In this document: piece after piece, positions 1-64,000 of the stretch
How the letters are laid out: each line of letters starts with the position of its first letter
How positions within the stretch are numbered: the first letter of the stretch is position 1
Source: an uncultured virus (IMG/VR IMGVR_UViG_3300028569_000032)
Lineage: Duplodnaviria; Heunggongvirae; Uroviricota; Caudoviricetes
Virus record (IMG/VR): IMGVR_UViG_3300028569_000032
Strand: one strand, 5' to 3'
DNA length: 64,000 nucleotides
Made by a program: the position numbers and the translations under genes
Notes under the pieces: generated by a model
Told to the model about the DNA's origin: nothing
Seen by the model: the letters and a program-made list of their open reading frames with translations, nothing else
Databases searched by the model: none

Positions 1-220
1 GACTCCGCTGATTTTGAAAAAATATGGGCAAATGTCAGACCACAAACACAATCTTTTGGCAGAGACTCCGCTGATTTTGAAAAAATATGGGCAAATGTCA
101 GACCACAAACACAATCTTTTGGCAGAGACTCCGCTGATTTTGAAAAAATATGGGCAAATGTCAGACCACAAACACAATCTTTTGGCAGAGGCTCCGCTGA
201 TTTTGAAAAAAGATGGGCAA
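1..220 (+). repeat. 63-bp tandem repeat, about 3.5 copies, coding
   Basis: gactccgctgattttgaaaaaatatgggcaaatgtcagaccacaaacacaatcttttggcaga at 1, 64 and 127, with a degenerate partial copy at 190. Confidence 0.95.
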
Positions 221-1233
221 GAAACAATCAAGATGAACCTAGATTTGAAAACTTTTCATTCAAAGAATGGCTCCTTACCGAAAAAGAAAAAGGATGGGGA
301 GATTGGATTGCTAAAAAAACAGGTCAATTCGTAGGAGCAGGAGCAGGTTATATCTACGGATTCAGTTCAAGCCTACTAAAAAGTCTTGGAAATAGAATCA
401 GCGATGTAGTTAAATACATTTCATCAAATCCAAGACAAGCAACCAAAATGGCAGCAATAGTTGGAGTGGCTATGCTCACAGGTGGAATAGTTGGTAGAAT
501 ATCACACGATGTCGTTGATGCAGTAAGCAGCAAAATAAGCCAAGTAATGCCAAGTGCAGACCCACAAGATATACAATCAACTATGGTTCAGGTATCTCCA
601 GCACAAGACGCTGTAGCTGCTAAATCCCAAACTGTACAAGATGCCGCAACAGCTAAATCACAAGCAGCACAAGATGCCGTAGATGCTAAAAGAGATATTT
701 TTGGAAGAATGATAAGTCCTGACGCACAGGAAACAAAAAATCTATTCCGTGCCATGAAAGATACCTTTGGAGGAAATTCCCACGAACTTAAAATGGGTTC
801 TATTCCTCATGGAATGACTGTAGACATGAATGGAGATGGAATACCCGATAATCCTACTTTTAACTATTACAATAAAACAGATCATACTTTTTATGGATCA
901 GATGGTAAGCCTGAATGGAGATTTGACGGTAATAAAATCATGTCTGTTGATAAAAACTCATTTGTAGCACCAGCAACATCGGTTCCATCAGCGCCAGTAG
1001 CACCAGTAGCACCAGTAGCACCATCAGCGCCAGTAGATACACAATCTGCACCATCATACCTTCAAACAAAAATGCAACTTGCTCATAACCGTATTGCACA
1101 GATGAAACAAGATGCTGCTGAAGCTGAACGTCTAGGAGCAGCATCAGGAAATTTACCATCAGTCAGAACACTTCCCGATGGAAGCGTTATGAAAAGCTTT
1201 TCTGGTAGATTACCACCCGGATATTCAAGATGA
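1..1233 (+). CDS. Hypothetical protein, 5'-truncated by the window edge, with 21-aa repeats; paralog of 6729..7937
   Basis: Frame +1 is open from base 1 (DSADFEKIWANVRPQTQSFGR x3 ... FSFKEWLLTE ...) and runs in frame into the 448..1233 ORF. Confidence 0.8.
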   Translation, partial: DSADFEKIWANVRPQTQSFGRDSADFEKIWANVRPQTQSFGRDSADFEKIWANVRPQTQSFGRGSADFEKRWARNNQDEPRFENFSFKEWLLTEKEKGWGDWIAKKTGQFVGAGAGYIYGFSSSLLKSLGNRISDVVKYISSNPRQATKMAAIVGVAMLTGGIVGRISHDVVDAVSSKISQVMPSADPQDIQSTMVQVSPAQDAVAAKSQTVQDAATAKSQAAQDAVDAKRDIFGRMISPDAQETKNLFRAMKDTFGGNSHELKMGSIPHGMTVDMNGDGIPDNPTFNYYNKTDHTFYGSDGKPEWRFDGNKIMSVDKNSFVAPATSVPSAPVAPVAPVAPSAPVDTQSAPSYLQTKMQLAHNRIAQMKQDAAEAERLGAASGNLPSVRTLPDGSVMKSFSGRLPPGYSR

Positions 1234-1781
1234 TGAAAAATATGATTAATTTCAAAAATTGGCTTGTAGCAGAAGAAAAAGAAATAGAAGTAATCAGCAC
1301 CCCAACAGGTGATTACTGCTCCGGAGTGAGCATGAATGTTGACCTTTGGTATTCACCACAAAATAGCGAATTTCTTAAAGTAAAAAATAAAGAAGAACTC
1401 ATCAATTCCCTTGTCGATGCAGCCGAACATGGAAATATGAAAGTTTTTGATAAAAAATTAACTCTTTATGACAACAACCCAGAATCAGGATTCACCTACC
1501 TTATCGTTCTAGGACAAAGCCATATTATTATTCATACTTGGCCAGAAAAAGGACTTCTAAACTTAGATGTATTCACATGCGGAAGCGAAGGAGATCCAAA
1601 AGCTATTTTCAATTGGATAGAAATGAAATTCCCACCTCAACACAAACAAGTTAAACAAAATGATCGTGGAATAAGAAAACATGTCCAAGACGCAAATGAA
1701 AGACTTGATAAGCCAAGTGACCTAAAACCAGATTCAAAATTTAATGCTCTTAAATCAAAAAATAAATATAAAATTGGTTGA
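1230..1781 (+). CDS. speD: S-adenosylmethionine decarboxylase proenzyme (pyruvoyl, SpeD/SpeH-like)
   Basis: GFTYLIVLGQSHIIIHTWPEKGLLNLDVFTCG matches the SHxxxHTWPE...DxFTCG signature. Confidence 0.85.
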   Translation: MMKNMINFKNWLVAEEKEIEVISTPTGDYCSGVSMNVDLWYSPQNSEFLKVKNKEELINSLVDAAEHGNMKVFDKKLTLYDNNPESGFTYLIVLGQSHIIIHTWPEKGLLNLDVFTCGSEGDPKAIFNWIEMKFPPQHKQVKQNDRGIRKHVQDANERLDKPSDLKPDSKFNALKSKNKYKIG

Positions 1782-2082
1782 ACTATTGATGAATATTCAA
1801 TTGAAATTAACTAAGACTTACCATATAACCAGTTTATAATTTTATTCCAAATAGGACGAAAAAAACATAAAACAATAAACCCAATAATAGCATTTAATGA
1901 CTGAATAAAAATATATGTCAACAAAAATGTGACAGATTGAGATTTAACTTTTTCATTATTTTCAACTTTTTTTTCATTAAACATATTATCCAAACCATGC
2001 CTTTCTTGAAGAATAAAAATACCTCTACCACTCCAGCAATAATTATTGGAGTGGTAGAATTTCTTAAACATTGAAAAATACT

Positions 2083-3081
2083 TTATTTGTTGCAGAAATC
2101 AAATTCTTTTTTAAGATTAATTTCAAGTAGATCTTTGGAAGTACTCCACCTCCTAAAAGAATAGCCGAAAGTACCATCAAAACTGCGAAAACGAAGATAA
2201 TACTTGATCATTCCACTCGGATAAATACAATAGTTCTCTAATCCACAATCCTTGATCGTATCATCCTTTTTACTTCTAATCTTGGCATAACCAATTAAAT
2301 CTGCTTCCTGCAATCTCGTGGAAAAAACACCAAGATCCTTAGCCCACACACATGCAGGATTAGGCTTATATTTCTTTTTTTCACTTTCATTAATGTCAAA
2401 AAGTTGCCTCTGAACAACTCTTTCGTTAACAGCAACAGACTCTTCCTTCTTTGTCTTCATGTTCCGATCAACAACATCCCAATGCTGAACAGTTCTACTT
2501 CCTCTTCCACTAGACTTTTCAAATGACTTAAAGTAAATCAAATTTTTCTTTTCAAGAAAATTAATACAGTCCTGAAGAACACTTGCACTTGCATGCCCAC
2601 CCAATACAATATACATTTCCCCTCTTGACAAACCATCTTTACTTTCAGAAATCGCCTTCAATAATTTCATCCTATACTTTTTCCTGTTAGCCTTGTATGC
2701 CGATGTAAATCTAATCTGATTTTGACTGACATTTTTATTCACATTGATTTTAACAGAAACCTTAGGAGCAGAATGATCAGAAGTAACTCCTTCTTTGATG
2801 ACTTTGAGTTGATGAGCCAACTGAGCCATCTGCCTTTCCAACTCTTCGACCTTGTTCTGCCTAGCCTGATCAACAAATATCTTGCTAAAAAGACCATGAC
2901 TGCGGATAATATTCAAATCAGAAGCTAGCAAATTATTGCAGTCTTGGCGAATTTTCTTAATCCACTGCAAAGAAGCATGTTCCAAAGAACCAACATCACC
3001 AGAAGATGGAATGCCAGACTCTTGCAAAAACTTGCAAAAAATCATAGTTCGACTGTTACTTCGCTTTTCGTCTTCATTCAT
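2083..3081 (-). CDS. Hypothetical protein, possible winged-helix segment
   Basis: 332-aa ORF with GAGGA SD; segment GLSRGEMYIVLGG...LQDCINFLEKKNLI resembles a wHTH. Confidence 0.6.
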   Translation of the reverse strand: MNEDEKRSNSRTMIFCKFLQESGIPSSGDVGSLEHASLQWIKKIRQDCNNLLASDLNIIRSHGLFSKIFVDQARQNKVEELERQMAQLAHQLKVIKEGVTSDHSAPKVSVKINVNKNVSQNQIRFTSAYKANRKKYRMKLLKAISESKDGLSRGEMYIVLGGHASASVLQDCINFLEKKNLIYFKSFEKSSGRGSRTVQHWDVVDRNMKTKKEESVAVNERVVQRQLFDINESEKKKYKPNPACVWAKDLGVFSTRLQEADLIGYAKIRSKKDDTIKDCGLENYCIYPSGMIKYYLRFRSFDGTFGYSFRRWSTSKDLLEINLKKEFDFCNK

Positions 3082-3144
3082 GACTATATCCTCATGTTAC
3101 CGTCCATCGTCCATCCGTTAACGCAGGACGGATTTCTACATGTG

Positions 3145-3245
3145 ATAATACTTAGATTTTCAAGGATTGTAAATCATTATGCCAAGAAATTTACAGCAAA
3201 GTTCAAAATAAAGTACTTTACAATCAAGGAAAACTAATTTATATT
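3145..3245. promoter_or_regulatory. Divergent sigma70-like promoters
   Basis: Plus strand TTTACA-N17-TATATT (3217-3245) before metK; minus strand TTTACA-N17-TATTAT (3173-3145) before 2083..3081. Confidence 0.6.
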
Positions 3246-3283
3246 AAACGTGTCCAATCCAAACAATCACAGGGGAAATAAAA

Positions 3284-4411
3284 ATGTATCTCTGGACAAG
3301 CGAAGCAGTTTCTAAAGGCCATCCAGACAAAGTCGCTGATCAAATCGCCGACTCAGTTCTCGATGCATACCTTTCAATTGACCCAACACAACGTGTCGCA
3401 TGTGAAGTAACATGTTGCAAAAAAGTCGTTCTCGTCACAGGAGAAGTAAGCAGCAGCAAGTCTGTTGATATCGACTCTATCGTTCGCAATAAAATCAAAG
3501 AAATCGGATATAATCATCCCGATACCAGTTATGACGGCAACACCGTCAAAGTTCTTAACCTCATCAATACCCAATCAGATCAAATCGCCAACGCTGTTGC
3601 CAAAGAAAATGGCGATATCGGTGCAGGTGACCAAGGAATTATGTTTGGATTCGCATGTGACGAAACATCTTCTCTCATGCCTCTTGCTCACCACCTTTCC
3701 TTCAAGGCTATCAACGCACTTGAAGCAAACAGGACTTCATCTGATTCTCCATTACTTCCAGATGCTAAGTCACAAGTAACAATCGCTTATAACGATAACG
3801 GTACTCCAAACCATATCGACACAGTCCTTGTTTCAACACAACACAAAGAAAGAGCATTCAGCAATATTGCTGAATTAAAAGAATACTTGCATAAAGTAGT
3901 TCAGCCTTCTATCGCTGAACTTTATGAGAAGTATATCAACTCCAATACCAAGTGGCTCTATAACCCAGCAGGTCTTTGGACATTCGGAGGACCCGGAGCA
4001 GATACAGGATTAAGCGGAAGAAAAATCGTAGTCGATAACTACGGAGCAGATTGCCCAATTGGAGGAGGTAGCTTCAGTGGTAAAGATCCAACCAAGGTTG
4101 ACCGTAGCGCAGCATACGCAGCACGTCATGTGGCCAAAAATATCGTCGCCCAAGGACTCGCTAAAAGATGCCAAGTCCAAATATCTTACGCAATCGGAGT
4201 GGCAGAACCAGTCTCAGTCCGTGTCCAAACTTTCGGAACAGGAGACGATTCCAAATTGACCAGACTAGTTCAAAACAATGTCCAACTCAGTCCAAAAGCC
4301 ATCATCGACCGATTCCAACTTCGTCGCCCTATCTACTCAGCTACGGCAACAGGAGGCCACTTCGGAAGAGATCAATTCCCTTGGGAATTGATTAACCTGA
4401 AAATCAACTAA
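3284..4411 (+). CDS. metK: S-adenosylmethionine synthetase
   Basis: SEAVSKGHPDKVADQIAD, GAGDQG, GRKIVVDNYG and GGGSFSGKDPTKVDRS motifs. Confidence 0.98.
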   Translation: MYLWTSEAVSKGHPDKVADQIADSVLDAYLSIDPTQRVACEVTCCKKVVLVTGEVSSSKSVDIDSIVRNKIKEIGYNHPDTSYDGNTVKVLNLINTQSDQIANAVAKENGDIGAGDQGIMFGFACDETSSLMPLAHHLSFKAINALEANRTSSDSPLLPDAKSQVTIAYNDNGTPNHIDTVLVSTQHKERAFSNIAELKEYLHKVVQPSIAELYEKYINSNTKWLYNPAGLWTFGGPGADTGLSGRKIVVDNYGADCPIGGGSFSGKDPTKVDRSAAYAARHVAKNIVAQGLAKRCQVQISYAIGVAEPVSVRVQTFGTGDDSKLTRLVQNNVQLSPKAIIDRFQLRRPIYSATATGGHFGRDQFPWELINLKIN

Positions 4412-4422
4412 AACTAACCAAA

Positions 4423-4458
4423 CAAAAAGGGACATGCCTAAAAACATGTCCCTTTTTG
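4423..4458. terminator. Intrinsic terminator after metK
   Basis: aaaaagggacatg-cctaaaaa-catgtcccttttt hairpin with T tail. Confidence 0.8.
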
Positions 4459-4565
4459 TTGCATTATCGCCACCACTATTAAATAATTTTCTCATCAAAC
4501 ACCAAATCCATATTGCCTCCACAATAAAAATAGCTTAAAATCTTCTAAACAAGAAGGATAAGCAA

Positions 4566-5219
4566 ATGTGGAACACACCTCTAGGAATCAAACAAATATC
4601 AGGAACAAATAAACAACTAATCATGATAGGAGTCAAATCAATAACTCAAAAAATCTGCAAGGAAAAAACTAACCCAATAAAAGCATTCCAAAACCTTATA
4701 GAAAATGATAAAGAATTTTGCGGCAATGCACCAAGTGTATTCCTCTCTATGCCAGATACACAAAAAATCGTCGCCATAAATAAAGTATGCAACGATATGT
4801 TCTCAACAAATAAACCACCAAAACAATACGCATGGAACGAAGCAACAGTAAAAGCTATATTCGACTCAATCAATGATGAAATCATAAGCGAAATAAAAAC
4901 AAACAATACAAACGAAATAAGAGAAATTATATTAAAAATTTATCACGAAATATGCGAAGAAAAAATTAAATTCAAACCAAATAATAAAAAAAAATGGTTC
5001 GATATCATCGATCACCTATCAGGCTTGATACTATGGAACAACAACTACGAAATGCAATTCGATGACATCGAACCAGAAGTAATGAAAGAAATAAAGAAAT
5101 ACATGTGCATCGAAAAAGACTATTGGATCAAACCAGCACCTATCGATGACACCATATCAATAAAACTAGCATTAAAAGAACTCTACGAATTGATAAATGA
5201 AAAAGAAGTAGACCAATAA
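4566..5219 (+). CDS. Hypothetical protein
   Basis: 217-aa ORF with AAGGA SD. Confidence 0.7.
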   Translation: MWNTPLGIKQISGTNKQLIMIGVKSITQKICKEKTNPIKAFQNLIENDKEFCGNAPSVFLSMPDTQKIVAINKVCNDMFSTNKPPKQYAWNEATVKAIFDSINDEIISEIKTNNTNEIREIILKIYHEICEEKIKFKPNNKKKWFDIIDHLSGLILWNNNYEMQFDDIEPEVMKEIKKYMCIEKDYWIKPAPIDDTISIKLALKELYELINEKEVDQ

Positions 5220-5264
5220 ATATTTACCAATAATATATTTGGCAAATATTATAAATATATCATC

Positions 5265-6716
5265 ATGAACTTCAAAGATTTTTTTTACAAATCCAGAACA
5301 CTCTTAGAATTTAAGTCTCAAGACTTCTATGATTTCTATGCTCTTACAGCAATACAAAAAATGCCAAACATTGGTGGCGACTATGGAGACTTATCAACTA
5401 AGAAAACAGAATACGACAAAGAAATTGAAGACAAAATAATCGACAAAGGAAACAAAGTAATCGACGAAATAATCGACGATATGTCTTTTATTATTCTAAA
5501 AAGACATATGAGAACAGAATTGTTTATAGAAATAATGCAAGAAAAATATCCAGAGACTTTGAATAAAATACCAAAAGAAAGACAAATTAAAACAGGATTC
5601 TCAAGAAATTGGGAAGATAATCAATTTTTCGACATATGGCCTAAATTTACAAATAAAGATAAAGACAACATCATACAAGCATCTATGGAAACATATGGAA
5701 ATCAAAATCCATGGAAAGAAATATCACAATTAATCAAAACAACAAAAGAACAAATACCAATATTCAATGTTAATAAAATTGTATATAAAGTAAACGAACT
5801 GACACAGCTAATCCACAACAATGGATCTATATTGGAATATCTTCCAAATGCCTTCGATAAGGCATTGCAAACAAGAGATGTTGCCTCAAGAGCTTACTTA
5901 GCCTCTATTGCATCTCCTTCCGTGAAAGAATTAATGAGATCAGCAGCAGTAGGCTACTTGGGAAAGCCAGAAGAACCAAAATACTTAGATCTTATAAAAA
6001 CGGCTATGAACAGAGCCATAAAAATGAATTTCTTTGAAAACTCATACTTTCAATTTGAAGAAACAATACAAAATTCACCTGAAAAAGAATCAATGAAAGG
6101 CAAAATTATAATTCCATCATCATCATTTAATATTTTCGCATCAAATAAAGATAATATTCATGACGCACTTGAGATGAAAAGATTTTTATCGAAATATAGT
6201 TTCAAATATATTGGTCGTGAATTAAAAGGTAAAAATAACTCAGAAATACAAAATAAAATGAAAATAAAAGAAGAACAAATAAAAAAAGAAAACGAAGGAG
6301 ATAAAACATGGCTAAGAAAGTTTGCCTTTGCAGCAGACAATGCTCTATTTAACGATAATAGAGATTTTTACCCAGCAAAGGTATATTATATACTCAAGAA
6401 AAATAACATAAATCCATCAGATGATATAGTAATAAACTTTTTAATGACTCATCAGAAAACAGATGACAAACAATTCAAAGGTGTAAATATATCATACAAG
6501 GGAATAAAAAATCAATTCTTCAACCTATTCACACAAAATATAGAATATCCAGAAAATAGAATATTATACCAATTTAACCATGAAGAAAATTATGAATACG
6601 GACTTATAACATATGCACAAAAAAGAATATTACTAGACATAACTTATAACTTTATGGGTACACATGTTAATATCGTTAATGAACTTGAAACAAAAGAATT
6701 AGATCAAATTATTTGA
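5265..6716 (+). CDS. Hypothetical protein with N-terminal MNFKDFF motif
   Basis: 483-aa ORF; TATAAATA at 5250-5257. Confidence 0.75.
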   Translation: MNFKDFFYKSRTLLEFKSQDFYDFYALTAIQKMPNIGGDYGDLSTKKTEYDKEIEDKIIDKGNKVIDEIIDDMSFIILKRHMRTELFIEIMQEKYPETLNKIPKERQIKTGFSRNWEDNQFFDIWPKFTNKDKDNIIQASMETYGNQNPWKEISQLIKTTKEQIPIFNVNKIVYKVNELTQLIHNNGSILEYLPNAFDKALQTRDVASRAYLASIASPSVKELMRSAAVGYLGKPEEPKYLDLIKTAMNRAIKMNFFENSYFQFEETIQNSPEKESMKGKIIIPSSSFNIFASNKDNIHDALEMKRFLSKYSFKYIGRELKGKNNSEIQNKMKIKEEQIKKENEGDKTWLRKFAFAADNALFNDNRDFYPAKVYYILKKNNINPSDDIVINFLMTHQKTDDKQFKGVNISYKGIKNQFFNLFTQNIEYPENRILYQFNHEENYEYGLITYAQKRILLDITYNFMGTHVNIVNELETKELDQII

Positions 6717-6728
6717 AAATATTTCAAA

Positions 6729-7937
6729 TCATCCTGAGCCTAAAACAAGTCCCCTCAAAACATTTGTTGGTCCAGATAAATGACGATCCTTTTTAGCAAC
6801 ATGTGCAGCAGCATCAGCCACTGCATGAGTTCCCATATGTGCTGCATGATGAGCGATATCATGTCCGTGACCAGCTGCATGAGCAGCACCATGAGCAGCA
6901 CCATGAGCAGCACCATGAGCAGCACCATGAGCAGCATCGGCTGCGTGGGCTGCATGAGCGGCACCATGAGCGGCACCATGAGCGGCACCATGAGCGGCAT
7001 CGGCTGCGTGGGCTGCTCCATGACCTGCTGCCATTTGATGACTAGCATCTGCAATTGTTTTACTTAATTCTTCAGCACTAGCAGCACCCATACCAGCAGC
7101 AATGTTAGAAATATTTGACCAACCTTCTGGTGATGTTAACATTTTATATGCAGTTGCTGCAACTCCTCCAGATGCAACTGCAACAGCAACAACAATAGAT
7201 AACTTAAGAGCACCTATCGCAGCAGATTTAGGATCTGAACTCAATACATTCCATATTCCTGAAAAAATATTCTTAGCAGAAGATATCATTGATGACGCTA
7301 CTGATTTTGTTTTTCTAAGAGCTAAACCACCATACTTGGAAACATTACCAGCAACATTGCCCAATGCTCCACCAACCATTCCTGCTCCAGAAGCAATAGT
7401 GTCATACAAGCCTTCTTCTAAAACCCTTCTATGATAATAATCACTAAAATTCAAAGACTCATGCTTTTTTTCATGACCTTTTAATCCAATTAGCCATTCT
7501 ACAGCATTAGCCACTTTTTTCTGTACAGCATAAACAAGAACAACCATCGGAACAGTGCCAAATCCACCCATCAATACACCAGCAACAACAGCAACAGCAA
7601 GAGGCAAAGGAATTTTTAATGCACTCCAAAATTTACCCGTAACCTTGGCAAAATCAACAGCCTTTTCAACAAATGGATCAATTTTCGACTTCATCTTCTC
7701 ATACATCTGTATTTCTTCTGGACTAAAAACACTAGATGCATCATAAGATTTCTTAAATCCAGATGCAAAAGAACCTAGAATACCTTTCTTCTGAACTTGG
7801 GCCTGTGGAGCATTTCCTGTTAAAGCAGTATCTTGTTCAAAAAGATAACTGTCAACAATGCCATAATTTCTTTTATAAACAAATTCAAGATATGGATTTA
7901 TTCTAGGATTATATTCGTTTATCATATTTTTAAGCAT
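6729..7937 (-). CDS. Hypothetical protein with hydrophobic segments and an Ala/His-rich (AHGA)n tail
   Basis: 402-aa ORF; 12-bp coding repeats at about 6870-7025. Confidence 0.8.
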   Translation of the reverse strand: MLKNMINEYNPRINPYLEFVYKRNYGIVDSYLFEQDTALTGNAPQAQVQKKGILGSFASGFKKSYDASSVFSPEEIQMYEKMKSKIDPFVEKAVDFAKVTGKFWSALKIPLPLAVAVVAGVLMGGFGTVPMVVLVYAVQKKVANAVEWLIGLKGHEKKHESLNFSDYYHRRVLEEGLYDTIASGAGMVGGALGNVAGNVSKYGGLALRKTKSVASSMISSAKNIFSGIWNVLSSDPKSAAIGALKLSIVVAVAVASGGVAATAYKMLTSPEGWSNISNIAAGMGAASAEELSKTIADASHQMAAGHGAAHAADAAHGAAHGAAHGAAHAAHAADAAHGAAHGAAHGAAHGAAHAAGHGHDIAHHAAHMGTHAVADAAAHVAKKDRHLSGPTNVLRGLVLGSG

Positions 7938-8050
7938 AAAACACGCTTTTCAATAACGTGAATAAATCTGCATCCTCCAAAACATTTTTACTTAATATTA
8001 TTTATAATAAATGAATAGAAAAATAAATTAAAAATTAAATATATAACAGT

Positions 8051-8626
8051 ATGGAAAAATTCATCGAATTCATGAATAAAAAGAAATATGAATTAATCAA
8101 TAATATTCATGAAGCAAGAAAAAAGAAAGAACCTAGTCCAGAACCTAGTGTTGTTCCTGCTAGTAAATATCCTATTCCTGACTATGAAAGAACATCTAAA
8201 ATATATGTTCAACCCGGTCTCACATATGTCCCATTAGGAGATAGACTAGCAAAACAAGCAGAAGAAAGTTTCAAAAAGGGCGAGATTGGAATTGGAGAAT
8301 TTCTTAAAACACAACAACCGGGATTCAAAGCCACAATTAATGGAGAAGAATATATAGTTTCAATGGATGGATCTTTTGTTAAAAGAAGATATCCAATATC
8401 AGGCTTCAAAGGAAGCGCAATAGGACAAAAAGAACTTTACTCTCCTAGAACAGTTGTAAAATATACCAAATATCTCAAAAAAAATCCAAACAAAGATACA
8501 GATGGATTAGAAGTATCTGGAACACCAGATAACTATTTCGTCAGAGATGGACATCACCGTATGCAAGCTTATAAAAACGCAGGAAGAAACGAAATTCCAG
8601 TTATAATACCATATAAGGGTGTTTGA
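8051..8626 (+). CDS. ParB/sulfiredoxin-like domain protein
   Basis: YFVRDGHHRMQAYKNAGRNEIPV motif. Confidence 0.7.
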   Translation: MEKFIEFMNKKKYELINNIHEARKKKEPSPEPSVVPASKYPIPDYERTSKIYVQPGLTYVPLGDRLAKQAEESFKKGEIGIGEFLKTQQPGFKATINGEEYIVSMDGSFVKRRYPISGFKGSAIGQKELYSPRTVVKYTKYLKKNPNKDTDGLEVSGTPDNYFVRDGHHRMQAYKNAGRNEIPVIIPYKGV

Positions 8627-8893
8627 TGATTTGTTTTCAATATGAAATCATAACAATTCCTTATCAATAACTTCACCCAAAATTCATATATTTAAGACTT
8701 AAATTTCAATAAATAATACATGGAAGAAATCATTTACATAGTTCAACATATAACAACAAATAATCCAGCATTGCCTAATTCTCAAAAGGAATTAATCAGT
8801 AATCTATCATTCATCACAATCCTACCAGCAACAACCATGTTCATCCTCTACGCAATCTGTGAAGAATATTTTAGCTGCTAATCTAAATAAATC

Positions 8894-9376
8894 ATGATAT
8901 CTTTCTACCAATTCCTTGAATCACAAGAAACACCTGAACTACCACCAGAAATGGGAACCGCTCCAATACCAGATGGATGCGTAAGACTTTATCATCAAAC
9001 AAATCCAGAAAATGTTCCATCAATTAAACAAAATGGCATAACTAAATCCTTGTCCACAGGAAAATCACACAACGAACCATCCGTCATCTGGGCTGCAAGA
9101 AAACCATTCTATAGCCTCAAATCAGACCTAGCTACTATCGAATTCTTTATCCCAGAAGAACAATTCTCACCACCAAGCTACGTCTTGGTAGACTTAATAC
9201 CACCAGAACAAATTATAGGAATACACGAAAGATGGAACGACCTCGCAAGACACCTAATAAAAGATTACCCAGAACCAAATCAATCAAAAATTGACTTCTG
9301 GATGTCTATCGACGATAATTACCAAAAAGCTACCCAATTTTATGTCAATTATATGAAATCAATAGATAAACTATAA
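8894..9376 (+). CDS. Putative ADP-ribosyltransferase-like (KptA/ART fold) protein
   Basis: VRLYHQT...SIKQNGI and IPPEQI motifs. Confidence 0.5.
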   Translation: MISFYQFLESQETPELPPEMGTAPIPDGCVRLYHQTNPENVPSIKQNGITKSLSTGKSHNEPSVIWAARKPFYSLKSDLATIEFFIPEEQFSPPSYVLVDLIPPEQIIGIHERWNDLARHLIKDYPEPNQSKIDFWMSIDDNYQKATQFYVNYMKSIDKL

Positions 9377-9385
9377 ATACTCATT

Positions 9386-10696
9386 ATGAACTTCAAACAA
9401 TGGCTGTTAACCGAAGCAATAATTGACAAAGAAGAATTTATTAAAGAAATTAATTCTACAGAATATTCTTACTTACACTTACAACTATCCCCTAATGGAA
9501 AAATATTAATTACAAGCCCTTATATTGAAACCGATGTAATAAAAATTGATAAAAAACACAAGTCAATCGAAGCAAAAGGATCATTACAACCATTGTCTAA
9601 AAATTTTGCAAATGTAATCAACACAATTAAAAAAATATATCCTGAAATATCAAACTATGTCATTTCCTCAACAGGAGTTGCTGGATTCAGAAACCCATCA
9701 TTGGAAAATAGAACAGTACAGTATTGGCTTGACCAACAAAGAACGGACCCAAAAGCAAATCTACCAGAATATTTTTATCACGGCACCTGTACAAACTTAT
9801 ATAATATGTTCATCAAAGAACAAGGATTAGTCCCAAGACAAATATCTGGAAGCTCTGGATCTTATGGCGCATCAGTCAAAGCTTTATCCAGAGGAATGTT
9901 TAATTATCTTACAATTCATCCTGATTATGCCACAAGAGAAGCTGCTTTGCAAGCAGCAAGAAATCATGGCGGTCTTCCACTCATATTAAAAATTAATTCA
10001 CATGCAATAGATCCAACAAGACTTTTTCCCGATGAAGACGCAAGAACAGAAACTTGGGAAGAATCAATGAAAAAAATAGGAACAGTTGCCTACAAAGGCA
10101 TTATCCAAAACTCAAGCATCATACCATATGAAATTAGCAAAGACAATAATAGATTCAAATGGTCACCTTATGAAGAAACACCAATAATGGATCATCCAGC
10201 ATATAAAAATTTAACTATAACAAAAGAACATAGAAACAAAGATTCCATATTCTTTGCACTTTATGATACGGAAATAATTGATAGAAAAGGCAACTTACTC
10301 AAACCAATAACGAGCGAAGAATTTAACAAAATAATTAAAAATGCAAAATGGGCAACTAATGCATGGTTAATTTATGAATCAATGAGCGATGGCGCATTAG
10401 GACATACAAGAAATTCTGTTATCAGCAGAAGCAATTTTGATAAAGAAGCACAACAAATTATATTAGATTTGTATAACAATGGTATTTTGGATGATTATCT
10501 GGAAATGAAAAGCGAATACATTTACATATACGATGATGCAATACAAACAATAATAAAACATGCTAAACACCTTGGCAAAAATTCATGGAAAGAAATAGAA
10601 CAAAAATTAAGAAATGTTTACTCAAGAAAAAATAGAGATCAAAATGACTTTTTATATTCCACTGAAGCTAAAAAAATATTAGGAATCATATCATGA
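9386..10696 (+). CDS. Putative ART/KptA-like domain protein
   Basis: YFYHGT...IKEQGLVP...YLT...AA..HGG.PLILKI motifs; TATAAATA at 9372-9379. Confidence 0.6.
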   Translation: MNFKQWLLTEAIIDKEEFIKEINSTEYSYLHLQLSPNGKILITSPYIETDVIKIDKKHKSIEAKGSLQPLSKNFANVINTIKKIYPEISNYVISSTGVAGFRNPSLENRTVQYWLDQQRTDPKANLPEYFYHGTCTNLYNMFIKEQGLVPRQISGSSGSYGASVKALSRGMFNYLTIHPDYATREAALQAARNHGGLPLILKINSHAIDPTRLFPDEDARTETWEESMKKIGTVAYKGIIQNSSIIPYEISKDNNRFKWSPYEETPIMDHPAYKNLTITKEHRNKDSIFFALYDTEIIDRKGNLLKPITSEEFNKIIKNAKWATNAWLIYESMSDGALGHTRNSVISRSNFDKEAQQIILDLYNNGILDDYLEMKSEYIYIYDDAIQTIIKHAKHLGKNSWKEIEQKLRNVYSRKNRDQNDFLYSTEAKKILGIIS

Positions 10697-11157
10697 CCAC
10701 CTTCAAACAATTCCTGAAAGAAAATATACAATACAACAAAATAAGATTATGGAGAGCTTCTAATAATAATAAAACTTTTGAAGGTATGTCTCTAGCAGAA
10801 GATATTGAAACAGCAGAAATATATTTGAATAATCCCGGATTCGGAGGAAATACTATTTATTTCACAAATGTCGATTACAACAACATGAATATTATTGAAC
10901 TAGAAAATTTTCATGATTTGTGCCGTGCAATGAAAATTGAAGACTGGGATGAATGTAATGACTTGGTATTTCAAGTTGATGGAGGAAACATAGCAGGAGC
11001 TATACCACAATTAAAAAAAGTTAGAGAAAAACTAAAACAAGAAGGTTATGACTGGGTGAAAGTTGCAGAAGACTATCCATACGGAACTACTACTTGGCAA
11101 CCAATAAGTCAAAAAGCAGTTGAATCAATCAATCTTATAAAATATGAAGATAATTAA
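10693..11157 (+). CDS. Hypothetical protein, possibly ART-like
   Basis: IRLWRAS...GMSLAED...LKQEGYDWV; starts MTTFKQFLKE. Confidence 0.5.
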   Translation: MTTFKQFLKENIQYNKIRLWRASNNNKTFEGMSLAEDIETAEIYLNNPGFGGNTIYFTNVDYNNMNIIELENFHDLCRAMKIEDWDECNDLVFQVDGGNIAGAIPQLKKVREKLKQEGYDWVKVAEDYPYGTTTWQPISQKAVESINLIKYEDN

Positions 11158-11177
11158 CCGTTACCACTAAATAAATT

Positions 11178-11584
11178 ATGAAAACTTTCTTCCAATTCCT
11201 CGAAACACATGTTCCAGAAAATGCCATCCCTCTAAACATAGATGACCTCTATATCACCAAAAAAAAGCAGGAGATGGAGTAAACTATATCATCTATGATG
11301 GTAAAAAAATGATCGGCCATATATCAGGATTTGAACAAGAATTCGGGCAATTCAAAGATATGTTCCACCTATACAAAACCGAACTAAATAAAGAAACCAG
11401 AAATGACCCAAAATACCAAAACAAAAACATCTACAGAACCGCTATTCAAAAAGTAGCTAACCTTTACAAAAACGGTCTATTCGTAAACAAATATGAAGCA
11501 TCTTCATTGTTAAGAGACTCACTGAAAAAAATGGACACATACGAATTAATAGAAGACGAAGTATTAACCATCAAACCAGAATAA
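11178..11584 (+). pseudogene. Frameshifted gene (A8 tract at 11259-11266), possibly GNAT-like
   Basis: MKTFFQFLE... from 11178 joins the 11309..11584 ORF if one A is added to the tract. Confidence 0.65.
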
Positions 11585-11595
11585 GGAATATTATC

Positions 11596-12174
11596 ATGAT
11601 AAACTTCAAACTCTGGCTGGAAAAAGATGAAACAACTCACTTCACCTACCCAGATAATATCCAACCAAAAAACATGATAGGTTCAGGTTACTTCGCCACA
11701 GTCTATGATACCAACCACCCAAATGTTGTCATGAGAGTAGAAGAAATGAATGATTCCTTACGATTAAAAAAACATGAGCGAGGACAACCTTGCGAAAAAT
11801 TCATGATGAGGCCAGAAATTCAAGCAACAAAAGGAGTCGCAAAAATATATAACAACCAAATCAGAGAACTTGACCTAAATGGAAAACAAAAACCAATATT
11901 TATCACCTATAAGGAAAAACTTAACACAGATTATGAAGACTACTTTATAAGAAAATATGGACCAGAAAAAACAAATGAACTCTTATCCACAATTTTGAAA
12001 CAAACCTCAATTGAAAATGAAGATGAAGATGAAATAATCAGAAAACTCAGAGAATTCTCCCCAGAAACAGATAACCTCATCAAAGCCATTCGACTCGGAT
12101 TACCAATCTATGACTTACACAAAGAGAATGTCGCACTAGACAAAGAAAATAACCTCGTAGCCATAGACTGCTGA
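11596..12174 (+). CDS. Protein-kinase-like fold protein
   Basis: IGSGYFATVY Gly loop, DLHKENV catalytic loop, VAID. Confidence 0.75.
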   Translation: MINFKLWLEKDETTHFTYPDNIQPKNMIGSGYFATVYDTNHPNVVMRVEEMNDSLRLKKHERGQPCEKFMMRPEIQATKGVAKIYNNQIRELDLNGKQKPIFITYKEKLNTDYEDYFIRKYGPEKTNELLSTILKQTSIENEDEDEIIRKLREFSPETDNLIKAIRLGLPIYDLHKENVALDKENNLVAIDC

Positions 12175-12244
12175 AATTTATTTTAGTTTTTTCATAATTA
12201 TATTATTGCAAACCCATTTTGGCATCATAAACATAAATATTACC

Positions 12245-12620
12245 ATGATAACCTTCAAACAATTCCTAGAATCATTCAGAATGGAAGACCAAACATTCTC
12301 CGATAACAACGGCACCTACTCCGTACCAAAAACAGTCAACTACGCAACAGAAAATAAAAAAAATACCAATCTCTAAACTTCTACACAACCTAGAACCATC
12401 CCCACACGAAGAAGGATCAGAACTACCCGGTCATCCAGAATTTATCGAAAGAGCTAACCAAACTGACCTCAAATACCCTATCATCATCGTCAAATACCCA
12501 GACGGTCTATTCATCGCTGACGGTGTCCATAGACTCGCTAAAGCTCACTCTCTAAACCACGAAACTATCAAAGCTTATCTCCTAAACCAAAATGAACTAG
12601 AAGAATTCAAAATAGAATGA
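12245..12620 (+). pseudogene. Frameshifted ParB-like gene (A8 tract at 12356-12363)
   Basis: MITFKQFLES... then, in a shifted frame, ...DLKYPIIIVKYPDGLFIADGVHRLAKA...; absent from the ORF track. Confidence 0.7.
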
Positions 12621-13398
12621 AATTCAAACCAATCAAGAATCAACCCAATTCTTACTCTTCTGAAAAACCTGAATAATAAGAACCTATACCATAGTACTTT
12701 TTAATCTTATCCCTCGCATCATTGTAAAGAATTGTTGCATAAGAAGGACGAATATTCAATTCTTTAGCAATATCTTTATTCATCACATCCTCAGACCTGC
12801 GAGTCAAAATAATCCTCTGCCTCGGACTCAAACTCGGAACCCTTAACAAATCCTCTAATCTCATCTTTTCAAAAGATGGATCATCAGCAAATGAACTAGG
12901 CTCATGAACAGTACTAACTGTGTTAAATCTCACATTTCCTTTCTCACTCTTCCAATTGTTACGCCTTATAATGTCCACAACAGATGCTCTAATCATGTTT
13001 GTAATCAAACCACCAACTATGTTGTAATTCAATTTTCTATCTCTTATTTTTTCTTCAACCGTATCATGAACCCGCATCAATGTCCTGTTGATAATGTCCT
13101 CTTTATCAATAATGTTTATTCTAACCATTCTACGCTGATATGACAAAAGACTATTACTAAAACAATCCCTTATATTCTTGTCCAATCTCTCATAAAACTC
13201 TCCCTTCTTACCCAAATTACCAGAATACCATAAAAATAAATCCTGCAAATTCCTCTGACACTCAAAACGCCTCTGAGCATCGTCTGGATCTACAGATTCA
13301 TAAAAATCTCTATTCATAACATATTCAAAAAATGTTAACATAAATTCCTCTTAATCAATATGAAATTCAAACTAATCAAGAATCAACCCAATTCTTAC
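12617..13398. repeat. 39-bp direct repeat flanking the sigma-factor gene (12617-12655 and 13360-13398)
   Basis: atgaaattcaaac(c/t)aatcaagaatcaacccaattcttac, 1 mismatch. Confidence 0.9.
12652..13341 (-). CDS. ECF/sigma70-family sigma-factor-like protein
   Basis: Region 2-like EDIINRTLMRV...IRASVVDIIRR; region 4 LSPRQRIIL...NKDIAKELNI...YNDARDKIKK. Confidence 0.75.
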   Translation of the reverse strand: MLTFFEYVMNRDFYESVDPDDAQRRFECQRNLQDLFLWYSGNLGKKGEFYERLDKNIRDCFSNSLLSYQRRMVRINIIDKEDIINRTLMRVHDTVEEKIRDRKLNYNIVGGLITNMIRASVVDIIRRNNWKSEKGNVRFNTVSTVHEPSSFADDPSFEKMRLEDLLRVPSLSPRQRIILTRRSEDVMNKDIAKELNIRPSYATILYNDARDKIKKYYGIGSYYSGFSEE

Positions 13399-14176
13399 CA
13401 TCATAAACTAAAATTTTCGTCACAGGCAAAGAAACTTCTCCCGTATACTTCAAAGCCATCGGATTCTTCCCATAATTATTCTGAAAAAACCAAGATTCCA
13501 GTTTTTTATGCAATTCTGGATTCCTATCCTGATGAGCATAATAAAAAGGTGCTAACTTTTGTGCAGTTCCTACATTGTAATAATCATCATCCTCATCATT
13601 CAACAAAGGATCACGAAGACCAAACATTTTACCGGGAACCTTTCCAGACAAACTTCTGTAATTAGGATTCTTCTTAATACTCGAAAATGGAACCGGCTCT
13701 GCATCAATACCAGTCAACTTTTCTCCAACTTCATCCCTTGATAAATATCCTTTTGTCTTGTCCGATAAAGAAACATCTCCTAACTTGTTCAACTTACCAA
13801 CCCTTCTAGAAGCATAACTAAGAATGTCTTTCGCATGATTCTCAATGTCCAAATCCCATTCACCAAAATCAATACTTGGAACATCTATAACAACAACCAT
13901 AGGACTACCATCGAAAGAACCCTTCAAACCATCCAATTCTTGATTAATTCGATCCAAAGAATGAGATTTAGCCTTGCTCTCAGATGTCCAAAGAAATAAT
14001 CCACCACCCTGACCATGACCATATCCTGAAGACCTAGCACCTTCCCTCTTAAATGAATTCAATACCTCATCGTTCTTTCCAGAACTAGTCCCATGATAAA
14101 ACCTGAAAGAACCATGAATAACAATATCATGAGAATATCCCTCATCATGTCGAAGCCAATCTTTGAAATATATCAT
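13376..14176 (-). CDS. Putative ART-like protein
   Basis: FRFYHGTS...GHGQGGGLFLW...A..H motif; starts MIYFKDWLRHDE. Confidence 0.55.
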   Translation of the reverse strand: MIYFKDWLRHDEGYSHDIVIHGSFRFYHGTSSGKNDEVLNSFKREGARSSGYGHGQGGGLFLWTSESKAKSHSLDRINQELDGLKGSFDGSPMVVVIDVPSIDFGEWDLDIENHAKDILSYASRRVGKLNKLGDVSLSDKTKGYLSRDEVGEKLTGIDAEPVPFSSIKKNPNYRSLSGKVPGKMFGLRDPLLNDEDDDYYNVGTAQKLAPFYYAHQDRNPELHKKLESWFFQNNYGKNPMALKYTGEVSLPVTKILVYDGKNWVDS

Positions 14177-14633
14177 GAATTATTTACCCTATAGATATTT
14201 TTATATATTATAAATTAAATAAAACACCCCCACACCAAATCAAAATTTCCACCAGCCGCATTTTTTTAAGATGCCATCATTATAAGGTTTCAAAGTTTTT
14301 CAGCATTTATACATAATTGTCAAGACAAATTTTTTGCAAAAAGTTATTTTTTAATCGAATCAACCCACTATGCAAATAAAAAATAACGATTCAATAAAAA
14401 GGGGACCGTCATAGCAGGGGACGGCAGGGGGGGGTAACTATCCAACTATATCTTTTTCAATAATAATTTATCAATTTATATCTTTGTAAAAATAAAAAAA
14501 AATATAGCGAGCTAACAAAAAAAATGTTAGCTCGCTATATTTTTTTATATAATAATAAACTTAGAGCACAATGCCCAAAGAATAACAGGTATAAAAAAAG
14601 ATAGAGGGAGATATCTCCCTCTATCTAAGGAAA

Positions 14634-14861
14634 TCAGGCCACTAGCCTGATTTCCGTCCGTGGGTTGCCAATTGCGGCCTTGACGGCCTGACACACATGG
14701 GCATCGCTGCCCATGATGTGCGAGGCGGTCCCGAACTTTAGGATCACCCGCACGGGTGACCCCGATACCGTGCCGATCACGCAGCGGGACTCACGTCCCA
14801 AGACTGCCGAAACAAGGGCCTTGTCGGCCCCCATACGGATGAGACCATTAAGACTCACCAT
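14634..14861 (-). CDS. Hypothetical cassette protein (start MVSLNG)
   Basis: AAGGAG SD between the element and ATG 14861; hairpin downstream. Confidence 0.65.
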   Translation of the reverse strand: MVSLNGLIRMGADKALVSAVLGRESRCVIGTVSGSPVRVILKFGTASHIMGSDAHVCQAVKAAIGNPRTEIRLVA

Positions 14862-15167
14862 TGTCGCAGTCTCCTTTGAAGTGGAGGGATCAATCGTCCC
14901 CCTTACACTTACTACTCGGTCAGACTTGCACTCTGACATAACCATTTTTTTCTATATTTTTGTATATTAAATGATATCAGAATTTTTGGGAGAAGCTTGG
15001 AGTACAATGGCCAAAGAATAATATTGTTTCAAATTTGGAGTACAATGCCCAAAGAATAACAGGTATAAAAAAAGATATCACAAGATATTTAATTATATCT
15101 TGTGATATCAAAGTTATAAAAAAGATAGAGGGAGATATCTCCCTCTATCTATATCTATCACAATTTT

Positions 15168-15335
15168 TTACAGGGAGGCCTCATACGCTGCCCACGCAGC
15201 GTCGATTTTCGATCGCACTTCCTGAGGCATTCGCAAACCATCGTATTTCCAGAGGGCCTCCTGCTCTAGCAGGAGTGCCTTGCACTCCAACCTGAGTGCC
15301 TTTTCGTCCTCTTTCGACCAATCGTACTCACTCAT
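15168..15335 (-). CDS. Small hypothetical cassette protein, 55 aa (MSEYDWSKEDEKALRLECK...)
   Basis: AGGAG SD, preceded by the element at 15384; below the ORF-track size cutoff. Confidence 0.6.
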   Translation of the reverse strand: MSEYDWSKEDEKALRLECKALLLEQEALWKYDGLRMPQEVRSKIDAAWAAYEASL

Positions 15336-15935
15336 AGCGCATCTCCTGTGAAGTAAGGTGGATCACTTGTCCCCCTTACAATTACTACTCGGTCAGACTT
15401 GCACTCTGACATAACCGTTTTTTTCTATATTTTTGTATATTTTGTGATATATCCTGATATCAGGATTTTTAGGAGAAACTTAGAGTACAATGCCCAAAGA
15501 ATAATATCGTTTCAAACTTGGAGTACAATGGCCAAAGATTCTTTTGGGCATTGTACTCTGAATTTGTGATTAAAAAAAATATGTGATACATGCTGTTATG
15601 CATGTATCACATATTTATCAAGACTTATCATCAACAGAAACAGATTCTTGATCTTGTGCGCTATTATCAACTCCTCTACAAATAGCGCACAATGCCCACA
15701 CTTGCAATGTGGGGCAAGCGTTGCCACCACAAGCCTCACAAACTCCACCGGGGATAGGCCCCCACATGTCAACATCAACATTAGACATCTTATATTTCCT
15801 TCAATACCCTTTTAAGAATCGCACCCCTTGTGCGATTCCTTTTTGTGTTCCGATGATGGTGATATCCAGCACCAGAACGATGTTGCTTGTGACCAGTGCT
15901 TATTCTGCACTGGTCAATCTTTATAGCAATTTTTA

Positions 15936-16298
15936 TCATGACTCATCATCCTGTGAGTCATTTTTATCACCCAGCCGTAATGGCCTATCGACCAGTAGCG
16001 TTGTGATATAAATCACGCCATTTAGAACAGTGACCCATCCATGGGCCACATCGTCCGCAGAAAAGATTCTACGGATTTCAAGGGAAATATCAGACCATTG
16101 CCCCCCTGATGGACGAAAGCCCATCAGGGGGGCATTTTCATGCCCTGCCACCACTTCGTCGAGAAGGGTGATCTCAGGCTCTCCCCCTGCGATTTCAAAT
16201 CGCAGGGTTGACGTCAACCACTCCTTCAGAGAGGCCACACGGCCCCACTGAGTGATGAAAGCGGAAAAACCTTCTTTGCACTCATGCACGTTCAGCAT
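15936..16298 (-). CDS. Hypothetical cassette protein
   Basis: GGAG SD, element at 16329. Confidence 0.6.
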   Translation of the reverse strand: MLNVHECKEGFSAFITQWGRVASLKEWLTSTLRFEIAGGEPEITLLDEVVAGHENAPLMGFRPSGGQWSDISLEIRRIFSADDVAHGWVTVLNGVIYITTLLVDRPLRLGDKNDSQDDES

Positions 16299-16526
16299 GT
16301 TAAACTCCAAAGTGTTATCGTTACAATGACTACTCGGTCAGACTTGCACTCTGACATAACCAATTATTTGTATATTTTGTGATATTTTTAGATAGCGTGG
16401 AATACTCTACGCTGAGTAAATCTGGAGTACAATGCCCAAAGAATCTTTTGGCCATTGTACTCTGAATTTGTGATTAAATAAAAAAAAAGTCAGGATGGGA
16501 TTTTTCCCATCCTGACTTCGGGGTTT

Positions 16527-16778
16527 TTACGCAGGCAGGTCGAATGCCTGCTGGTGCTGGACCCAGTCCAGAACCTCCTCGTCAAGGAGGGTAACCTGTG
16601 GCTTGCGCCAAGGCGACACCTCCTTGTCCACAGAGATCAGGCGCACCCGCCTAATCTCTCGACGCTCGAAGCCCACGAGGGCGAGGCCCTCATAAAGGGA
16701 CTCGACCCCGTGGTGGGCCACCTCAGCGGTGCGCCCACCAACCAACAGAACTTTTGAAACCTTCCTTTTGATCATCAT
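16527..16778 (-). CDS. Hypothetical cassette protein
   Basis: GGAG SD, element at 16830, terminator at 16480-16517. Confidence 0.65.
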   Translation of the reverse strand: MMIKRKVSKVLLVGGRTAEVAHHGVESLYEGLALVGFERREIRRVRLISVDKEVSPWRKPQVTLLDEEVLDWVQHQQAFDLPA

Positions 16779-17047
16779 GGCGCAGACTCCACTGTAGTGA
16801 GTGGATCACTCGTCCGCCTCACTACAAACACTACTCGGTCAGACTTGCACTCTGACATAACCAATTATTTGTATATTTTGTGATATTTTTAGATATAACG
16901 TGGAATACTCTACGTTGCTTGTGGAATACTCTACGCTGAGTAAATCTGGAGTACAATGCCCAAAGAATCTTTTGGGCATTGTACTCTGAATTTGTGATTA
17001 AATAAAAAAAATAGACACAGTTATCTTTTGATAACTGTGTCTATATA

Positions 17048-17251
17048 CTACTTGCCCATGTGCATCCACGCCTCTTCATCTGATATAATCATATCAGTGT
17101 TGATATTGAGATAGGCGTGCTTGTGCCTTCGAGGGTTGAAGCAATACAGAAGCTTGGTCCCTGATCGGGCCACAAAAGGCACTTCTGTGCCTCCGCAGGC
17201 TGGGACCCATCGGTCAGCCACTGCAGACAGGGCGTAATCTGCATCACTCAT
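17048..17251 (-). CDS. Hypothetical cassette protein
   Basis: AGGAG SD, element at 17300. Confidence 0.65.
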   Translation of the reverse strand: MSDADYALSAVADRWVPACGGTEVPFVARSGTKLLYCFNPRRHKHAYLNINTDMIISDEEAWMHMGK

Positions 17252-17330
17252 AGCGCAGTCTCCTGTGAAGAGGAGGGATCAATCGTCCCCCCTACAATTA
17301 CTACTCGGTCAGACTTGCACTATGACATAC

Positions 17331-17744
17331 TCATTTTTTTGTATATTTTTGTATATCTACTTCTGCTTTGACTTTTGTTTTTCCTGATCGGGTCTTCTTT
17401 GGTAAAGACCCTGTTACCTCTCTGACACGATCCATTGCCACTTTGATATCATTAACAAAGTGGCTAATGTATTCGTCACCAGACTGCTGGTGGGCGATTG
17501 CTTCTTGCATCGCCTCCTTCAGCATCTCTGCTGCACGATCCCTTACTATGCCCATCTTTTCGAGCAGGAGGGCCATCGTCAATAACAGCGGGATGTCCAC
17601 TGTTGGAGTATATGTCTCGTCCTCGTCCTTGCTAAGACTGCCTTTAATGTTGACAACAAAGGTTTCATCGAAGCTGTAATCACCAGCTTCGACCTTTGGT
17701 GATTTGAGGGATTTGAGAAGAGCGGCGATGATGACATCGTTCAT
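17331..17744 (-). CDS. Hypothetical cassette protein
   Basis: GGAG SD, element at 17776; the stop abuts the next element. Confidence 0.7.
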   Translation of the reverse strand: MNDVIIAALLKSLKSPKVEAGDYSFDETFVVNIKGSLSKDEDETYTPTVDIPLLLTMALLLEKMGIVRDRAAEMLKEAMQEAIAHQQSGDEYISHFVNDIKVAMDRVREVTGSLPKKTRSGKTKVKAEVDIQKYTKK

Positions 17745-17937
17745 AATCAGACTCCACTGGGTTATTGTTACAATGACTACTCTGTCAGATCCGCACTCTG
17801 ACATAACCAATTATTTGTATATTTTGTGATATCAGTATAAACTTAGAGTACAATGCCCAAAGAATGTGTTTACATAAAAAAATAGCTCGTAGAATACTCC
17901 ACGTGTCTTGTGGAATACTCTACGAGCTTGTGATATA

Positions 17938-18225
17938 CTATGAATCATATTCTTTAGGCCAGTTATCATCAATTTTGTTTAGATAATTTGAGTGATCTTC
18001 TGATTCGTCATCGTATATGAATCTTATTGAAAGATAGCTTCCAAAATCATGAGGATTTGAAGCAATCTTTAGTGCCGATCCTTCTGGTGGTTGACCGAAG
18101 AGGCTCACAATTTGGTCAATTGTGCGTCTTGCTTCTTTTCTGGCAGCAGTTGGGTCGTAATTTGGACCAACCTGCTGGCAAGGCTCTTCTGATGGTGTTG
18201 TGTCGAAGTCGTAATGCTCACGCAT
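17938..18225 (-). CDS. Hypothetical cassette protein
   Basis: AAGGAG SD, element at 18256. Confidence 0.7.
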   Translation of the reverse strand: MREHYDFDTTPSEEPCQQVGPNYDPTAARKEARRTIDQIVSLFGQPPEGSALKIASNPHDFGSYLSIRFIYDDESEDHSNYLNKIDDNWPKEYDS

Positions 18226-18441
18226 CTTAATTACTCCTTGTGGTTAGTTACAAATAATACTCTGTCCGATCAGCAGTCTGACATAACGATTTATTATGAT
18301 GTGTTTACATAAAAAAATAGCTCGTAGAATACTCCACATGTCTTGTGGAATACTCTACGAGCTTGTTGAATACTCTACGCTTATAAGTTATACACAAGTT
18401 CCTTTCACTTGTGCAATTGGGTTATAGTTTCAGAAAAAAAA

Positions 18442-18762
18442 TCAAGATTCCAGACATATCTTTTGGCACAATGCCTCAATAGGAGCCAAGAATTCTTCAA
18501 GGCTCGTGCTGTAATCAGTGATCACATCGTGACCACTGTTGCCATATACTAAGAAGATGGTTGATCTTTTACCATCTTTCTTGAGTATGATGGCTTCTTC
18601 ATCGACACTGAAGCATTGCTCCAGCATCGATTTGATTGTTCCTGAGAGCCTGATTCGCTCTTCGCCATTGTCGATGGCGATGGCATAGCCTTCCTTCTTG
18701 GCCTTTGCCAAAATTGCCCTGACAACCTTGCGCTCGATCTTCTGACGTTGTTGAATTGTCAT
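18442..18762 (-). CDS. Hypothetical cassette protein
   Basis: GGAG SD, element at 18795. Confidence 0.7.
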   Translation of the reverse strand: MTIQQRQKIERKVVRAILAKAKKEGYAIAIDNGEERIRLSGTIKSMLEQCFSVDEEAIILKKDGKRSTIFLVYGNSGHDVITDYSTSLEEFLAPIEALCQKICLES

Positions 18763-19189
18763 GTCAATTACTCCACTTGGTTATCGTTACAATGACTACT
18801 CGGTCAGACTTGCACTCTGACATAACCAATTATTTGTATATTTTGTGATATTTTTAGATAGCGTGGAATACTCTACGCTGAAAAAACTTGGAGTACAATG
18901 GCCAAAGATTCTTTTGGGCATTGTACTCCAGATTTTGAAATAGCCAAAAAAAAGATAGCAGAGCTTATTGCCCTGCTATCTTAATGATATCAAATTTCTA
19001 TTGTGTAGTCTCCAGTTCCGATCATGCGATCCATTTCCTTTCTCACATGATCATAATGTTTATCTGACATTCCCAGATCGTTAAGTATGGAATCTAAAGC
19101 AACTTTATGTTGCTTTAGATGGTCCAATACTTCAGTAACTGCAATGAAATCGGACCTGTTCATTACAACACTCCTGTTGGTTTAAGATA

Positions 19190-19594
19190 TCAAACCATAC
19201 CAAAAGCTCTGGCCCAGCGGTTGATACCCTGCCATTTTTGTGGAGGGATGGCATTTGTGATCTTGTCGGCCAAGGCATCAAGATCTTTGGCCTTGGCCCT
19301 CATCTCACTGAGTTCACCGGGCAGATCAAAGTCTGCACATACCGGCAGGCACTGATGTTGACCTATTGGGCTAACAACAAAGGCAACCATTCGCCATAAG
19401 TAGGCCACACGGCCTGTTTCCAATGTTGGATGGCGTAATTTGCGGCCATCTTTTATGACGATGTTGTACTCGATCTTAGGCTTTGCAGCCCTCAATCGAC
19501 CCTTGTTTTTACCCTGAGTGGCAATAATGCCACGAGCAATTTCTTGCTCTTCTTGGGTAAGGTGATCGATAGGAATTATAGGCATCTCACGCAT
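19190..19594 (-). CDS. Hypothetical cassette protein
   Basis: GGAG SD, element at 19655. Confidence 0.7.
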   Translation of the reverse strand: MREMPIIPIDHLTQEEQEIARGIIATQGKNKGRLRAAKPKIEYNIVIKDGRKLRHPTLETGRVAYLWRMVAFVVSPIGQHQCLPVCADFDLPGELSEMRAKAKDLDALADKITNAIPPQKWQGINRWARAFGMV

Positions 19595-19701
19595 CTTCAG
19601 ACTCCACTGTGGGTTTCGATCATCGTTACTCGTTACTCGTTACTCGTTACAATGACTACTCGGTCCAACTTGCAGTTGGACACAACCAATTAACCAATTA
19701 A

Positions 19702-20037
19702 TTATTTTCCACGATAACGGCTGATAAAGTTGTCGATAGAGACGTCTCTAAGGCCTTCTTCTTCCTGTTGATCAAGTTTGTCGAAGATATCTTCTTTGTC
19801 CAAAAGGGTCTTTGGATCAAATGGGAACTCTTCCGATAGAGTTTCCAGCATTTTTGGGTCAACAGGAACTTCGTTCCATGACGCATCATCGTAGGCGACT
19901 ACTTTCGCCAGAATGATGTCATGTTCAATGACACCACGATGGTAACCGTATACTTCGCCCTCATAAGTGAGGTCGAAGGAAAAGTTTGTATATTTCACGG
20001 TTACCACTGATTCTTTTTCGGTAATGTAATGAACCAT
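19702..20037 (-). CDS. Hypothetical acidic cassette protein
   Basis: GGAG SD, element at 20075. Confidence 0.65.
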   Translation of the reverse strand: MVHYITEKESVVTVKYTNFSFDLTYEGEVYGYHRGVIEHDIILAKVVAYDDASWNEVPVDPKMLETLSEEFPFDPKTLLDKEDIFDKLDQQEEEGLRDVSIDNFISRYRGK

Positions 20038-20554
20038 CTTCAGACTCCACTGGGTTTCGATCATCGTTACAATGACTACTCGGTCAGACTTGCACTCCAA
20101 CATAACCAATTATTTGTATATTTTCTGATATTTTATGATATCAGAAAATTCAGGGTAAAACTTAGAGTACAATGCCCAAAGAATATTTTGGTTATTGTAC
20201 TCTGGCTTATGTGATTATAGGCTTAAAGTACAATGCTCAAAGAGTTTTTTGGGTATTGTACTCTGGTGTTAATCACAATCCATATAACACAAGATATAAA
20301 CTTATATCTTGTGTTATAGTTTGGAAGCTTGTGGAATACTCTACGCTGAAATCCACATACACAGACATAGTATTGGTGTTTGTTCTAGTGGGAGTATTTG
20401 CCCTATGAGTTCTGGGCATAATTCTCTGTTGAGTTCACAATCTATTATTTTGAACATGAGGTGCATCTCCAGAATAATCGTCACACAAGTAATACTCGGT
20501 CAGTTTCGCAGTCCAACATAACGGGTTTTGTGTATATAGTTTTGGAGGACAAAG

Positions 20555-20920
20555 ATGTATACAGGAATTGTATTGGACGAGAACAGCAGGTCACAATTGA
20601 TAAATGAATTTCCTTTACCACCTGATTGGGAATTGATATGTCATCATATGACAATAAATATTGGTTCATCAAGCAGTGGTCCTGCACAAGAATATCTTGG
20701 CCAAAAAGTTGATCTGTGTGTCAATTCTGTTGCTGTTGATGACAAGGTTATGGCAGTTGGTGTAGAAACAGAAGTACCAAGCGTCAATAGTAAAAAGCAT
20801 ATAACAATCGCAGTAAACAGAAAAGCTGGAGGTAAACCATTCATGGCTAATAAGCTCGTTGTATGGAAACCTATTCCAAAAGAAATTCATTTATCAGGTG
20901 TTGTTGAAGAGGTATCTTAG
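20555..20920 (+). CDS. 2H phosphoesterase family protein
   Basis: Two HxT motifs (HHMTI, KHITIA); GGAGG SD. Confidence 0.75.
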   Translation: MYTGIVLDENSRSQLINEFPLPPDWELICHHMTINIGSSSSGPAQEYLGQKVDLCVNSVAVDDKVMAVGVETEVPSVNSKKHITIAVNRKAGGKPFMANKLVVWKPIPKEIHLSGVVEEVS

Positions 20921-20986
20921 TATATCAATAGATTTTGACATAAAAAAAATCCCCCTTGCCTTTGTTTGGCAAGGGGGATTGGCTGA

Positions 20987-21319
20987 TCATAGTGTTTTAT
21001 TTGATAAGTATAAAATTGCTTTTTCTAGTATTTCTTTATTATCACAAAAAAGACCAAGACCACAATTACATTTAGAACACAACAAACCTCTAAAGTTTCC
21101 ATTTTTGTGACAATGATCTATAGCAAGAGTAATATCTGAACGTCCACAAATTTCACAAATGCCATTATGTTTATCAATGTATTCTAAAACCTCAGGAACG
21201 CTAAGTTTTAATTTTCTTATTGATCTTCTAAGAATTCCCCTTTCATGTTTTTCTGGATTTTTTTGCTCCCATATTTTCTTACTTTTTTTAACTTTATCTG
21301 GATTTTTTTTTCTATATTC
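20987..21319 (-). pseudogene. 5'-truncated Endonuclease VII-family (HNH) remnant
   Basis: Translated by hand: CEICGRSDITLAIDHCHKNGNFRGLLCSKCNCGLGLF; in-frame TAA at 21320-21322 and no ATG/GTG start. Confidence 0.75.
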
Positions 21320-21450
21320 TTAGGGGCATTTCCGGGCCTGCGATTGGATGCGTGGATATGGAAGACGATTAGGAATCAACGACGATATGGGAAACGAAAA
21401 ACCCCCGCATGGGTTTGCCATGCGGGGGTTAGTTGGTGCCCTCTGGGGAA

Positions 21451-21690
21451 TCAGCTGATCAACTCGGCAAAGTAGGTTCCTTCAGGCCTTTCGATTCTTA
21501 CCGGGCCTTTCCATTTATCATCACACTGTGGCAGTTCTGACAACTCCTGAGCGAGTTCTTCGTATGCTTCGTCGCTTTCATCCTGATTTCTGCCAAGTAA
21601 CGCTTGGCAATTAATGATTTCGCAATCTTCTGTCCAAGTGCCTTCCCCAACCCAAACTCCATCGAGACTAATCACGATTTTCACTTTCAT
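21451..21690 (-). CDS. Hypothetical protein
   Basis: AAGGAG SD; terminator at 21397-21431. Confidence 0.6.
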   Translation of the reverse strand: MKVKIVISLDGVWVGEGTWTEDCEIINCQALLGRNQDESDEAYEELAQELSELPQCDDKWKGPVRIERPEGTYFAELIS

Positions 21691-21754
21691 ATCATTGCTC
21701 CTTTGCCTCTTTTATTTCACATTGTTTACATTGCGGCCCAATTTTCACAAAATA

Positions 21755-22207
21755 TTATGCTGCAAATTGTACACATTCTGGTCCAAAACCTTGATCAACA
21801 CTTTTTGGTGTGGTAAGCTTCCTCCCACATCGACCACATTTGCCCTCATGGTGGAGAGCGAATCCTTTGTCGATCAGAGGCTGGGTATTGTTTTCCCAGA
21901 CCAATTTCAAAGCACGGTTGATCAATTTGACCTGAAGGCTTTCGCCATTCAGGCAGGACTTTGCAGTAGTCCTGACCTGCCCGTTATCTGGGTTCAGGAT
22001 ACCCAGATAAGTATAGGAGTTGGTGTTGTCTGGGCCAGTGAGAAGTGACACGAAGAACGTGTCGCTGAATCCATTGGAACCTTCTTTGAACCTCACCTTG
22101 AAGGTGTAGTGAGGTCTTAGGCCATTTTCTGTTGCGTAAGGTTCTGGCAGGGCCAGAGTGAAGGTTGACTTGCCAGCGGTAACGAATTCTTTAGAAATGA
22201 TGTTCAT
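21755..22207 (-). CDS. DUF6011-like Zn-finger protein
   Basis: CGRCGRKLTTPKSVDQGFGPEC; element at 22259. Confidence 0.75.
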   Translation of the reverse strand: MNIISKEFVTAGKSTFTLALPEPYATENGLRPHYTFKVRFKEGSNGFSDTFFVSLLTGPDNTNSYTYLGILNPDNGQVRTTAKSCLNGESLQVKLINRALKLVWENNTQPLIDKGFALHHEGKCGRCGRKLTTPKSVDQGFGPECVQFAA

Positions 22208-22351
22208 TCTCAGACTCCATCGCAACTTGTGAGAGGATCAATCGTCCTCCCTACAATCACTACTCGGTCAGACTTGCACTCTGACATAACCAATTATTTG
22301 TATATTTTGTGATATTTTTAGATATTTTATGATATAGACATAAAAAAAGCC

Positions 22352-22497
22352 TCGTAGAATACTCCACATGGCTTGTGGAATACTCTACGAGGCTTGTGGA
22401 ATACTCTACGAGGCTTGTTGAATACTCTACGAGGCTTGTTGAATACTCTACGAGGCTTGTTGAATACTCTACGAGGCTTGTTGAATACTCTACGAGG
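22352..22497. repeat. 21-bp tandem array of the GTGGAATACTCTAC family (7 units)
   Basis: Units of gt(g/t)gaatactctacgaggctt; dispersed copies near 16397, 16900, 16921, 17888-17925, 18324-18380, 18863, 20331, 23728-23785, 27416, 40528. Confidence 0.9.
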
Positions 22498-22789
22498 TTG
22501 CGAGCATATCAAGAATCCATTTTCTGTTTTTCTCACCAATATGCTGAAGGATTTTCAGAACATGCTCACGCTGTAGGGTTATTACGCCTTCCAGCTTATG
22601 ATTATTGGTTTTACTGACCATCACACCACCATCAGAGGAATGTGTGTTAAATGGTACTATGTCAGGATTGCGAGAGATGAAGTATTCCATTTCTTTCTCC
22701 TTGTGTTTTAGAAGCCACCCCATGACTGCGTTAAGATAGACCAAACTTGTTCTGTTACCTTCAATGATTCACAGATAAAGAAAAACATA

Positions 22790-23185
22790 TCATTTACTCC
22801 TGTTGTAAACCCAATCGGGCAATGTGTTATAGTTCCAATACTCATAAGCCACTGACTCAGCTTCTTCTTCGTTTAGTGACTTACCCCTTGCTTCCTGCAT
22901 AGCGTGTCCTAGTTCATGTAGAACTGTTGTCAGGTACACACATCTCATGCTAAGATTATATTTCTTAGCAGATTTCTTACAGGTATCGACACATATCAGG
23001 ACTATTGGCTTTCTAAAACTTTGGAGAACATATTTCCCAAGATGTTCAATATGTTTGATTTGATACAAGTAAAAGTCTTGGAAGTCAGGAATTTTATGTA
23101 AGATATCATTCCTGACTTCCTTTTCCACTTGTATCAAATCATTTTCTATTGATTCATCAAGAATATATCTTGATGGAAGAGTCAT
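22790..23185 (-). CDS. HExxH metallopeptidase-like protein
   Basis: TVLHELGHAMQE...EEEAE. Confidence 0.65.
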   Translation of the reverse strand: MTLPSRYILDESIENDLIQVEKEVRNDILHKIPDFQDFYLYQIKHIEHLGKYVLQSFRKPIVLICVDTCKKSAKKYNLSMRCVYLTTVLHELGHAMQEARGKSLNEEEAESVAYEYWNYNTLPDWVYNRSK

Positions 23186-23786
23186 TTAATTCTCCTCGAT
23201 AAGATCAACTCCAAGACAACCACCGTCACTAGTAGTATACCCGATTCGATATACTTTACTTCCAATTGTGGTTCGGAAATTGATTCGGAAATTCAATGGT
23301 GCTGGTTCACCATCAATCGGATCTGGTAGATTATCAGGGATATATTCCCTGATGACATTGATGAATTGATCTCGATCTTGTTCATCGAGATCAATTAGGT
23401 TGTAGGCTTCGTCGCCTTGTAAGAAAAACACTGGATAGTGTTTCATGACTTCCTCCTTGGTGATGTGATGTCCATTTTCGTACCTGTCTCGATATGAACT
23501 GGTTTGCCCCACATGTCTATTCGGGCCTTAAGTTGCATTACTTTGTCCCTTGCTGTTTCATCAGCAGCAAGAGTGAAGACCTCATTGTTCGCAAATACGA
23601 ACGTGATGTTCACTGAAACACGAGCATTGAGTTCACTCATATTCAATCCTCCTTCAATGACTACTCGGTCATAATTGCAGTCGGACATAATGATTTATTC
23701 TGATATATTTACATAAAAAAATAGCTCGTAGAATACTCCACATGTCTTGTGGAATACTCTACGAGCTTGTTGAATACTCTACGAGC

Positions 23787-24179
23787 TTACCATTTCCAGA
23801 TTAGTTCACAATATACATTAGGTGTGCCATAGTCAGGTCCATTCTCTATGAGACATACTTTGAGCATAGTCTCAACCTTTTTTGATTTAACCGTGAACTG
23901 ATCTTTCTGTTCGGTGTTCATGGTTGATCTGGGTTCGATTGGTGTTGTTTTCCTGAATGGCAATGGTTCAGGAGATTGGATTGTTGGTCTGTATGGTTCG
24001 AGGATGATGGGAGGAGTAAAGTGATATGGCTTGTTCTGCTCATCATACAGATCAGGATCTGGGAGTTGTTTGATGATATGTGGGAGTCTTTCGGGTACAT
24101 AAACCTCAATTATCTCCACTCTCTTGCAGCAACTCGCACAACCTGTCGTGAACAAGGCCAAAAGCATCATGCTTCTCAT
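23787..24179 (-). CDS. Putative lipoprotein
   Basis: MRSMMLLALFTTGC lipobox-like N-terminus; AGGAG SD. Confidence 0.5.
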   Translation of the reverse strand: MRSMMLLALFTTGCASCCKRVEIIEVYVPERLPHIIKQLPDPDLYDEQNKPYHFTPPIILEPYRPTIQSPEPLPFRKTTPIEPRSTMNTEQKDQFTVKSKKVETMLKVCLIENGPDYGTPNVYCELIWKW

Positions 24180-25061
24180 GGCTTTGCTCCTAATTGTTAT
24201 TCAGGGAAGAAGATGCTTTCATCGTATCTTTGAAGAAAAGAATAGCTGTGCAGACTATCATCAGCATTATGAAGTATCTTTCCATGACACTTATTCCTTC
24301 TGGGGATGTAGAAGACAATATGTTTGCCTTCTACATCCTTGATTATACAGCTTTTCCTGCTAGTTTTTCACCCAAGCATGATACTTTTCTCAAAATCACT
24401 AACATGGCAAAGCATTTTATGGTAATGATTTACCAAATTACCAAGACTTCGTAAGTTCTTCAAATTCTAGATATCATTGACTTCGATTTCTTCTTCTGTG
24501 AACTTGATATTGATACAAGGGATGACTGTGAATTCAAGTTCACCTTCTGGCTGGATAGCAAAATATTCTTTGAGGTCTTTAACAATAGGTCGAACAATTG
24601 CTTTGAAGATTGAATCCTTTTTGAAAATATTCTCAACTGTTCCAAAAGGCTTTCGTACAATGAAAGAGCAGTAGCGATCACGATTGTTCATATTCTTCAT
24701 CTCCTTGGGGTAAACGACCAGTTCTAATCACCTTTTGACACAATATATGTGTATTCTCATTGCTTTCACGTTCTTCTCGATTGACATCATGAGGATCGAG
24801 AATTACATCTTTGTAGAAAAGGACAACCCTTAGCCATATGGCTATCTTTCTTTCTTCCTTCTCAGCTTTTGGGCTGGAAGAAGGAATCCTTCGATGTTTT
24901 TCGATCCACAAGCTAGTAGCCTTGTGCATCTGGACTACACGATTGAAACTCACCTCATTATCTTCCATAACATATTCTGAGTTGTCGAATATGTATGGAA
25001 GCCCATAAGCATCAGCTATATCCTGATCACTTTGGAAATTTGCTTCGTCCATAAGTCCTCC

Positions 25062-25610
25062 TTATGCTGCATATGATTTGCAGTTACTGAAGAATTCCCT
25101 TGGTATATAGGCAACAATCTTCTTACTACCATCAGATGGGTCACTTTGAAGCTTAAGCTGAAGTTCATGATTGTTTGACTCGTAATACAAGGTCTGGCTA
25201 GATTGATTTCTTTCAGACCAGCCATTGCATCGGGCCTCGTCGAGCATTTCCTGAATTACTTCTTCAGCCTGCCTCTTTTCAACCATCAAAATCTTCTGCT
25301 TGATAAGAACAGCATAAAGCTTGGCATCGCCCTTTAAGTCTCGCCCAAGCTTGTTGTTGGGGTGGTTGAAACCAACGAAAGTATCGTAGACTTCAAACAA
25401 CAGATCATCACCTGTTTCACGGAACTTGATCTGGATACCTGTTTTGCCATTATCAACCCAAGCATCAACCTTATTCAGAATGTCTTCTGAATTGGTTGGG
25501 TTGGTGAGATTAAGGCCAGCCTTGTTCAAAATCTCGATGATCTTCTTTTCTACCTTCTTGCCAGCGTCAACACGCTGACGGACATCTTGGTTCGCAAGCA
25601 TCTTATGCAC
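25062..25610 (-). CDS. PD-(D/E)xK nuclease-like protein
   Basis: E...EDILNKVDAWV...GIQIKFRE motif; element at 25632. Confidence 0.55.
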   Translation of the reverse strand: MHKMLANQDVRQRVDAGKKVEKKIIEILNKAGLNLTNPTNSEDILNKVDAWVDNGKTGIQIKFRETGDDLLFEVYDTFVGFNHPNNKLGRDLKGDAKLYAVLIKQKILMVEKRQAEEVIQEMLDEARCNGWSERNQSSQTLYYESNNHELQLKLQSDPSDGSKKIVAYIPREFFSNCKSYAA

Positions 25611-26218
25611 TCCTTGGTTATTGGTTCAATGACTACTCGGTCAGACTTGCACTCCAACATAACCAATTATTCTTATATTTTGTGATATTTAATGATATCA
25701 ATATTTATGGGCAAAAAAAATGGCCAGTGGATTTACCACTGGCCTTGGGTAGATTATACTTTGCTTATAGTTGATAGGTCACCATCGTGACCTGTTACGA
25801 TGTCTTCTCCGTAAATTTCTTGTAGAATTTCACAAGCTTCTTCATAACTTGTGTACAACGATGTGCTTTCTCCATTTGCGAATCTAATCTCGTACATTGT
25901 TATTCCTTTCTGATAGCCTATAGGCTATCGAAACAATTGCGGAACCCATTAGACAGAAGAAAAGAGTTAGTAACCAGTTGTGATAAGCTTGCCAAGACCA
26001 GTAGCCAAGACCAAAGAAACCAATGGTCTTGGCTATTTCAAATTGCCATTCTATTTTCATTTGTGCGCCTCTAATTTTAGTCGTCAGTCTCCATTGGTTT
26101 CCCTCACAACTACTACTCGGTCAGACTTGCAGTCGGACATAATCAATTATTCTTATTTATTTATATAAAAAAACCAGTGGTTTAGCCACTGGTTTCTATC
26201 ATTACATATAATTTTATA

Positions 26219-26521
26219 TTACCAAGGTCGATTGATATCGGTTAAGATTTTACCTTTATTATCTACTTGGACGAAGAAGCTACCTGCGATAAAGACTCTT
26301 TTGATAAGACTTGGTGTATCACTTTGGAAATATGCATATACATTGATACGCCATCGGTTGTCATAAGTGTTGAGTGCTTTGGTATGGCTATATGACTTAG
26401 GAACTCCAATCCTGTCATGCAGGTTTTGCATAACAGTTTCTGTTTGAACAGAATTCTTGCTTTCTTTCTTATCTTCTTTTTCTAGTGATACAGACATGAA
26501 AGGCTCCTTGGTTAAAAACAT
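26219..26521 (-). CDS. Hypothetical protein
   Basis: ORF with AAGGAG SD before MSVSLE. Confidence 0.6.
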   Translation of the reverse strand: MFLTKEPFMSVSLEKEDKKESKNSVQTETVMQNLHDRIGVPKSYSHTKALNTYDNRWRINVYAYFQSDTPSLIKRVFIAGSFFVQVDNKGKILTDINRPW

Positions 26522-26528
26522 ATAAACA

Positions 26529-26602
26529 TGACCCCGTTGGGATTTGAACCCAAGACCCTCTGCTTAAAAGGCAGATGCTCTAGCCAACTGAGCTACGAGG
26601 TC
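26529..26602 (-). tRNA. tRNA-Lys (UUU)
   Basis: GACCTCG-TAGCTCAGTTGGCTAGAGC-TCTGC CTTTTAA GCAGA...GGTTCAAATCC-CGGGGTCA cloverleaf; CCA not encoded. Confidence 0.93.
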
Positions 26603-27489
26603 GAAACTGACTAAATCATTATACAGGTTTATTGCTCAGATTTGCAAAACTCTTTCCAAAGAACCGTTAGTATCCATTTCGATTAAAAACTGTGCTTTTT
26701 CCAGTTCAAATTCCCAATCAAAATCATTTATCTCACACCATTCAACTAAATCTGACACAATGTTAGATGGACAGTCTTCATATGTACCCTTTTGTGGACC
26801 AAGTTCTCCGTCTGCAACTACATTGAAAAAATCTAATGCATATCTTTCACAATAATGCCACAGATCAGCCAATAAACCAGCAGGATCATCCTTGCGTTGA
26901 ATATTTTCTTTCATGAAAATATCAACGCTATGACTTTTCATCAACTCAATCGTAGTTTCTACAAATTCACTCATACAGTCCTCCTTGACTTTGTTATAAC
27001 ACATCCCATTACATCAATGAAAGACAAATTTATAAATATTCCTCAAATATATCACAGTTTACCATTTCTTCGCCAGTTTTCTTTAATGATCTCCCCAATA
27101 TTACGAATATGCTGATCAATGACAGCTTCTGATTCCTTTTTCCTTTGAATCTCAGCATATATCTCATCTTGCTTCCTTAAGCTTTCCTTAATTTCAGCAA
27201 CCCTTCTCCTGTACTGTGATGGAGTTTCAGTAGCCTTCTGTGGATATTCTTGATATGTTGCCTGCTCTCTTGAAACCTGACCATTGATCCTCTCTCTAGC
27301 CCTTACACCAAGATTACCACAAACATGGCAATATGCATAACCATATACCGAATCATATGAACCAAGAGAACCACAATTAAAACAATTCATGATAAGCTCC
27401 TTGTTAAAACAACTCGTGGAATACTCTACAAACAAAAAAGCCAGCAAGATATAATTCTTGCCGGCTTATAAAAATTAATTAATTTATTT

Positions 27490-28149
27490 TTAGCTTTCTA
27501 ATATTTTCTTTTTATTTAGGAATTCGCTCCAGCTTCCGAAGAAGCTTTTTGCGTGTTCTACTGATTCAAAAGTGAATGTCTTTTTATTTTTCCATAACAT
27601 TGAGTGAAACATTCCAGCCTTACCAGCCTTTAGTTTACCTGTAGGTTCATCAGAGACTCCTGCTGGAACCATAACTCCATTACCGGGAAAAACAGACTTA
27701 CCATTCTCGTCATAATCAATTGTGCCAAGAAGGTATGCAGTTGGGTCACCATAAGGCTTGAAAATAATTGATTCCTGATCAAATTTACTCCCAAGATTAG
27801 AAACCTTATCTTTGAAATCCTGATTCCATTGCTTGTTTACATTAGAAACGTGTTCTTTTTCATCCTTGGACATATCAGGAGTTTCAACTTTCATAGGACG
27901 AGATGCGATAAAGAGAACATCTTCATCAACAGGATGCTTCTCACCCTTGGTTCCAAATCCCTCGACATACTTACCTTTCATCTTAACATAACCAAATCCA
28001 GCAGCACGAACCATACTCTTAAGCTCATCAGTCCTTTGATCATTCTCTTCTTTGGAATAAATTCCTCTAGAAGCTGAAATGATTGCAAAAGCATTATGCT
28101 CAAAATGCTGGATAACTCTATTCAAACTGTTGATCGCTGCCTCGTTCAT
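27490..28149 (-). CDS. T3 SAMase-like SAM lyase homologue
   Basis: IISASRG..EENDQR...RAAGFGY...GKYVE...E...FDQESIIF parallels the T3 SAMase pattern (SAFR..N..R..RAA.G.Y..G.Y.E..E..EQDCV), recalled from memory. Confidence 0.6.
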   Translation of the reverse strand: MNEAAINSLNRVIQHFEHNAFAIISASRGIYSKEENDQRTDELKSMVRAAGFGYVKMKGKYVEGFGTKGEKHPVDEDVLFIASRPMKVETPDMSKDEKEHVSNVNKQWNQDFKDKVSNLGSKFDQESIIFKPYGDPTAYLLGTIDYDENGKSVFPGNGVMVPAGVSDEPTGKLKAGKAGMFHSMLWKNKKTFTFESVEHAKSFFGSWSEFLNKKKILES

Positions 28150-28362
28150 TTTTTTCTCCCATGTTTATCAATCTATAGTTAATTAGTTATGTTGTAAAGT
28201 AAAAATTATAAAGATTTACAATAATCAACCCAGATCCAGAAAAGGTCTTCTGGATCTTTAGCATGAAGATTCCCACTTCTAGTCGTCTTAATCCAACAAT
28301 CCTTATCAGATTCTATAACAACCTTCTTGACAAACTCTGTCCTTAATACTTCCTCACCAATC

Positions 28363-29136
28363 TCACTCAAAGGATTCTTCGTCTTCATCATCTTCGTCTC
28401 CTTCTTCGTCTTCGTCTTCGTCTTCTGCAATTATAAGGAAAAGATCATGTTCTACTTCTTTGTCGAAGTAGAAGCCTAAGCCATGTTCTTCCGTATATTC
28501 AGTGATGAGTCCTTTTGCGTTGTTACAATAAAACTCCATGTTAGTAAAGAAGCTATGATATTCTTTTGCAAAAGCAATAAGAGTATCAGCATTTTTATCA
28601 CCTATTTCTTTTCTAAAGATATCCCAACCATAATTTTTGAATATCTTATACTTAGGATCATTGACAACAACTCCTCTTGTTGCACCATTCCGACATATTG
28701 GACATTCTACATCATCATCAACATATCCTGTGAACTGACACATGATGCAACCTTTAGTCGTATTCAACTCAAGGATACTGCTCGAAAGCTGGTCAATTCC
28801 TGATATGGGACCAAAACCAAACTGATAAGCATAGAACTCAACTCCATCCTTGGTTTCATACTTATGTTCATAAACATTGGTTCCACGAATAGGAACATCT
28901 TTTACAATACTTGAACCAATGGCCTTGATTTCAAACTTCCTCATCAATCTTGCTATGATGGCACTTGCAGAATACTCTGCAAGTGATTTTGGCCTACTAT
29001 TCAAAGTAATATCTTGAGATGCATGGGTAAACATAGAGGCTATGATAGCCTCTGGCGGTACATCTTCATTCTCAACAATCTCATTGCTGATAATGTCAAC
29101 CATGATACGACCCCATGAGGGCAACATATTCAACAT
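28363..29136 (-). CDS. Hypothetical protein with CxxC pairs and an acidic tail
   Basis: 257-aa ORF, AGGAG SD. Confidence 0.65.
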   Translation of the reverse strand: MLNMLPSWGRIMVDIISNEIVENEDVPPEAIIASMFTHASQDITLNSRPKSLAEYSASAIIARLMRKFEIKAIGSSIVKDVPIRGTNVYEHKYETKDGVEFYAYQFGFGPISGIDQLSSSILELNTTKGCIMCQFTGYVDDDVECPICRNGATRGVVVNDPKYKIFKNYGWDIFRKEIGDKNADTLIAFAKEYHSFFTNMEFYCNNAKGLITEYTEEHGLGFYFDKEVEHDLFLIIAEDEDEDEEGDEDDEDEESFE

Positions 29137-29354
29137 ATAAAACTCCTAATCGTAAGGATGTGGAGGATTGGGCGGTCCCTTATAATTGGGATTAGCAATC
29201 CATGTGTCAAATTGTGTCAAAAGCCAAGGACTCTCATCCCCTCTATCAATTGCACCAACTATTGATTGATGCACAGCATGTTGATATGGGCTGTCGTAAT
29301 TAAACGACTCGTGTTCTTCCCTGCTATCACAATAATCTTCCATGTCATACCTCC

Positions 29355-29774
29355 TTAGTCAATAACACTCCAGTTGTTCACATCCACAATTTTATCGTTC
29401 GGGGCTGACCTCGATGTTTCTGGTGTTGCATTAAAACAAACCACATTGTCAAAAGATCCATTGGCCCCGAAAGTGTCATGCAGGGCTTGAAGAAGCTGGA
29501 ATGATACCAATACGATGTCTGCCTTATTTGCGATGTCCTGCAACAGATTATACTGGTCTTCTGAGACAACGAACTTGGAACAGGTCAGATTCATTCCCTT
29601 GATCTGGCGTGAGACTTTGTAGCTCTTCTGCAACGTGAACTGAGAGACGAATTGGACATCTTGTGGTCCACATGATGTTCCATCAGAGAACTTGAAACCA
29701 TGGGATGAAGTCGTGATAACAGTTGCGCCATTTGTCAGAACATGAACATTCATCTTTCGTACTCCTTGCAACAC
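29355..29774 (-). CDS. Hypothetical protein
   Basis: ORF with AAGGAG SD before MNVHVL. Confidence 0.6.
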   Translation of the reverse strand: MLQGVRKMNVHVLTNGATVITTSSHGFKFSDGTSCGPQDVQFVSQFTLQKSYKVSRQIKGMNLTCSKFVVSEDQYNLLQDIANKADIVLVSFQLLQALHDTFGANGSFDNVVCFNATPETSRSAPNDKIVDVNNWSVID

Positions 29775-30430
29775 TGTTCACAAACACCAATTGATATTTC
29801 GGAGAAATCATTTTATCCGATTGTTTTGTCAGTATTTTTTTCAACAACACCAATAATTTTTTTAACCTCACCTTGGTATTCACTTGTCAATGCTGTAATT
29901 TCGCCGATCCAACATCTTTCTGAAAAAAAAGGTGCAGGCAAATAAACTTTATCGCCAATTTCAACTTTGAAATTGCACTCATAAGTATATTTGTTGTCTA
30001 CTACAACTAGCATTTTTTTCCCCTGCCGTACATCTAATGACTCCTTGAGGTTAAAATCATTCAACAATTGATTGCTGGTCGATAATTCTATGAATCTCTT
30101 GAGAATCATAGGAACAGATCCTAGATATCAAACTTTGCAGTTCTACCAAAGAATATATCTTTGGTTCTTCTTCTTCAGTTGATAATTCATTCCATGTGTG
30201 TACTCGAAATTGATAACAATTACCATCATTGGTAATTCTTTCTATCTTCTCGATAGAACAATTCTGACTGTCACCAACATCAGCATTGGGGTTGTTTTCA
30301 ATGTTCTGCTTAAGAATATCCAGTTTGCTTTGCAGCAAGGCAATGGACAACTTATGAGCGAAGTTAGACATTTTTTAGATACTCCTTTATGAAATTGAAA
30401 CAATAGGTTGCTCTTGTGGCCATTTGTCAT

Positions 30431-30801
30431 TACTCTTTTTGGTAAATAATCGCATAAAAAAAGGGTGGCATAGAGTTAACTATGCCACCCTTGAAATATT
30501 AATTCACATCAGGATTGTCTACTTCAACCAATCCAGAAACTTCATAGTTTTACTGATAATAAATCAGCCGTAACCAAATTTGTCCCTAGACTTTCCGTGT
30601 CATATTCTGAATCGGGACCATTCATAACCACCTCATACGCCTTTTCTTTTGCCTCTTGTAGGCTAGAGGCTTCTAGAATTACTGTGTGTTCAAGAGTCTC
30701 TTGAATTATTACTTCATACTTGGCCATTGTCACACACTCCTTTGGGTAAAAAATCGCATGAAAAAGGGTGGCATAGAGTTAACTATGCCACCCTTGAAAT
30801 A
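30431..30801. repeat. Duplicated terminator-plus-SD linker, about 65 bp (about 30432-30498 and 30736-30801)
   Basis: aatcgcat.aaaaagggtggcatagagttaactatgccacccttgaaata occurs twice. Confidence 0.85.
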
Positions 30802-30985
30802 ACAGGCACTAGCAGGATACGGTCAACCGTCTAACCAGTTAACGGTCTTTCACCTGCCGCTTATCCGCCAAACCCAGTCACCTTACGAGTACTTCACTGC
30901 AAGTCGTCTGGAAACGGCTTGGGCAACCCCTGAGAGAGATGCAAGAGCATTGCATCCCCCTCAGACTTGAGAGTTTGGTTTCGCC
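30800..30985 (-). ncRNA. Candidate structured RNA downstream of the Ubl gene
   Basis: GC-richer ORF-free stretch with several hairpins (ctgagggggatgcaa..ttgcatctctctcag; caagccgt..acgacttg; gcagg..accgt..acggt..cctgc), followed by a terminator. Confidence 0.4.
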
Positions 30986-30988
30986 AAA

Positions 30989-31270
30989 TTAGCCCTTTAC
31001 GCCAGCCTGCTTGATGAACTCAAGAGACTCGTTGGCGTTGAGGATGTGATCCTCACCAACCTGAATACCGTTGACAAATGCAACAGCATCAGAAGGGATG
31101 TTGTGGGTCTGGGCGAATGTGCTGCGAGCAGCACTCACCGTATGACCACCCAATGGATAACTGCCATCAGCAGTTCCGTGAATAACCTTCACCAAATTAG
31201 AAGCCAAAGCACTCAAAGCACCCTGAGCTTCAACACTGTTTGCGAAACCAGTCGAAAGAACATCGCTCAT
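30989..31270 (-). CDS. Ubiquitin-like (ThiS/MoaD beta-grasp) protein
   Basis: GHTVSAAR...NIPSDAVAFVNG...ILNANESLEFIKQAGVKG ending in Gly; AAGGAG SD; element at 31314. Confidence 0.8.
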   Translation of the reverse strand: MSDVLSTGFANSVEAQGALSALASNLVKVIHGTADGSYPLGGHTVSAARSTFAQTHNIPSDAVAFVNGIQVGEDHILNANESLEFIKQAGVKG

Positions 31271-31385
31271 AGTAAACTCCTTACCCTTGTTAGAATCAAC
31301 CACCCCTACAAACACTACTCGGTCAGACTTGCACTCCAACATAACCAATTTTCGATATATTTTCTGATATTTTAAGATATCAGCT

Positions 31386-32108
31386 TTATCGAACCCACCT
31401 TTGCATTGGAACGGCCTTCATTGTAGGCATGTCCATCACCACTTCACCATACAAATGTGGATTTGCAAGGATCTTTCCTGAGTATATCTCAGGATCGGTC
31501 ACATTGTAAAATGCAGAAAGCATTGTTGCTGCAATTAAATTGTTCACAATCACAATCTGAGGAACTTCCTCTGCCATTCTACTACAAGATCCCGGCTGAT
31601 TCATCTCACTAGGATGAAGATCAGTAGGATTTGCAATCTCAGAGTGATATTGAGTGATAGGTGCAGTAATGTTCTTGCCATCACGACGAATGTGCAAAAA
31701 CACATTACCATCCAACCTATCATTACCACCACTGATCAAAGTGATATTATCCAACTCACATACACGCTCAGAAACTAACTTCCTAGACTTGTGATTATCC
31801 ACACACAACATGACAATGTCATTCTCACGAATGTAACGGACAACATTGTCCTCATCCAAATATACTGGATGATCATAAATTTGAATCCTGCCAAACTTAC
31901 CCTTCAGGTTGTTGGCAGTAACAGTTGCCTTCGCTCCAATCTGATCAAAATCCTGCCTCACTGCATTCTTATCTTCAAATGTATCTCCATCAATAAGATG
32001 AAGCTCGACATCATTAAACTTGTCCCAAGAGTAATTTAGGAAACGACCCAAAACTGGAAGGACACACAAGCCAATGCCGCCAGTACCAATAACCTTTACC
32101 TTATGCAT
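31386..32108 (-). CDS. ThiF/E1-like adenylyltransferase
   Basis: VIGTGGIG, LIDGDTFEDKNAVRQ, MLCVDNHKSR, GSC...PQ..IVN motifs. Confidence 0.9.
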   Translation of the reverse strand: MHKVKVIGTGGIGLCVLPVLGRFLNYSWDKFNDVELHLIDGDTFEDKNAVRQDFDQIGAKATVTANNLKGKFGRIQIYDHPVYLDEDNVVRYIRENDIVMLCVDNHKSRKLVSERVCELDNITLISGGNDRLDGNVFLHIRRDGKNITAPITQYHSEIANPTDLHPSEMNQPGSCSRMAEEVPQIVIVNNLIAATMLSAFYNVTDPEIYSGKILANPHLYGEVVMDMPTMKAVPMQRWVR

Positions 32109-32225
32109 CTTATACTCCATTAGGTTATCTTCGCATACACTACTCGGTCAGACTTGCAGTCCAACATAACCAATTTCGGGTGGAGGAAATTGATTTATTC
32201 CTCCACCCGAAATTATCAACTGATA

Positions 32226-33191
32226 TCAATCGCCATCCCATTCTTGGATTCCCCAAGAATTATCCTCACCATAACGCCAACTCCTACCATAAAGCCATCC
32301 CTGACCCTTAGTGATATCTTCCCAATTCTCATTGGTATCACTAGATGTTTTAGATGTGCTTGATGGAACCCAAGAGTCAGCACGAGTAATACGAGGCTCA
32401 ACCTTATCAATCCAATCTTTCAATAACTTCTCACGGAAGAATTCTAATTCACTCAAATCATCCTCATTCAATTCCAGACGGAAATAATATTCCATTCTGG
32501 TGAAAGACTTCTTGACAGGAATTCCACGAACCTTGGAATCGTACTCTTCGACAACTTCCTCTTCCGAATCACTAACAATACCAAAAGCAACATCAGAAGG
32601 TTCCAATTTACTTCTGTTATTGCTGAAGACAATACTGCTGGCAATGCTGAATCTATCAGAATTGACATGACCAAATGTCAGATGAACTCCATCAAATGTA
32701 GCTTCATCTGCCTCGTCAGTGCCAGAATGGAATGCACTAAAATCACAATGAGAGTGAATAGTGCCAACCATCTGCCAACCATCACCATCATTCCCAATGT
32801 AATCACGATCCTCGACAGGAACAGTATCTGTCCTATCATAATTGACAGAACCATAACTGACAGTCTGCTTCGGACACCAGAGACGATATGACTCAAGCTT
32901 CTTGGAGTAAAGAAGAGTCAAATAGGACTCTGAACGATACCTATCGAAAACAGCATTGAAGAATGTTTTGGCCTGAGCCGTAACCAATGCTGAAATCTTA
33001 GGTAATGTGAAATTACCATTGGTATTGGCTGATGCAAGGAAAGGAATCTCCTTGACCCTAACCAGTGCAGAACCATGAAGACGCTCAACTCTCATATAAA
33101 TACCATCCTTGGCAACCAGATAGTAAGTTCCGGTTGAAGGAGGAACAAAACCTTCAGATGCGAGATAAACAGGGAAAAGAGGCAATGCCAT
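32226..33191 (-). CDS. JAB/MPN metalloprotease (deubiquitinase-like)
   Basis: E...VGTIHSHCDFSAFHSGTDEADE JAMM motif. Confidence 0.9.
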   Translation of the reverse strand: MALPLFPVYLASEGFVPPSTGTYYLVAKDGIYMRVERLHGSALVRVKEIPFLASANTNGNFTLPKISALVTAQAKTFFNAVFDRYRSESYLTLLYSKKLESYRLWCPKQTVSYGSVNYDRTDTVPVEDRDYIGNDGDGWQMVGTIHSHCDFSAFHSGTDEADEATFDGVHLTFGHVNSDRFSIASSIVFSNNRSKLEPSDVAFGIVSDSEEEVVEEYDSKVRGIPVKKSFTRMEYYFRLELNEDDLSELEFFREKLLKDWIDKVEPRITRADSWVPSSTSKTSSDTNENWEDITKGQGWLYGRSWRYGEDNSWGIQEWDGD

Positions 33192-33218
33192 AGTAAACTC
33201 CTTTAGTGTGGTTGAAAA

Positions 33219-34661
33219 TCAAACTGCTTTGCGAGGCCTACCCCTACCCCTCTTGATTGGTTGTCCATCAGGACCAACAACAAGAGTGCTTGACGAAACA
33301 CGATTCAAACTGATAGCAATACTATCAGGAAGTTTATCTTTCTTAGGACGACCACGCTTCTTTGTCACAACGATATCACCATTCTCGTCAATATGCTGAC
33401 TCAACTTAGCCTTAAGAACAGAAACCTCATCCAACTTCTGCAAAAGATACTGGTTAACTGCATAAAGCTCACATTGAACCTTCAACTTCTCTGCTGCAAT
33501 CCTTTCTCTCTCAAGTTCAATGTTGCGAAGAATAGAACTACTGCTGTTAATAATCGTCTCTATCTCTGCCTTCTTGCGATCAAGATTGGCATTATCAAGA
33601 CGAACCTTTTTCTCATGTTCGTGATGCAATTCACTCCACATATTACTATATGCAGTGCTTGCAATGTTACGAACAGTAGACTGCAATGCAACCATATGAG
33701 GTTGATTGCGATTCTCTTCCATGATATCAACACTATTCAAATGAGTAGTCAAAATTCTTACGAAGTCTACAACTCCTTCGTTGATAGTAGACTTCATGTT
33801 GTTGACGAAAGCAACCTTGCTGTTCCTGCTAGCCAAATCAGATGGTAAAAGATTACCAACAAGATGACGAGGTGAAGTCTGCAAGATAGTTTGAGGCTTG
33901 ATAGCAAACATTGAATCTTCTGAAGTCAACTTCTGCCATGCCTCAAAACCACGAACATAATTCTCATAATGCCTATCAGTTTCCTTACTAGCAAAATCAT
34001 AGAAGAAAACATCATTCAGAAAACTCTGAAGATTCTGGTTCAAATCTACATTGAACTCACTAGACCAATACGAACTGATAATCGTATTGACCTTCTCAGT
34101 AATGTTGCGCCCACCATTATTCGGCAGATTCATGTTCCCAACACATACTGAAGTGCTAGAAACATTAGGCAATGGAACAAGACAGTACTGATCCTGCAAA
34201 CTCGTTATTGGACGCTTCGTTGCAGTAATATGCAAACTACTGAAGTTATCACCAGCAGCATTGCAGTTAAATGTCACATAGAACTGAATGAAAGGCAAAC
34301 TAATGTTGTAATTAGCCTGCATGAAAGAAATACGCCTGACAGTTGGCTTCTGCTCAACAATGATAGTCAAATAAGTGCTATCACGATGAACGAACCTCGT
34401 ACCCTCTGGGACAACCATCAACTGGTTGCTGTTGTTGTCAATCCAACTGTTAACCATGGTTCCAAGTGAACCACTGATGTTGGAAACAAAACTGCTTACA
34501 ATCGGCTCAGACTTCTCTTGAACAGACACATCAAGATTTGACTTGATACGCCTCAATACTGTAGCTGTCCCTTCCCGCATTAGATTCAACGTAGCTGGAG
34601 TTGAATCCCAATCCTTCACACCATTGACGAAACCGTCAATAATCTCTTTGGGAGAACTCAT
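33219..34661 (-). CDS. Prokaryotic E2-like protein with coiled coil and C-terminal AT-hooks
   Basis: SLPFIQF...PLPNVSSTSVCVGN E2-like Cys motif; KKRGRPKK and KRGRGRPRK; position in the E1/JAB/Ubl operon. Confidence 0.7.
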   Translation of the reverse strand: MSSPKEIIDGFVNGVKDWDSTPATLNLMREGTATVLRRIKSNLDVSVQEKSEPIVSSFVSNISGSLGTMVNSWIDNNSNQLMVVPEGTRFVHRDSTYLTIIVEQKPTVRRISFMQANYNISLPFIQFYVTFNCNAAGDNFSSLHITATKRPITSLQDQYCLVPLPNVSSTSVCVGNMNLPNNGGRNITEKVNTIISSYWSSEFNVDLNQNLQSFLNDVFFYDFASKETDRHYENYVRGFEAWQKLTSEDSMFAIKPQTILQTSPRHLVGNLLPSDLASRNSKVAFVNNMKSTINEGVVDFVRILTTHLNSVDIMEENRNQPHMVALQSTVRNIASTAYSNMWSELHHEHEKKVRLDNANLDRKKAEIETIINSSSSILRNIELERERIAAEKLKVQCELYAVNQYLLQKLDEVSVLKAKLSQHIDENGDIVVTKKRGRPKKDKLPDSIAISLNRVSSSTLVVGPDGQPIKRGRGRPRKAV

Positions 34662-34997
34662 AATCAAACTCCTTTGGGTTTATGTCTACTACTCGGTCGG
34701 ACTTGCACTCCAACATAATCAATTAAGAACATAATGATGAGCCTTGTTGCTCTCTGCGAACTTCTTAGCCTCAATGGCATCTTTGAACCTTGGACTATTT
34801 ACTTCAAGCTGATTTATGCCTCTGTAGTCACGAATGGAAAGGAAATAGTTATATCCTTCTTCGAGACTCTGAGGGAAACTACAAGGATAAAACCTATAGT
34901 TCCTTATGAAAAAAGGCTTGAGAGTATCATCCTTCTTTGGCCAAACCTTCTTCTTTCTTTCGACTTCTGCTTCTTTCCAATTGTTCATGATATCTCC

Positions 34998-35993
34998 TTA
35001 TGCAATCTTCTGATAAAAATCATCGAACCAATTCGATATTTCAGAATTATAATCCAAAATATCTTTCTGAATCATAGCTTTATGACTTTCAATCCAATAA
35101 TGATCGAGATTAAGAACAGGGTTGACAAATCGAATCCTATCTAAAACTGCTACATTCAACGAATCAAGAGGCATAATCCTTCCACCTAATGAGAAATAAA
35201 GACATTTGTCCTCAAAACCACAATCATGATGCAATTGGATTTCAGACAAAGCTCGAAAAACCCTCTTCTGCTCATATGTCATATGAACAAAATTTTCTTT
35301 ATATCTCTTGATATGAAGAAACACATCGTTCTGTAACCTTTTGATGAAATTTATAGCAGTAGAAGAGAAACTACCATCGGAACGATAGATGTTATTCTCA
35401 TTTACCTTTTGGAACAAAGCAAAGAGGATATCGAAAACAGTTTCCTGACTATTCCTGCAATTGGAAATAACCTGACGTAAGAAGTAAAGAGCATTGTCAG
35501 ACTTATCATTTACAGTGACATCAAAGTAATTACGGTTCCTTCTCTTCCTCAAATTGCAAAGATGAAAAGGCAAACCATAAGCTTTCAAGAGACTGTTTAA
35601 CCTGCCAATTGTAGGTTCGGTATCGGAATACTTATCAACTGCATCCAAATCCAAATCAATTTCTTTATATTCAGAATCAATTATTACTCGATCTATGTAA
35701 GCACGAACCAAACCATCTAAAGTATCAGCAGAGAGAGTTGCATTATCAACCCAATATACATTGCTCTGGACACCATTAGAATCAATAACTCGCTTTCCAC
35801 GCAACAAAGCTTCTCTCTCAGGTTGTGCAACAAACTCAGAGAGATAGTACCTGTTGTTATCTCCTACCCAAACATATTTAATTCTTTCAGTCTTGTAGGG
35901 AGTATTAGTTCCCGGAGTATAGAAATGATGTTCCATATATGCATTTCTAAAGAAATCTTTCAAAACATCAAACGAAGAAGAAGAAACTTCCAT
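34998..35993 (-). CDS. Hypothetical protein
   Basis: 331-aa ORF with AAGGAG SD. Confidence 0.7.
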   Translation of the reverse strand: MEVSSSSFDVLKDFFRNAYMEHHFYTPGTNTPYKTERIKYVWVGDNNRYYLSEFVAQPEREALLRGKRVIDSNGVQSNVYWVDNATLSADTLDGLVRAYIDRVIIDSEYKEIDLDLDAVDKYSDTEPTIGRLNSLLKAYGLPFHLCNLRKRRNRNYFDVTVNDKSDNALYFLRQVISNCRNSQETVFDILFALFQKVNENNIYRSDGSFSSTAINFIKRLQNDVFLHIKRYKENFVHMTYEQKRVFRALSEIQLHHDCGFEDKCLYFSLGGRIMPLDSLNVAVLDRIRFVNPVLNLDHYWIESHKAMIQKDILDYNSEISNWFDDFYQKIA

Positions 35994-36062
35994 ACTGATA
36001 TCTCCTTAAGTTAAATGATAAGAAAATGGGGCATTCATGAAGAATGCCCCAAGAAAGTTAAC

Positions 36063-36371
36063 TTACGCTGCCTTTTCAATCTCAAGGATAGCCTTGTTGT
36101 AGCAATCGCTAACAACAGCAGAAATACGCTTGATCTCTTCCTCAAGCTTCTGGCCAGCAGCTAACCATGCTTCCTTTTCACTCAAATAAATCTCATCAGT
36201 ACATTGAATGATGTTTTCACTAACCTTGCCCATCCAAACAAACTTGCAAAGATGATACTCTGGTGCAACAACCTCGTATTCCCAGATCCGCACCATATTA
36301 TCACCATTGCTAATATTATTCGTGGAAACCGAAAAGCAACGCTGGCCAACAGTCAAATCAGTAATCTTCAT
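36063..36371 (-). CDS. Hypothetical cassette protein
   Basis: GGAG SD, element at 36409. Confidence 0.65.
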   Translation of the reverse strand: MKITDLTVGQRCFSVSTNNISNGDNMVRIWEYEVVAPEYHLCKFVWMGKVSENIIQCTDEIYLSEKEAWLAAGQKLEEEIKRISAVVSDCYNKAILEIEKAA

Positions 36372-36545
36372 CTTCAGACTCCACTGGGTTTCGATCATCG
36401 TTACAAACACTACTCGGTCAGACTTGCACTCCAACATAACCAATTTTCGATATATTTTCAGATATTTTCAGATATTTTATGATATCAGGAAAGAAAGGCG
36501 AAAAAAAAGACAGGCGTGATATCTTTTGACATCACGCCTGTATTG

Positions 36546-37766
36546 TCATGTTAGATCTTTAAGATCACTGAGAAATTGCTTTCTAAGGTCAGTGACCACT
36601 TCGGTATAGACCCTTTCCCTTTGATCAGAAGGAACCTTGAGAATCAGATACCTCAATGTTTCATAGATTGAAATATTAGGAGAACACTTATCAGATTCAT
36701 CATCCATCTCCATAACTTTCAGCATACCAACATCAGTAAGCTTATAACCTCTGCTGGTTACAGTGATCAATGATGGCTGATCGCTCGTCTCAGCCATCAA
36801 AACAGGCACAATGAACCTTTCAAGCTCCTCCTCCTTCCTTCCTACAAGGGAACATAAGGTTTTCTTGGCAACTGGACCAGACTTCAAGCAATTCAATACT
36901 TTAACTTCTAACTCATGAAAACCATATTCATTTATGCCTTCATCATTTGCGACACTCCTAGCTACATCCTCCCAACTCTTGTCCACATGCATCTGTTTGT
37001 ACATCTGCATGTAACGAGCAAACTCCAATGCCTTTCTAGGAACCCTTGGATTATAACTTGCTACAATGATGCAAACTTCATCAGATAAATCAGGATTTGC
37101 TTTCTTGACTATCTTTGCGATATCAGACTTGGGCAGATACTGCAAATGGACAGCAGAGAACCTAGTCCGAAATGCATCGAATAGTTTACCTTCATCGGTG
37201 GTTGCGATAATCCAAGTTGCAGAAAATGTATTCAAGACCCTACCATTCTCTGTCATCATCAACGAATCATTAAACTCAGTAGCCTTGAGCAAACCCTGAA
37301 TTATACCATCAGGAATTGCATGAACTTCATCAATGAATATAACAGTCGGAGGTAGACAGTAGTTCCTAGAAACATCCTCGACCAGACCTATACCATGATT
37401 AGTCAAAACTGAATTCACAAGATCAAAAACATCATTGACATTTTTCACTCCCTTGGGAGATATCTCGACGAATGGTAGCTTGACCACATCTGCATAAATC
37501 CTTGCCAGTGTAGTCTTACCAGCAGAAGCAGGCCCAAATATGGCAAAAGACAAGTCCCTCATCATGTGAGTAGGATCGCCCAGTGCCTTATATGCTGCAA
37601 CCTGCAACTTCCTTACAGCTTTGTCGTTGCCAACAAATCGACTGAAAGGGCTGTTTGGATTATCACGACTAACCTTCAACAACTTCTCTTCATCGGTGGG
37701 AGGAAGACGCTTTAATGCATCCTCCTCACCAAAAAATACATAATGAGGTTGCATCAAATACTCCAT
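36546..37766 (-). CDS. ruvB: RuvB-like AAA+ ATPase
   Basis: FVGN, GPASAGKTTLA, FIDEVH, ATT..GKL..AFRTRF, PRKAL, C-terminal SRG. Confidence 0.75.
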   Translation of the reverse strand: MEYLMQPHYVFFGEEDALKRLPPTDEEKLLKVSRDNPNSPFSRFVGNDKAVRKLQVAAYKALGDPTHMMRDLSFAIFGPASAGKTTLARIYADVVKLPFVEISPKGVKNVNDVFDLVNSVLTNHGIGLVEDVSRNYCLPPTVIFIDEVHAIPDGIIQGLLKATEFNDSLMMTENGRVLNTFSATWIIATTDEGKLFDAFRTRFSAVHLQYLPKSDIAKIVKKANPDLSDEVCIIVASYNPRVPRKALEFARYMQMYKQMHVDKSWEDVARSVANDEGINEYGFHELEVKVLNCLKSGPVAKKTLCSLVGRKEEELERFIVPVLMAETSDQPSLITVTSRGYKLTDVGMLKVMEMDDESDKCSPNISIYETLRYLILKVPSDQRERVYTEVVTDLRKQFLSDLKDLT

Positions 37767-38301
37767 ATGTCAATCGTTGCGCTTACTCACAGGAAGTGAA
37801 ATCCTATGGTAATATATCTTTTCCTTCGGGTCTTTCTGATACTTGTTTCGTTCCCATTCTTCCGTGTATGACACGGGAGTTTCTGGTGTATCAGTGTTTA
37901 TCATTATGTGCAAATGTCCATCCTTAATTCGGATGTCGATAGATTCTCCTGTTGGAGAAACTACCACACACATGGTTGGAACTGTACAAGCAATCTCAAA
38001 CATAATCGTTCTCCTTATGCTATATGGTTTAATCAACCGTTAAGTTCGTAAGCAGCTTCCTGCTTACGAGTCTCTGCATCATTGAGGTCACTCAGAATGT
38101 CTTCTGCATATTTCTTGCAGAAGAACTGCCCATGGCAGTACTCGTAACCATCAACACCTAAGACAACCCCCATTACATCGTAACCTTGACTGGTTTCCTG
38201 AATGTAAAACTCACGACGAACCAATTTCTTGGCCATATCATACACTCCTTTGGGAAATAAACGCATGAAACCCTCTGAATATTACTTCAGAGGGATGAAA
38301 A

Positions 38302-38571
38302 TTACGCTGCTTCAACAACTACTAATGTCTTTGCTTCCTCAACAACCACTTCTTTAACCACTTTGCGAGGACGACCACGTTTCAAACGTAATGGAGGACG
38401 ACCTCCCTTTCCACTCCTCACCAGATTGCGAAGAGTAGGGACACTTGCAATGATACCAGATTCATTCAGAACTTGTTCAGCCCCATTCAAGCCAAACTCA
38501 GATACTACACGCTTGACCAGAGCGATCTGGTCTTTGGTGAACTGCTTCTTAGGACGACCTGCCTTAGCCAT
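38302..38571 (-). CDS. Small AT-hook-type DNA-binding protein
   Basis: KAGRPKK, GGRPP and KRGRPRK motifs; element at 38602. Confidence 0.65.
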   Translation of the reverse strand: MAKAGRPKKQFTKDQIALVKRVVSEFGLNGAEQVLNESGIIASVPTLRNLVRSGKGGRPPLRLKRGRPRKVVKEVVVEEAKTLVVVEAA

Positions 38572-39099
38572 GTCAAACTCCTTTGGGTTATCGTTACAAT
38601 GACTACTCGGTCCAATCCGCACTCCAACATAACCAATTATTTGTATATTTTTGTATATTTTCTGATATCAACCTTCTACAACTTCATCTCTGCACTTTTT
38701 AGGAAGACTTGCTATGAATGGGTATAAGACATTGTCAATAAATGTCGTGCTTTCACCTGTCAATTCTTCAATCTTACTCTTAAGGTCAGAAATAAGCCTC
38801 ACTACAGCAATGTCAATCGACTGCTTCTTAGTAAAATCGTCACTGTACCTTATCATTTGAAAAACCCTCAAGCCATTTGTTCTCCACAATCACTACTCGG
38901 TCCAATCCGCACTCCAACATAACCAATTATTTGTATATTTTCTGATATTTCTTGTTATAAAATCATTTTTATGGTTTTATAACAAGAAAACGTAGAGTAC
39001 AATGCCCAAAAACCTCTTTTTATTCAAAACTCAGAGTACAATGCCCAAGAAAACCTTTGAGCATTGTACTCCAAACTCCAAAATAAAGTACAATGCCCA

Positions 39100-40610
39100 A
39101 GAAAAAGCGACTCCAACTAACCAAGATCACAAAAACACAACTCAAAAACAAAATCTCGACCAAATAAAATAACACTTATCTCCATAACACAAATGAAATG
39201 AAATTTAATCACAAAAAAATGTTTTTTTGTGATTAAATTTTTTATCACATACCTCATTTTTCAGGGAAAAACACCACTTTCTCCATAGGACACAAAATTA
39301 ATTTTGAAATCAAATATCATAATCAATTTCTTTATCATTTCGTCCCAACTTCGTCCCAATTTAATCACAAAAAAATACACTTAAATCACAAAATAAACAA
39401 AAATCGCCTCTTTCCAACAACTTTTTAACAAATAATCACAAAATAAACCACTTTCCTCCAATTTGATCACAATTTTAACCCAAATAAAACCCTTCCTCCA
39501 CAATTCATCACATTTCTTTCTATTTAATTCAATAGTTTTATACAACATTTGTCCAAATTAACCAAAAAAACAATAAAATAACAATTTTAATCACAAATTT
39601 AGAGAAAATTAGAAACAAATTGTCAATTTTGATAGAAAATCATAAAAAAATACACTTAAAAATGACCAGAAAACATGTATATTGGTAAAAAAATGGGGCG
39701 CTGACTTGGCCAATTTTTGACCCATTTTCCAACAAGTCCCCTCATTTGACCTTAATCTCTTTCCCTCACTGCACTTCAGTCTTCCTCACTAAAACCATAT
39801 TTTTCTTTATATTTTCACCAAATTAGGCATTAAAAAAAGAAAAAATGAGATCTGGTGCATACTAAAATGGTTAATTAGTATAATTCTTGTTGTGGTATGT
39901 TCTTATGTAATGTCTTTTTGATATGTCAATGATTGGTCACATATTGTTTCTTTATTTTTTGAATATTGTGTCCTATGGAGAAAGTTGATTTTTCTCGATG
40001 TTTTTTGACATTTGTTCTTTAACATTTATCTTTTTTGTTCTATTGTGTAATTGATTATTACCTCATCTATTCTTCACTATTATCATTTTAATTGTTCAAT
40101 GAACTGTTCATTGAACAGTTCATTGAATAGAAATAAAGAATCAATCACATAATCATTCAATTCCACAAGTAATTATCATTCACATTTATTCAAATCGTTT
40201 TTAATGGCCTTCTTTTGGGTCTATTTCTATTTATTTTAATTTAATTGGGATCTGTGTTGTTTTTGTGTCTAAATCGATTCTAGGCACAATTCTGTAAAGA
40301 ATTTTAATTAATTAAATTTATTATATGATTTTGTTTTATATTGTGTGAATGTTTTGTGATAACATCTGTGAATGGTTTTGTGATTAATTGTGGAGTTAAT
40401 TGTGGATGTTTTTGTGGATAGAATTGTGAGTTGAATTGTGAGTTTTTGTGAAGGGTATATGTGGATGGAATTGTGAAGGTTTAGGTAATTGTGGATGGAA
40501 TTGTGATAATTGTGAAGGTAATTGTGAAGTAGAGTACTCTACGTTGGGTAATTGCGTTTTGTGTTGTTTATATAAAAAAGGTTAGTTTATTTAGTTTTTG
40601 AGTTTTGGGG
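39100..40610. other. 1.5-kb non-coding AT-rich region with inverted symmetry; candidate replication origin or genome end
   Basis: No ORFs; aatcacaa repeats on the left, aattgtg repeats on the right; 20-bp perfect inverted repeat 39276-39295/39966-39985; palindromic tgttcaatgaactgttcattgaaca near 40093-40117. Confidence 0.5.
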
Positions 40611-40619
40611 GGTTTTGTG

Positions 40620-41375
40620 ATGTTAGGATTTATGAGATGGTTGGAATCGAGTTTTTCTTCTATTGTTGGTATATAGGAGGTAAATGGACCTTATTTTAAT
40701 CCTGACAGGATATATTTTGATGGTATGAGTAGGGATAAGCGTCCATTTATATATTTGGGTAAGGACGTGGTATCTGGTGGTAAGTTACACATTAGTAATA
40801 ATCCTAATACGACACATAGGGAGTTGATAGGAAAGAAGGAAGAGTTGCAGGATAGGATGCATGATTTGGGATATATTGGTGTAATTGGTTATAGGACAGA
40901 GGGATTGGAGTATGATTTGATGGGAAGGATGGGACATTGGGAGATACCTAATCACAGTTCTGACTGGGATAATTTGCCTGTTGTTCCTCTTAACATACCT
41001 ATATTGCTAGTTAGTTTCTGGAATCCTGAGAGTCTAGTATATTCACGCAATTTGATAGATTGTTTGAAGTCTATGGAGGAATATTTTGTAGGTAAGGATG
41101 TTTTTGTAAGTACTCCTATGTTGGGTACTGTTCATATAAGTAAGGTAATGAGTGGAGGTAGTGTTGGTGGCACTTTGAGTGATGAGGAACGTGAGCGTTT
41201 GGAGTTGCATCAGAGGTTACATTTGATGCATCCTAATGAGAAGAAATTGGCTATGGAGAAGTTAGGATTAGGTGGAGTGAAGGTGAGTAGTCGTGGCAAA
41301 TGGGAAGCTGGCATGAGGAAGTTAGGATTACCGGGATATATGCGTCAGAGTGAAGTTTATGGAGGTGACTTATGA
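40620..41375 (+). CDS. Hypothetical protein, paralog of 41372..42112, with an in-frame TAG at 40674-40676
   Basis: MLGFMRWLES...GI*EVNGPYFNPDRIY aligns with the paralog's N-terminus; 3' halves nearly identical. Confidence 0.65.
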
Positions 41376-42112
41376 ATTTTGGTGAATGGTTGAGTTATGT
41401 GGAGTCAACTGTTGGTTCTTTGGTTGATGTAAAGGGAAGCTTTATAACTCCTGATGAGATTTATTATTATGGACATGAAGTTAACAAGAAGCCATTTATA
41501 TATTTAGGTAATGAAGTGGGATCTGATAGTGGTTTGTATACTGGTGATGCTTATGACACTCACATTGAGTTGATAGGTAGGAAGCAAGAGTTGCAGGATA
41601 GGCGAGACGGTTTGGGATATTCTGGTGATACTGCTTATAGGGTTGATGGAATTAAGCATGATTTAATGGGGAGGATAGGAGATTGGACTTTAAGTAGGAG
41701 TTGGTTAGACGCTATTGATTGGGATGGTTTGCCTCCTGATATATTCTTAGTGAGTTTTTGGAATAAGGAAAAGCCTTTATATGATCGTAATTTGATAGAT
41801 TGTTTGAAGTCTATGGAGGAATATTTTGTAGGTAAGGATGTTTTTGTAAGTACTCCTATGTTGGGTACTGTTCATATAAGTAAGGTAATGGGTGGAAGTG
41901 CAGTTGGTGTAGCTATGAGTGATTCTGATCGTGAGAAATTGGAATTGCGTCAGAGGTTACATTTGATGCATCCTAATGAGAAGAAATGGGCTATGGAGAA
42001 GTTGGGGTTAGGTGGAGTGAAGGTGAGTAAGAGGGGTGAATGGGAAGCTGGTATGCGTGGTTTGGGGATGGCTGGATATATGCGTCAGAGTGAAGTTTAT
42101 AGGGGGCAATGA
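41372..42112 (+). CDS. Hypothetical protein (tandem paralog)
   Basis: Shares RNLIDCLKSMEEYFVGKDVFVSTPMLGTVHISKVM with the upstream gene. Confidence 0.8.
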   Translation: MNFGEWLSYVESTVGSLVDVKGSFITPDEIYYYGHEVNKKPFIYLGNEVGSDSGLYTGDAYDTHIELIGRKQELQDRRDGLGYSGDTAYRVDGIKHDLMGRIGDWTLSRSWLDAIDWDGLPPDIFLVSFWNKEKPLYDRNLIDCLKSMEEYFVGKDVFVSTPMLGTVHISKVMGGSAVGVAMSDSDREKLELRQRLHLMHPNEKKWAMEKLGLGGVKVSKRGEWEAGMRGLGMAGYMRQSEVYRGQ

Positions 42113-43230
42113 TGAGTGGATCTTATGATATTTTGAGGTTAGCTGGATTGATTAATGAGGTTAGTGATATATTGATGGAGGTTGATTTTAGCAAGGGTGA
42201 CAAGGTTAAGGTTAGTTGGGAGAAGGGATACAGGGGTGATTTGACTGGGAATATTTCTGGCAATAATGAATATAGTGGTTTATGGAGGAAGAAGGTAGTT
42301 CCAGAGAGGGGTAAGGAATGGAAGTGTTGTTTATTGCATATTGAGCAGGATGGTGTTATTAAGTTTGACACGAATGTTGGGAATAAGGGTTTAGGGTCTT
42401 TGGTAATTGAGCCTCTTGTTTGTAAGGGTTGTGATGATTTGCATGATTTGATACCTTCTGATTTTGAGTATAAGATAAAGGATGATGTTTTATTTTTACG
42501 TTATAGGGGTGATGAGAAGAAGGTTGACAAGAGTGGTATTATTTATGGTAAGTTTAATGATAAGGTTAAGGAAGTGATAGATGACATTAAGAATGGTGTT
42601 GAATTTGAGGACAATGTAAAGAAGTTGAATTCTGGTGAGATTAAGTTGCCTAAGTATCCGGGTATTTTGATGAAGCCATCATATACTATGCAGCCTAGAG
42701 TATGGCCTGAGAGTTATGTTGATTACAATTTTCGTTTAGGTGGTAAGGATTATTCTATAAATTTTGTTAAGAAGATAGTTGGTGGTGTTCGTGATCCTGA
42801 TTACAGGGTTAATGATGATTTGGTTATTAATCAGGTTATTAGGGTTAGTGGAAGTAGTGGTGGTAGTGTTTTGAGTGGAGACGAGCGTGGTTACAGGTCT
42901 GATGGATTTGAGACTAGTCATGTTATAGGTGGTATGGGTTTTGAGGATTGGAAGGAAAGTATTCTTGATGATATTGAGTCTGGTTTATTATCTAGGGATG
43001 AATTTTTGGATAAGTTGAAGGAGATAGAGGATTTGCGTGATTCAATGGACAAGATTGTTTCTGATTACGATAAGTACAAGGATTATTTGTTGAAGTATTC
43101 ATTATTTGAGACAGATTTCAGGAAGTGGTTTGATAGTTTATCTGGATCTGAGAAGAGTTTATTTAGGAAGAACAGGTATGGTAGTGATAGTCCTGCTTCT
43201 TTATTTTTGGGATATAGTTTACCTGTTTGA
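42109..43230 (+). CDS. Hypothetical protein
   Basis: 373-aa ORF overlapping the upstream stop. Confidence 0.7.
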   Translation: MMSGSYDILRLAGLINEVSDILMEVDFSKGDKVKVSWEKGYRGDLTGNISGNNEYSGLWRKKVVPERGKEWKCCLLHIEQDGVIKFDTNVGNKGLGSLVIEPLVCKGCDDLHDLIPSDFEYKIKDDVLFLRYRGDEKKVDKSGIIYGKFNDKVKEVIDDIKNGVEFEDNVKKLNSGEIKLPKYPGILMKPSYTMQPRVWPESYVDYNFRLGGKDYSINFVKKIVGGVRDPDYRVNDDLVINQVIRVSGSSGGSVLSGDERGYRSDGFETSHVIGGMGFEDWKESILDDIESGLLSRDEFLDKLKEIEDLRDSMDKIVSDYDKYKDYLLKYSLFETDFRKWFDSLSGSEKSLFRKNRYGSDSPASLFLGYSLPV

Positions 43231-43253
43231 ATAAATTTGGTTGGAGATAATTC

Positions 43254-45065
43254 ATGTTAAACTTTCGTGAGTGGTTTTATTTTAATGAATCGATAGAAGC
43301 CAATATTGACATTTGGATAAATGGGGTTATTGACCCTAAGAAACCTGATGGTACACCTATACCATTGCCTCCTAATGAAGCTGAATTGAATAATTTTCAG
43401 GTTAGTCAGCAGCAAAAGCAATTGATGGTTGACAATTTGAATAAGTTTGATTTGAGTAATCCTGTTGATTCTGGTAAGAGAAAGTTAAAAATTACTGCTA
43501 ATCATGTGAAGTTTTTGCTTGGATTTATAAAGTCTAAACCTCAAGCATTGACTGAAGATTATGAAAGAGCATTGGATGCTCTTTTTTGGGCTTTGAGTTC
43601 AAACAGGGTAACAAAGCAGCAATTTGGAGTTGACAGTTACAATATTGGCAAGAACATTCAAGGATATATTGAAGAGAGGGACAGGGAAGAAGGTCCAAGT
43701 AAAAGAGAAGAGAAGAGGGATAAAAAAGAAGGCAAAGCAGATGATATTGATCCTTTGTATCAAGAAGGCAATATTAAATGTTATTATTTGCCAAAGATAA
43801 AATCCGATCTAAGCGAAGATGAAAAAAAGAAAGCAATTTTGGAAAGACATAAAATTTTGTGCAAGTATGGTAAAAATACTGGATGGTGTACTGCTTCTCC
43901 ATCAGGAACATATCATGAAATTTATAAATATGATGAAATTTACATAATTCACGATGACAATATTCCTGTATATCAATTTGTTCATTGCACAAAAGCAGTT
44001 AAATCTGAGCATTGTCAATTCATGGATATTAACGACAAAATGCCTAGTCAAGATGGTTTCATCAAGATGAAATTAAATGTTTACAAGTTTATCAAGAAAT
44101 ATTTTCCTGAAGTATTTGAATATTATGAATTAGAACAATATGCTATTGATGATATTGGCAAAATGGTTACGGACCTTGAAAACAATCCAGAAAATGAAGA
44201 GAAAATTTTGCAAGAATTGGAGGAAAAAGAAGGAGATTTTTCACATATAGCTCAGTTTTATGTTGATAAAAATCTTCCTATACCAGATTCTTTTCAAGAA
44301 TTTATTCTAAGAAATTATAAAAATATTTTAACTGATCATGATTGGAAGCCAAAGAGATTTGTTAATTTTATTGTCGATAATATAAACAACCCTTTATCTC
44401 AAAAAATATTGAATTCTGAATTAGATGATGTAAATATTCAACATCTTCTTAAAAATTCAAATAACATAAAAGAAATGGCAAAAGCATTAGGATCAGAAAA
44501 TATGAATAAATTGACTGATGATGATATTTATTATCTTCTTAAAGATGCAAAAAACTTAAGAGAAATGGCAACATTATTAGGAGTAGAAACTATAAATAAA
44601 TTGAATTATAGTAATATTTTTCAGCTTCTTAAAGATGCAAAAAACGTAAGAGAAATGGGAATGATATTGGGAAAAGAAAATATAAATAAATTAGGAATGA
44701 TTGGGTCTTATTATGTTTTTCAGCTTCTTAAAGATGCAAAAAACGTAAGAGAAATGGGAATGATATTGGGAAAAGAAAATATAAATAAATTGCATGATGA
44801 AGATTTTTTAGATTTAATCAGTTATTCAATTGAAAAAGATACAGAAGGATTGCTAGAGATAATGGGTGCAGAAATAATAAATAAAATTTCTCTAGGCACA
44901 TTAATTTCCATAAAAAAATCGATTCAAGATAATTATGTCAATAAAAATATAACTAGCGAAAAAAACTATAATAACAGAGAAAAAATATTGAATATATTAA
45001 ATCAAATAATAAAACCAAAATGGGATGATGCACATTCTAAATATTATCCATCATTGAAGTCATGA
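43254..45065 (+). CDS. Hypothetical protein with a GWCTAS motif and C-terminal helical repeats
   Basis: 603 aa; repeats such as QLLKDAKNVREMGMILGKENINKL. Confidence 0.75.
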   Translation: MLNFREWFYFNESIEANIDIWINGVIDPKKPDGTPIPLPPNEAELNNFQVSQQQKQLMVDNLNKFDLSNPVDSGKRKLKITANHVKFLLGFIKSKPQALTEDYERALDALFWALSSNRVTKQQFGVDSYNIGKNIQGYIEERDREEGPSKREEKRDKKEGKADDIDPLYQEGNIKCYYLPKIKSDLSEDEKKKAILERHKILCKYGKNTGWCTASPSGTYHEIYKYDEIYIIHDDNIPVYQFVHCTKAVKSEHCQFMDINDKMPSQDGFIKMKLNVYKFIKKYFPEVFEYYELEQYAIDDIGKMVTDLENNPENEEKILQELEEKEGDFSHIAQFYVDKNLPIPDSFQEFILRNYKNILTDHDWKPKRFVNFIVDNINNPLSQKILNSELDDVNIQHLLKNSNNIKEMAKALGSENMNKLTDDDIYYLLKDAKNLREMATLLGVETINKLNYSNIFQLLKDAKNVREMGMILGKENINKLGMIGSYYVFQLLKDAKNVREMGMILGKENINKLHDEDFLDLISYSIEKDTEGLLEIMGAEIINKISLGTLISIKKSIQDNYVNKNITSEKNYNNREKILNILNQIIKPKWDDAHSKYYPSLKS

Positions 45066-46454
45066 TTTATTTTTTAGCCATTGTTTGAATGTTGGCATGT
45101 TATGTTCTTTGAGCATACTTTTCCTCCAAGTTCCGCCTTTTTTCTTATACCATTTACTAGCATAGGCGTTACTGTTTCCAGTAATCATTATGCGACCTTT
45201 TTGACGCATTACCCATGTACTATATTCAGTTTGAGGACACCAAACATTTTGAATTTCATCATCAATAATTTTTACACCAACTAATGGCAGATATCGCTTA
45301 TCCAAAACGCTCCATGCTTGCACACCATCACTTCTTTTTTTTCCCACTTGGCTCACTCTGTGCCCAGTTAAAAATGCAGCCAGTTCAAATGCTTCTCCGT
45401 GATCTTTATTTTTTTGACTGAAACCATAAGATCCTTTTTTTCGATTCCACCCATCATAAATTATGGAAGCCATAAAGAATGATTCAAGTTGTTCAATCGA
45501 CATGTTTAGAATCGTTCCAACCCAATTTTGTTTGTATTTGCTTTCAAGAATTGGCCTACTACTTCGATATTGTTCATCTAATTTTGCACTTATTAATAAG
45601 TTGCCATTCTTTAATAAATCTTTAGTTTCTACGAATTTTTTTCCCTTTTTTTTGCGGACATTTTGTAAAAATTCTTCATAGTTACAATCTTTGTATTTTT
45701 TGTACCAATATTGAATGCTTTTATTGTTTTTTTTAATATTTGATATTTTTTCATTGCCTAATTTTATATCTTGTATTAAGGAAAAATATCGATTAATTTT
45801 TTTCAAATCAATTTCTTCTTCAAAAGAATTTCTAAAATATAACCATTTATGATTTGGTGTGCAGGTTATATCAAAGCTTAACTTTTTCATTTTTACTGTT
45901 TTTGTTTTTTCATAATAATGTATATCTTGTATTTCTGTCCATTTAAGAGTGTCGCTTTTAGGATCATAAGCTAAAATTTCTTCTTTAGGATTTAATTTAT
46001 CATATTTTTTCCAACCATTTTTAGTTAAAGCCTCAGAGTAAAGTGGAACGCAATATGCACTGGGATGTACGTCAAATTTGCTTTTGGCTATTGATTGGGC
46101 TCTTGACCATAGTTTTGGGTTATTTGGTTTGTTTTTAGATTCTGATAGGTTTATATCTTCTTTAAGGTTTTCGTGTGAAACTGTTATAGGTTTTCTTCCT
46201 TTGTGATGTTTTTCTTTTTTTTCTGCTCTACGTTTTTGTTGTGTTGCTTTTTGTTTGAGTTCTTTGCTCATTTTAGTTGCTTCTTTTGCTGGTCGGCATT
46301 TTGGGTATGCTTTTTTCTGGTTATCTTTTCTTTTTTCGGCGCTATCTCCGCATTCTGGATGTTTTCCTGATTTATCTTTTCTGGAAATGTCAACCCATTT
46401 CTCATCAAACCATTTGCCTAGACCAGAATTTTTGTATGTTTCATTGATTGCCAT
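45060..46454 (-). CDS. Intein-containing phage protein (DUF5872-like host)
   Basis: GLGKWFDEKWVDI..CG..YPKCRP; PSAY|C...N|SNAYASKWYKKKGG. Confidence 0.75.
   Translation of the reverse strand: MAINETYKNSGLGKWFDEKWVDISRKDKSGKHPECGDSAEKRKDNQKKAYPKCRPAKEATKMSKELKQKATQQKRRAEKKEKHHKGRKPITVSHENLKEDINLSESKNKPNNPKLWSRAQSIAKSKFDVHPSAYCVPLYSEALTKNGWKKYDKLNPKEEILAYDPKSDTLKWTEIQDIHYYEKTKTVKMKKLSFDITCTPNHKWLYFRNSFEEEIDLKKINRYFSLIQDIKLGNEKISNIKKNNKSIQYWYKKYKDCNYEEFLQNVRKKKGKKFVETKDLLKNGNLLISAKLDEQYRSSRPILESKYKQNWVGTILNMSIEQLESFFMASIIYDGWNRKKGSYGFSQKNKDHGEAFELAAFLTGHRVSQVGKKRSDGVQAWSVLDKRYLPLVGVKIIDDEIQNVWCPQTEYSTWVMRQKGRIMITGNSNAYASKWYKKKGGTWRKSMLKEHNMPTFKQWLKNKS
45174..46052 (-). mobile_element. Intein, 293 aa
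   Basis: N-terminal CVPLYSEALTKNGWK, block B CTPNHKW, C-terminal VWCPQT...ITGN followed by Ser; degenerate LAGLIDADG-like FFMASIIYDG. Confidence 0.88.
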
Positions 46455-46517
46455 GATAATTTATTTATTGAAATAGTTCAATTTTCTATGAACTATTTCA
46501 ATGATTTTTGATTTGGT

Positions 46518-47609
46518 TTACAAAGTAGAATTTTTAGGTTGGTTGAGATTATATGAAGTTCCTGTATCGATCATAGTTCCTGCGAATGATTCAGAGTTGA
46601 CAAATACTGCTGGGAAGTGCATCCACTTTCTTTCTGCTCTTTTAGTACCGTGGGCTACTCTTCTCCAGTGACCTTTTCTCCAGTGTGGTTTTAAGGTTTT
46701 GGCTATTTCGCTTATTGTGTTGTTGTTTTTGCTTTCTGAATTGAAAGTCTTGAGGTTTGGCTGAAATGACCAGAATGTTGCTTCTGGGAAAAGGTTGAAG
46801 TTACCAGTCCCTCTCATAGTTCTTCGGAACTGTTGTTGTAGTGGGTGGTTTGGTCCTTTATCGAGTCTGATCATGGCGTTATTTCTTTGAGCAAGAAGTA
46901 TTGAGTTGATAGCAAGTTTAGTTGCATCGATGCTAGTTTTTAGCATTACTTCTTTAATTTGTTGTGAATCTAGTTTATCTTGGATTGTTTCAAATGTACT
47001 TAATTTTTTGGGGAAGAATGTAAGGCATCCGTGAGCCACTTCATTACAGTGTTCTGGGTGCTGGAGGAATTCTAGCAGGAGATATCCTTTTTCTGGGTCG
47101 TGTCTGACGAAGCATAAGCTTGGGAACATTTCCCCTTTTTTATTGTAATGGTCTTTGAGTTCATCAGGAAAATTAACGATCATGAGTGGGTACATGGAGG
47201 TGAAGTCATCAACATCGAGATTAACATCGGTGTTAATCAGTCCTATTGCCTGATCCATTGACAGATTGAGTTCATGAATTCCGAATTTTCGGAATTCTTG
47301 TAGAAACATAATTTGTCTTACTGCGCCTTGATATTCTGGCGATGAAATTCCTTGTGTTGCTTCTTGTTGGAGTTGGACTAGAAACATGAATTCAGTGTTG
47401 CCTGAGAATGCAAGAGAAGATGGTCTTTTGTTGATTCCGCCTATGACGAGGCTTTCAGTTTTATTGACATCAACATGTTGCCAACCATATGATTGGATTT
47501 TTTGAGCTTTCATACCATTATCTGCGAATTCCTGCTCAATGAGAGTGTTGGCAGTTTTCTCGATTTTAGTGTTGTATTGAATCCAGTTAGCGAATACACC
47601 TTTCATCAC
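46518..47609 (-). CDS. Hypothetical phage protein (PHWRKGHWRR motif)
   Basis: 363 aa, AGGAGG SD. Confidence 0.7.
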   Translation of the reverse strand: MMKGVFANWIQYNTKIEKTANTLIEQEFADNGMKAQKIQSYGWQHVDVNKTESLVIGGINKRPSSLAFSGNTEFMFLVQLQQEATQGISSPEYQGAVRQIMFLQEFRKFGIHELNLSMDQAIGLINTDVNLDVDDFTSMYPLMIVNFPDELKDHYNKKGEMFPSLCFVRHDPEKGYLLLEFLQHPEHCNEVAHGCLTFFPKKLSTFETIQDKLDSQQIKEVMLKTSIDATKLAINSILLAQRNNAMIRLDKGPNHPLQQQFRRTMRGTGNFNLFPEATFWSFQPNLKTFNSESKNNNTISEIAKTLKPHWRKGHWRRVAHGTKRAERKWMHFPAVFVNSESFAGTMIDTGTSYNLNQPKNSTL

Positions 47610-47657
47610 ATTGTCCTCCTGACTTTGATGATATGGTTTTTATTTTTGGTTGTAAAG

Positions 47658-48512
47658 TCAGATATGAAGAATAAGGTTTTTAAGGTGATTCCACTTTAGG
47701 TATTCTGAGTAAACTGGGTTTGGTGAGTATTGTGCATGGAATTCTGGGTTGTGTAGATCTATTTGGAAGTTGTTATTTTTTATAGCTTCGTACATCAGTT
47801 GATATTCATGTGAGTAGGAATATTTTTGGTTTATTTGGGCGACATCGAGTAGTCTTTGGAATACAGTTTGGTCCCACTTGAAGTGATGGACCTGTACTAG
47901 TTTTTGGTTTACTGGGTATCTTTTGGGGTGTAGCCATCCTTTAGTTCCCCAGACTGTATTTTGTCCTTCCATGATATAATGTTGGCCATTGGACAGTTTA
48001 ATGTGTCCTTTGGCAAGGCATGTTTTATTTGGACAGGCTTTGGATAATGGGTGGCGGAAGAATGATGCTATTGGGAATAGTTCCCATAGGTTTGAGTCTG
48101 GTTTTATTTCTGGGAAAGTTCCATGTGGTCCTATTCTGTCAACGAATCCACCAGAGACGTATTCCCATCCATGTTTATCACAATCTTGGATTAGGTCTTC
48201 GATTGGTTCCCAGTATAGTTGTAGTTCATCGTCATCGGCTATTATCCACCAGTCGTTTGGGTAGATGTTTTTTATTTCATTATAGATGTTGGTAACTTGT
48301 TCCCAGTCGAATGGTCTATGAGTTCTGACTGTATGGATATTGAATCCTTCTTCTTTAGCTATTTGTTCGACTTCATCTTTGGTAGATTTATTTGAATTTT
48401 CGTGTTCATAAACGACTATGAAAGCATCTCTTACATCATTTTTATAATGATTGAGTTGATGTTTGAGCGCATTGGTTCTGTGACCTGTAACTGTTACGAG
48501 TATTGGCTTCAT
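47658..48512 (-). CDS. Glycosyltransferase family 2-like
   Basis: WWIIADDDE DxD motif, GQH, HHFKW. Confidence 0.7.
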   Translation of the reverse strand: MKPILVTVTGHRTNALKHQLNHYKNDVRDAFIVVYEHENSNKSTKDEVEQIAKEEGFNIHTVRTHRPFDWEQVTNIYNEIKNIYPNDWWIIADDDELQLYWEPIEDLIQDCDKHGWEYVSGGFVDRIGPHGTFPEIKPDSNLWELFPIASFFRHPLSKACPNKTCLAKGHIKLSNGQHYIMEGQNTVWGTKGWLHPKRYPVNQKLVQVHHFKWDQTVFQRLLDVAQINQKYSYSHEYQLMYEAIKNNNFQIDLHNPEFHAQYSPNPVYSEYLKWNHLKNLILHI

Positions 48513-49204
48513 GATCTTATGATTTCTATGTAGTTTGGTTCTTCTTTAATGGTTGTGTATTTTGATATTTGTCCTACATATTCTTCTGAGGATATGATTG
48601 CGTTTTGTCTATTTGTTAGATGTTTGCGCTTTTCTGGGTAGTTAGCTGTTCTTAGTGAGTCATCATGTGGAATGTGATAGAGGAATTTATCGATTTCCAT
48701 GATTATAATTCTTTCTAGTCCTATTTTTTCTAATCGTCTGTAGAAGTCTTCGTCGTCCCATCCCCATCCACGGAATTTTTCGTTATATCCATTGATTTTG
48801 ATTGCATCTTCTTTTTTGAAGAATGAGAAGCCGTGGAAGTCCCATTTGTTCCTTACAGTCCCGCAGTAGAAATTATTTTTATCTATTTGGAACATGTTGA
48901 TTAGTTCTGGGTTTATGAGTTTGTAGTCAATATCGCATTTGAGTATATGATCATATTTGGCATGGTTGAGTGCGACATTGAGAGAGAAGCCCATTGACAT
49001 GAATGATTTTTCGTCATTTACTCTTACTATTTTTGTTTTATGGTGGTTTGTTATTGGAGTTAGGTCTGGGTCTGTTTTAATTGGGTTGGTTGATGACCAG
49101 TCAACGATTAGTATTTCGTCTATTTGTGGGTGATTGATCCAAGTTTCGAGGCATGGTATGACTCTATCAGATCTATTCATGACTGGTACTATGAGGCTTA
49201 TCAT
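48509..49204 (-). CDS. Glycosyltransferase (GT2/GT7-like)
   Basis: ISLIVPVMNR, IVDWSS, CDID, NGYNEKFRGWGWDDEDF. Confidence 0.85.
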   Translation of the reverse strand: MISLIVPVMNRSDRVIPCLETWINHPQIDEILIVDWSSTNPIKTDPDLTPITNHHKTKIVRVNDEKSFMSMGFSLNVALNHAKYDHILKCDIDYKLINPELINMFQIDKNNFYCGTVRNKWDFHGFSFFKKEDAIKINGYNEKFRGWGWDDEDFYRRLEKIGLERIIIMEIDKFLYHIPHDDSLRTANYPEKRKHLTNRQNAIISSEEYVGQISKYTTIKEEPNYIEIIRS

Positions 49205-49529
49205 AATTTAGCGAGAAAACCAATCTGTTATAAGTATAGATTACATGATTGTAATATAATATATATTATATGATACCATTATTCAAATGGTATAGGTTGT
49301 AGTCGTGTTCATGACAGGAATGATAAGCATCCATGTTTAGGTGGTTTGGGTAATTTGCAGGGAACTGATTATGTCATTGAGAGGATGGTATCGATACCAT
49401 GTGGGTGGTGGGTTGGTCGTGAAGATCTAGAGTATATTGTCAGTTCTGTTCGTAGTGGTTGGTGATTTTGCTTTACAGGCAAGATTTTTCCTTATATATT
49501 GTTTGTAGTGATGTCATGGGTATGGGAGC

Positions 49530-50114
49530 ATGATGATGTTAAATTACAATGATCTTTGGAGGCCTGTATTTTTTATTGATATGGAGGGAACTATTCTTTC
49601 CACTATTAGTGATAATTTATTGAAAAGACATGATGATCGAAAAAATTTGAAGGATTTTTCCGATTATGTCAAGAGTAAGGGATTTCAGTTAGATGATAGG
49701 CATTTGGTATTGAGGCCGGGAATCAAGGTTTTGTTGCGTGGCTTAAGGGAATTAGGCAAGGTTGTTTTGTTCAGTGGTGCAAATCAATCTGAGGTTAATG
49801 AGAATGTAAAGGCTTGTGGTCTGGAAGATTTGTTGGATGGTTGGTTTGGTGCAGGTTCTGGTTTAGGCTCTAATGGCTGGCCTTTGGTTGGTGATGGTGG
49901 TTTTTGTTTGATTGATGATTCTTATAGTGCTGGCAAGTTGAGTATTATTTTGGACAGGCTTTCAGATGAAGCTGATATGGAGCGTCATTTAATTAAGGTT
50001 GATAGTTTCAATGGTGATGATTCAGACTTAGAGTGTCATCGAGTTTTGAAGATGTTTCAATCTCGATGTGCAAGTGGTCTTTATTATTCTGTTTCTTCTA
50101 AGGAAGAAGTTTAG
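49530..50114 (+). CDS. HAD/NIF-like phosphatase
   Basis: FIDMEGTI, LRPG, LIDDS. Confidence 0.65.
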   Translation: MMMLNYNDLWRPVFFIDMEGTILSTISDNLLKRHDDRKNLKDFSDYVKSKGFQLDDRHLVLRPGIKVLLRGLRELGKVVLFSGANQSEVNENVKACGLEDLLDGWFGAGSGLGSNGWPLVGDGGFCLIDDSYSAGKLSIILDRLSDEADMERHLIKVDSFNGDDSDLECHRVLKMFQSRCASGLYYSVSSKEEV

Positions 50115-50122
50115 TCTACTCC

Positions 50123-50485
50123 TTACACTTCTTCGTCACCGTAGTGAAATTTCCACTCAAAGAATTTGAGTATTTCTGGCATATCATTTAGGTTTATTAT
50201 GTCAGTGCTATTTATGACATAACCTTTGCCATCTGATGTTACCATTCTGTATTGTCCTTCTTTAGTTTGTTGCAAATATATGATTTCCCCTGCTTTTGTT
50301 GTTCTTCTTGAAAATGTATCATCTTTGTAAAAAAGTAGTTCGTATTTTGATCCTGATTTTTTAATTTCTACTGATATTCCTTTTGATCTTAAGGAGTGAT
50401 GATATTTATCAGTTGGTAATGGTTCCATTTCATGGACTTTACTTTCAATTTTCAATCTTTTGGAGAGCCACTTATTGAATTTCAT
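50123..50485 (-). CDS. Hypothetical protein (MKFNKWL motif)
   Basis: 120-aa ORF. Confidence 0.6.
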   Translation of the reverse strand: MKFNKWLSKRLKIESKVHEMEPLPTDKYHHSLRSKGISVEIKKSGSKYELLFYKDDTFSRRTTKAGEIIYLQQTKEGQYRMVTSDGKGYVINSTDIINLNDMPEILKFFEWKFHYGDEEV

Positions 50486-50539
50486 TTTTTCCTTAGATAT
50501 ATCTTTGTATAATTATTTACACACTAATTTAGGAAATTT

Positions 50540-51052
50540 ATGTTTAATTATGATTTATTTTTACGCAAGGCTGACAAGAGTGATTTGAAGGAAATGTATG
50601 ATTTGAAGCAAGAGGTCTATGAATTTCATCATAGGGTAGCGATATTGAATGATGAAGACCAATCAAGATGGTTTGATGTTATTGATAGAGATGTCTATCA
50701 TCCAAAGAATCTTATTTTGATTGGTATAGATCCAGAAATAGATGAAAGTGTTGGTATTTTGTTTTTAACGAACATTAATTACATCAATGGAACAGCGGAT
50801 GTTGGTTGTGACATATACAAGAATTATCGTGGTAAGGGTTTTGGCAATCGTCTGATGAAGTCTGGGATTAAATTTTGCCGTGAAATTTTTAATCTTAGGA
50901 AATTGAGTTGTGAGGTTCTGGATTTGAATATAATTAGTCAGAAGATGTGTGAGAGGTGCGGTTTTGTTCGTGAAGGAGTTCGCATTCAACATGTTTACAA
51001 GGGAGGTAAATATGTTGACAGTGTGATTTATGGTTGCTTTTTGAAGGATTAA
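50540..51052 (+). CDS. GNAT (RimL/RimJ-like) acetyltransferase
   Basis: YRGKGFG...NIISQKMCERCGFVREG. Confidence 0.85.
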   Translation: MFNYDLFLRKADKSDLKEMYDLKQEVYEFHHRVAILNDEDQSRWFDVIDRDVYHPKNLILIGIDPEIDESVGILFLTNINYINGTADVGCDIYKNYRGKGFGNRLMKSGIKFCREIFNLRKLSCEVLDLNIISQKMCERCGFVREGVRIQHVYKGGKYVDSVIYGCFLKD

Positions 51053-51303
51053 TTATGGCAAGTTTAGCATTACTTGTTTCGATAGTTTTATTATCGATTC
51101 TGGTTTCTGGTCCTATAGTTTACATTTTGTCTTGTATCAGGTTTATTCCTGACTGGATGATTTGGACTATAGGTATTATTGTTTTTTTATTGGGTTTTCA
51201 CTGGTTGATCATGATGCCTACTTGGCCGATTAATTTCTTAGGATTTGTTCCGATGTTATTTTGTGTATGGGCTATAAATAAAAGAAAGAAAAGGAACAAA
51301 TAA
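51034..51303 (+). CDS. Small membrane protein
   Basis: Three hydrophobic stretches and a basic C-terminus. Confidence 0.55.
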   Translation: MLFEGLIMASLALLVSIVLLSILVSGPIVYILSCIRFIPDWMIWTIGIIVFLLGFHWLIMMPTWPINFLGFVPMLFCVWAINKRKKRNK

Positions 51304-51656
51304 TGTATGCGTGGCTTAAGCTTTCTGGATTAAATGAATCAGCATCCGAAGAGATGAGTGAATTTGCATTGAAGCGTCATGCTGGTGCAAAGAAGATTGT
51401 TGACAATGCAAAAGAGAAGGGCGGAGTTGCTCTTTTAACTTATAACCACTTCAAGGTTAAGCTGCCTTACTATGCTTCAGTTGCTGATGGTAAGTTTGAA
51501 TTTGATAAGTTGAAGAAAGAATATGTTTCTAAATGCAGTGAATTACACAGTCACATGAACAAGATTGAAGAGATGGATCAGACTGATTTTCAGAAATTGC
51601 TTGGTGAGTTGGAAGTTTTGGGAGAATTGTTGATTCGAGATAAGACCGGAGATTAA
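51303..51656 (+). CDS. Hypothetical protein
   Basis: TAATG overlap with the upstream gene. Confidence 0.6.
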   Translation: MYAWLKLSGLNESASEEMSEFALKRHAGAKKIVDNAKEKGGVALLTYNHFKVKLPYYASVADGKFEFDKLKKEYVSKCSELHSHMNKIEEMDQTDFQKLLGELEVLGELLIRDKTGD

Positions 51657-52069
51657 TCTGCAAAGACAGTAGTCCAATAAGGTTTATCAAAGCTATTTCT
51701 TGCCATTCCAAAACCTATTTTAGTGAATCTTTTATTCAGGATGTTAGCTCTGTGACCGGGGCTATTCATCCATGCTTCCGTCACTTTCTCTTCATCTTTT
51801 TGGTTATAAGCTATATTTTCCCCTGCTGTACTAAAGTTGCTTAGAAGGTTGTTGATTCTTGAATGAGTCATAGAGTTTTTCTTTACCATCCATTCTGAAT
51901 GTTTTTGTGCATATTCATTGAGTTTCTCGTCTATGACAAATGGTTTAAGACGGTTTTGTTCTCTTTGAACATTATGAAAGTATAAAAGCTTGTCATTATC
52001 TGCTTTTGGCAGATTTTTTTGTCCGCATCCGATGATAAAAAGAAGAATCAGTAATAGCTTTCTCATCAT
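51653..52069 (-). CDS. CAP/SCP-domain lipoprotein
   Basis: Lipobox IIGC; GENIAY...WMNSPGHRANIL...YWT. Confidence 0.88.
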   Translation of the reverse strand: MMRKLLLILLFIIGCGQKNLPKADNDKLLYFHNVQREQNRLKPFVIDEKLNEYAQKHSEWMVKKNSMTHSRINNLLSNFSTAGENIAYNQKDEEKVTEAWMNSPGHRANILNKRFTKIGFGMARNSFDKPYWTTVFAD

Positions 52070-52872
52070 TGCACCTAATTCTTTTTTAACTGTTTGTTTA
52101 GCTTCATCATCTTTTCAATAAATTTTTCTGATGGTGTGACAAATGTGTATGTGATTGTTTCGTCTTTTTCTTGGTAGACTGGAGTGTCATAGATTTTTTT
52201 CAATTTTTTCATGCAATCAATGTGCATTCTTGCTTTTATATTATTTGTCATTTGAGAGAACATAAAAGCAATAATGGCGATGCATACCAATGAAACGCAA
52301 GATGCCATAAAATACATGGAATACAAGAAGAGAGTTATTGCACAGCCAGTGCAGACTGATAGTCTAAAAATATCGAATTTATCAAAAATCTTTGGTGATT
52401 TTGAGATAACGAGAAAATAATTTTTCTTTTTATCTTCTGGGTACATGAAATTTGTGATCATAAATTCATCTTTCTTTACTTATATATTTCTCTATCAAAA
52501 ACAAAAACTGATAAGAACAAGGAGGGGATAAGCATAAGTTTATCCCCTCCTATTTTAATTTAGTATTGGCAACATTCTTCTGGAGGGGTGTCTTTATGTC
52601 TTGGACATTCTCCTTGTTTTTTATGTTGTTCACCGCAACCTGTTTCTTTGGCGCAGCATCCTTTAGATTGTTTTTCTTCTGAGATTTCGTCCTCAAAAGA
52701 TTTCATTTGTTGATCGAACATCATAGCCATTGACAGTGCCATTTGTTGAGCATCTGTAAGGTTTGATGTATCTTCATCGATTTCTTCTGGAAGTGGTGGA
52801 TCAGACTCGACTAAGAGGCTGACACCTTCTTCCATGTCTTCAAAAGTGATCGTTACTTTGGCCATTGGAAAC

Positions 52873-53475
52873 TCATTTCTTTTCAGGGGTTTTAGGTTCT
52901 TCCTTAGGTGCTTCTGGGGCTTTTGGTTCTGGGTTCTTGATTGACTCAATATTCTTACGGCGCTTTTCGGCTTCATCGAGAGCCTTATTGAATTGTTGAG
53001 ATTCAACATCGATCTGCTTATCTTGTTGGTATTTGAAAGCAGCGTCATTGTTCATTTTTTCACGAGTGCTAGCTGGGCATCCCATGTCTTCTGTTGCTCT
53101 GTGGTATCCGCTGATGTAAGCGGATTCTTCAACAATTGCGAGTTGTCCCATTCCACGATAATAGCCTTCGTGCCAGATTGCGCTTGTTTGGTTTTGTTCT
53201 GGAGGAATGTTCACACTGGCTGCGACCATTCCTTCAACACGTCCAGAGTTGCGAGAAATTTCTGACATGTTGTCTCTGAGTTCAGAGATACGAGCCATAA
53301 GAACTTCATTGAGACTATCGCTCATGAGCGATTCTTTTTGCTTAACGATCTCATTGACCGTTTTGAGTCTATTGATCTGTTCTTGTTGGATTATGTTGTA
53401 TCCAATGCTACCCATTGTAGCGATGGCGGTAAAAACACCGATCCAATTGCCTGTCCTAGCGAAGAAGCGGTTCAT
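52873..53475 (-). CDS. Hypothetical membrane-anchored protein
   Basis: N-terminal hydrophobic helix; 200 aa. Confidence 0.65.
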   Translation of the reverse strand: MNRFFARTGNWIGVFTAIATMGSIGYNIIQQEQINRLKTVNEIVKQKESLMSDSLNEVLMARISELRDNMSEISRNSGRVEGMVAASVNIPPEQNQTSAIWHEGYYRGMGQLAIVEESAYISGYHRATEDMGCPASTREKMNNDAAFKYQQDKQIDVESQQFNKALDEAEKRRKNIESIKNPEPKAPEAPKEEPKTPEKK

Positions 53476-54251
53476 AGCGCCCTCTTTTGGGATGTGGGAG
53501 AAACCTGAGTGACGACTGAACTGCCGTCTGATTTATGACAATACAATTTTTTTTTAAGATTGCAAGTAAAATTTTATTTCTTCTTGATTTTAATTCTTCT
53601 TTTCAATTGTGATTCTCCATGAAGATCAATTTGTCTTTGTTCCATTTCTTCATCGGCAATTTCCAAAGCTGTTTCTGCTTCTGTTGCATATTTCTTTTCT
53701 AGTTCTGCTGTGAATATTGTGACTGATTCGCCAAGAATTGGAAGTTCTCCATTTGTATTAACCAATTGAAGTACGATTGTGCCTTTGGTTATAATTTCTT
53801 CTTCTAGTTGTTTAACTGTGTAATTGTGAAAATTATCGGGATAAAATTCATCCCTACGCCATTGGACTTTGGGTCTGCTTTCAGATTTTTGTTTTCTTTC
53901 AGCTTTTAGGACAGCTTCAGCTAGGGCTATCGCACTGGCTGGGCTTTTGACCTCTCGTGGAACGGGGTTGAATCCCAGATGAACGAAGCAATTCATTTTT
54001 CCTCCGTGTCATGTAGACACATTGTTTATGCGCTCTCGCCTATGTATTCCTTCATGTATTGTCGAACTTCGGCTTCCATATCCTTATTCCGACAATCAGG
54101 GCATACAGCAGACTTATAGGTATATAGTGTCCTGAATGCAGGAGGCAAATGAGTATTTTCAATCAATTTGAACAACTCACAAGATTCTCTCCATTTTACG
54201 CAAAATATACATTGCGTAAATTTTGGGTTTTCATCAAATTGGAATTCTAAG

Positions 54252-54671
54252 TCACTCACTGATTGACTCCATCTTGATATAAAGCTTTTGTGGTGGTTCC
54301 TTGTAATAAAGGCCCATATACGGACAAACCCAAGCTGCCTGTCCGGGCATTAGTCCTTTTAGGTTTAATTCTGCCACTTTATAAACCCAACCATCAAACT
54401 TGATTTCATCAAATTCAAAGAGAACATCTGCATTGGGAAAATAATTTTCTGAAAATACAAGGTGAAATCCTGATTTGGGATTTCTTATATTCTTATGCTG
54501 ACAACCAACATTGATAAGTCTATCTGCCCCAATAACAAGAGGTGTGAGAAGATATTCAGTTAAATTGGCTGGTGCCATGTCATAATGCTGATCCTTATGC
54601 TCAAATACCCAGCGTCCATCTCTTTGCAGGCATTTAATTACATTGACACCAATCTTATCGAATTCGTTCAT
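54252..54671 (-). CDS. DUF6717-like protein
   Basis: LVIGAD...LVFSENYFP...WVCP...YY..PPQKLY. Confidence 0.55.
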   Translation of the reverse strand: MNEFDKIGVNVIKCLQRDGRWVFEHKDQHYDMAPANLTEYLLTPLVIGADRLINVGCQHKNIRNPKSGFHLVFSENYFPNADVLFEFDEIKFDGWVYKVAELNLKGLMPGQAAWVCPYMGLYYKEPPQKLYIKMESISE

Positions 54672-55208
54672 CTTTAAGCCTCTGGTGGAGTGTAGTGAAC
54701 CTTCATGTCGCTATTGTTAACAATGAAATAAGGAATAATCTTATCCTTTTTGCCAATGGCATGAATCTCCAATGCTATGTTAATCTTTATCCTTGAGTTA
54801 ATCCTCATGTAATCCTTAGCTAAGATAATTGCCTCATAGGCAGTAAGACCCTGAAACTCTTCTAAGTCATCACTTGGGAATTCAGACATCTCTGCATTAG
54901 TAGCATACCTTTTGCTGCTAGGAAAGTAGATCTTCCATTTTTGGGGCCAATTGTCAAATATTTTCTTCTTGATTTGCCTGATGATGTCACTCTGTTCCAA
55001 TTTATTAAATCTTGAAAGGTCATTCTTCAATGAAGTAGGAATGAAAATTGAGTTTGAAATAGATTTCCCTGTCCATCTCTTAGAATTAAATAGAACAATC
55101 TGATATCCATGCTTATCCAGCATTTCACCTGCAAAATCCATGATCTCTTTATCCTTAAGAATATTCTTAACTCCACAGTAGTATTGTATAGTGTTTTACA
55201 GTAATAGT

Positions 55209-55805
55209 TTAGGTGATTTTTACCTTAGCCCAAGAAACGCATGAACCTTTAAGTGGTGGTCTTTTGTACATTGAACCTTCTATTTCCATTTGTGGGTAAT
55301 CAACTGATATAGATTTATATTGTTTTTTTATTTTATTCACTATTTTGCAAGCTTTTTCGTATTCAAAAAAGCATATGTTTCTATCTATATCGAACATTAA
55401 TTTTGTTTCGTTGTCATCAATGTCTAGTTCTTGGACATATCTTTTTGCTTTTTTGAATCTAATCTTCCAAATTCTGGGTGTTTCGTTGAAGATATTTTCT
55501 TTGATTTTCGTTTCAATTTTTTTGACAAAACTTTCTGGTTCTATTGGCCAGCAGTATATTGAGTCGGTTATTTTTGGAGTTGTTTTGTGAATTTCTTTTC
55601 CTATTTCCAAAGATTCGTTGTATAGGTCATCAGGGAGAATAGAATTTTGAGTGTCGTTGTTGAGCCATAATTTGGCATTATTTTTAATGATTTGTGGTGC
55701 GTATTTTTTAAGAAGTTTTTTTGCTATCTTGTTTATAAGAAAGATATGTTCTATTGGTATTGTTCCCATGAAATTTCCTTTCTTTTCATCACTGTTTTTT
55801 GCCAA
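55209..55805 (-). CDS. Hypothetical protein, similar to 55789..56379
   Basis: WKIRFKKAKRYVQ parallels WRLWFLESSRYAVQ in the neighbour. Confidence 0.6.
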   Translation of the reverse strand: MAKNSDEKKGNFMGTIPIEHIFLINKIAKKLLKKYAPQIIKNNAKLWLNNDTQNSILPDDLYNESLEIGKEIHKTTPKITDSIYCWPIEPESFVKKIETKIKENIFNETPRIWKIRFKKAKRYVQELDIDDNETKLMFDIDRNICFFEYEKACKIVNKIKKQYKSISVDYPQMEIEGSMYKRPPLKGSCVSWAKVKIT

Positions 55806-56379
55806 GATATTCTGATGTCATATCTGGAGGAAGTCTGAACCAACTTACAAATTTATTATTATGATCAAATCCTCTTGTTTCAATTGAAAGTGGTTTTAAT
55901 TTTATTTTTTGTCGTTGCAAATTAATTTTGTCTCTGATTAACAATGCTTCTCCAGATGATTCAAATATAAGTACTTTGTCTTCCCAATTACAAAATAAAG
56001 GTTCATCGAAATCATCCTGAACGGCATATCTTGACGATTCTAGAAACCATAACCTCCAACTTTTAATTTTCGTTGAACTCATTTCCAGAGACATCTCTGC
56101 ATAGATTTCAAACTTCATTGCTAATTCTGCTTCTTTTTTGGAAAGTGGCTTGTTCTTTTCATCAAAGAATATTTCATTTTTTCTTGCAATTATCCAGCTG
56201 GAATAAGAAATTTCTGCTAAAATCTCTTCTGCCATTTTAATTGGAGAATTACTCAAGAATGGGTCACAATCTTCAACAGAAGACAAGAATATTTCCAAAC
56301 CATATTTATCAACATATCTTTTAGATATGTTCTTAATAAAATGATTGTATTCTTTCTTTGCTTGATCTGAAGATATCAT
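55789..56379 (-). CDS. Hypothetical protein
   Basis: 196-aa ORF, AAGGTG SD. Confidence 0.6.
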   Translation of the reverse strand: MISSDQAKKEYNHFIKNISKRYVDKYGLEIFLSSVEDCDPFLSNSPIKMAEEILAEISYSSWIIARKNEIFFDEKNKPLSKKEAELAMKFEIYAEMSLEMSSTKIKSWRLWFLESSRYAVQDDFDEPLFCNWEDKVLIFESSGEALLIRDKINLQRQKIKLKPLSIETRGFDHNNKFVSWFRLPPDMTSEYLGKKQ

Positions 56380-56525
56380 TTGATATCACCTTAAGAAGCC
56401 AAAAAAAATGACCAGCAGCTATGAGGCTGCTGGTCTAACTATACATGAAATTTTGAAAAAATGTTGGCAAAAAATCATATATATGTTGTTGGGAAGATTC
56501 CAACGGTTGTCCATCAAGGAGGAAA

Positions 56526-56855
56526 ATGGTATGGTTCATTTTAATTTCATTTAGCGTTCTTTATTCAATTTACGCTTATGTTTCTTACAGTACTAGTCTT
56601 GATAAAAATTCACCTAGTTATTTCTTGTTTTTTATTATTTTAGGATTTTTTCATAGTGTTCTTTGGTATTTATCTGTCGTTACAAATGAGAGCAAAGAAA
56701 AGTTGTTTATATTTATTCTCATTTGGGACTTGATTTACATGGCAATATTTTATCTTGTGCCCGTATTTTTCTTTGATGTTAAATTCAACATCACCGGCAT
56801 CATAGGACTTTTTGTCATGATAGTCGGGTTATTTGTCATGAAATTTGGACATTAA
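56526..56855 (+). CDS. Small 4-TM membrane protein (SMR/DMT-like size)
   Basis: Four hydrophobic helices; AAGGAGG SD. Confidence 0.6.
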   Translation: MVWFILISFSVLYSIYAYVSYSTSLDKNSPSYFLFFIILGFFHSVLWYLSVVTNESKEKLFIFILIWDLIYMAIFYLVPVFFFDVKFNITGIIGLFVMIVGLFVMKFGH

Positions 56856-56917
56856 AAAAGGGCCAGTAATTTATATTACTGGCCTATATATTTTACGTTT
56901 CAAAATAAGGATCAATT

Positions 56918-57778
56918 ATGATCGATTTCTTTACATGGTTGAAGTTAAAAAATTTAACTGAAGCTATAATTCCCGGCGATTCTCCTCCAGAAAAACAAGT
57001 CCATGTATTTGATTTTGATGATACTTTGGGAATTGCAACCAATTCCAACGGTGTAATGTTATACATTGACGGGAAACCTGCTCATAAAACACCTTACGAT
57101 GTCATTTCTTGGTTAACAGATATAGGAATAAAAAAAAGTGATATTATAAGTGGACCTGATGGAGATTCTATAAAATATATTCCATCTCGCAGAGGCTATG
57201 CTGGTTATGTAACAAGTGGTGCATTGACTTTATTGCGAAAGAAATATAAAGATAAAGAATTCGTGACTGGATCTGATAATCCTAATCCAAAAGGTGATGG
57301 AGAAGAAATCGTTATAGATTACACACCATCATCAAATGTCAATCCACAAACAACAATTCCAATAAAAAACACGATTGAAAAATTAAAATCTGTCAATGCG
57401 TCTGGTGCAAAAACTATGGTCATGACTGCTAGAAGGACACATGGAACTGGAACTTCAATTGAGGATAAAAAAGTAATTCCATCAAACGCAGAAGATATAG
57501 ATTTATTTTTACAAAAAAATAATGCCAAACCGAATAGTGGAGTTGTTGGTGTTCTTGGCCAAAACAAGGGCGACGAAATCAAGAAAAGGTTTATTGGTTC
57601 TGGAAATGAACCCGAAGAAATTCATTTTTATGATGACTTAGAAATAAACACAAATCAAGTAGCTAAATCTTTGAAGGGTGATTCAAAAAAAGTCGATAGC
57701 GAACTACACATATATGGACCCGGAGAATTTGCTCACGGTGGAGCCAATCCATTCAGACCAACAAAAAGTTTTGGATGA
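56918..57778 (+). CDS. HAD-superfamily phosphatase
   Basis: VFDFDDTL, MTAR, K, FYDD motifs. Confidence 0.75.
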   Translation: MIDFFTWLKLKNLTEAIIPGDSPPEKQVHVFDFDDTLGIATNSNGVMLYIDGKPAHKTPYDVISWLTDIGIKKSDIISGPDGDSIKYIPSRRGYAGYVTSGALTLLRKKYKDKEFVTGSDNPNPKGDGEEIVIDYTPSSNVNPQTTIPIKNTIEKLKSVNASGAKTMVMTARRTHGTGTSIEDKKVIPSNAEDIDLFLQKNNAKPNSGVVGVLGQNKGDEIKKRFIGSGNEPEEIHFYDDLEINTNQVAKSLKGDSKKVDSELHIYGPGEFAHGGANPFRPTKSFG

Positions 57779-57813
57779 TAAACAGTAATTTATATTACTA
57801 AACTAAATATTTC

Positions 57814-58611
57814 ATGTTTACATTCAGAGAATTTATTGAAAAAAAATTCGGCAAAACAATTATCAAAGATAATATTGCCGAATTAAAAAAGATACTCATC
57901 AATCTTTTTACAATTCCATCAGGTATTCATGAAAGTTTAACTGCTCACGACATTACTCTGAAATATTGGACCGATCCAGAATCACCTTTAATAGATTGGC
58001 TGAAAAGTCTTGATATTAATGTAGCAAAAGGAGTTCCTCCATTCGTTGACGGTGGAGCAGGAAGATGTTATTTTTTAACAAAACCAAGAAAAGTAGTTAA
58101 AATGTCGGCAAATAGAGTCGAAGCCAATGTTGCTTCCATGTTGGCTGGCAATGAAGATGTTCCAGTTCCTGTTGTTGCAGTCAAATATCTCGGAGACAAT
58201 ATCTACGCAATTTTACAACATTTAGTTGACACCAGAGGCGTTCCACAAAAAATCAGAGAAGCCTCTGACCTAGTCACAGTCCTAATCGACGATAACCCTG
58301 AAATGGATGGATTCCCAGAATCAGAAGAAGAATGCAAAAAACTATGTCTCAAAACATTAAGAGAAAATGATAAAAGTGAAGAATTATTACCTGAAATGCT
58401 TTTGATGGTAGACTTATTGAAAAAAATATATTCAGTCACAGGATTCAAACACGACGATGCTGGTCCTACCAATATAGGCATGCACAAAGGTAAAGTTGTG
58501 GTAACCGATCTTGGTCCGAACCAGACAGCACAATTTAATACCTTGGCGGCATTAAGCCAAATCCAGAAAAACCGTGAGAAAATTGGATTGCCAAGATGGA
58601 AAAGCATTTAG
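57814..58611 (+). CDS. Protein-kinase-like fold protein
   Basis: GGAGRCY..VVK..E, HDDAGPTNIG, VTDLG. Confidence 0.65.
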   Translation: MFTFREFIEKKFGKTIIKDNIAELKKILINLFTIPSGIHESLTAHDITLKYWTDPESPLIDWLKSLDINVAKGVPPFVDGGAGRCYFLTKPRKVVKMSANRVEANVASMLAGNEDVPVPVVAVKYLGDNIYAILQHLVDTRGVPQKIREASDLVTVLIDDNPEMDGFPESEEECKKLCLKTLRENDKSEELLPEMLLMVDLLKKIYSVTGFKHDDAGPTNIGMHKGKVVVTDLGPNQTAQFNTLAALSQIQKNREKIGLPRWKSI

Positions 58612-59090
58612 ACTATTTTACCAGTCCTATTTGACATCATCCACTTTTTATCCTCAAAATCAAAATTACCTTCATTGCGAACAAGCATCACATTACAGTG
58701 AGGAGTGATGGTTTTAAGAACCTCAGGCTGATCGTCAAAGAAAGTCATGATCCCTTCTCTCGTGATGACAATTCCCTTTTCCTCAAAAGAATTAACCAAA
58801 ATCAGTTCATCATATTTAATTTCATGCTCAGTAAGGAAGTTCTTAGTCTTCTCTCTATCGCTGCGGTATGTAATCACATACACTTTTCCGGGCCAATAAT
58901 TAGATAGAAGCTGAAAGAAAATTGGAAATTCATCGATACAACCATCAATGTCAATTCCAATAGAAGGGTAAACAGTAGTCATAAGGTTCTTAGTAGCTTC
59001 CATAACCTGATTCATAATAAATCCTTGAGTAAAAATAATGAGAAAAGGGTGGCAGCATTTGATTAGAATGCTGCCACCTTGATTGTACAC
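58608..59090 (-). CDS. HAD-family hydrolase
   Basis: IGIDIDG, ITYR, K, FFDD; true start probably MNQVME. Confidence 0.75.
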   Translation of the reverse strand: MYNQGGSILIKCCHPFLIIFTQGFIMNQVMEATKNLMTTVYPSIGIDIDGCIDEFPIFFQLLSNYWPGKVYVITYRSDREKTKNFLTEHEIKYDELILVNSFEEKGIVITREGIMTFFDDQPEVLKTITPHCNVMLVRNEGNFDFEDKKWMMSNRTGKIV

Positions 59091-59091
59091 G

Positions 59092-61260
59092 TTATGCAGC
59101 GTTGCGGAAGAGAGTTGGATGTCTCTCCGAAAGCTGACGATGATATCGTGACAGGATCATAAATCCTGCCTCAAGCTCCTCAGGCGTTTCAAGACCAGCC
59201 GTGAGAAGGCAATGTGCAACAGCAGCGTCAGGCTTGTTAAAGCCTTGACCATCACGCTGAACAGCACCGTCACAAACATTCAGCATGAAGCTGAATGCTT
59301 GGCGGACCTGTTCGCTCCTCTCAGGAGTGAGAGGAAGCATCTGGCGTGACATCCTTGCTGATTCACGGGCATGAATCCCAGAAACACGACTCTTGGCGTA
59401 TTCCTTTGCCTTGCGCTGTTCTTCAGCAGCATTGTTGGCCTCCATTTGGGCAACACGCTGCATGCGAGCCTGAAACTCCTCTTCGGTTTCACCTTGAGGA
59501 TCTGCATTGACAGATCGACCCTGATTGACTTCGCCCTGAATAGACTGGTCAATCGAACGATTGATCGTGTCAATCTTATCGACCAGCATATTCTGGATGT
59601 GAATGTCAAGTGGGTGATCACTCACCATACGGATGATTTCGACCGTATTGGCAGTCTGACCAATTCGGCAAATCCGGTCTTCAGCCTGCCAGTTGGAAGC
59701 AGGAGTCCAATCCAGATCGACGAAGAGAGCCTTATGAGCACGGGTCAGAGTAAGACCCACGCCACCAGCACGGATGCTGATACCAACACCCTTCAGGCGA
59801 CCAGCCTGAAAATCATCAACAATTTGTTGACGGCGTTCAGGTTTCACATCACCTGTAATGATTGCCCATCCATCACGACCAATAAGAGCGTCGAGCGGAG
59901 CGAGGTGAGCGGAGAAAACCAGAAGTGGGCATTCCTGCTCTTCTGCGTTTTCCACATAATCGATCATCGCTTCGATCCGTGACTCAGCCAGATCTGCACG
60001 GATGGAAGCGAATTGGTGGAAAGGAGGAAGTGAGCCAGAATTCAAGATGAATCCTTCCCATCCCTTCCACATTTCATCCAGCTTTGCCGTCAGGCGAGAA
60101 CTGGTTTCACCAACAACCAAAGGCGTGTAAGTCTTAGCAGGAATCTGCTTAAGCACTTCACTCCTACGGCGGCGAAGCATAACACGGCGGAGCAATTCCG
60201 GGACAATCGGATTTGGCTTGCCATATTCAATGCCATATCCATTGTGGATGGCATTGAAAAGAGATTGAAAGCGTTCAAAGCTTCCAAAAACTTCCTTAGC
60301 GACACCGACAGTGTCGAGAACACCAAACAAATCGTCAGGACGATTTGTCAAGGGACTACCAGTCAGGGCAGTGGTCTTGGCAGTCATCATGCCAATTTCC
60401 TTTACCTTGCGGGTGCGAGCCGCTTTGCGGTTTTTATAATCGTGAGCCTCATCAATGATGAGTTGAGTGCTGGCAGCATCAGGGTTGTTAGCCTTGAGTT
60501 CATCACGCCATGCTTGGAGGCGAGCAAAATAAACATCATTGCTTTCGGTACGAGCCTTGTTAGGTCGTTTGTTGAACTCGTCAGGCAAAATGTCATTGTT
60601 GATGATGACAAGTTCGCCAGATTTCGGCCAACGGAAGTTGTTGCGTCCATCGAGGACGACTGGAGTCAGATCTTTGCGCCACTTCTGGCACTCATTCTTC
60701 CAGTTATATTTCAGGCCAGCACGGCATATTACCATGGCAGCGCCACCCTTGGGGATAATCATTAGGCTCATGGCAGATTTGCCAAGGCCCATCTCGTCTC
60801 CCAGCAATGCTTTGCGCTTCTGGGAAAGCCAATCTACACCTTCGACCTGAAAGTCGTAGAGGCCAGCTTCCTGAGCCATTTTGGCCTGATCACAGATCTC
60901 TGTGACCCTAAGAGTAGGAGCGACTTCGAGGCCAATCTTGTCAGCAACTTCGAGGATTCTCCTACGATCTGCCAACTCTGTGCTTACAGACCAGCATTTT
61001 TCGTTGGCATTCCAACGAGCGCCGGGAAGTGACTTGACAAGAGGAAGATTAGCTGCTTCGTAAGGCATGATGATTTTGCCATCGCTGGTCAAAACCCTTA
61101 CTTGCTTCTGAGTTGGTGCCGCACCAATTCTTTCTGGGCAGCATGTTTTGCACCAGACAACGTAACGGTTGTCGATTTTCTGAGTAAAGCCTTCGTTGGC
61201 TGCAACCTTTGCATTGCAGTTACGGTTGTTGCACTTGCCAGCAAATCGGTTCTGGAACAT
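59092..61260 (-). CDS. SNF2-family (HARP/SMARCAL1-like) helicase
   Basis: LGDEMGLGKS, IIDEAH, LTGSP..NRP, GVGLTLT, QAEDRICRIGQ. Confidence 0.92.
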   Translation of the reverse strand: MFQNRFAGKCNNRNCNAKVAANEGFTQKIDNRYVVWCKTCCPERIGAAPTQKQVRVLTSDGKIIMPYEAANLPLVKSLPGARWNANEKCWSVSTELADRRRILEVADKIGLEVAPTLRVTEICDQAKMAQEAGLYDFQVEGVDWLSQKRKALLGDEMGLGKSAMSLMIIPKGGAAMVICRAGLKYNWKNECQKWRKDLTPVVLDGRNNFRWPKSGELVIINNDILPDEFNKRPNKARTESNDVYFARLQAWRDELKANNPDAASTQLIIDEAHDYKNRKAARTRKVKEIGMMTAKTTALTGSPLTNRPDDLFGVLDTVGVAKEVFGSFERFQSLFNAIHNGYGIEYGKPNPIVPELLRRVMLRRRRSEVLKQIPAKTYTPLVVGETSSRLTAKLDEMWKGWEGFILNSGSLPPFHQFASIRADLAESRIEAMIDYVENAEEQECPLLVFSAHLAPLDALIGRDGWAIITGDVKPERRQQIVDDFQAGRLKGVGISIRAGGVGLTLTRAHKALFVDLDWTPASNWQAEDRICRIGQTANTVEIIRMVSDHPLDIHIQNMLVDKIDTINRSIDQSIQGEVNQGRSVNADPQGETEEEFQARMQRVAQMEANNAAEEQRKAKEYAKSRVSGIHARESARMSRQMLPLTPERSEQVRQAFSFMLNVCDGAVQRDGQGFNKPDAAVAHCLLTAGLETPEELEAGFMILSRYHRQLSERHPTLFRNAA

Positions 61261-61328
61261 TTCATCTTCTCCGTGAGTGTTTCTTGTTCTCTTACCATCC
61301 GTCAACGGAGGACGGATTTCTTATAATT

Positions 61329-61467
61329 ACTACTCGGTCGGACTTGCACTCTGACATAACGAGTTTTCTTGATATTTTCTGATATTTTATTCTATCAGAA
61401 ATTTCTCGTTATAATCCTTGTTGTCCTTCAAATGACTACTCGGTCGGACTTGCACTCTGACATAATG
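61329..61467 (-). promoter_or_regulatory. Two further copies of the 33-bp element in tandem before the SNF2 gene
   Basis: actactcggtcggacttgcactctgacataa at 61329 and 61435. Confidence 0.88.
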
Positions 61468-62080
61468 ATTTAACTGTAATTAAATTTTTGGAATTGTAAA
61501 GCAAAAAGCACCGGATTAATCCAGTGCTTTTATTATTTTGTTTGATTGGTTGGCTTTTTACTTAAACTTAACAGCCATTTCGATAGGCTTGAGGTAAAAC
61601 TGTATTATTGATGCTTCCTGAACTTCAAGGATTCTATCTAGATTGACTTCGTTCTTGCTTGAGACTGTATGTGCTCTCAAAACATATCCTTCTGGTATTG
61701 GCATTTTAATGTCAATACTAGCAGATAGCCATTTATTGTCATCTGTAAAAAAGACGCAAGATGCAATTCCTGCTTGTTCAAAACGGCTTATTGTCTTGTC
61801 GCCTTTTTTTTCATAGCGCACAATAAAAACTGGAGTTTCTTTGAACTCTTTCATGATCTTATCAGCAGCATTCCTTTTATAGAAAATCTTTTCCGATTCA
61901 TTAATCGGACTTACTCCAACAGTCTCAATTTTCATAAAAGGTAAAACTGCGCTTGTCTTATCAGTTTTTACTTCTTGACCAAGGCATAAGAATAGAAAAA
62001 AAAGCATAAGTCCTCCTCCAAACAAATAAAAAAAACTTCAGGCAGGCTTTTGAGGGCTTGCCTGAAGCTTGTTAGTTAAG

Positions 62081-62365
62081 TCACTTCTTTTCTTGGATGA
62101 CAATAGTTGTGTTGCGAGTTTTCCACTTTCCGAAAAGACCACGCTTTTCTTCAACAACTAGAGTTGCTGGGGATGTGCTGGTCTTGGTCACTACTTCAGT
62201 CTTGATGACTTCGACTGGGCTTGTGACGATTCGATAACGGCTTGGCTTGGCCACGACGACAACTTCAGTTGTCTTAGCGGCCTGAGCCTTCTCGTCGCCA
62301 GCAAAAGCGACAGAAGCAGCAAGAATTCCGAAAACAGCAATAATCTTCTTCATGAGAGACTCCAA
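62081..62365 (-). CDS. Small secreted protein
   Basis: Signal peptide MKKIIAVFGILAASVAFA; RGLFGK near the C-terminus. Confidence 0.6.
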   Translation of the reverse strand: MESLMKKIIAVFGILAASVAFAGDEKAQAAKTTEVVVVAKPSRYRIVTSPVEVIKTEVVTKTSTSPATLVVEEKRGLFGKWKTRNTTIVIQEKK

Positions 62366-62426
62366 ATTGTGCCAAGTTCGTCAACCGTGACATTTATGGC
62401 ACAGAATCAATATACCGTAATTTCAA

Positions 62427-62711
62427 TCAAGAAACAACTACTTTTTTTAACTGCTCATCGATCTGATTAACGAGATCACTAAAACTAAGTATTTGACAAT
62501 CTTCACGAAGACGGACACTAAAATGGTCTTCGACACAGAATAATATATCCATCATGTCCAAGCTATCAAGAGACTTGAAGTTCTCATCCCAGTCACTAAT
62601 ATCTTTGACTGGGCCAACACACAATCTATCACTTAAAAGCTTAGAAACAATAGCACTAGTATCATCCATAATAAGCTGCTCCTGTTTGGCTAAATCAATT
62701 ATTTTTAACAA
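62427..62711 (-). CDS. Acyl carrier protein-like
   Basis: LDSLDMMDILFCVEDHF phosphopantetheine motif. Confidence 0.8.
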   Translation of the reverse strand: MLKIIDLAKQEQLIMDDTSAIVSKLLSDRLCVGPVKDISDWDENFKSLDSLDMMDILFCVEDHFSVRLREDCQILSFSDLVNQIDEQLKKVVVS

Positions 62712-63627
62712 GATTATTTAGCTTCAATGGAATTGGCTGCATGCACATTTGCTGAAACATATCAACAAATTTGAAAAGCTTAATTCCTTTTGGAAGTTTG
62801 CACTTATAGATGTGAATATAATGCTCAAACTTTTCATTGAAAATAGGAGTGCCAATGTGATTTTGGACTACTTCTTCCAATTTAGCTTGATGCTTTTGAT
62901 CGATCATGTTATTTTCAACAAGTTCTTTGATCAAAGTAAGACCTCTTTCTTTAGCATCAGTCCATTCTGGATGATGATAAGAAAATAAGTCTATAACTTT
63001 ATATCCAGAAGCGATCAAGACTTTTAGTGCAGCACGACCTGAGTGAAAAATAAACTTTTCAGGAGACATTTGTTTTGCTTCTTCTGCAACAGATTCATCT
63101 TCAAAGATATGGCATTTAGCAGTATCTTTGCTCATGATTTCTTTAAGTTTTTCAGGCATATCTCCTCCAATCTCTACATAACTCCTGATTTCTTTTTCCC
63201 AATGAATTTCTTCATTGATGAAATTATAAGGCATGATTGCCATTTCAACTTTTTTGTCCTTCGTGATTTGATGGCAAATAATACAATCTTTCTTTGTCTG
63301 ATCTTTACCTTCAAGACGAATTGTGGCATCAAAGCCAACAGTTAAACTATTTGGGTCGAAACCAATCTTGCTGATAATAGCCGCTTTTGTGGCTAAATCC
63401 TTGTTCATGTTTGGAGAAATAATAATGGCAACAGGAGATTCGTCCCTCTCGACAACAACAATTGGCAACATACTTTGATCGTTGCTCTTTTTCACAACCT
63501 GTTCCTTTTGGGCCCTCAGAAAAGAACAAACCTGCTCAATATCAAAAGACATGTAATTCTCCTGTTCGTGTTTCCAATGCAGCTTCATTGTACAGTAAAA
63601 AATATTTATTGTAAAATCAAACTGCAA
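62695..63627 (-). CDS. Hypothetical protein
   Basis: Long ORF; AGGAG SD before MSFDIE. Confidence 0.65.
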   Translation of the reverse strand: MQFDFTINIFYCTMKLHWKHEQENYMSFDIEQVCSFLRAQKEQVVKKSNDQSMLPIVVVERDESPVAIIISPNMNKDLATKAAIISKIGFDPNSLTVGFDATIRLEGKDQTKKDCIICHQITKDKKVEMAIMPYNFINEEIHWEKEIRSYVEIGGDMPEKLKEIMSKDTAKCHIFEDESVAEEAKQMSPEKFIFHSGRAALKVLIASGYKVIDLFSYHHPEWTDAKERGLTLIKELVENNMIDQKHQAKLEEVVQNHIGTPIFNEKFEHYIHIYKCKLPKGIKLFKFVDMFQQMCMQPIPLKLNNLVKNN

Positions 63628-64000
63628 CCTCAGAAATTAATTTGGCGATTGCAACTTCTTTTGCTTTTGCTTCGACTTCAACAGTTATTTTCTGTTCAAG
63701 CCAAAAACGAGGGAAATCACTAGCATTGATATAATCATGATGACTTCTTTCATCTAAATGATCATAACCGCTGATAGGACTTGAAATATGGAAAAGAGGT
63801 TCTCTATTCCATGTCTTGATAGCAAGATCAGTAGCCTCTGAACAAGAAAATTCATCTGGATTGCAACGATGATGGTGAACATCGTAAACAAGAGGAATTC
63901 CTATATTATCACAAAAAGGCAACAGATCACTTGGAGTGTAACTAGTGTCATCATTCTCAACTGTGAGAAGCTTTCTTGCCCTATAACTCAGCTTGTTGAA
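63617..64000 (-). CDS. uvsE: UV-damage endonuclease, truncated by the window edge
   Basis: VENDD (upstream), PLVYDVHHHRCN, HISS, HHDYI, EVEAKAKE. Confidence 0.88.
   Translation of the reverse strand, partial: FNKLSYRARKLLTVENDDTSYTPSDLLPFCDNIGIPLVYDVHHHRCNPDEFSCSEATDLAIKTWNREPLFHISSPISGYDHLDERSHHDYINASDFPRFWLEQKITVEVEAKAKEVAIAKLISEVAV

Follow-up and report, generated by a model that had tools for sequence, protein, structure and literature searches.

An array of short gene cassettes in a giant phage carries an element in many near-identical copies, and in three relatives with overlapping gene sets the orthologous genes are headed by three different elements placed in the same register. This sequence swap suggests a phage-private gene switch that was rewritten wholesale during divergence. 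The element is probably a promoter recognized by RNA polymerase with an alternative sigma factor of ECF type; copies of it would have been placed in PeSL-like cassettes across the accessory (hyperplastic) region. The window (the whole stretch of 64,000 nucleotides that was analysed) belongs to a huge T4-like phage; the syntenic relative G004 encodes a gp23-type head protein, a head protease, baseplate and terminase.

Element copies and cassette anatomy

The element of the window (W type; it runs from a T at -22 to +14 relative to the C of CGA) occurs in 23 copies, 21 within 14,904-38,921 and two within 61,322-61,464 (Table 1). All 23 lie on the minus strand, each aimed into downstream genes. 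A weight-matrix scan of the window scored them at 39.7-60.1 bits, against 2.2 for the runner-up site and 6.9 for the best of 20 shuffles, and so recovers the 21 + 2 co-oriented copies listed in the preliminary description. Exact-pattern scans for the W element in viral contigs and genome contigs found nothing. In the 21 array copies a ribosome site and start codon follow 27-68 bases past the C of CGA, which agrees with the position just before a Shine-Dalgarno site and ATG given earlier; the 20,498 copy heads a 38-aa frame only.

Table 1. Features located in the window.
Position	Strand	Feature
3111..3245		Divergent sigma70-like promoter pair and leader hairpin common with the 61,336 copy; start-site calibrator
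12652..13341	-	ECF-like sigma factor, 229 aa, candidate reader
14564..39102		Upstream box family ending TTGTACT, 20 matches; single half-sites or ~38-bp palindromes
14904..14940	-	Element copy; heads 75-aa gene 14634-14861; last array cassette
15377..15413	-	Element copy; leader hairpin begins at TGTA; heads 55-aa gene
16322..16358	-	Element copy; heads 120-aa gene
16397..27429		Quasi-palindromic 14-bp box, 20-21-base period, 21 sites; often terminator stem
16823..16859	-	Element copy; leader hairpin begins at TGTA; heads 83-aa gene
17293..17329	-	Element copy; heads 67-aa gene
17769..17805	-	Element copy, AGA replacing CGA; heads 137-aa gene
18249..18285	-	Most divergent element copy, AGA replacing CGA; heads 95-aa gene
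18788..18824	-	Element copy; heads 106-aa gene
19648..19684	-	Element copy, both dyad arms altered; heads 134-aa gene
20068..20104	-	Element copy; heads 111-aa gene
20484..20520	-	Element copy (20,498); 38-aa frame downstream; opposite-strand gene upstream
22252..22288	-	Element copy; heads DUF6011 gene 21755-22207
23653..23689	-	Element copy; heads 65-aa gene
25625..25661	-	Element copy; heads 179-aa gene
26105..26141	-	Element copy; relative L022 has an additional 97-aa gene right behind the equivalent copy
31307..31343	-	Element copy; heads 93-aa gene 30989-31270
32132..32168	-	Element copy; heads ThiF/E1-like gene
34681..34717	-	Element copy (34,695); heads E2-like and JAB genes
36402..36438	-	Element copy; heads 102-aa gene
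38595..38631	-	Element copy; heads 89-aa basic protein with GRP motifs, then RuvB-like ATPase
38885..38921	-	First array copy; adjoins non-coding skew-switch region
38925..40724		Non-coding stretch of 1.8 kb with GC-skew switch, cumulative minimum 39,818
61322..61358	-	Element copy (61,336) before SNF2 helicase 59092-61260; leader hairpin common with sigma70-type promoter 3145-3173
61428..61464	-	Upstream member of tandem pair before SNF2 helicase

The cassettes are ordered terminator, phased AT tract, element, leader, ribosome site. AAATAT units precede 16 of the 23 copies at a spacing of exactly 10 bases in 14 of 15 intervals, and the AT fraction upstream is 0.75-0.85 for 19 copies (0.63 overall). 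A terminator was found by scan within 200 bases upstream of 11 copies, and three more upstream hairpins were recognized by eye. Both the phased tract and the frequent hairpin terminators at gene ends had been described before and are borne out. Conservation was said to end after CCGAGTAGT, which is not the case: 17 of 23 copies have a TGT further on, at +11 to +13, and it is likewise present in the relatives. Across the 23 copies the distance to this TGT is fixed, whereas that to the start codon varies. In several copies of types W and A the leader hairpin starts between +10 and +12; an Rfam search of the window returned tRNA-Lys alone and no structured RNA family at the element. The spacer TGC is invariant (23/23), and spacer conservation is unusually high; a plain ECF promoter does not require conserved spacer bases.

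Two further box families accompany the array. TTGTACT boxes lie 70-120 bases upstream of eight copies, with type-specific versions of the same core in relatives. The 14-bp box has seven sites in tandem at 22354-22493 and one further site at 40529, and is retained in the A, B and C types. The array is oriented away from the skew-switch stretch, which is a probable origin or genome end; in the window and in G004 alike the array starts at this switch, where several repeat families cluster. Such a location would suit protein-binding sites with no part in transcription, serving DNA entry, packaging, replication or the organisation of the nucleoid and falling between genes by chance, a reading made very unlikely by the strict gene polarity, the fixed bipartite spacing and the leader held in common with a sigma70-type promoter.

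Replacement of the element among relatives

The relatives carry elements of types A, B and C. All four types have a T, 21 bases, CGA, and then TGT about 11 bases further on. They align on CGA without gaps, and the best free shift gives the same register in five of six pairs; T(-22), C, G and A are conserved at 98-100% across the types. The four-way register test is modest in strength, its seven identical columns being reached by 9 of 300 shuffles and its CGA anchor having been picked by eye. Core identity is 0.75-0.88 within types versus 0.34-0.47 between them. Orthologues headed by the element of their own type number ten pairs for W-B, seven for W-A and two for W-C (one weak in each), and the DUF6011 gene has an orthologue so headed in all four. 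Two element types never occurred together in any of the 14 records checked, each of which contained a single type or none. A search of viral contigs with the SNF2 gene gave no relative, and the replacement comparison therefore covers array copies only. No literature on concerted replacement of phage promoters appeared among the matches listed, and the accessible text of PMC12619734, on another lineage, contains nothing on these elements.

The genomes compared are partly covered (19%, 8%, 8% and 31% complete; the B-type G004 is the 137 kb, 31% record). Backbone order is mostly collinear. Of the array genes in the window, 28 of 45 were found in G004 and 21 of 32 in A-type records, several of them moved, while 17 of 45 are absent from G004. 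The element had also been credited with supplying homology for cassette shuffling, which is partly seen: among four indels relative to ~90% identical relatives, one breaks directly after an element, one swaps a whole cassette, and the other two involve no element. The 93-aa product of 30989-31270 is a ubiquitin-like candidate by its position and C-terminal Gly; a family search gave no match. Atlas scores for the 89-aa basic protein at the array head were low (at most 0.81), and alignment of the RuvB-like protein found no relative in genome contigs.

Integron and tyrosine-recombinase arrays combine a recombinase gene with a conserved symmetric site at each cassette end. That the element is such a recombination site, defining mobile cassettes and only secondarily active as a promoter, would fit one copy per cassette in a common orientation, imperfect arms flanking a 7-base centre, and the extra gene right behind one copy in a relative. 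We consider it highly improbable: no recombinase passed the threshold in the window (a SAM-like match at E 0.0026 was sub-threshold), symmetry is not retained in the A type, some copies lie within stable operons (E2/JAB, ThiF) or precede the SNF2 gene, and the collinear backbone and element-free indels speak against it.

Dyad symmetry

The core of the element had been taken to be a dyad. A dyad is present: its six pairs have their centre 10 bases before CGA, and four of these pairs match in 19-23 of the 23 copies. It is loose, however (perfect in 8 of 23), and is not what is conserved. It was rejected as the defining core because relatives without this dyad keep the -35/-10-like register. The joint change of both arms at 19,655 is real but a single case; among 13 distinct cores, variable pairs matched no more often than in shuffled sets (p 0.49, 0.23).

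The dyad is the main ground for an activator-dependent promoter (MotA/AsiA-like or CII-like), in which the dyad would bind a dimeric phage factor recruiting host polymerase, a sigma factor would read the CGA box and start region, and factor and site would change together. The paired positions in W, a separate GCTTC/GAAGC dyad in B, the inverted TCGG/CCGA in B and C, and invariant spacer bases compatible with protein contact are in its favour, as is a nearby sigma factor that shows no apparent covariation with the element; cassettes of PmSL type that carry Mot boxes are known in nt-1, according to the accessible part of PMC4122927. It is nevertheless rather unlikely, given the few perfect dyads and insignificant arm covariation, dyad centres that differ by type (-10, -6.5, -13), and four consensus sequences without a common TAnnnT -10 for host sigma70. 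A Mot-box reading was rejected on spacing, TGCTT lying 24 bases from TATTAT.

Proposed reading as an ECF-type promoter

We infer promoter activity, start site and sigma class, and the early timing proposed before is conjectural; all four types are bipartite, with a 16-base spacer, a CG-type -10 and no gaps. In W, polymerase would bind a -35 TATGTY and, beyond the spacer, a -10 CGAGTA, aided by the phased A tract, and would start inside TGTA about 7 bases on. The transcript would then open with a leader, in many cases a hairpin, followed by a GGAG ribosome site; each cassette would be insulated by the terminator ahead of it, and the TTGTACT boxes are probably sites of an additional regulator. 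Recombination among copies may keep them alike within a genome and permit genes to be gained, lost and moved. The earlier proposal of a dedicated promoter, not of sigma70 type, in PeSL-like cassettes is supported, and gene content varies between relatives.

The TGTC of W lies 20 bases before CG; in ECF41/42 promoters the spacing is wider. The A type, TATAAC-16-CGAT, conforms to ECF promoters, which combine AAC at -35 with a CG-initiated -10 (CGAC, CGTA, CGTC) and spacers of 14-17 bases, as presented in the accessible part of PMC5758882. AAC stands at that position in the A type only and is absent from W, B and C, whose -35 boxes match no ECF group in the accessible portion of the PMC7826278 supplement.

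Ordinary sigma70-like promoters, reported earlier at 3145-3245, are present there, one per strand: TTTACA-17-TATTAT on minus and TTTACA-17-TATATT on plus. Because one leader is common to the sigma70-type promoter at 3145-3173 and an element copy, the putative start is placed within about 2 bases of TGTA. At the elements themselves no sigma70-like boxes occur on the coding strand among the matches listed, save a weak one starting downstream of the 34,695 copy, and the four consensus sequences lack them, in line with the misfit to sigma70 noted before; the cassettes of G002 have sigma70-type boxes. A weak antisense match, CTGACA-16-TATTTT on the plus strand over several copies, was rejected because it is lost in the TTGG variants. 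In the B type the -10 fits the sigma28 consensus; the -35 does not, and spacing rules this reading out. Sigma54 promoters have GG and GC ten bases apart; in W they are twelve apart, GG is not invariant, and the arrangement is absent from the relatives.

Candidate readers

The reader is most likely phage-encoded and would differ between lineages; with a change of reader, the whole set of 20-30 copies would therefore be rewritten together. It could well be another phage factor encoded outside the window, at a likelihood somewhat short of even. The ECF-like sigma factor 1.3 kb from the array is a possible but doubtful reader, and a host ECF sigma factor an unlikely one.

The N-terminus of this sigma factor resembles those of neighbouring late, putatively head-packaged proteins (capsid-tag-like). 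The short motif, with aromatics at positions 4 and 7, is common to many unrelated proteins and is enriched behind TAAATA boxes (38/63 vs 28/331). Of two predicted folds (pLDDT 51 and 65.8), the second has mostly sigma factors as top structure matches, none at E <= 0.001; a sequence search against solved structures gave nothing significant. The W and A proteins are 85% identical, with recognition regions nearly the same in W, A and G002 despite the sigma70-type boxes of the G002 cassettes, and no counterpart was found within the 137 kb of G004 (31% complete). Contigs of 238-305 kb also carry members of this sigma family. Its role as reader is unproven, as it does not appear to covary with element type. 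More speculative, and to be regarded as unlikely, is a scheme in which a virion-carried sigma factor reads a private code, gene conversion switches 20-30 copies at once, and gene-exchanging sisters thereby hold orthogonal dialects. A literature search found no paper on a packaged sigma factor; the accessible text of PMC7162821 names sigma70 and AsiA only.

An RNA polymerase of the phage itself, or another dedicated enzyme encoded outside the window, is an improbable reader. Conservation over the full 33 bases recalls single-block phage polymerase promoters, and the partial coverage of the genomes leaves room for such a gene; however, no match was obtained among 92 proteins of the window and 105 of G004 and G001, sigma70-type and T4-late-type boxes indicate use of the host polymerase, and jumbo phages with gp23-type heads are described without a polymerase and with sigma factors in the accessible part of PMC7824862.

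Comparison with known systems

Cellular ECF promoters (B. subtilis sigW/sigX, PMC5758882; ECF37/41/42, PMC7826278), so far as the accessible text describes them, share the two boxes, 16-base spacer, CG-initiated -10 and, for the A type, AAC. They differ in that the -35 boxes TATGTY (W), TCGGAA (B) and TCGGGA (C) match no ECF group seen there, in the -10 being CGAG or CGAT here, and in the 20-30 near-identical copies on one phage strand. From the accessible part of PMC12276001, gp36 of phiEco32 is a precedent for a small divergent phage sigma factor redirecting host polymerase to private promoters; it serves middle and late genes through one short consensus and needs gp79, whereas here accessory cassettes, two boxes and a candidate reader are concerned. 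The T4 internal proteins and Alt share an N-terminal capsid targeting sequence (PMC9026906, accessible part) much as the motif here spans unrelated proteins, and G004 has a head protease; the sigma factor, however, carries F-x-E at residues 13-15 in place of L/I-x-E at 8-10, and packaging here is putative.

If a phage sigma factor or activator reads the elements, the four sister phages, as four natural in-register promoter sets of many copies each, would offer a ready series for the co-change of a transcription factor and dozens of sites, and could supply orthogonal promoter-sigma pairs. Should the tagged sigma factor prove to be the reader, infection would begin with a sigma factor that the virion delivers.

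The closest likeness is to the PeSL/PmSL cassettes of the T4-type phages RB49/phi1, T4/PST and KVP40/nt-1, as described in the accessible parts of PMC2839356 and PMC4122927. These too consist of a repeated intergenic stem-loop, AT-rich tract, promoter, ribosome site and start codon amid small unknown variable genes, with gains, losses and moves between relatives and degraded copies. The analogy drawn in the preliminary description, with a different sequence, is upheld by the T4-like phage, hyperplastic region, terminator, AT tract and ribosome site. PeSL promoters are sigma70-like and vary slightly between phage pairs, whereas the boxes here are not sigma70-like, are fully replaced between sisters and are joined by additional upstream box families. 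The array is thus a variant of the PeSL cassettes with wholesale in-register promoter replacement among sister phages, and carries the PeSL idea over to promoters outside the expected reach of the host housekeeping sigma factor.

Element copies and anatomy

Exactly 23 copies of the element are present in the window, all on the minus strand, as found by mismatch search and weight matrix; the copies score 39.7-60.1 bits, the next site 2.2 and the best of 20 shuffles 6.9, confirming the number and shared orientation given in the preliminary description. The consensus on the coding strand is TATGTY.GA.TGC......GACCGAGTAGT..TTGTA, with positions numbered from the C of CGA. For each of the 21 array copies, a ribosome site with start codon lies 27-68 bases downstream of this C, close by as had been stated (behind the copy at 20,498 there is only a 38-aa frame). 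The copies at 61.3-61.5 kb form a tandem pair ahead of the SNF2 helicase. The described phased AT tract was recovered as AAATAT units upstream of 16/23 copies, the interval being 10 bases in 14/15. TGT is found at +11 in 17/23 copies, and a terminator scan placed an upstream terminator at most 200 bases from 11/23.

Element types in related phages

Relative loci were retrieved from IMG/VR via the sigma gene and the DUF6011 gene; the records are fragments of 34-137 kb, estimated 8-31% complete. One element type on one strand was observed in 12 of 14 records, no type in two (G002 and L003), and two types in none of the 14 checked. The window's own element (type W) is kept in L015, L016 and L022 (~90% identical) and in L014 (99.85% identical). 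Type A occurs in G001/L017 (14 and 15 copies; consensus TATAACTTCG.TC.........CGAT), type B in G003/G004 (27 and 30 copies; AAACTGCTTCGG-7-AGAAGCAAAGCCGATA) and type C in L021 (4 copies in 4.3 kb; AAACTGAATCGG.A.C.TGTC........CGAGTA). The cassettes of G002 have TTGAC-to-TAGAAT boxes in place of these elements.

Orthologous genes are each headed by the element of their own type in 10 W-B, 7 W-A and 2 W-C pairs, with one weak match per set. Core identity is 0.75-0.88 within types and 0.34-0.47 between them, and the genes behind mostly share 55-93% protein identity. The inner part of a second upstream box family, ending TTGTACT, is also type-specific. No gaps are needed to align the four consensus sequences: T occupies -22 and CGA 0 to +2 in all, -28 is A and -26 is T in most, and TGT stands at +11 (+10 in C). 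The CGA register is the best free shift for 5/6 type pairs, and the 7 columns identical across all four types were equalled by 9/300 shuffles.

The dyad described as the core of the element held up in part. Its six pairs exist, but they are perfect in only 8/23 copies, the variable pairs among 13 distinct cores do not covary (p 0.49 and 0.23), and types A, B and C lack the W dyad. Type B has a dyad of its own, and B and C share a 4-base inverted pair.

Promoter reading

From its sequence, the element would be a promoter. All types have a common geometry: two hexamers, the second starting with CG, are separated by 16 bases, and a purine comes ~7 bases after the second. Sigma70 scans of the coding strand listed no site at the elements, as the preliminary description had it. 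Type A reads TATAAC-16-CGAT, which is close to the pattern of ECF promoters in the accessible part of PMC5758882 (AAC at -35, CGAC/CGTA/CGTC at -10, spacers of 14-17 bases). The 5' cassettes of W and A share leader hairpins starting at TGTA, with all sequence upstream differing. One and the same leader comes 8 bases past the -10 of the sigma70-type promoter at 3,145-3,173 and 10 past CGAGTA in the copy at 61,336, so transcription may start within ~2 bases of TGTA.

Proposed cassette shuffling

Array genes were found for 28/45 in G004 and 21/32 in the A records, in a mostly collinear backbone with about five moved genes in B and two in A. Comparison with the ~90% identical relatives showed four indels: one places an additional gene immediately behind the copy at 26,119, one swaps a cassette at 18.0-18.4 kb, and two lie away from elements (21.0-21.8 kb and 29.8-30.0 kb). 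The proposed shuffling at the element is seen in part, the last two indels not involving an element. A W-type element with an internal deletion (2 bases stand in for the middle 20) is found ahead of the same gene in one W-type record and in A-type records (L001:3120-3175, L016:3700-3770), so cassettes are exchanged or shared between the lineages.

Candidate factor recognizing the element

The ECF-like gene 12652-13341 matches TIGR02937 (E 1.1e-7, below cut-off) and a PHROG sigma family (E 1e-7), scores 0.96-0.97 with sigma families in atlas features, and has a predicted fold weakly matching sigma structures. The accessible text of PMC12276001 offers phiEco32 gp36 as a precedent for a small phage sigma. 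The N-terminus resembles those of many unrelated, putatively head-packaged neighbours (tagged proteins), and the motif is retained in distant sigma-family members. TAAATA lies at most 40 bases upstream of 38/63 tagged frames vs 28/331 others in four records (G003 excluded as a near-duplicate of G004). The sigma gene in the window has no TAAATA of its own and follows a tagged gene that has one. The tag presumably resembles the T4 capsid targeting sequence. For the latter, the portion of PMC9026906 available states that 10 N-terminal residues are enough, that positions 4 and 7 are important and that cleavage occurs after L/I-x-E.

Regions 2 and 4 of the sigma show little difference between W, A and G002; the G002 version is closest to W in region 4, yet no W element occurs in its 34 kb, and no sigma was found in 137 kb of G004 (B-type). 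These observations are against this sigma as the reader of the element. Since all records are fragments, another factor may lie elsewhere in the genomes. The early timing proposed in the preliminary description would apply if the reader is injected or host-supplied, and middle timing if it is made after infection.

Genomic setting

The window comes from an uncultured huge phage and encodes MetK, SAM decarboxylase, a glycosyltransferase, a RuvB-like ATPase, an SNF2 helicase and tRNA-Lys. G004 encodes a gp23-type head protein, head protease, terminase and baseplate genes (105 G004 and G001 proteins scanned, part of their frames). A non-coding stretch of 1.8 kb, where the GC skew flips, marks the start of the array, whose reading direction leads away from it; in G004 the GC skew flips at the equivalent place relative to the array, near 130-131 kb. 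Further features are listed below.

Features of the window and of one relative
Position	Strand	Feature	Remarks
1-220		Three 63-base coding repeats	
1230-1781; 3284-4411	+	SAM decarboxylase; SAM synthetase	Encoded in addition to the SAM-lyase-family gene
5265-14176 and scattered		Cluster of unrelated proteins sharing an M-x-F-x-E/Q-W/F start, with TAAATA boxes upstream	Likely head-packaged cargo; repertoire varies between relatives
6812-7027		His/Ala/Gly 12-base coding repeats	In gene 6729-7937
11596-12174		Kinase-like protein	Tagged
21020-21250	-	Short stretch behind terminator	Absent from L015/L016; by sequence, looks like remnant of endonuclease-type gene
22354-22493 and other sites		Tandem 20-21-base repeats of quasi-palindromic box	Copy number variable; in all four phage types despite the replaced promoter element
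27490-28149	-	SAM-lyase-family protein	Within array; Pfam E 1e-7
30989-34661	-	E2-like, JAB, ThiF/E1 and small Gly-ending protein: PRTRC-like ubiquitin-type conjugation set	Lies within array, headed by three element copies; G004 keeps all four genes
36546-37766	-	Full-length RuvB-like ATPase	Near array head and conserved in both G003 and G004; may be relevant to recombination among cassettes
38925-40724		Non-coding, sharp GC-skew switch (cumulative minimum 39,818)	Rich in CACAA/TTGTG repeats; G004 is arranged alike; probable origin or genome end
45060-46454	-	464-aa frame; middle starts C-V-P-L, ends G-N before S	Features we take to be those of an intein-like insertion (no family match)
L009:7641-14100		Cassette repeat of G002 (more distant phage), TAGGATACTAAAATGTGG units	Ahead of sigma70-type boxes; adjoins the same tagged-gene cluster

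Comparison with known cassettes

Among the results listed, a search of the literature outside subscription journals and bioRxiv supplements turned up nothing on elements of this kind or on promoters replaced wholesale. The analogy drawn earlier with the PeSL cassettes of T4-type phages (stem-loop, AT-rich tract, sigma70-like promoter and ribosome site) is sound as to function: compared with PeSL as presented in the accessible parts of PMC2839356 and PMC4122927, the array element works alike, but it lacks their sigma70-like promoter and is therefore considered a PeSL variant of different sequence rather than a PeSL member.

Follow-up and report, generated by a model that had tools for sequence, protein, structure and literature searches.

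Ubiquitin-like conjugation in bacteria has so far been shown only in host defence (CBASS Cap2 and Bil) and, biochemically, for Bub. Bil systems of types I and II, for which isopeptides between the ubiquitin-like protein (Ubl) and lysine were demonstrated, combine a Ubl, an E2, a JAB protease and an E1 with no E3 (PMC10557695, PMC11601596), as does the cassette described here. Their E1, BilD, is a multidomain protein (IAD-AAD-CYS; PMC11601596), whereas the E1 of the present cassette is a single ThiF domain of ~240 aa, UBA5-like; Bil is also a host anti-phage defence, and this cassette is phage-borne. Bub (class 6e; PMC11601596) is similar in having a homodimeric-type minimal E1 domain and fused Ubls matured by a JAB, but works through oxyesters on Tyr/Ser, and its genes are fused and include a protease of the DUF6527 family. 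The present cassette has an invariant Cys in both E1 and E2, separate genes and no DUF6527 match. A further group, operon class 6d, was predicted in 2006 (Iyer, Burroughs and Aravind, PMC1779556) and equals the PRTRC systems (NCBIfam TIGR03735-03738); no functional test of it was found in the literature searched.

The window, i.e. the whole stretch of DNA analysed, comprises 64,000 nucleotides of an uncultured virus (IMGVR_UViG_3300028569_000032). Four adjoining minus-strand ORFs at 30989-34661 encode E2, JAB, E1 and Ubl, in that order (table 1). The protein identities given in the initial annotation were upheld, and the motifs cited for them (PLPNV..VCVG, JAMM HSH..S..D, ThiF GxGGIG and the Ubl end AGVKG) were located in the respective proteins. 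At the level of predicted proteins the locus is confirmed to hold a full four-part set for protein tagging of the ubiquitin style, namely the tag itself, an enzyme that activates it, a carrier enzyme and a trimming protease.

Table 1. Features of the cassette and its flanks.
Feature	Position	Strand	Basis or remark
34-bp repeated upstream element before E2, promoter/operator-like	34688..34721	(-)	
E2-like protein, 480 aa	33219..34661	(-)	Pfam Prok-E2_D E=1.9e-5; AT_hook x2
Predicted E2 catalytic Cys173 codon	34143..34145	(-)	L-P-N166-x6-C173 = HPN...C motif, Leu replacing His
Two AT-hook cores (RGRP at residues 436, 473) in basic tail	33234..33356	(-)	
JAB/JAMM metallopeptidase, 321 aa, N-terminal extension and acidic tail	32226..33191	(-)	TIGR03735 PRTRC_A E=2.5e-8
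34-bp element before E1	32139..32172	(-)	
Minimal ThiF-type E1, 244 aa	31386..32120	(-)	ThiF E=1.2e-15, 57.7 bits vs cut-off 28.1
34-bp element before Ubl	31314..31347	(-)	
Ubiquitin-like protein, 93 aa, beta-grasp ~27-93, free C-terminal G-x-K-G	30989..31270	(-)	
Conserved non-coding stretch 3' of Ubl stop	30803..30928	(-)	Kept in sister phage L012/L026, flanks diverge
Terminator-like hairpin closing the unit	30764..30795	(-)	Sequence reading and fold

The phage origin assigned to the window was borne out by a sister record (G001), which has the cassette, a RuvB-like gene and MetK in common with it at 74% and encodes a T4-type major capsid gene. The predicted carrier is a very large uncultured bacteriophage with a T4-type capsid known through this sister record. 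Tail sheath PF04984 was not detected in the four records searched, and a 155-kb contig (L009) was identical across the cassette. Short contigs from RNA runs of two studies (151-243 nt, depth 2-9) overlapped parts of all four genes; they carry no strand or level information and may reflect DNA carry-over, and were not counted as expression. There were also hints, and hints only, of a planctomycete host: an E1 from a Planctomycetaceae genome falls in the same clade of the E1 tree, DUF1559 adjoins one Ubl fusion, and the Ubl was detected in 10 of 301 genomes of the planctomycete phylum (that phylum alone, with no control phylum).

The E2-like protein consists of N-terminal helices, a Prok-E2_D core (residues ~75-250), a coiled coil (279-421) and a basic tail with two AT-hooks, confirming the fusion described in the initial annotation. 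The Prok-E2_D score was 24.9 bits against a Pfam cut-off of 25, the match to TIGR03737 PRTRC_B had E=0.057, and Prok-E2_D was found in 30/30 matches of an ESM Atlas search. Residues 163-175 read PLPNVSSTSVCVG. Among 165 aligned cores Cys173 was present in all and Asn166 in 161, and the predicted catalytic Cys was retained in 80/81 viral and 39/42 cellular-genome E2 ORFs. No conserved His column was found C-terminal to Cys173 in the 165-core alignment. The motif downstream of Cys173 is F203-N204-x-D206 (Asp in 133/165), and His occupies the D206 column in 4 of the 42 cellular E2 ORFs, the column for the expected His being the one placed by the alignment made here and not by the figure of Iyer 2006.

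Structure predictions covered full-length E2 and Ubl. The E2 model runs from a helix through a five-strand meander (88-148) to a short strand that bears Cys173, and on into helices. Foldseek of the full-length model against the PDB returned nothing at E<=0.001, and VIA-align returned coiled coils only and no UBC fold, the fold-search lists being filled by coiled coils. Three unnamed phage proteins were matched in BFVD. The core profile matched UBE2L3 at E=0.75, ranked under unrelated matches, and a predicted complex of E1 with the E2 core scored 0.02, which weighs neither way. Plasmids yielded no match to the E2 core. Direct scans of IMG/VR with E2 and of GTDB with Ubl were empty, and alignment-based scans gave matches. 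Two to three E2 ORFs with unrelated extensions (one case being a split gene) were carried by 8/80 best viral loci, and E2 is the variable part of the cassette; PRTRC protein B of a Phocaeicola prophage has been reported as a DGR-linked hotspot (bioRxiv 10.64898/2026.10.01.756045).

The predicted catalytic residues of the other parts are likewise near-invariant in relatives. The JAB motif (H146-x-H148-x7-S156-x2-D159) was intact in 79 of 79 cases, and E88, H146, H148, S156 and D159 were invariant in nine of nine aligned sequences. Prok-JAB scored 23.8 against a Pfam cut-off of 25, and the JAB profile matched Rpn11/PSMD14 at E=5e-4. Class 6d JABs have a JAB-N domain with a conserved Arg and Trp; the N-terminal extension here matched DUF2016 only at E=0.3, with no invariant Arg or Trp there in a 9-row alignment. 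The true start of E1 is probably the ATG at 32108, giving 240 aa, as the first ATG is missing from the near-identical L010. E1 has GTGGIG at residues 12-17, and its best NCBIfam match was TIGR03736 PRTRC_ThiF (E=5.7e-11), with a similar score for MoeB. Its crossover-loop Cys179 (codon 31584-31586) was invariant in 11/11 sequences, and the Cys motif occurred in 80/82 viral ORFs, both misses being second ThiF paralogues; motif and profile searches of E1 found no CxxC zinc site and no rhodanese domain. The Ubl ends in AGVKG. Searches of Pfam, PHROG and PADLOC gave no match for it and NCBIfam no meaningful one, but its modelled structure resembles beta-grasp folds, most closely those of MoaD/ThiS type. 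Gly is the last residue in 53 of the 79 viral Ubls; 17 have one Cys more and 8 have other extensions. A 119-aa ORF from 31348 is longer only by read-through of the upstream element.

By these features the cassette belongs to a divergent lineage of class 6d/PRTRC. PRTRC families were the top NCBIfam matches for JAB, E1 and E2 alike, in support of closeness to this class; the scores fell well short of the TIGR03735-03738 cut-offs (33.7 vs 101.8, 42.2 vs 144.75 and 12.8 vs 131.45 bits, and no match for PRTRC_C). Common to both are a small stand-alone beta-grasp Ubl with a conserved terminal Gly, a separate JAB gene, which here adjoins E1, a rhodanese-free minimal E1, a separate family-D E2 with a conserved Cys and without the classical His (Leu in its place here), and carriage on a mobile element. 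Unlike the class, the Ubl matches neither Prok_Ub nor PRTRC_C, FNxD stands in place of the downstream His, which is absolutely conserved in the class and was proposed by Iyer 2006 to complete its active site, the gene order is E2-JAB-E1-Ubl, the E2 has long helical extensions and two AT-hooks, and the cassette is carried by a huge phage with a T4-type capsid. The alpha-helical partner (alpha-hel2 / protein F), a fast-diverging family, had no match among flanking ORFs and five related records in a search with no positive control, and no ParB was detected with the cassette.

Such cassettes are common in phages: a related E1 was found at 205 viral loci, and related genes occur in cultured phages (Arash, WH1, D69 and ME3), with polyubiquitin-like precursors in two of these; the unusualness first ascribed to a phage-borne set was therefore overstated. 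The survey of gene order proposed in the initial annotation was run, and E2-JAB-E1-Ubl was shared by 70/80 best viral loci, nine of the other ten ending at a contig edge. A large conserved neighbour then follows in 67 of the 80 (RNA polymerase beta' subunit in L001), and the neighbours of the present cassette were not conserved outside sister phages. The same four-gene order was found in 27/80 cellular genome loci, e.g. in Methylomirabilota and Patescibacteria. Neighbouring genes in the largest viral clade include a second ThiF-like one (66/80 loci) and one for a radical SAM protein (50/80).

The last 55 aa of E2 hold 14 K/R against 5 D/E, and the AT_hook Pfam score was 16.9 against a cut-off of 17.4. 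By strict count, RGRP hooks were retained in 7/8 aligned homologues. The AT-hook tail is limited to one small phage clade (SH-aLRT 98), being present in 4/80 best viral loci and in 0/77 homologues of 320-439 aa; in cellular E2s, RGRP falls inside the core rather than a tail, and these occurrences were left out of the hook count. DNA tethering through E2 is thus not a general need of the system. GC content did not track the hooks (37-48% with hooks, 27-55% without), so that selection of AT-rich phage DNA by the hooks is a guess. Rho_N, a putative nucleic-acid-binding domain, was found, with scores mostly below the Pfam cut-off, on 48/79 viral Ubls in lineages other than the AT-hook clade. Close Ubl relatives were also fused to HTH_17, winged HTH, D12 adenine methylase and DUF3102, at loci without E1, JAB or E2, so these fusions are possibly not substrates. 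A search for longer Ubl fusions gave 0 among 8000 candidates of 327-2000 aa, which is weak evidence, and one regular expression found no sliding-clamp motif in seven proteins tested. Putative nucleic-acid-binding modules thus recur on different parts of the cassette, as AT-hooks on E2 and as Rho_N or fusions on Ubl.

Three of the four genes are preceded by their own copy of the upstream element at the positions first reported, its length being 34 bp; the E2-JAB gap (27 nt) has none. The element occurs 23 times in the window, always on the minus strand, and 0 times in three mononucleotide shuffles. Sister phages L034 and L028 have other repeated elements of their own before E1. Early timing is suggested solely by the placement of the element before small genes. 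A reading of the element as a conserved hairpin was rejected, as many copies break the stem, and sigma-70 sites were near chance (17 vs 16.1). The terminator-like hairpin has an identical second copy at 30461-30492. The non-coding stretch between Ubl and hairpin had 35 predicted pairs, four of them with two-sided change in four sequences, and no Rfam match; it is probably a structured RNA.

The preferred reading, held tentatively, is a phage-encoded, reversible, E3-free ubiquitin-like conjugation onto DNA-associated proteins; the DNA-associated targets named in the initial annotation are kept as a best guess only. By family knowledge of ThiF, MoeB and UBA5, whose motifs are present, E1 with ATP would adenylate Gly93 of the Ubl. 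The invariant cysteines suggest that the Ubl would then pass as a thioester to Cys179 of E1 and on to Cys173 of E2. By analogy with Bil and Cap2, E2 itself might select the target and form an isopeptide with lysine, aided by Asn166 and Asp206. The coiled coil would probably dimerise E2 while the AT-hooks grip the minor groove of AT-rich DNA, so that tagging would focus on proteins of phage or host that are bound to DNA (polymerases, sigma factors, nucleoid proteins or nucleases). The JAB may strip the tag; since the Ubl already ends in Gly, its role here would be deconjugation, and not the precursor maturation that it also performs in relatives. Separate elements before E1 and Ubl could allow the tag to be made in excess of E2.

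A broader proposal, that huge phages run a SUMO-like reversible protein modification on DNA and that this is the function of the whole 6d/PRTRC class, is doubtful. If true, a DNA-anchored E2 would, without an E3, mark proteins sitting on AT-rich DNA, which is likely that of the phage itself; in this way host nucleases, nucleoid proteins or polymerases could be switched or evicted during takeover. E2 AT-hooks, Ubl Rho_N and linear fusions of the Ubl to DNA-binding proteins would be independent routes to one end.

The same chemistry might act on targets that are not DNA-bound, either as a weapon of the Bil kind directed at co-infecting phages or as a tag on host enzymes or on virion or assembly proteins of the phage itself, with the hooks only localising E2. 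This is rather unlikely, although the hooks are missing from most E2 homologues, the WH1 poly-Ubl is annotated as a virion structural protein, and Bil tags phage structural proteins without an E3 (PMC11601596). Arash E1, JAB, E2 and Ubl (Gp246, 247, 248, 251) were listed in particle preparations (PMC10585845 Table 2), but with 2-5 unique peptides each in a proteome of 116 proteins for which its authors allow carry-over (PMC10585845). Against a Bil-like role, PADLOC matched none of E2, JAB and Ubl and E1 only weakly, and the multidomain BilD form is absent.

Counter-defence, also raised in the initial annotation, would have the JAB strip host Bil, Bub or CBASS conjugates, or the Ubl with E1/E2 decoy host conjugation enzymes. 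E1/E2/JAB systems do serve hosts against phages, and the upstream element is common to the cassette and many small genes that may be of the usual host-takeover kind. Stripping alone, however, requires no E1, E2 or Ubl, and all four genes are kept with intact active sites in the 70 loci; with the same order in cellular genomes as well, and no support specific to this locus, counter-defence is quite unlikely.

Another reading, that the Ubl serves as a sulfur carrier (thiocarboxylate) or is attached to something other than protein, such as a nucleic acid or lipid, with the AT-hooks bringing the chemistry to DNA itself, is improbable. ThiF/ThiS and MoeB/MoaD relays do share the E1-like adenylation fold and beta-grasp carrier, consistent with the nearest folds of the Ubl model and the like scores of E1 with MoeB and PRTRC_ThiF, and the radical SAM and second ThiF neighbours of the other clade are also compatible with small-molecule chemistry. 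Weak Aminotran_5 matches occurred in 2/2 complete relatives, but were partial and >120 kb from the cassette. ThiS/MoaD pathways are described without an E2 (PMC10557695) and known sulfur relays give no role to one with an invariant Cys, so its presence favours conjugation. E1 here also lacks CxxC, and no sulfur donor or acceptor gene lies nearby. No rhodanese or TtcA/TtuA-type gene (ATP_bind_3) was found in five related records, two of them complete (controls positive in 13 and 14 of 14 genomes), and no sulfur-transfer family matched among the window ORFs scanned, though sulfur could still come from host enzymes.

Inert cargo or a selfish addiction module (toxic E1/E2/Ubl, JAB as antidote) with no role in infection is very improbable: Iyer 2006 (PMC1779556) likened the patchy distribution of such mobile operons to toxin-antitoxin and restriction-modification systems, but the cassette is tied to lineage-specific upstream elements in three phage lineages, and it stays intact across E1 identities down to 35-45%.

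Should a phage employ the whole cascade to its own advantage, both parties to the conflict would be using one chemistry, and an E2 tethered to DNA would, if true, be a counterpart in bacteria of chromatin-linked SUMO/ubiquitin signalling. A concrete and testable lead to the targets comes from the AT-hooks, and the question can be addressed in cultured phages that carry related cassettes (Arash, WH1, D69), for one of which mass spectrometry has already detected the proteins.

Like the present locus, the cassettes of Salmonella phage Arash (gp246-251), Bacillus phages WH1/Edson/KLEB27-3, Vibrio phages D69/D181/D148 and Acinetobacter phage ME3 cluster E1, JAB and an E2 with PN...C...FNxDL; their genes bear no annotation beyond hypothetical, structural, ThiF or PRTRC A. 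They differ in the order Ubl-helper-E2-JAB-E1 (Arash, WH1, D69), in their poly-Ubl precursors (WH1 gp211, five tandem Ubls; D69, three; each ending in GTKG), in having no AT-hooks and in their distance on the E1 tree; WH1 gp211, unlike the Ubl here, also exceeds the PRTRC_C cut-off. The tandem precursors require a JAB and suggest a tag used in bulk. Cassettes of this type thus occur in phages and bacteria alike, and what is particular to one small clade is the AT-hook tail of E2.

The predicted active sites of the E2, E1 and JAB proteins are retained (residues numbered on the window proteins). Of 175 E2 sequences put into an alignment, the 165 with a core of 90 aa or longer were scored; Cys173 was present in 165/165, Asn166 in 161 and Asp206 in 133, and the cysteine recurred in an independent set of loci (80/81 viral and 39/42 cellular ORFs). 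LPN...C in the cassette E2 is the counterpart of HPN...C, a motif typical of E2 enzymes. Cys179 of E1 was invariant (11/11 sequences), and no CxxC site was found in the cassette E1. Cys179 follows the adenylation core, like the crossover-loop cysteine of UBA5 and Cap2 in the available text of two reports (PMC11601596; bioRxiv 2022.03.31.486616). In JAB, Glu88 and the HxH-x7-S-x2-D motif were invariant in the alignment, and the profile matched Rpn11 (E=5e-4). The E2 identity is supported by the Pfam match, ESM Atlas matches (30/30 Prok-E2_D), the motif and the model topology, whereas a structure search with the full-length E2 model did not recover the UBC fold and the core profile matched UBE2L3 at only E=0.75.

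The cassette is real, intact and phage-borne. No virion genes were found among the window ORFs scanned; the window is assigned to a phage because a sister viral record, G001, shares the cassette, the upstream 89-aa gene, the RuvB-like ATPase and MetK (74% vs the window) and has a gene for a major capsid protein of T4 type (E=2.7e-88). This record is 136.7 kb long and 31% complete (CheckV), implying a genome of ~440 kb, and two cassette-bearing relatives have complete genomes of 527 and 572 kb. Weak hints point to a planctomycete host.

An alignment search with E1 gave 205 viral loci and 200 loci in cellular genomes, and the best 80 of each were taken for analysis. The E2-JAB-E1-Ubl order first noticed in this phage proved to recur in others, all four genes standing in order in 70 of the best 80 of 205 viral loci (some near-duplicates); of the remaining 10, a contig end truncates 9. 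The order was also seen in 27 of the best 80 of 200 cellular loci, including Methylomirabilota and Patescibacteria; a few "cellular" contigs with low GC may be misbinned phage DNA.

More distant versions occur in cultured phages, namely Salmonella phage Arash, Vibrio phages D69, D181 and D148, Bacillus phages WH1, Edson and KLEB27-3, and Acinetobacter phage ME3. WH1 gp211 (locus L005:793-1692), which scores above the PRTRC_C cut-off, has five tandem Ubls and the D69 protein (L007:3262-4053) three, each ending in GTKG; both are polyubiquitin-like precursors. The Arash counterparts of all four proteins (E1, JAB, E2 and Ubl) turned up in particle preparations, each backed by 2-5 unique peptides, on a liberal list of 116 proteins, in a paper whose main text contains neither "ubiquitin" nor "ThiF" (PMC10585845). 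In ME3 (L004:2742-5178) JAB is short (144 aa), its gene possibly being interrupted, and a tRNA-Met and several ORFs lie between JAB and E1; one ME3 gene is already labelled "PRTRC system protein A" in GenBank.

The two predicted AT-hooks, also ascribed to E2 in the initial annotation, are conserved inside one clade. Within their final 90 residues, 17/28 E2 homologues of 440-600 aa and 0/77 of 320-439 aa carry a hook-like motif. Hooked E2s were present in 4 of the best 80 of 205 viral loci, from two phage types, and these form a group with the window in an E1 tree from a quick search (SH-aLRT 98), adjoining branches having two to three E2 paralogues without hooks instead. The largest viral clade carries an N-terminal Rho_N on the Ubl (48/79 viral Ubls at E<=0.01), its cassette lying just upstream of a conserved gene, which at locus L001 encodes the RNA polymerase beta' subunit. 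Most of loci L126-L196 form a large clade of mainly low-GC viral contigs with E2s of 820-890 aa that include an uncharacterised C-terminal region of 600 aa; in this clade E2, JAB, E1 and Rho_N-Ubl are followed by another ThiF gene and one for RNA polymerase beta'.

The nearest Ubl relatives lie outside any cassette at 11/17 metagenome loci (two pairs are duplicates), all of high GC, and in 10 of these 11 the frame does not stop at a GxKG-like junction but reads on into further domains, including HTH_17, winged HTH, D12 adenine methylase and DUF3102. Linear fusions of this type of Ubl with HTH, winged HTH, adenine methylase or DUF3102 domains, at L015-L025, L198 and L203, are in high-GC, planctomycete-like mobile DNA and mostly keep a GxKG-like junction. 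In a Planctomycetaceae genome, an integrated element (L038, L198) has a RuvB-like gene close to both a Ubl fusion and a Cys-less E1.

Features of the window around the cassette
Feature	Position	Strand	Remarks
Sigma-factor-like phage gene	12652-13341	-	phrog_1740, E=1e-7
RuvB-like AAA+ ATPase	36546-37766	-	1.9 kb upstream of cassette; kept in sister phage
Small basic protein, AT-hook-like motifs	38302-38622	-	copy of 34-bp element in front
SAM-related genes: AdoMet decarboxylase, MetK, SAM-lyase-family protein	1230-1781, 3284-4411 (+), 27490-28149 (-)		
tRNA-Lys(TTT)	26529-26602	-	
34-bp element, 23 copies	14911-61468	-	5' flank rich in AT; ribosome-binding site mostly 20-50 nt downstream
Predicted structured non-coding RNA	30803-30928	-	between Ubl stop and terminator
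Two more repeat families, same intergenic regions as 34-bp element	22327-22497 and 15514-15579 types		21-bp tandem unit; 66-nt palindromic unit

Gene callers translate through the 34-bp element, giving a false N-terminus (MxECKSDRVV). Sister phages (L034, L028) have their own unrelated repeated elements before E1, and L034 also before E2, indicating that internal elements recur but their sequence does not. The sigma-factor-like protein could be a reader of the element at any infection stage, and the small basic protein is a possible nucleoid protein and candidate tagging target. The sister phage keeps the non-coding stretch, with two-sided changes at some predicted pairs, and the stretch is a probable structured RNA; it had no Rfam match, and an exact-pattern scan of IMG/VR found matches in two sister contigs only. 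An 8.3-kb contig of RNA run X3 (depth 48) shares its 3' end and terminator.

The cassette probably performs protein conjugation of some kind. The Ubl would first be adenylated, then relayed as a thioester through E1 Cys179 to E2 Cys173 and moved by isopeptide transfer onto lysines that E2 selects, and JAB would take it off again. One extra C-terminal Cys was found in 17/79 viral Ubls and other extensions in 8/79 (best 80 of 205 loci); these precursor forms, with the poly-Ubls of two cultured phages, suggest a cleavable tag made in bulk. Target choice by E2 fits its being the variable part and the DGR-linked hotspot described for prophage PRTRC protein B in the available text of a preprint (bioRxiv 10.64898/2026.10.01.756045). 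Since nucleic-acid-binding modules were gained repeatedly, the targets are read as DNA-located, and tagging of targets on DNA is tentatively favoured as the overall reading. A clamp-docking motif, which if real in other cassettes would offer a further way of reaching DNA, had no match when seven proteins were scanned with one regular expression.

Conjugation to targets away from DNA (for example the virion proteins of competitors) is rather unlikely, and a counter-defence role is improbable. Sulfur or non-protein chemistry is likewise given little credence. Five related records had neither a rhodanese nor a TtcA-type gene, but in the two complete ones Aminotran_5 was matched in part, at a distance from the cassette, and in another clade a radical SAM gene and a second ThiF are neighbours. 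That the cassette is inert or selfish cargo is very improbable.

Class 6d is taken here, from shared Pfam/NCBIfam matches, to be the PRTRC system (TIGR03735-03738). The tagging cassette belongs to neither Bil nor Bub. It works like class 6d as outlined in the accessible part of Iyer et al. 2006 (PMC1779556) and is of common stock with it by descent; PRTRC is called a system of mobile elements in part of another source (PMC3318190). In the main texts of mostly open-access literature, no paper was found on a complete phage-encoded cassette or a test of a 6d system. A term search for JAB, Ubl and ThiF found none in the main text of the 2021 jumbo-phage survey (PMC7824862), and ThiF genes of archaeal elements are treated as metabolic in the available text of PMC13444090. 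The 6d/PRTRC class is already catalogued and common, and the cassette is a variant of it. With DNA hooks, poly-Ubl precursors and cultured phage models, the long-open 6d question becomes directly testable. The cassette differs from class 6d/PRTRC in that the downstream E2 His is replaced and from PRTRC in scoring under the curated cut-offs, and profile searches of its surroundings and relatives found no match to the alpha-helical partner; it is a non-canonical member of the class.
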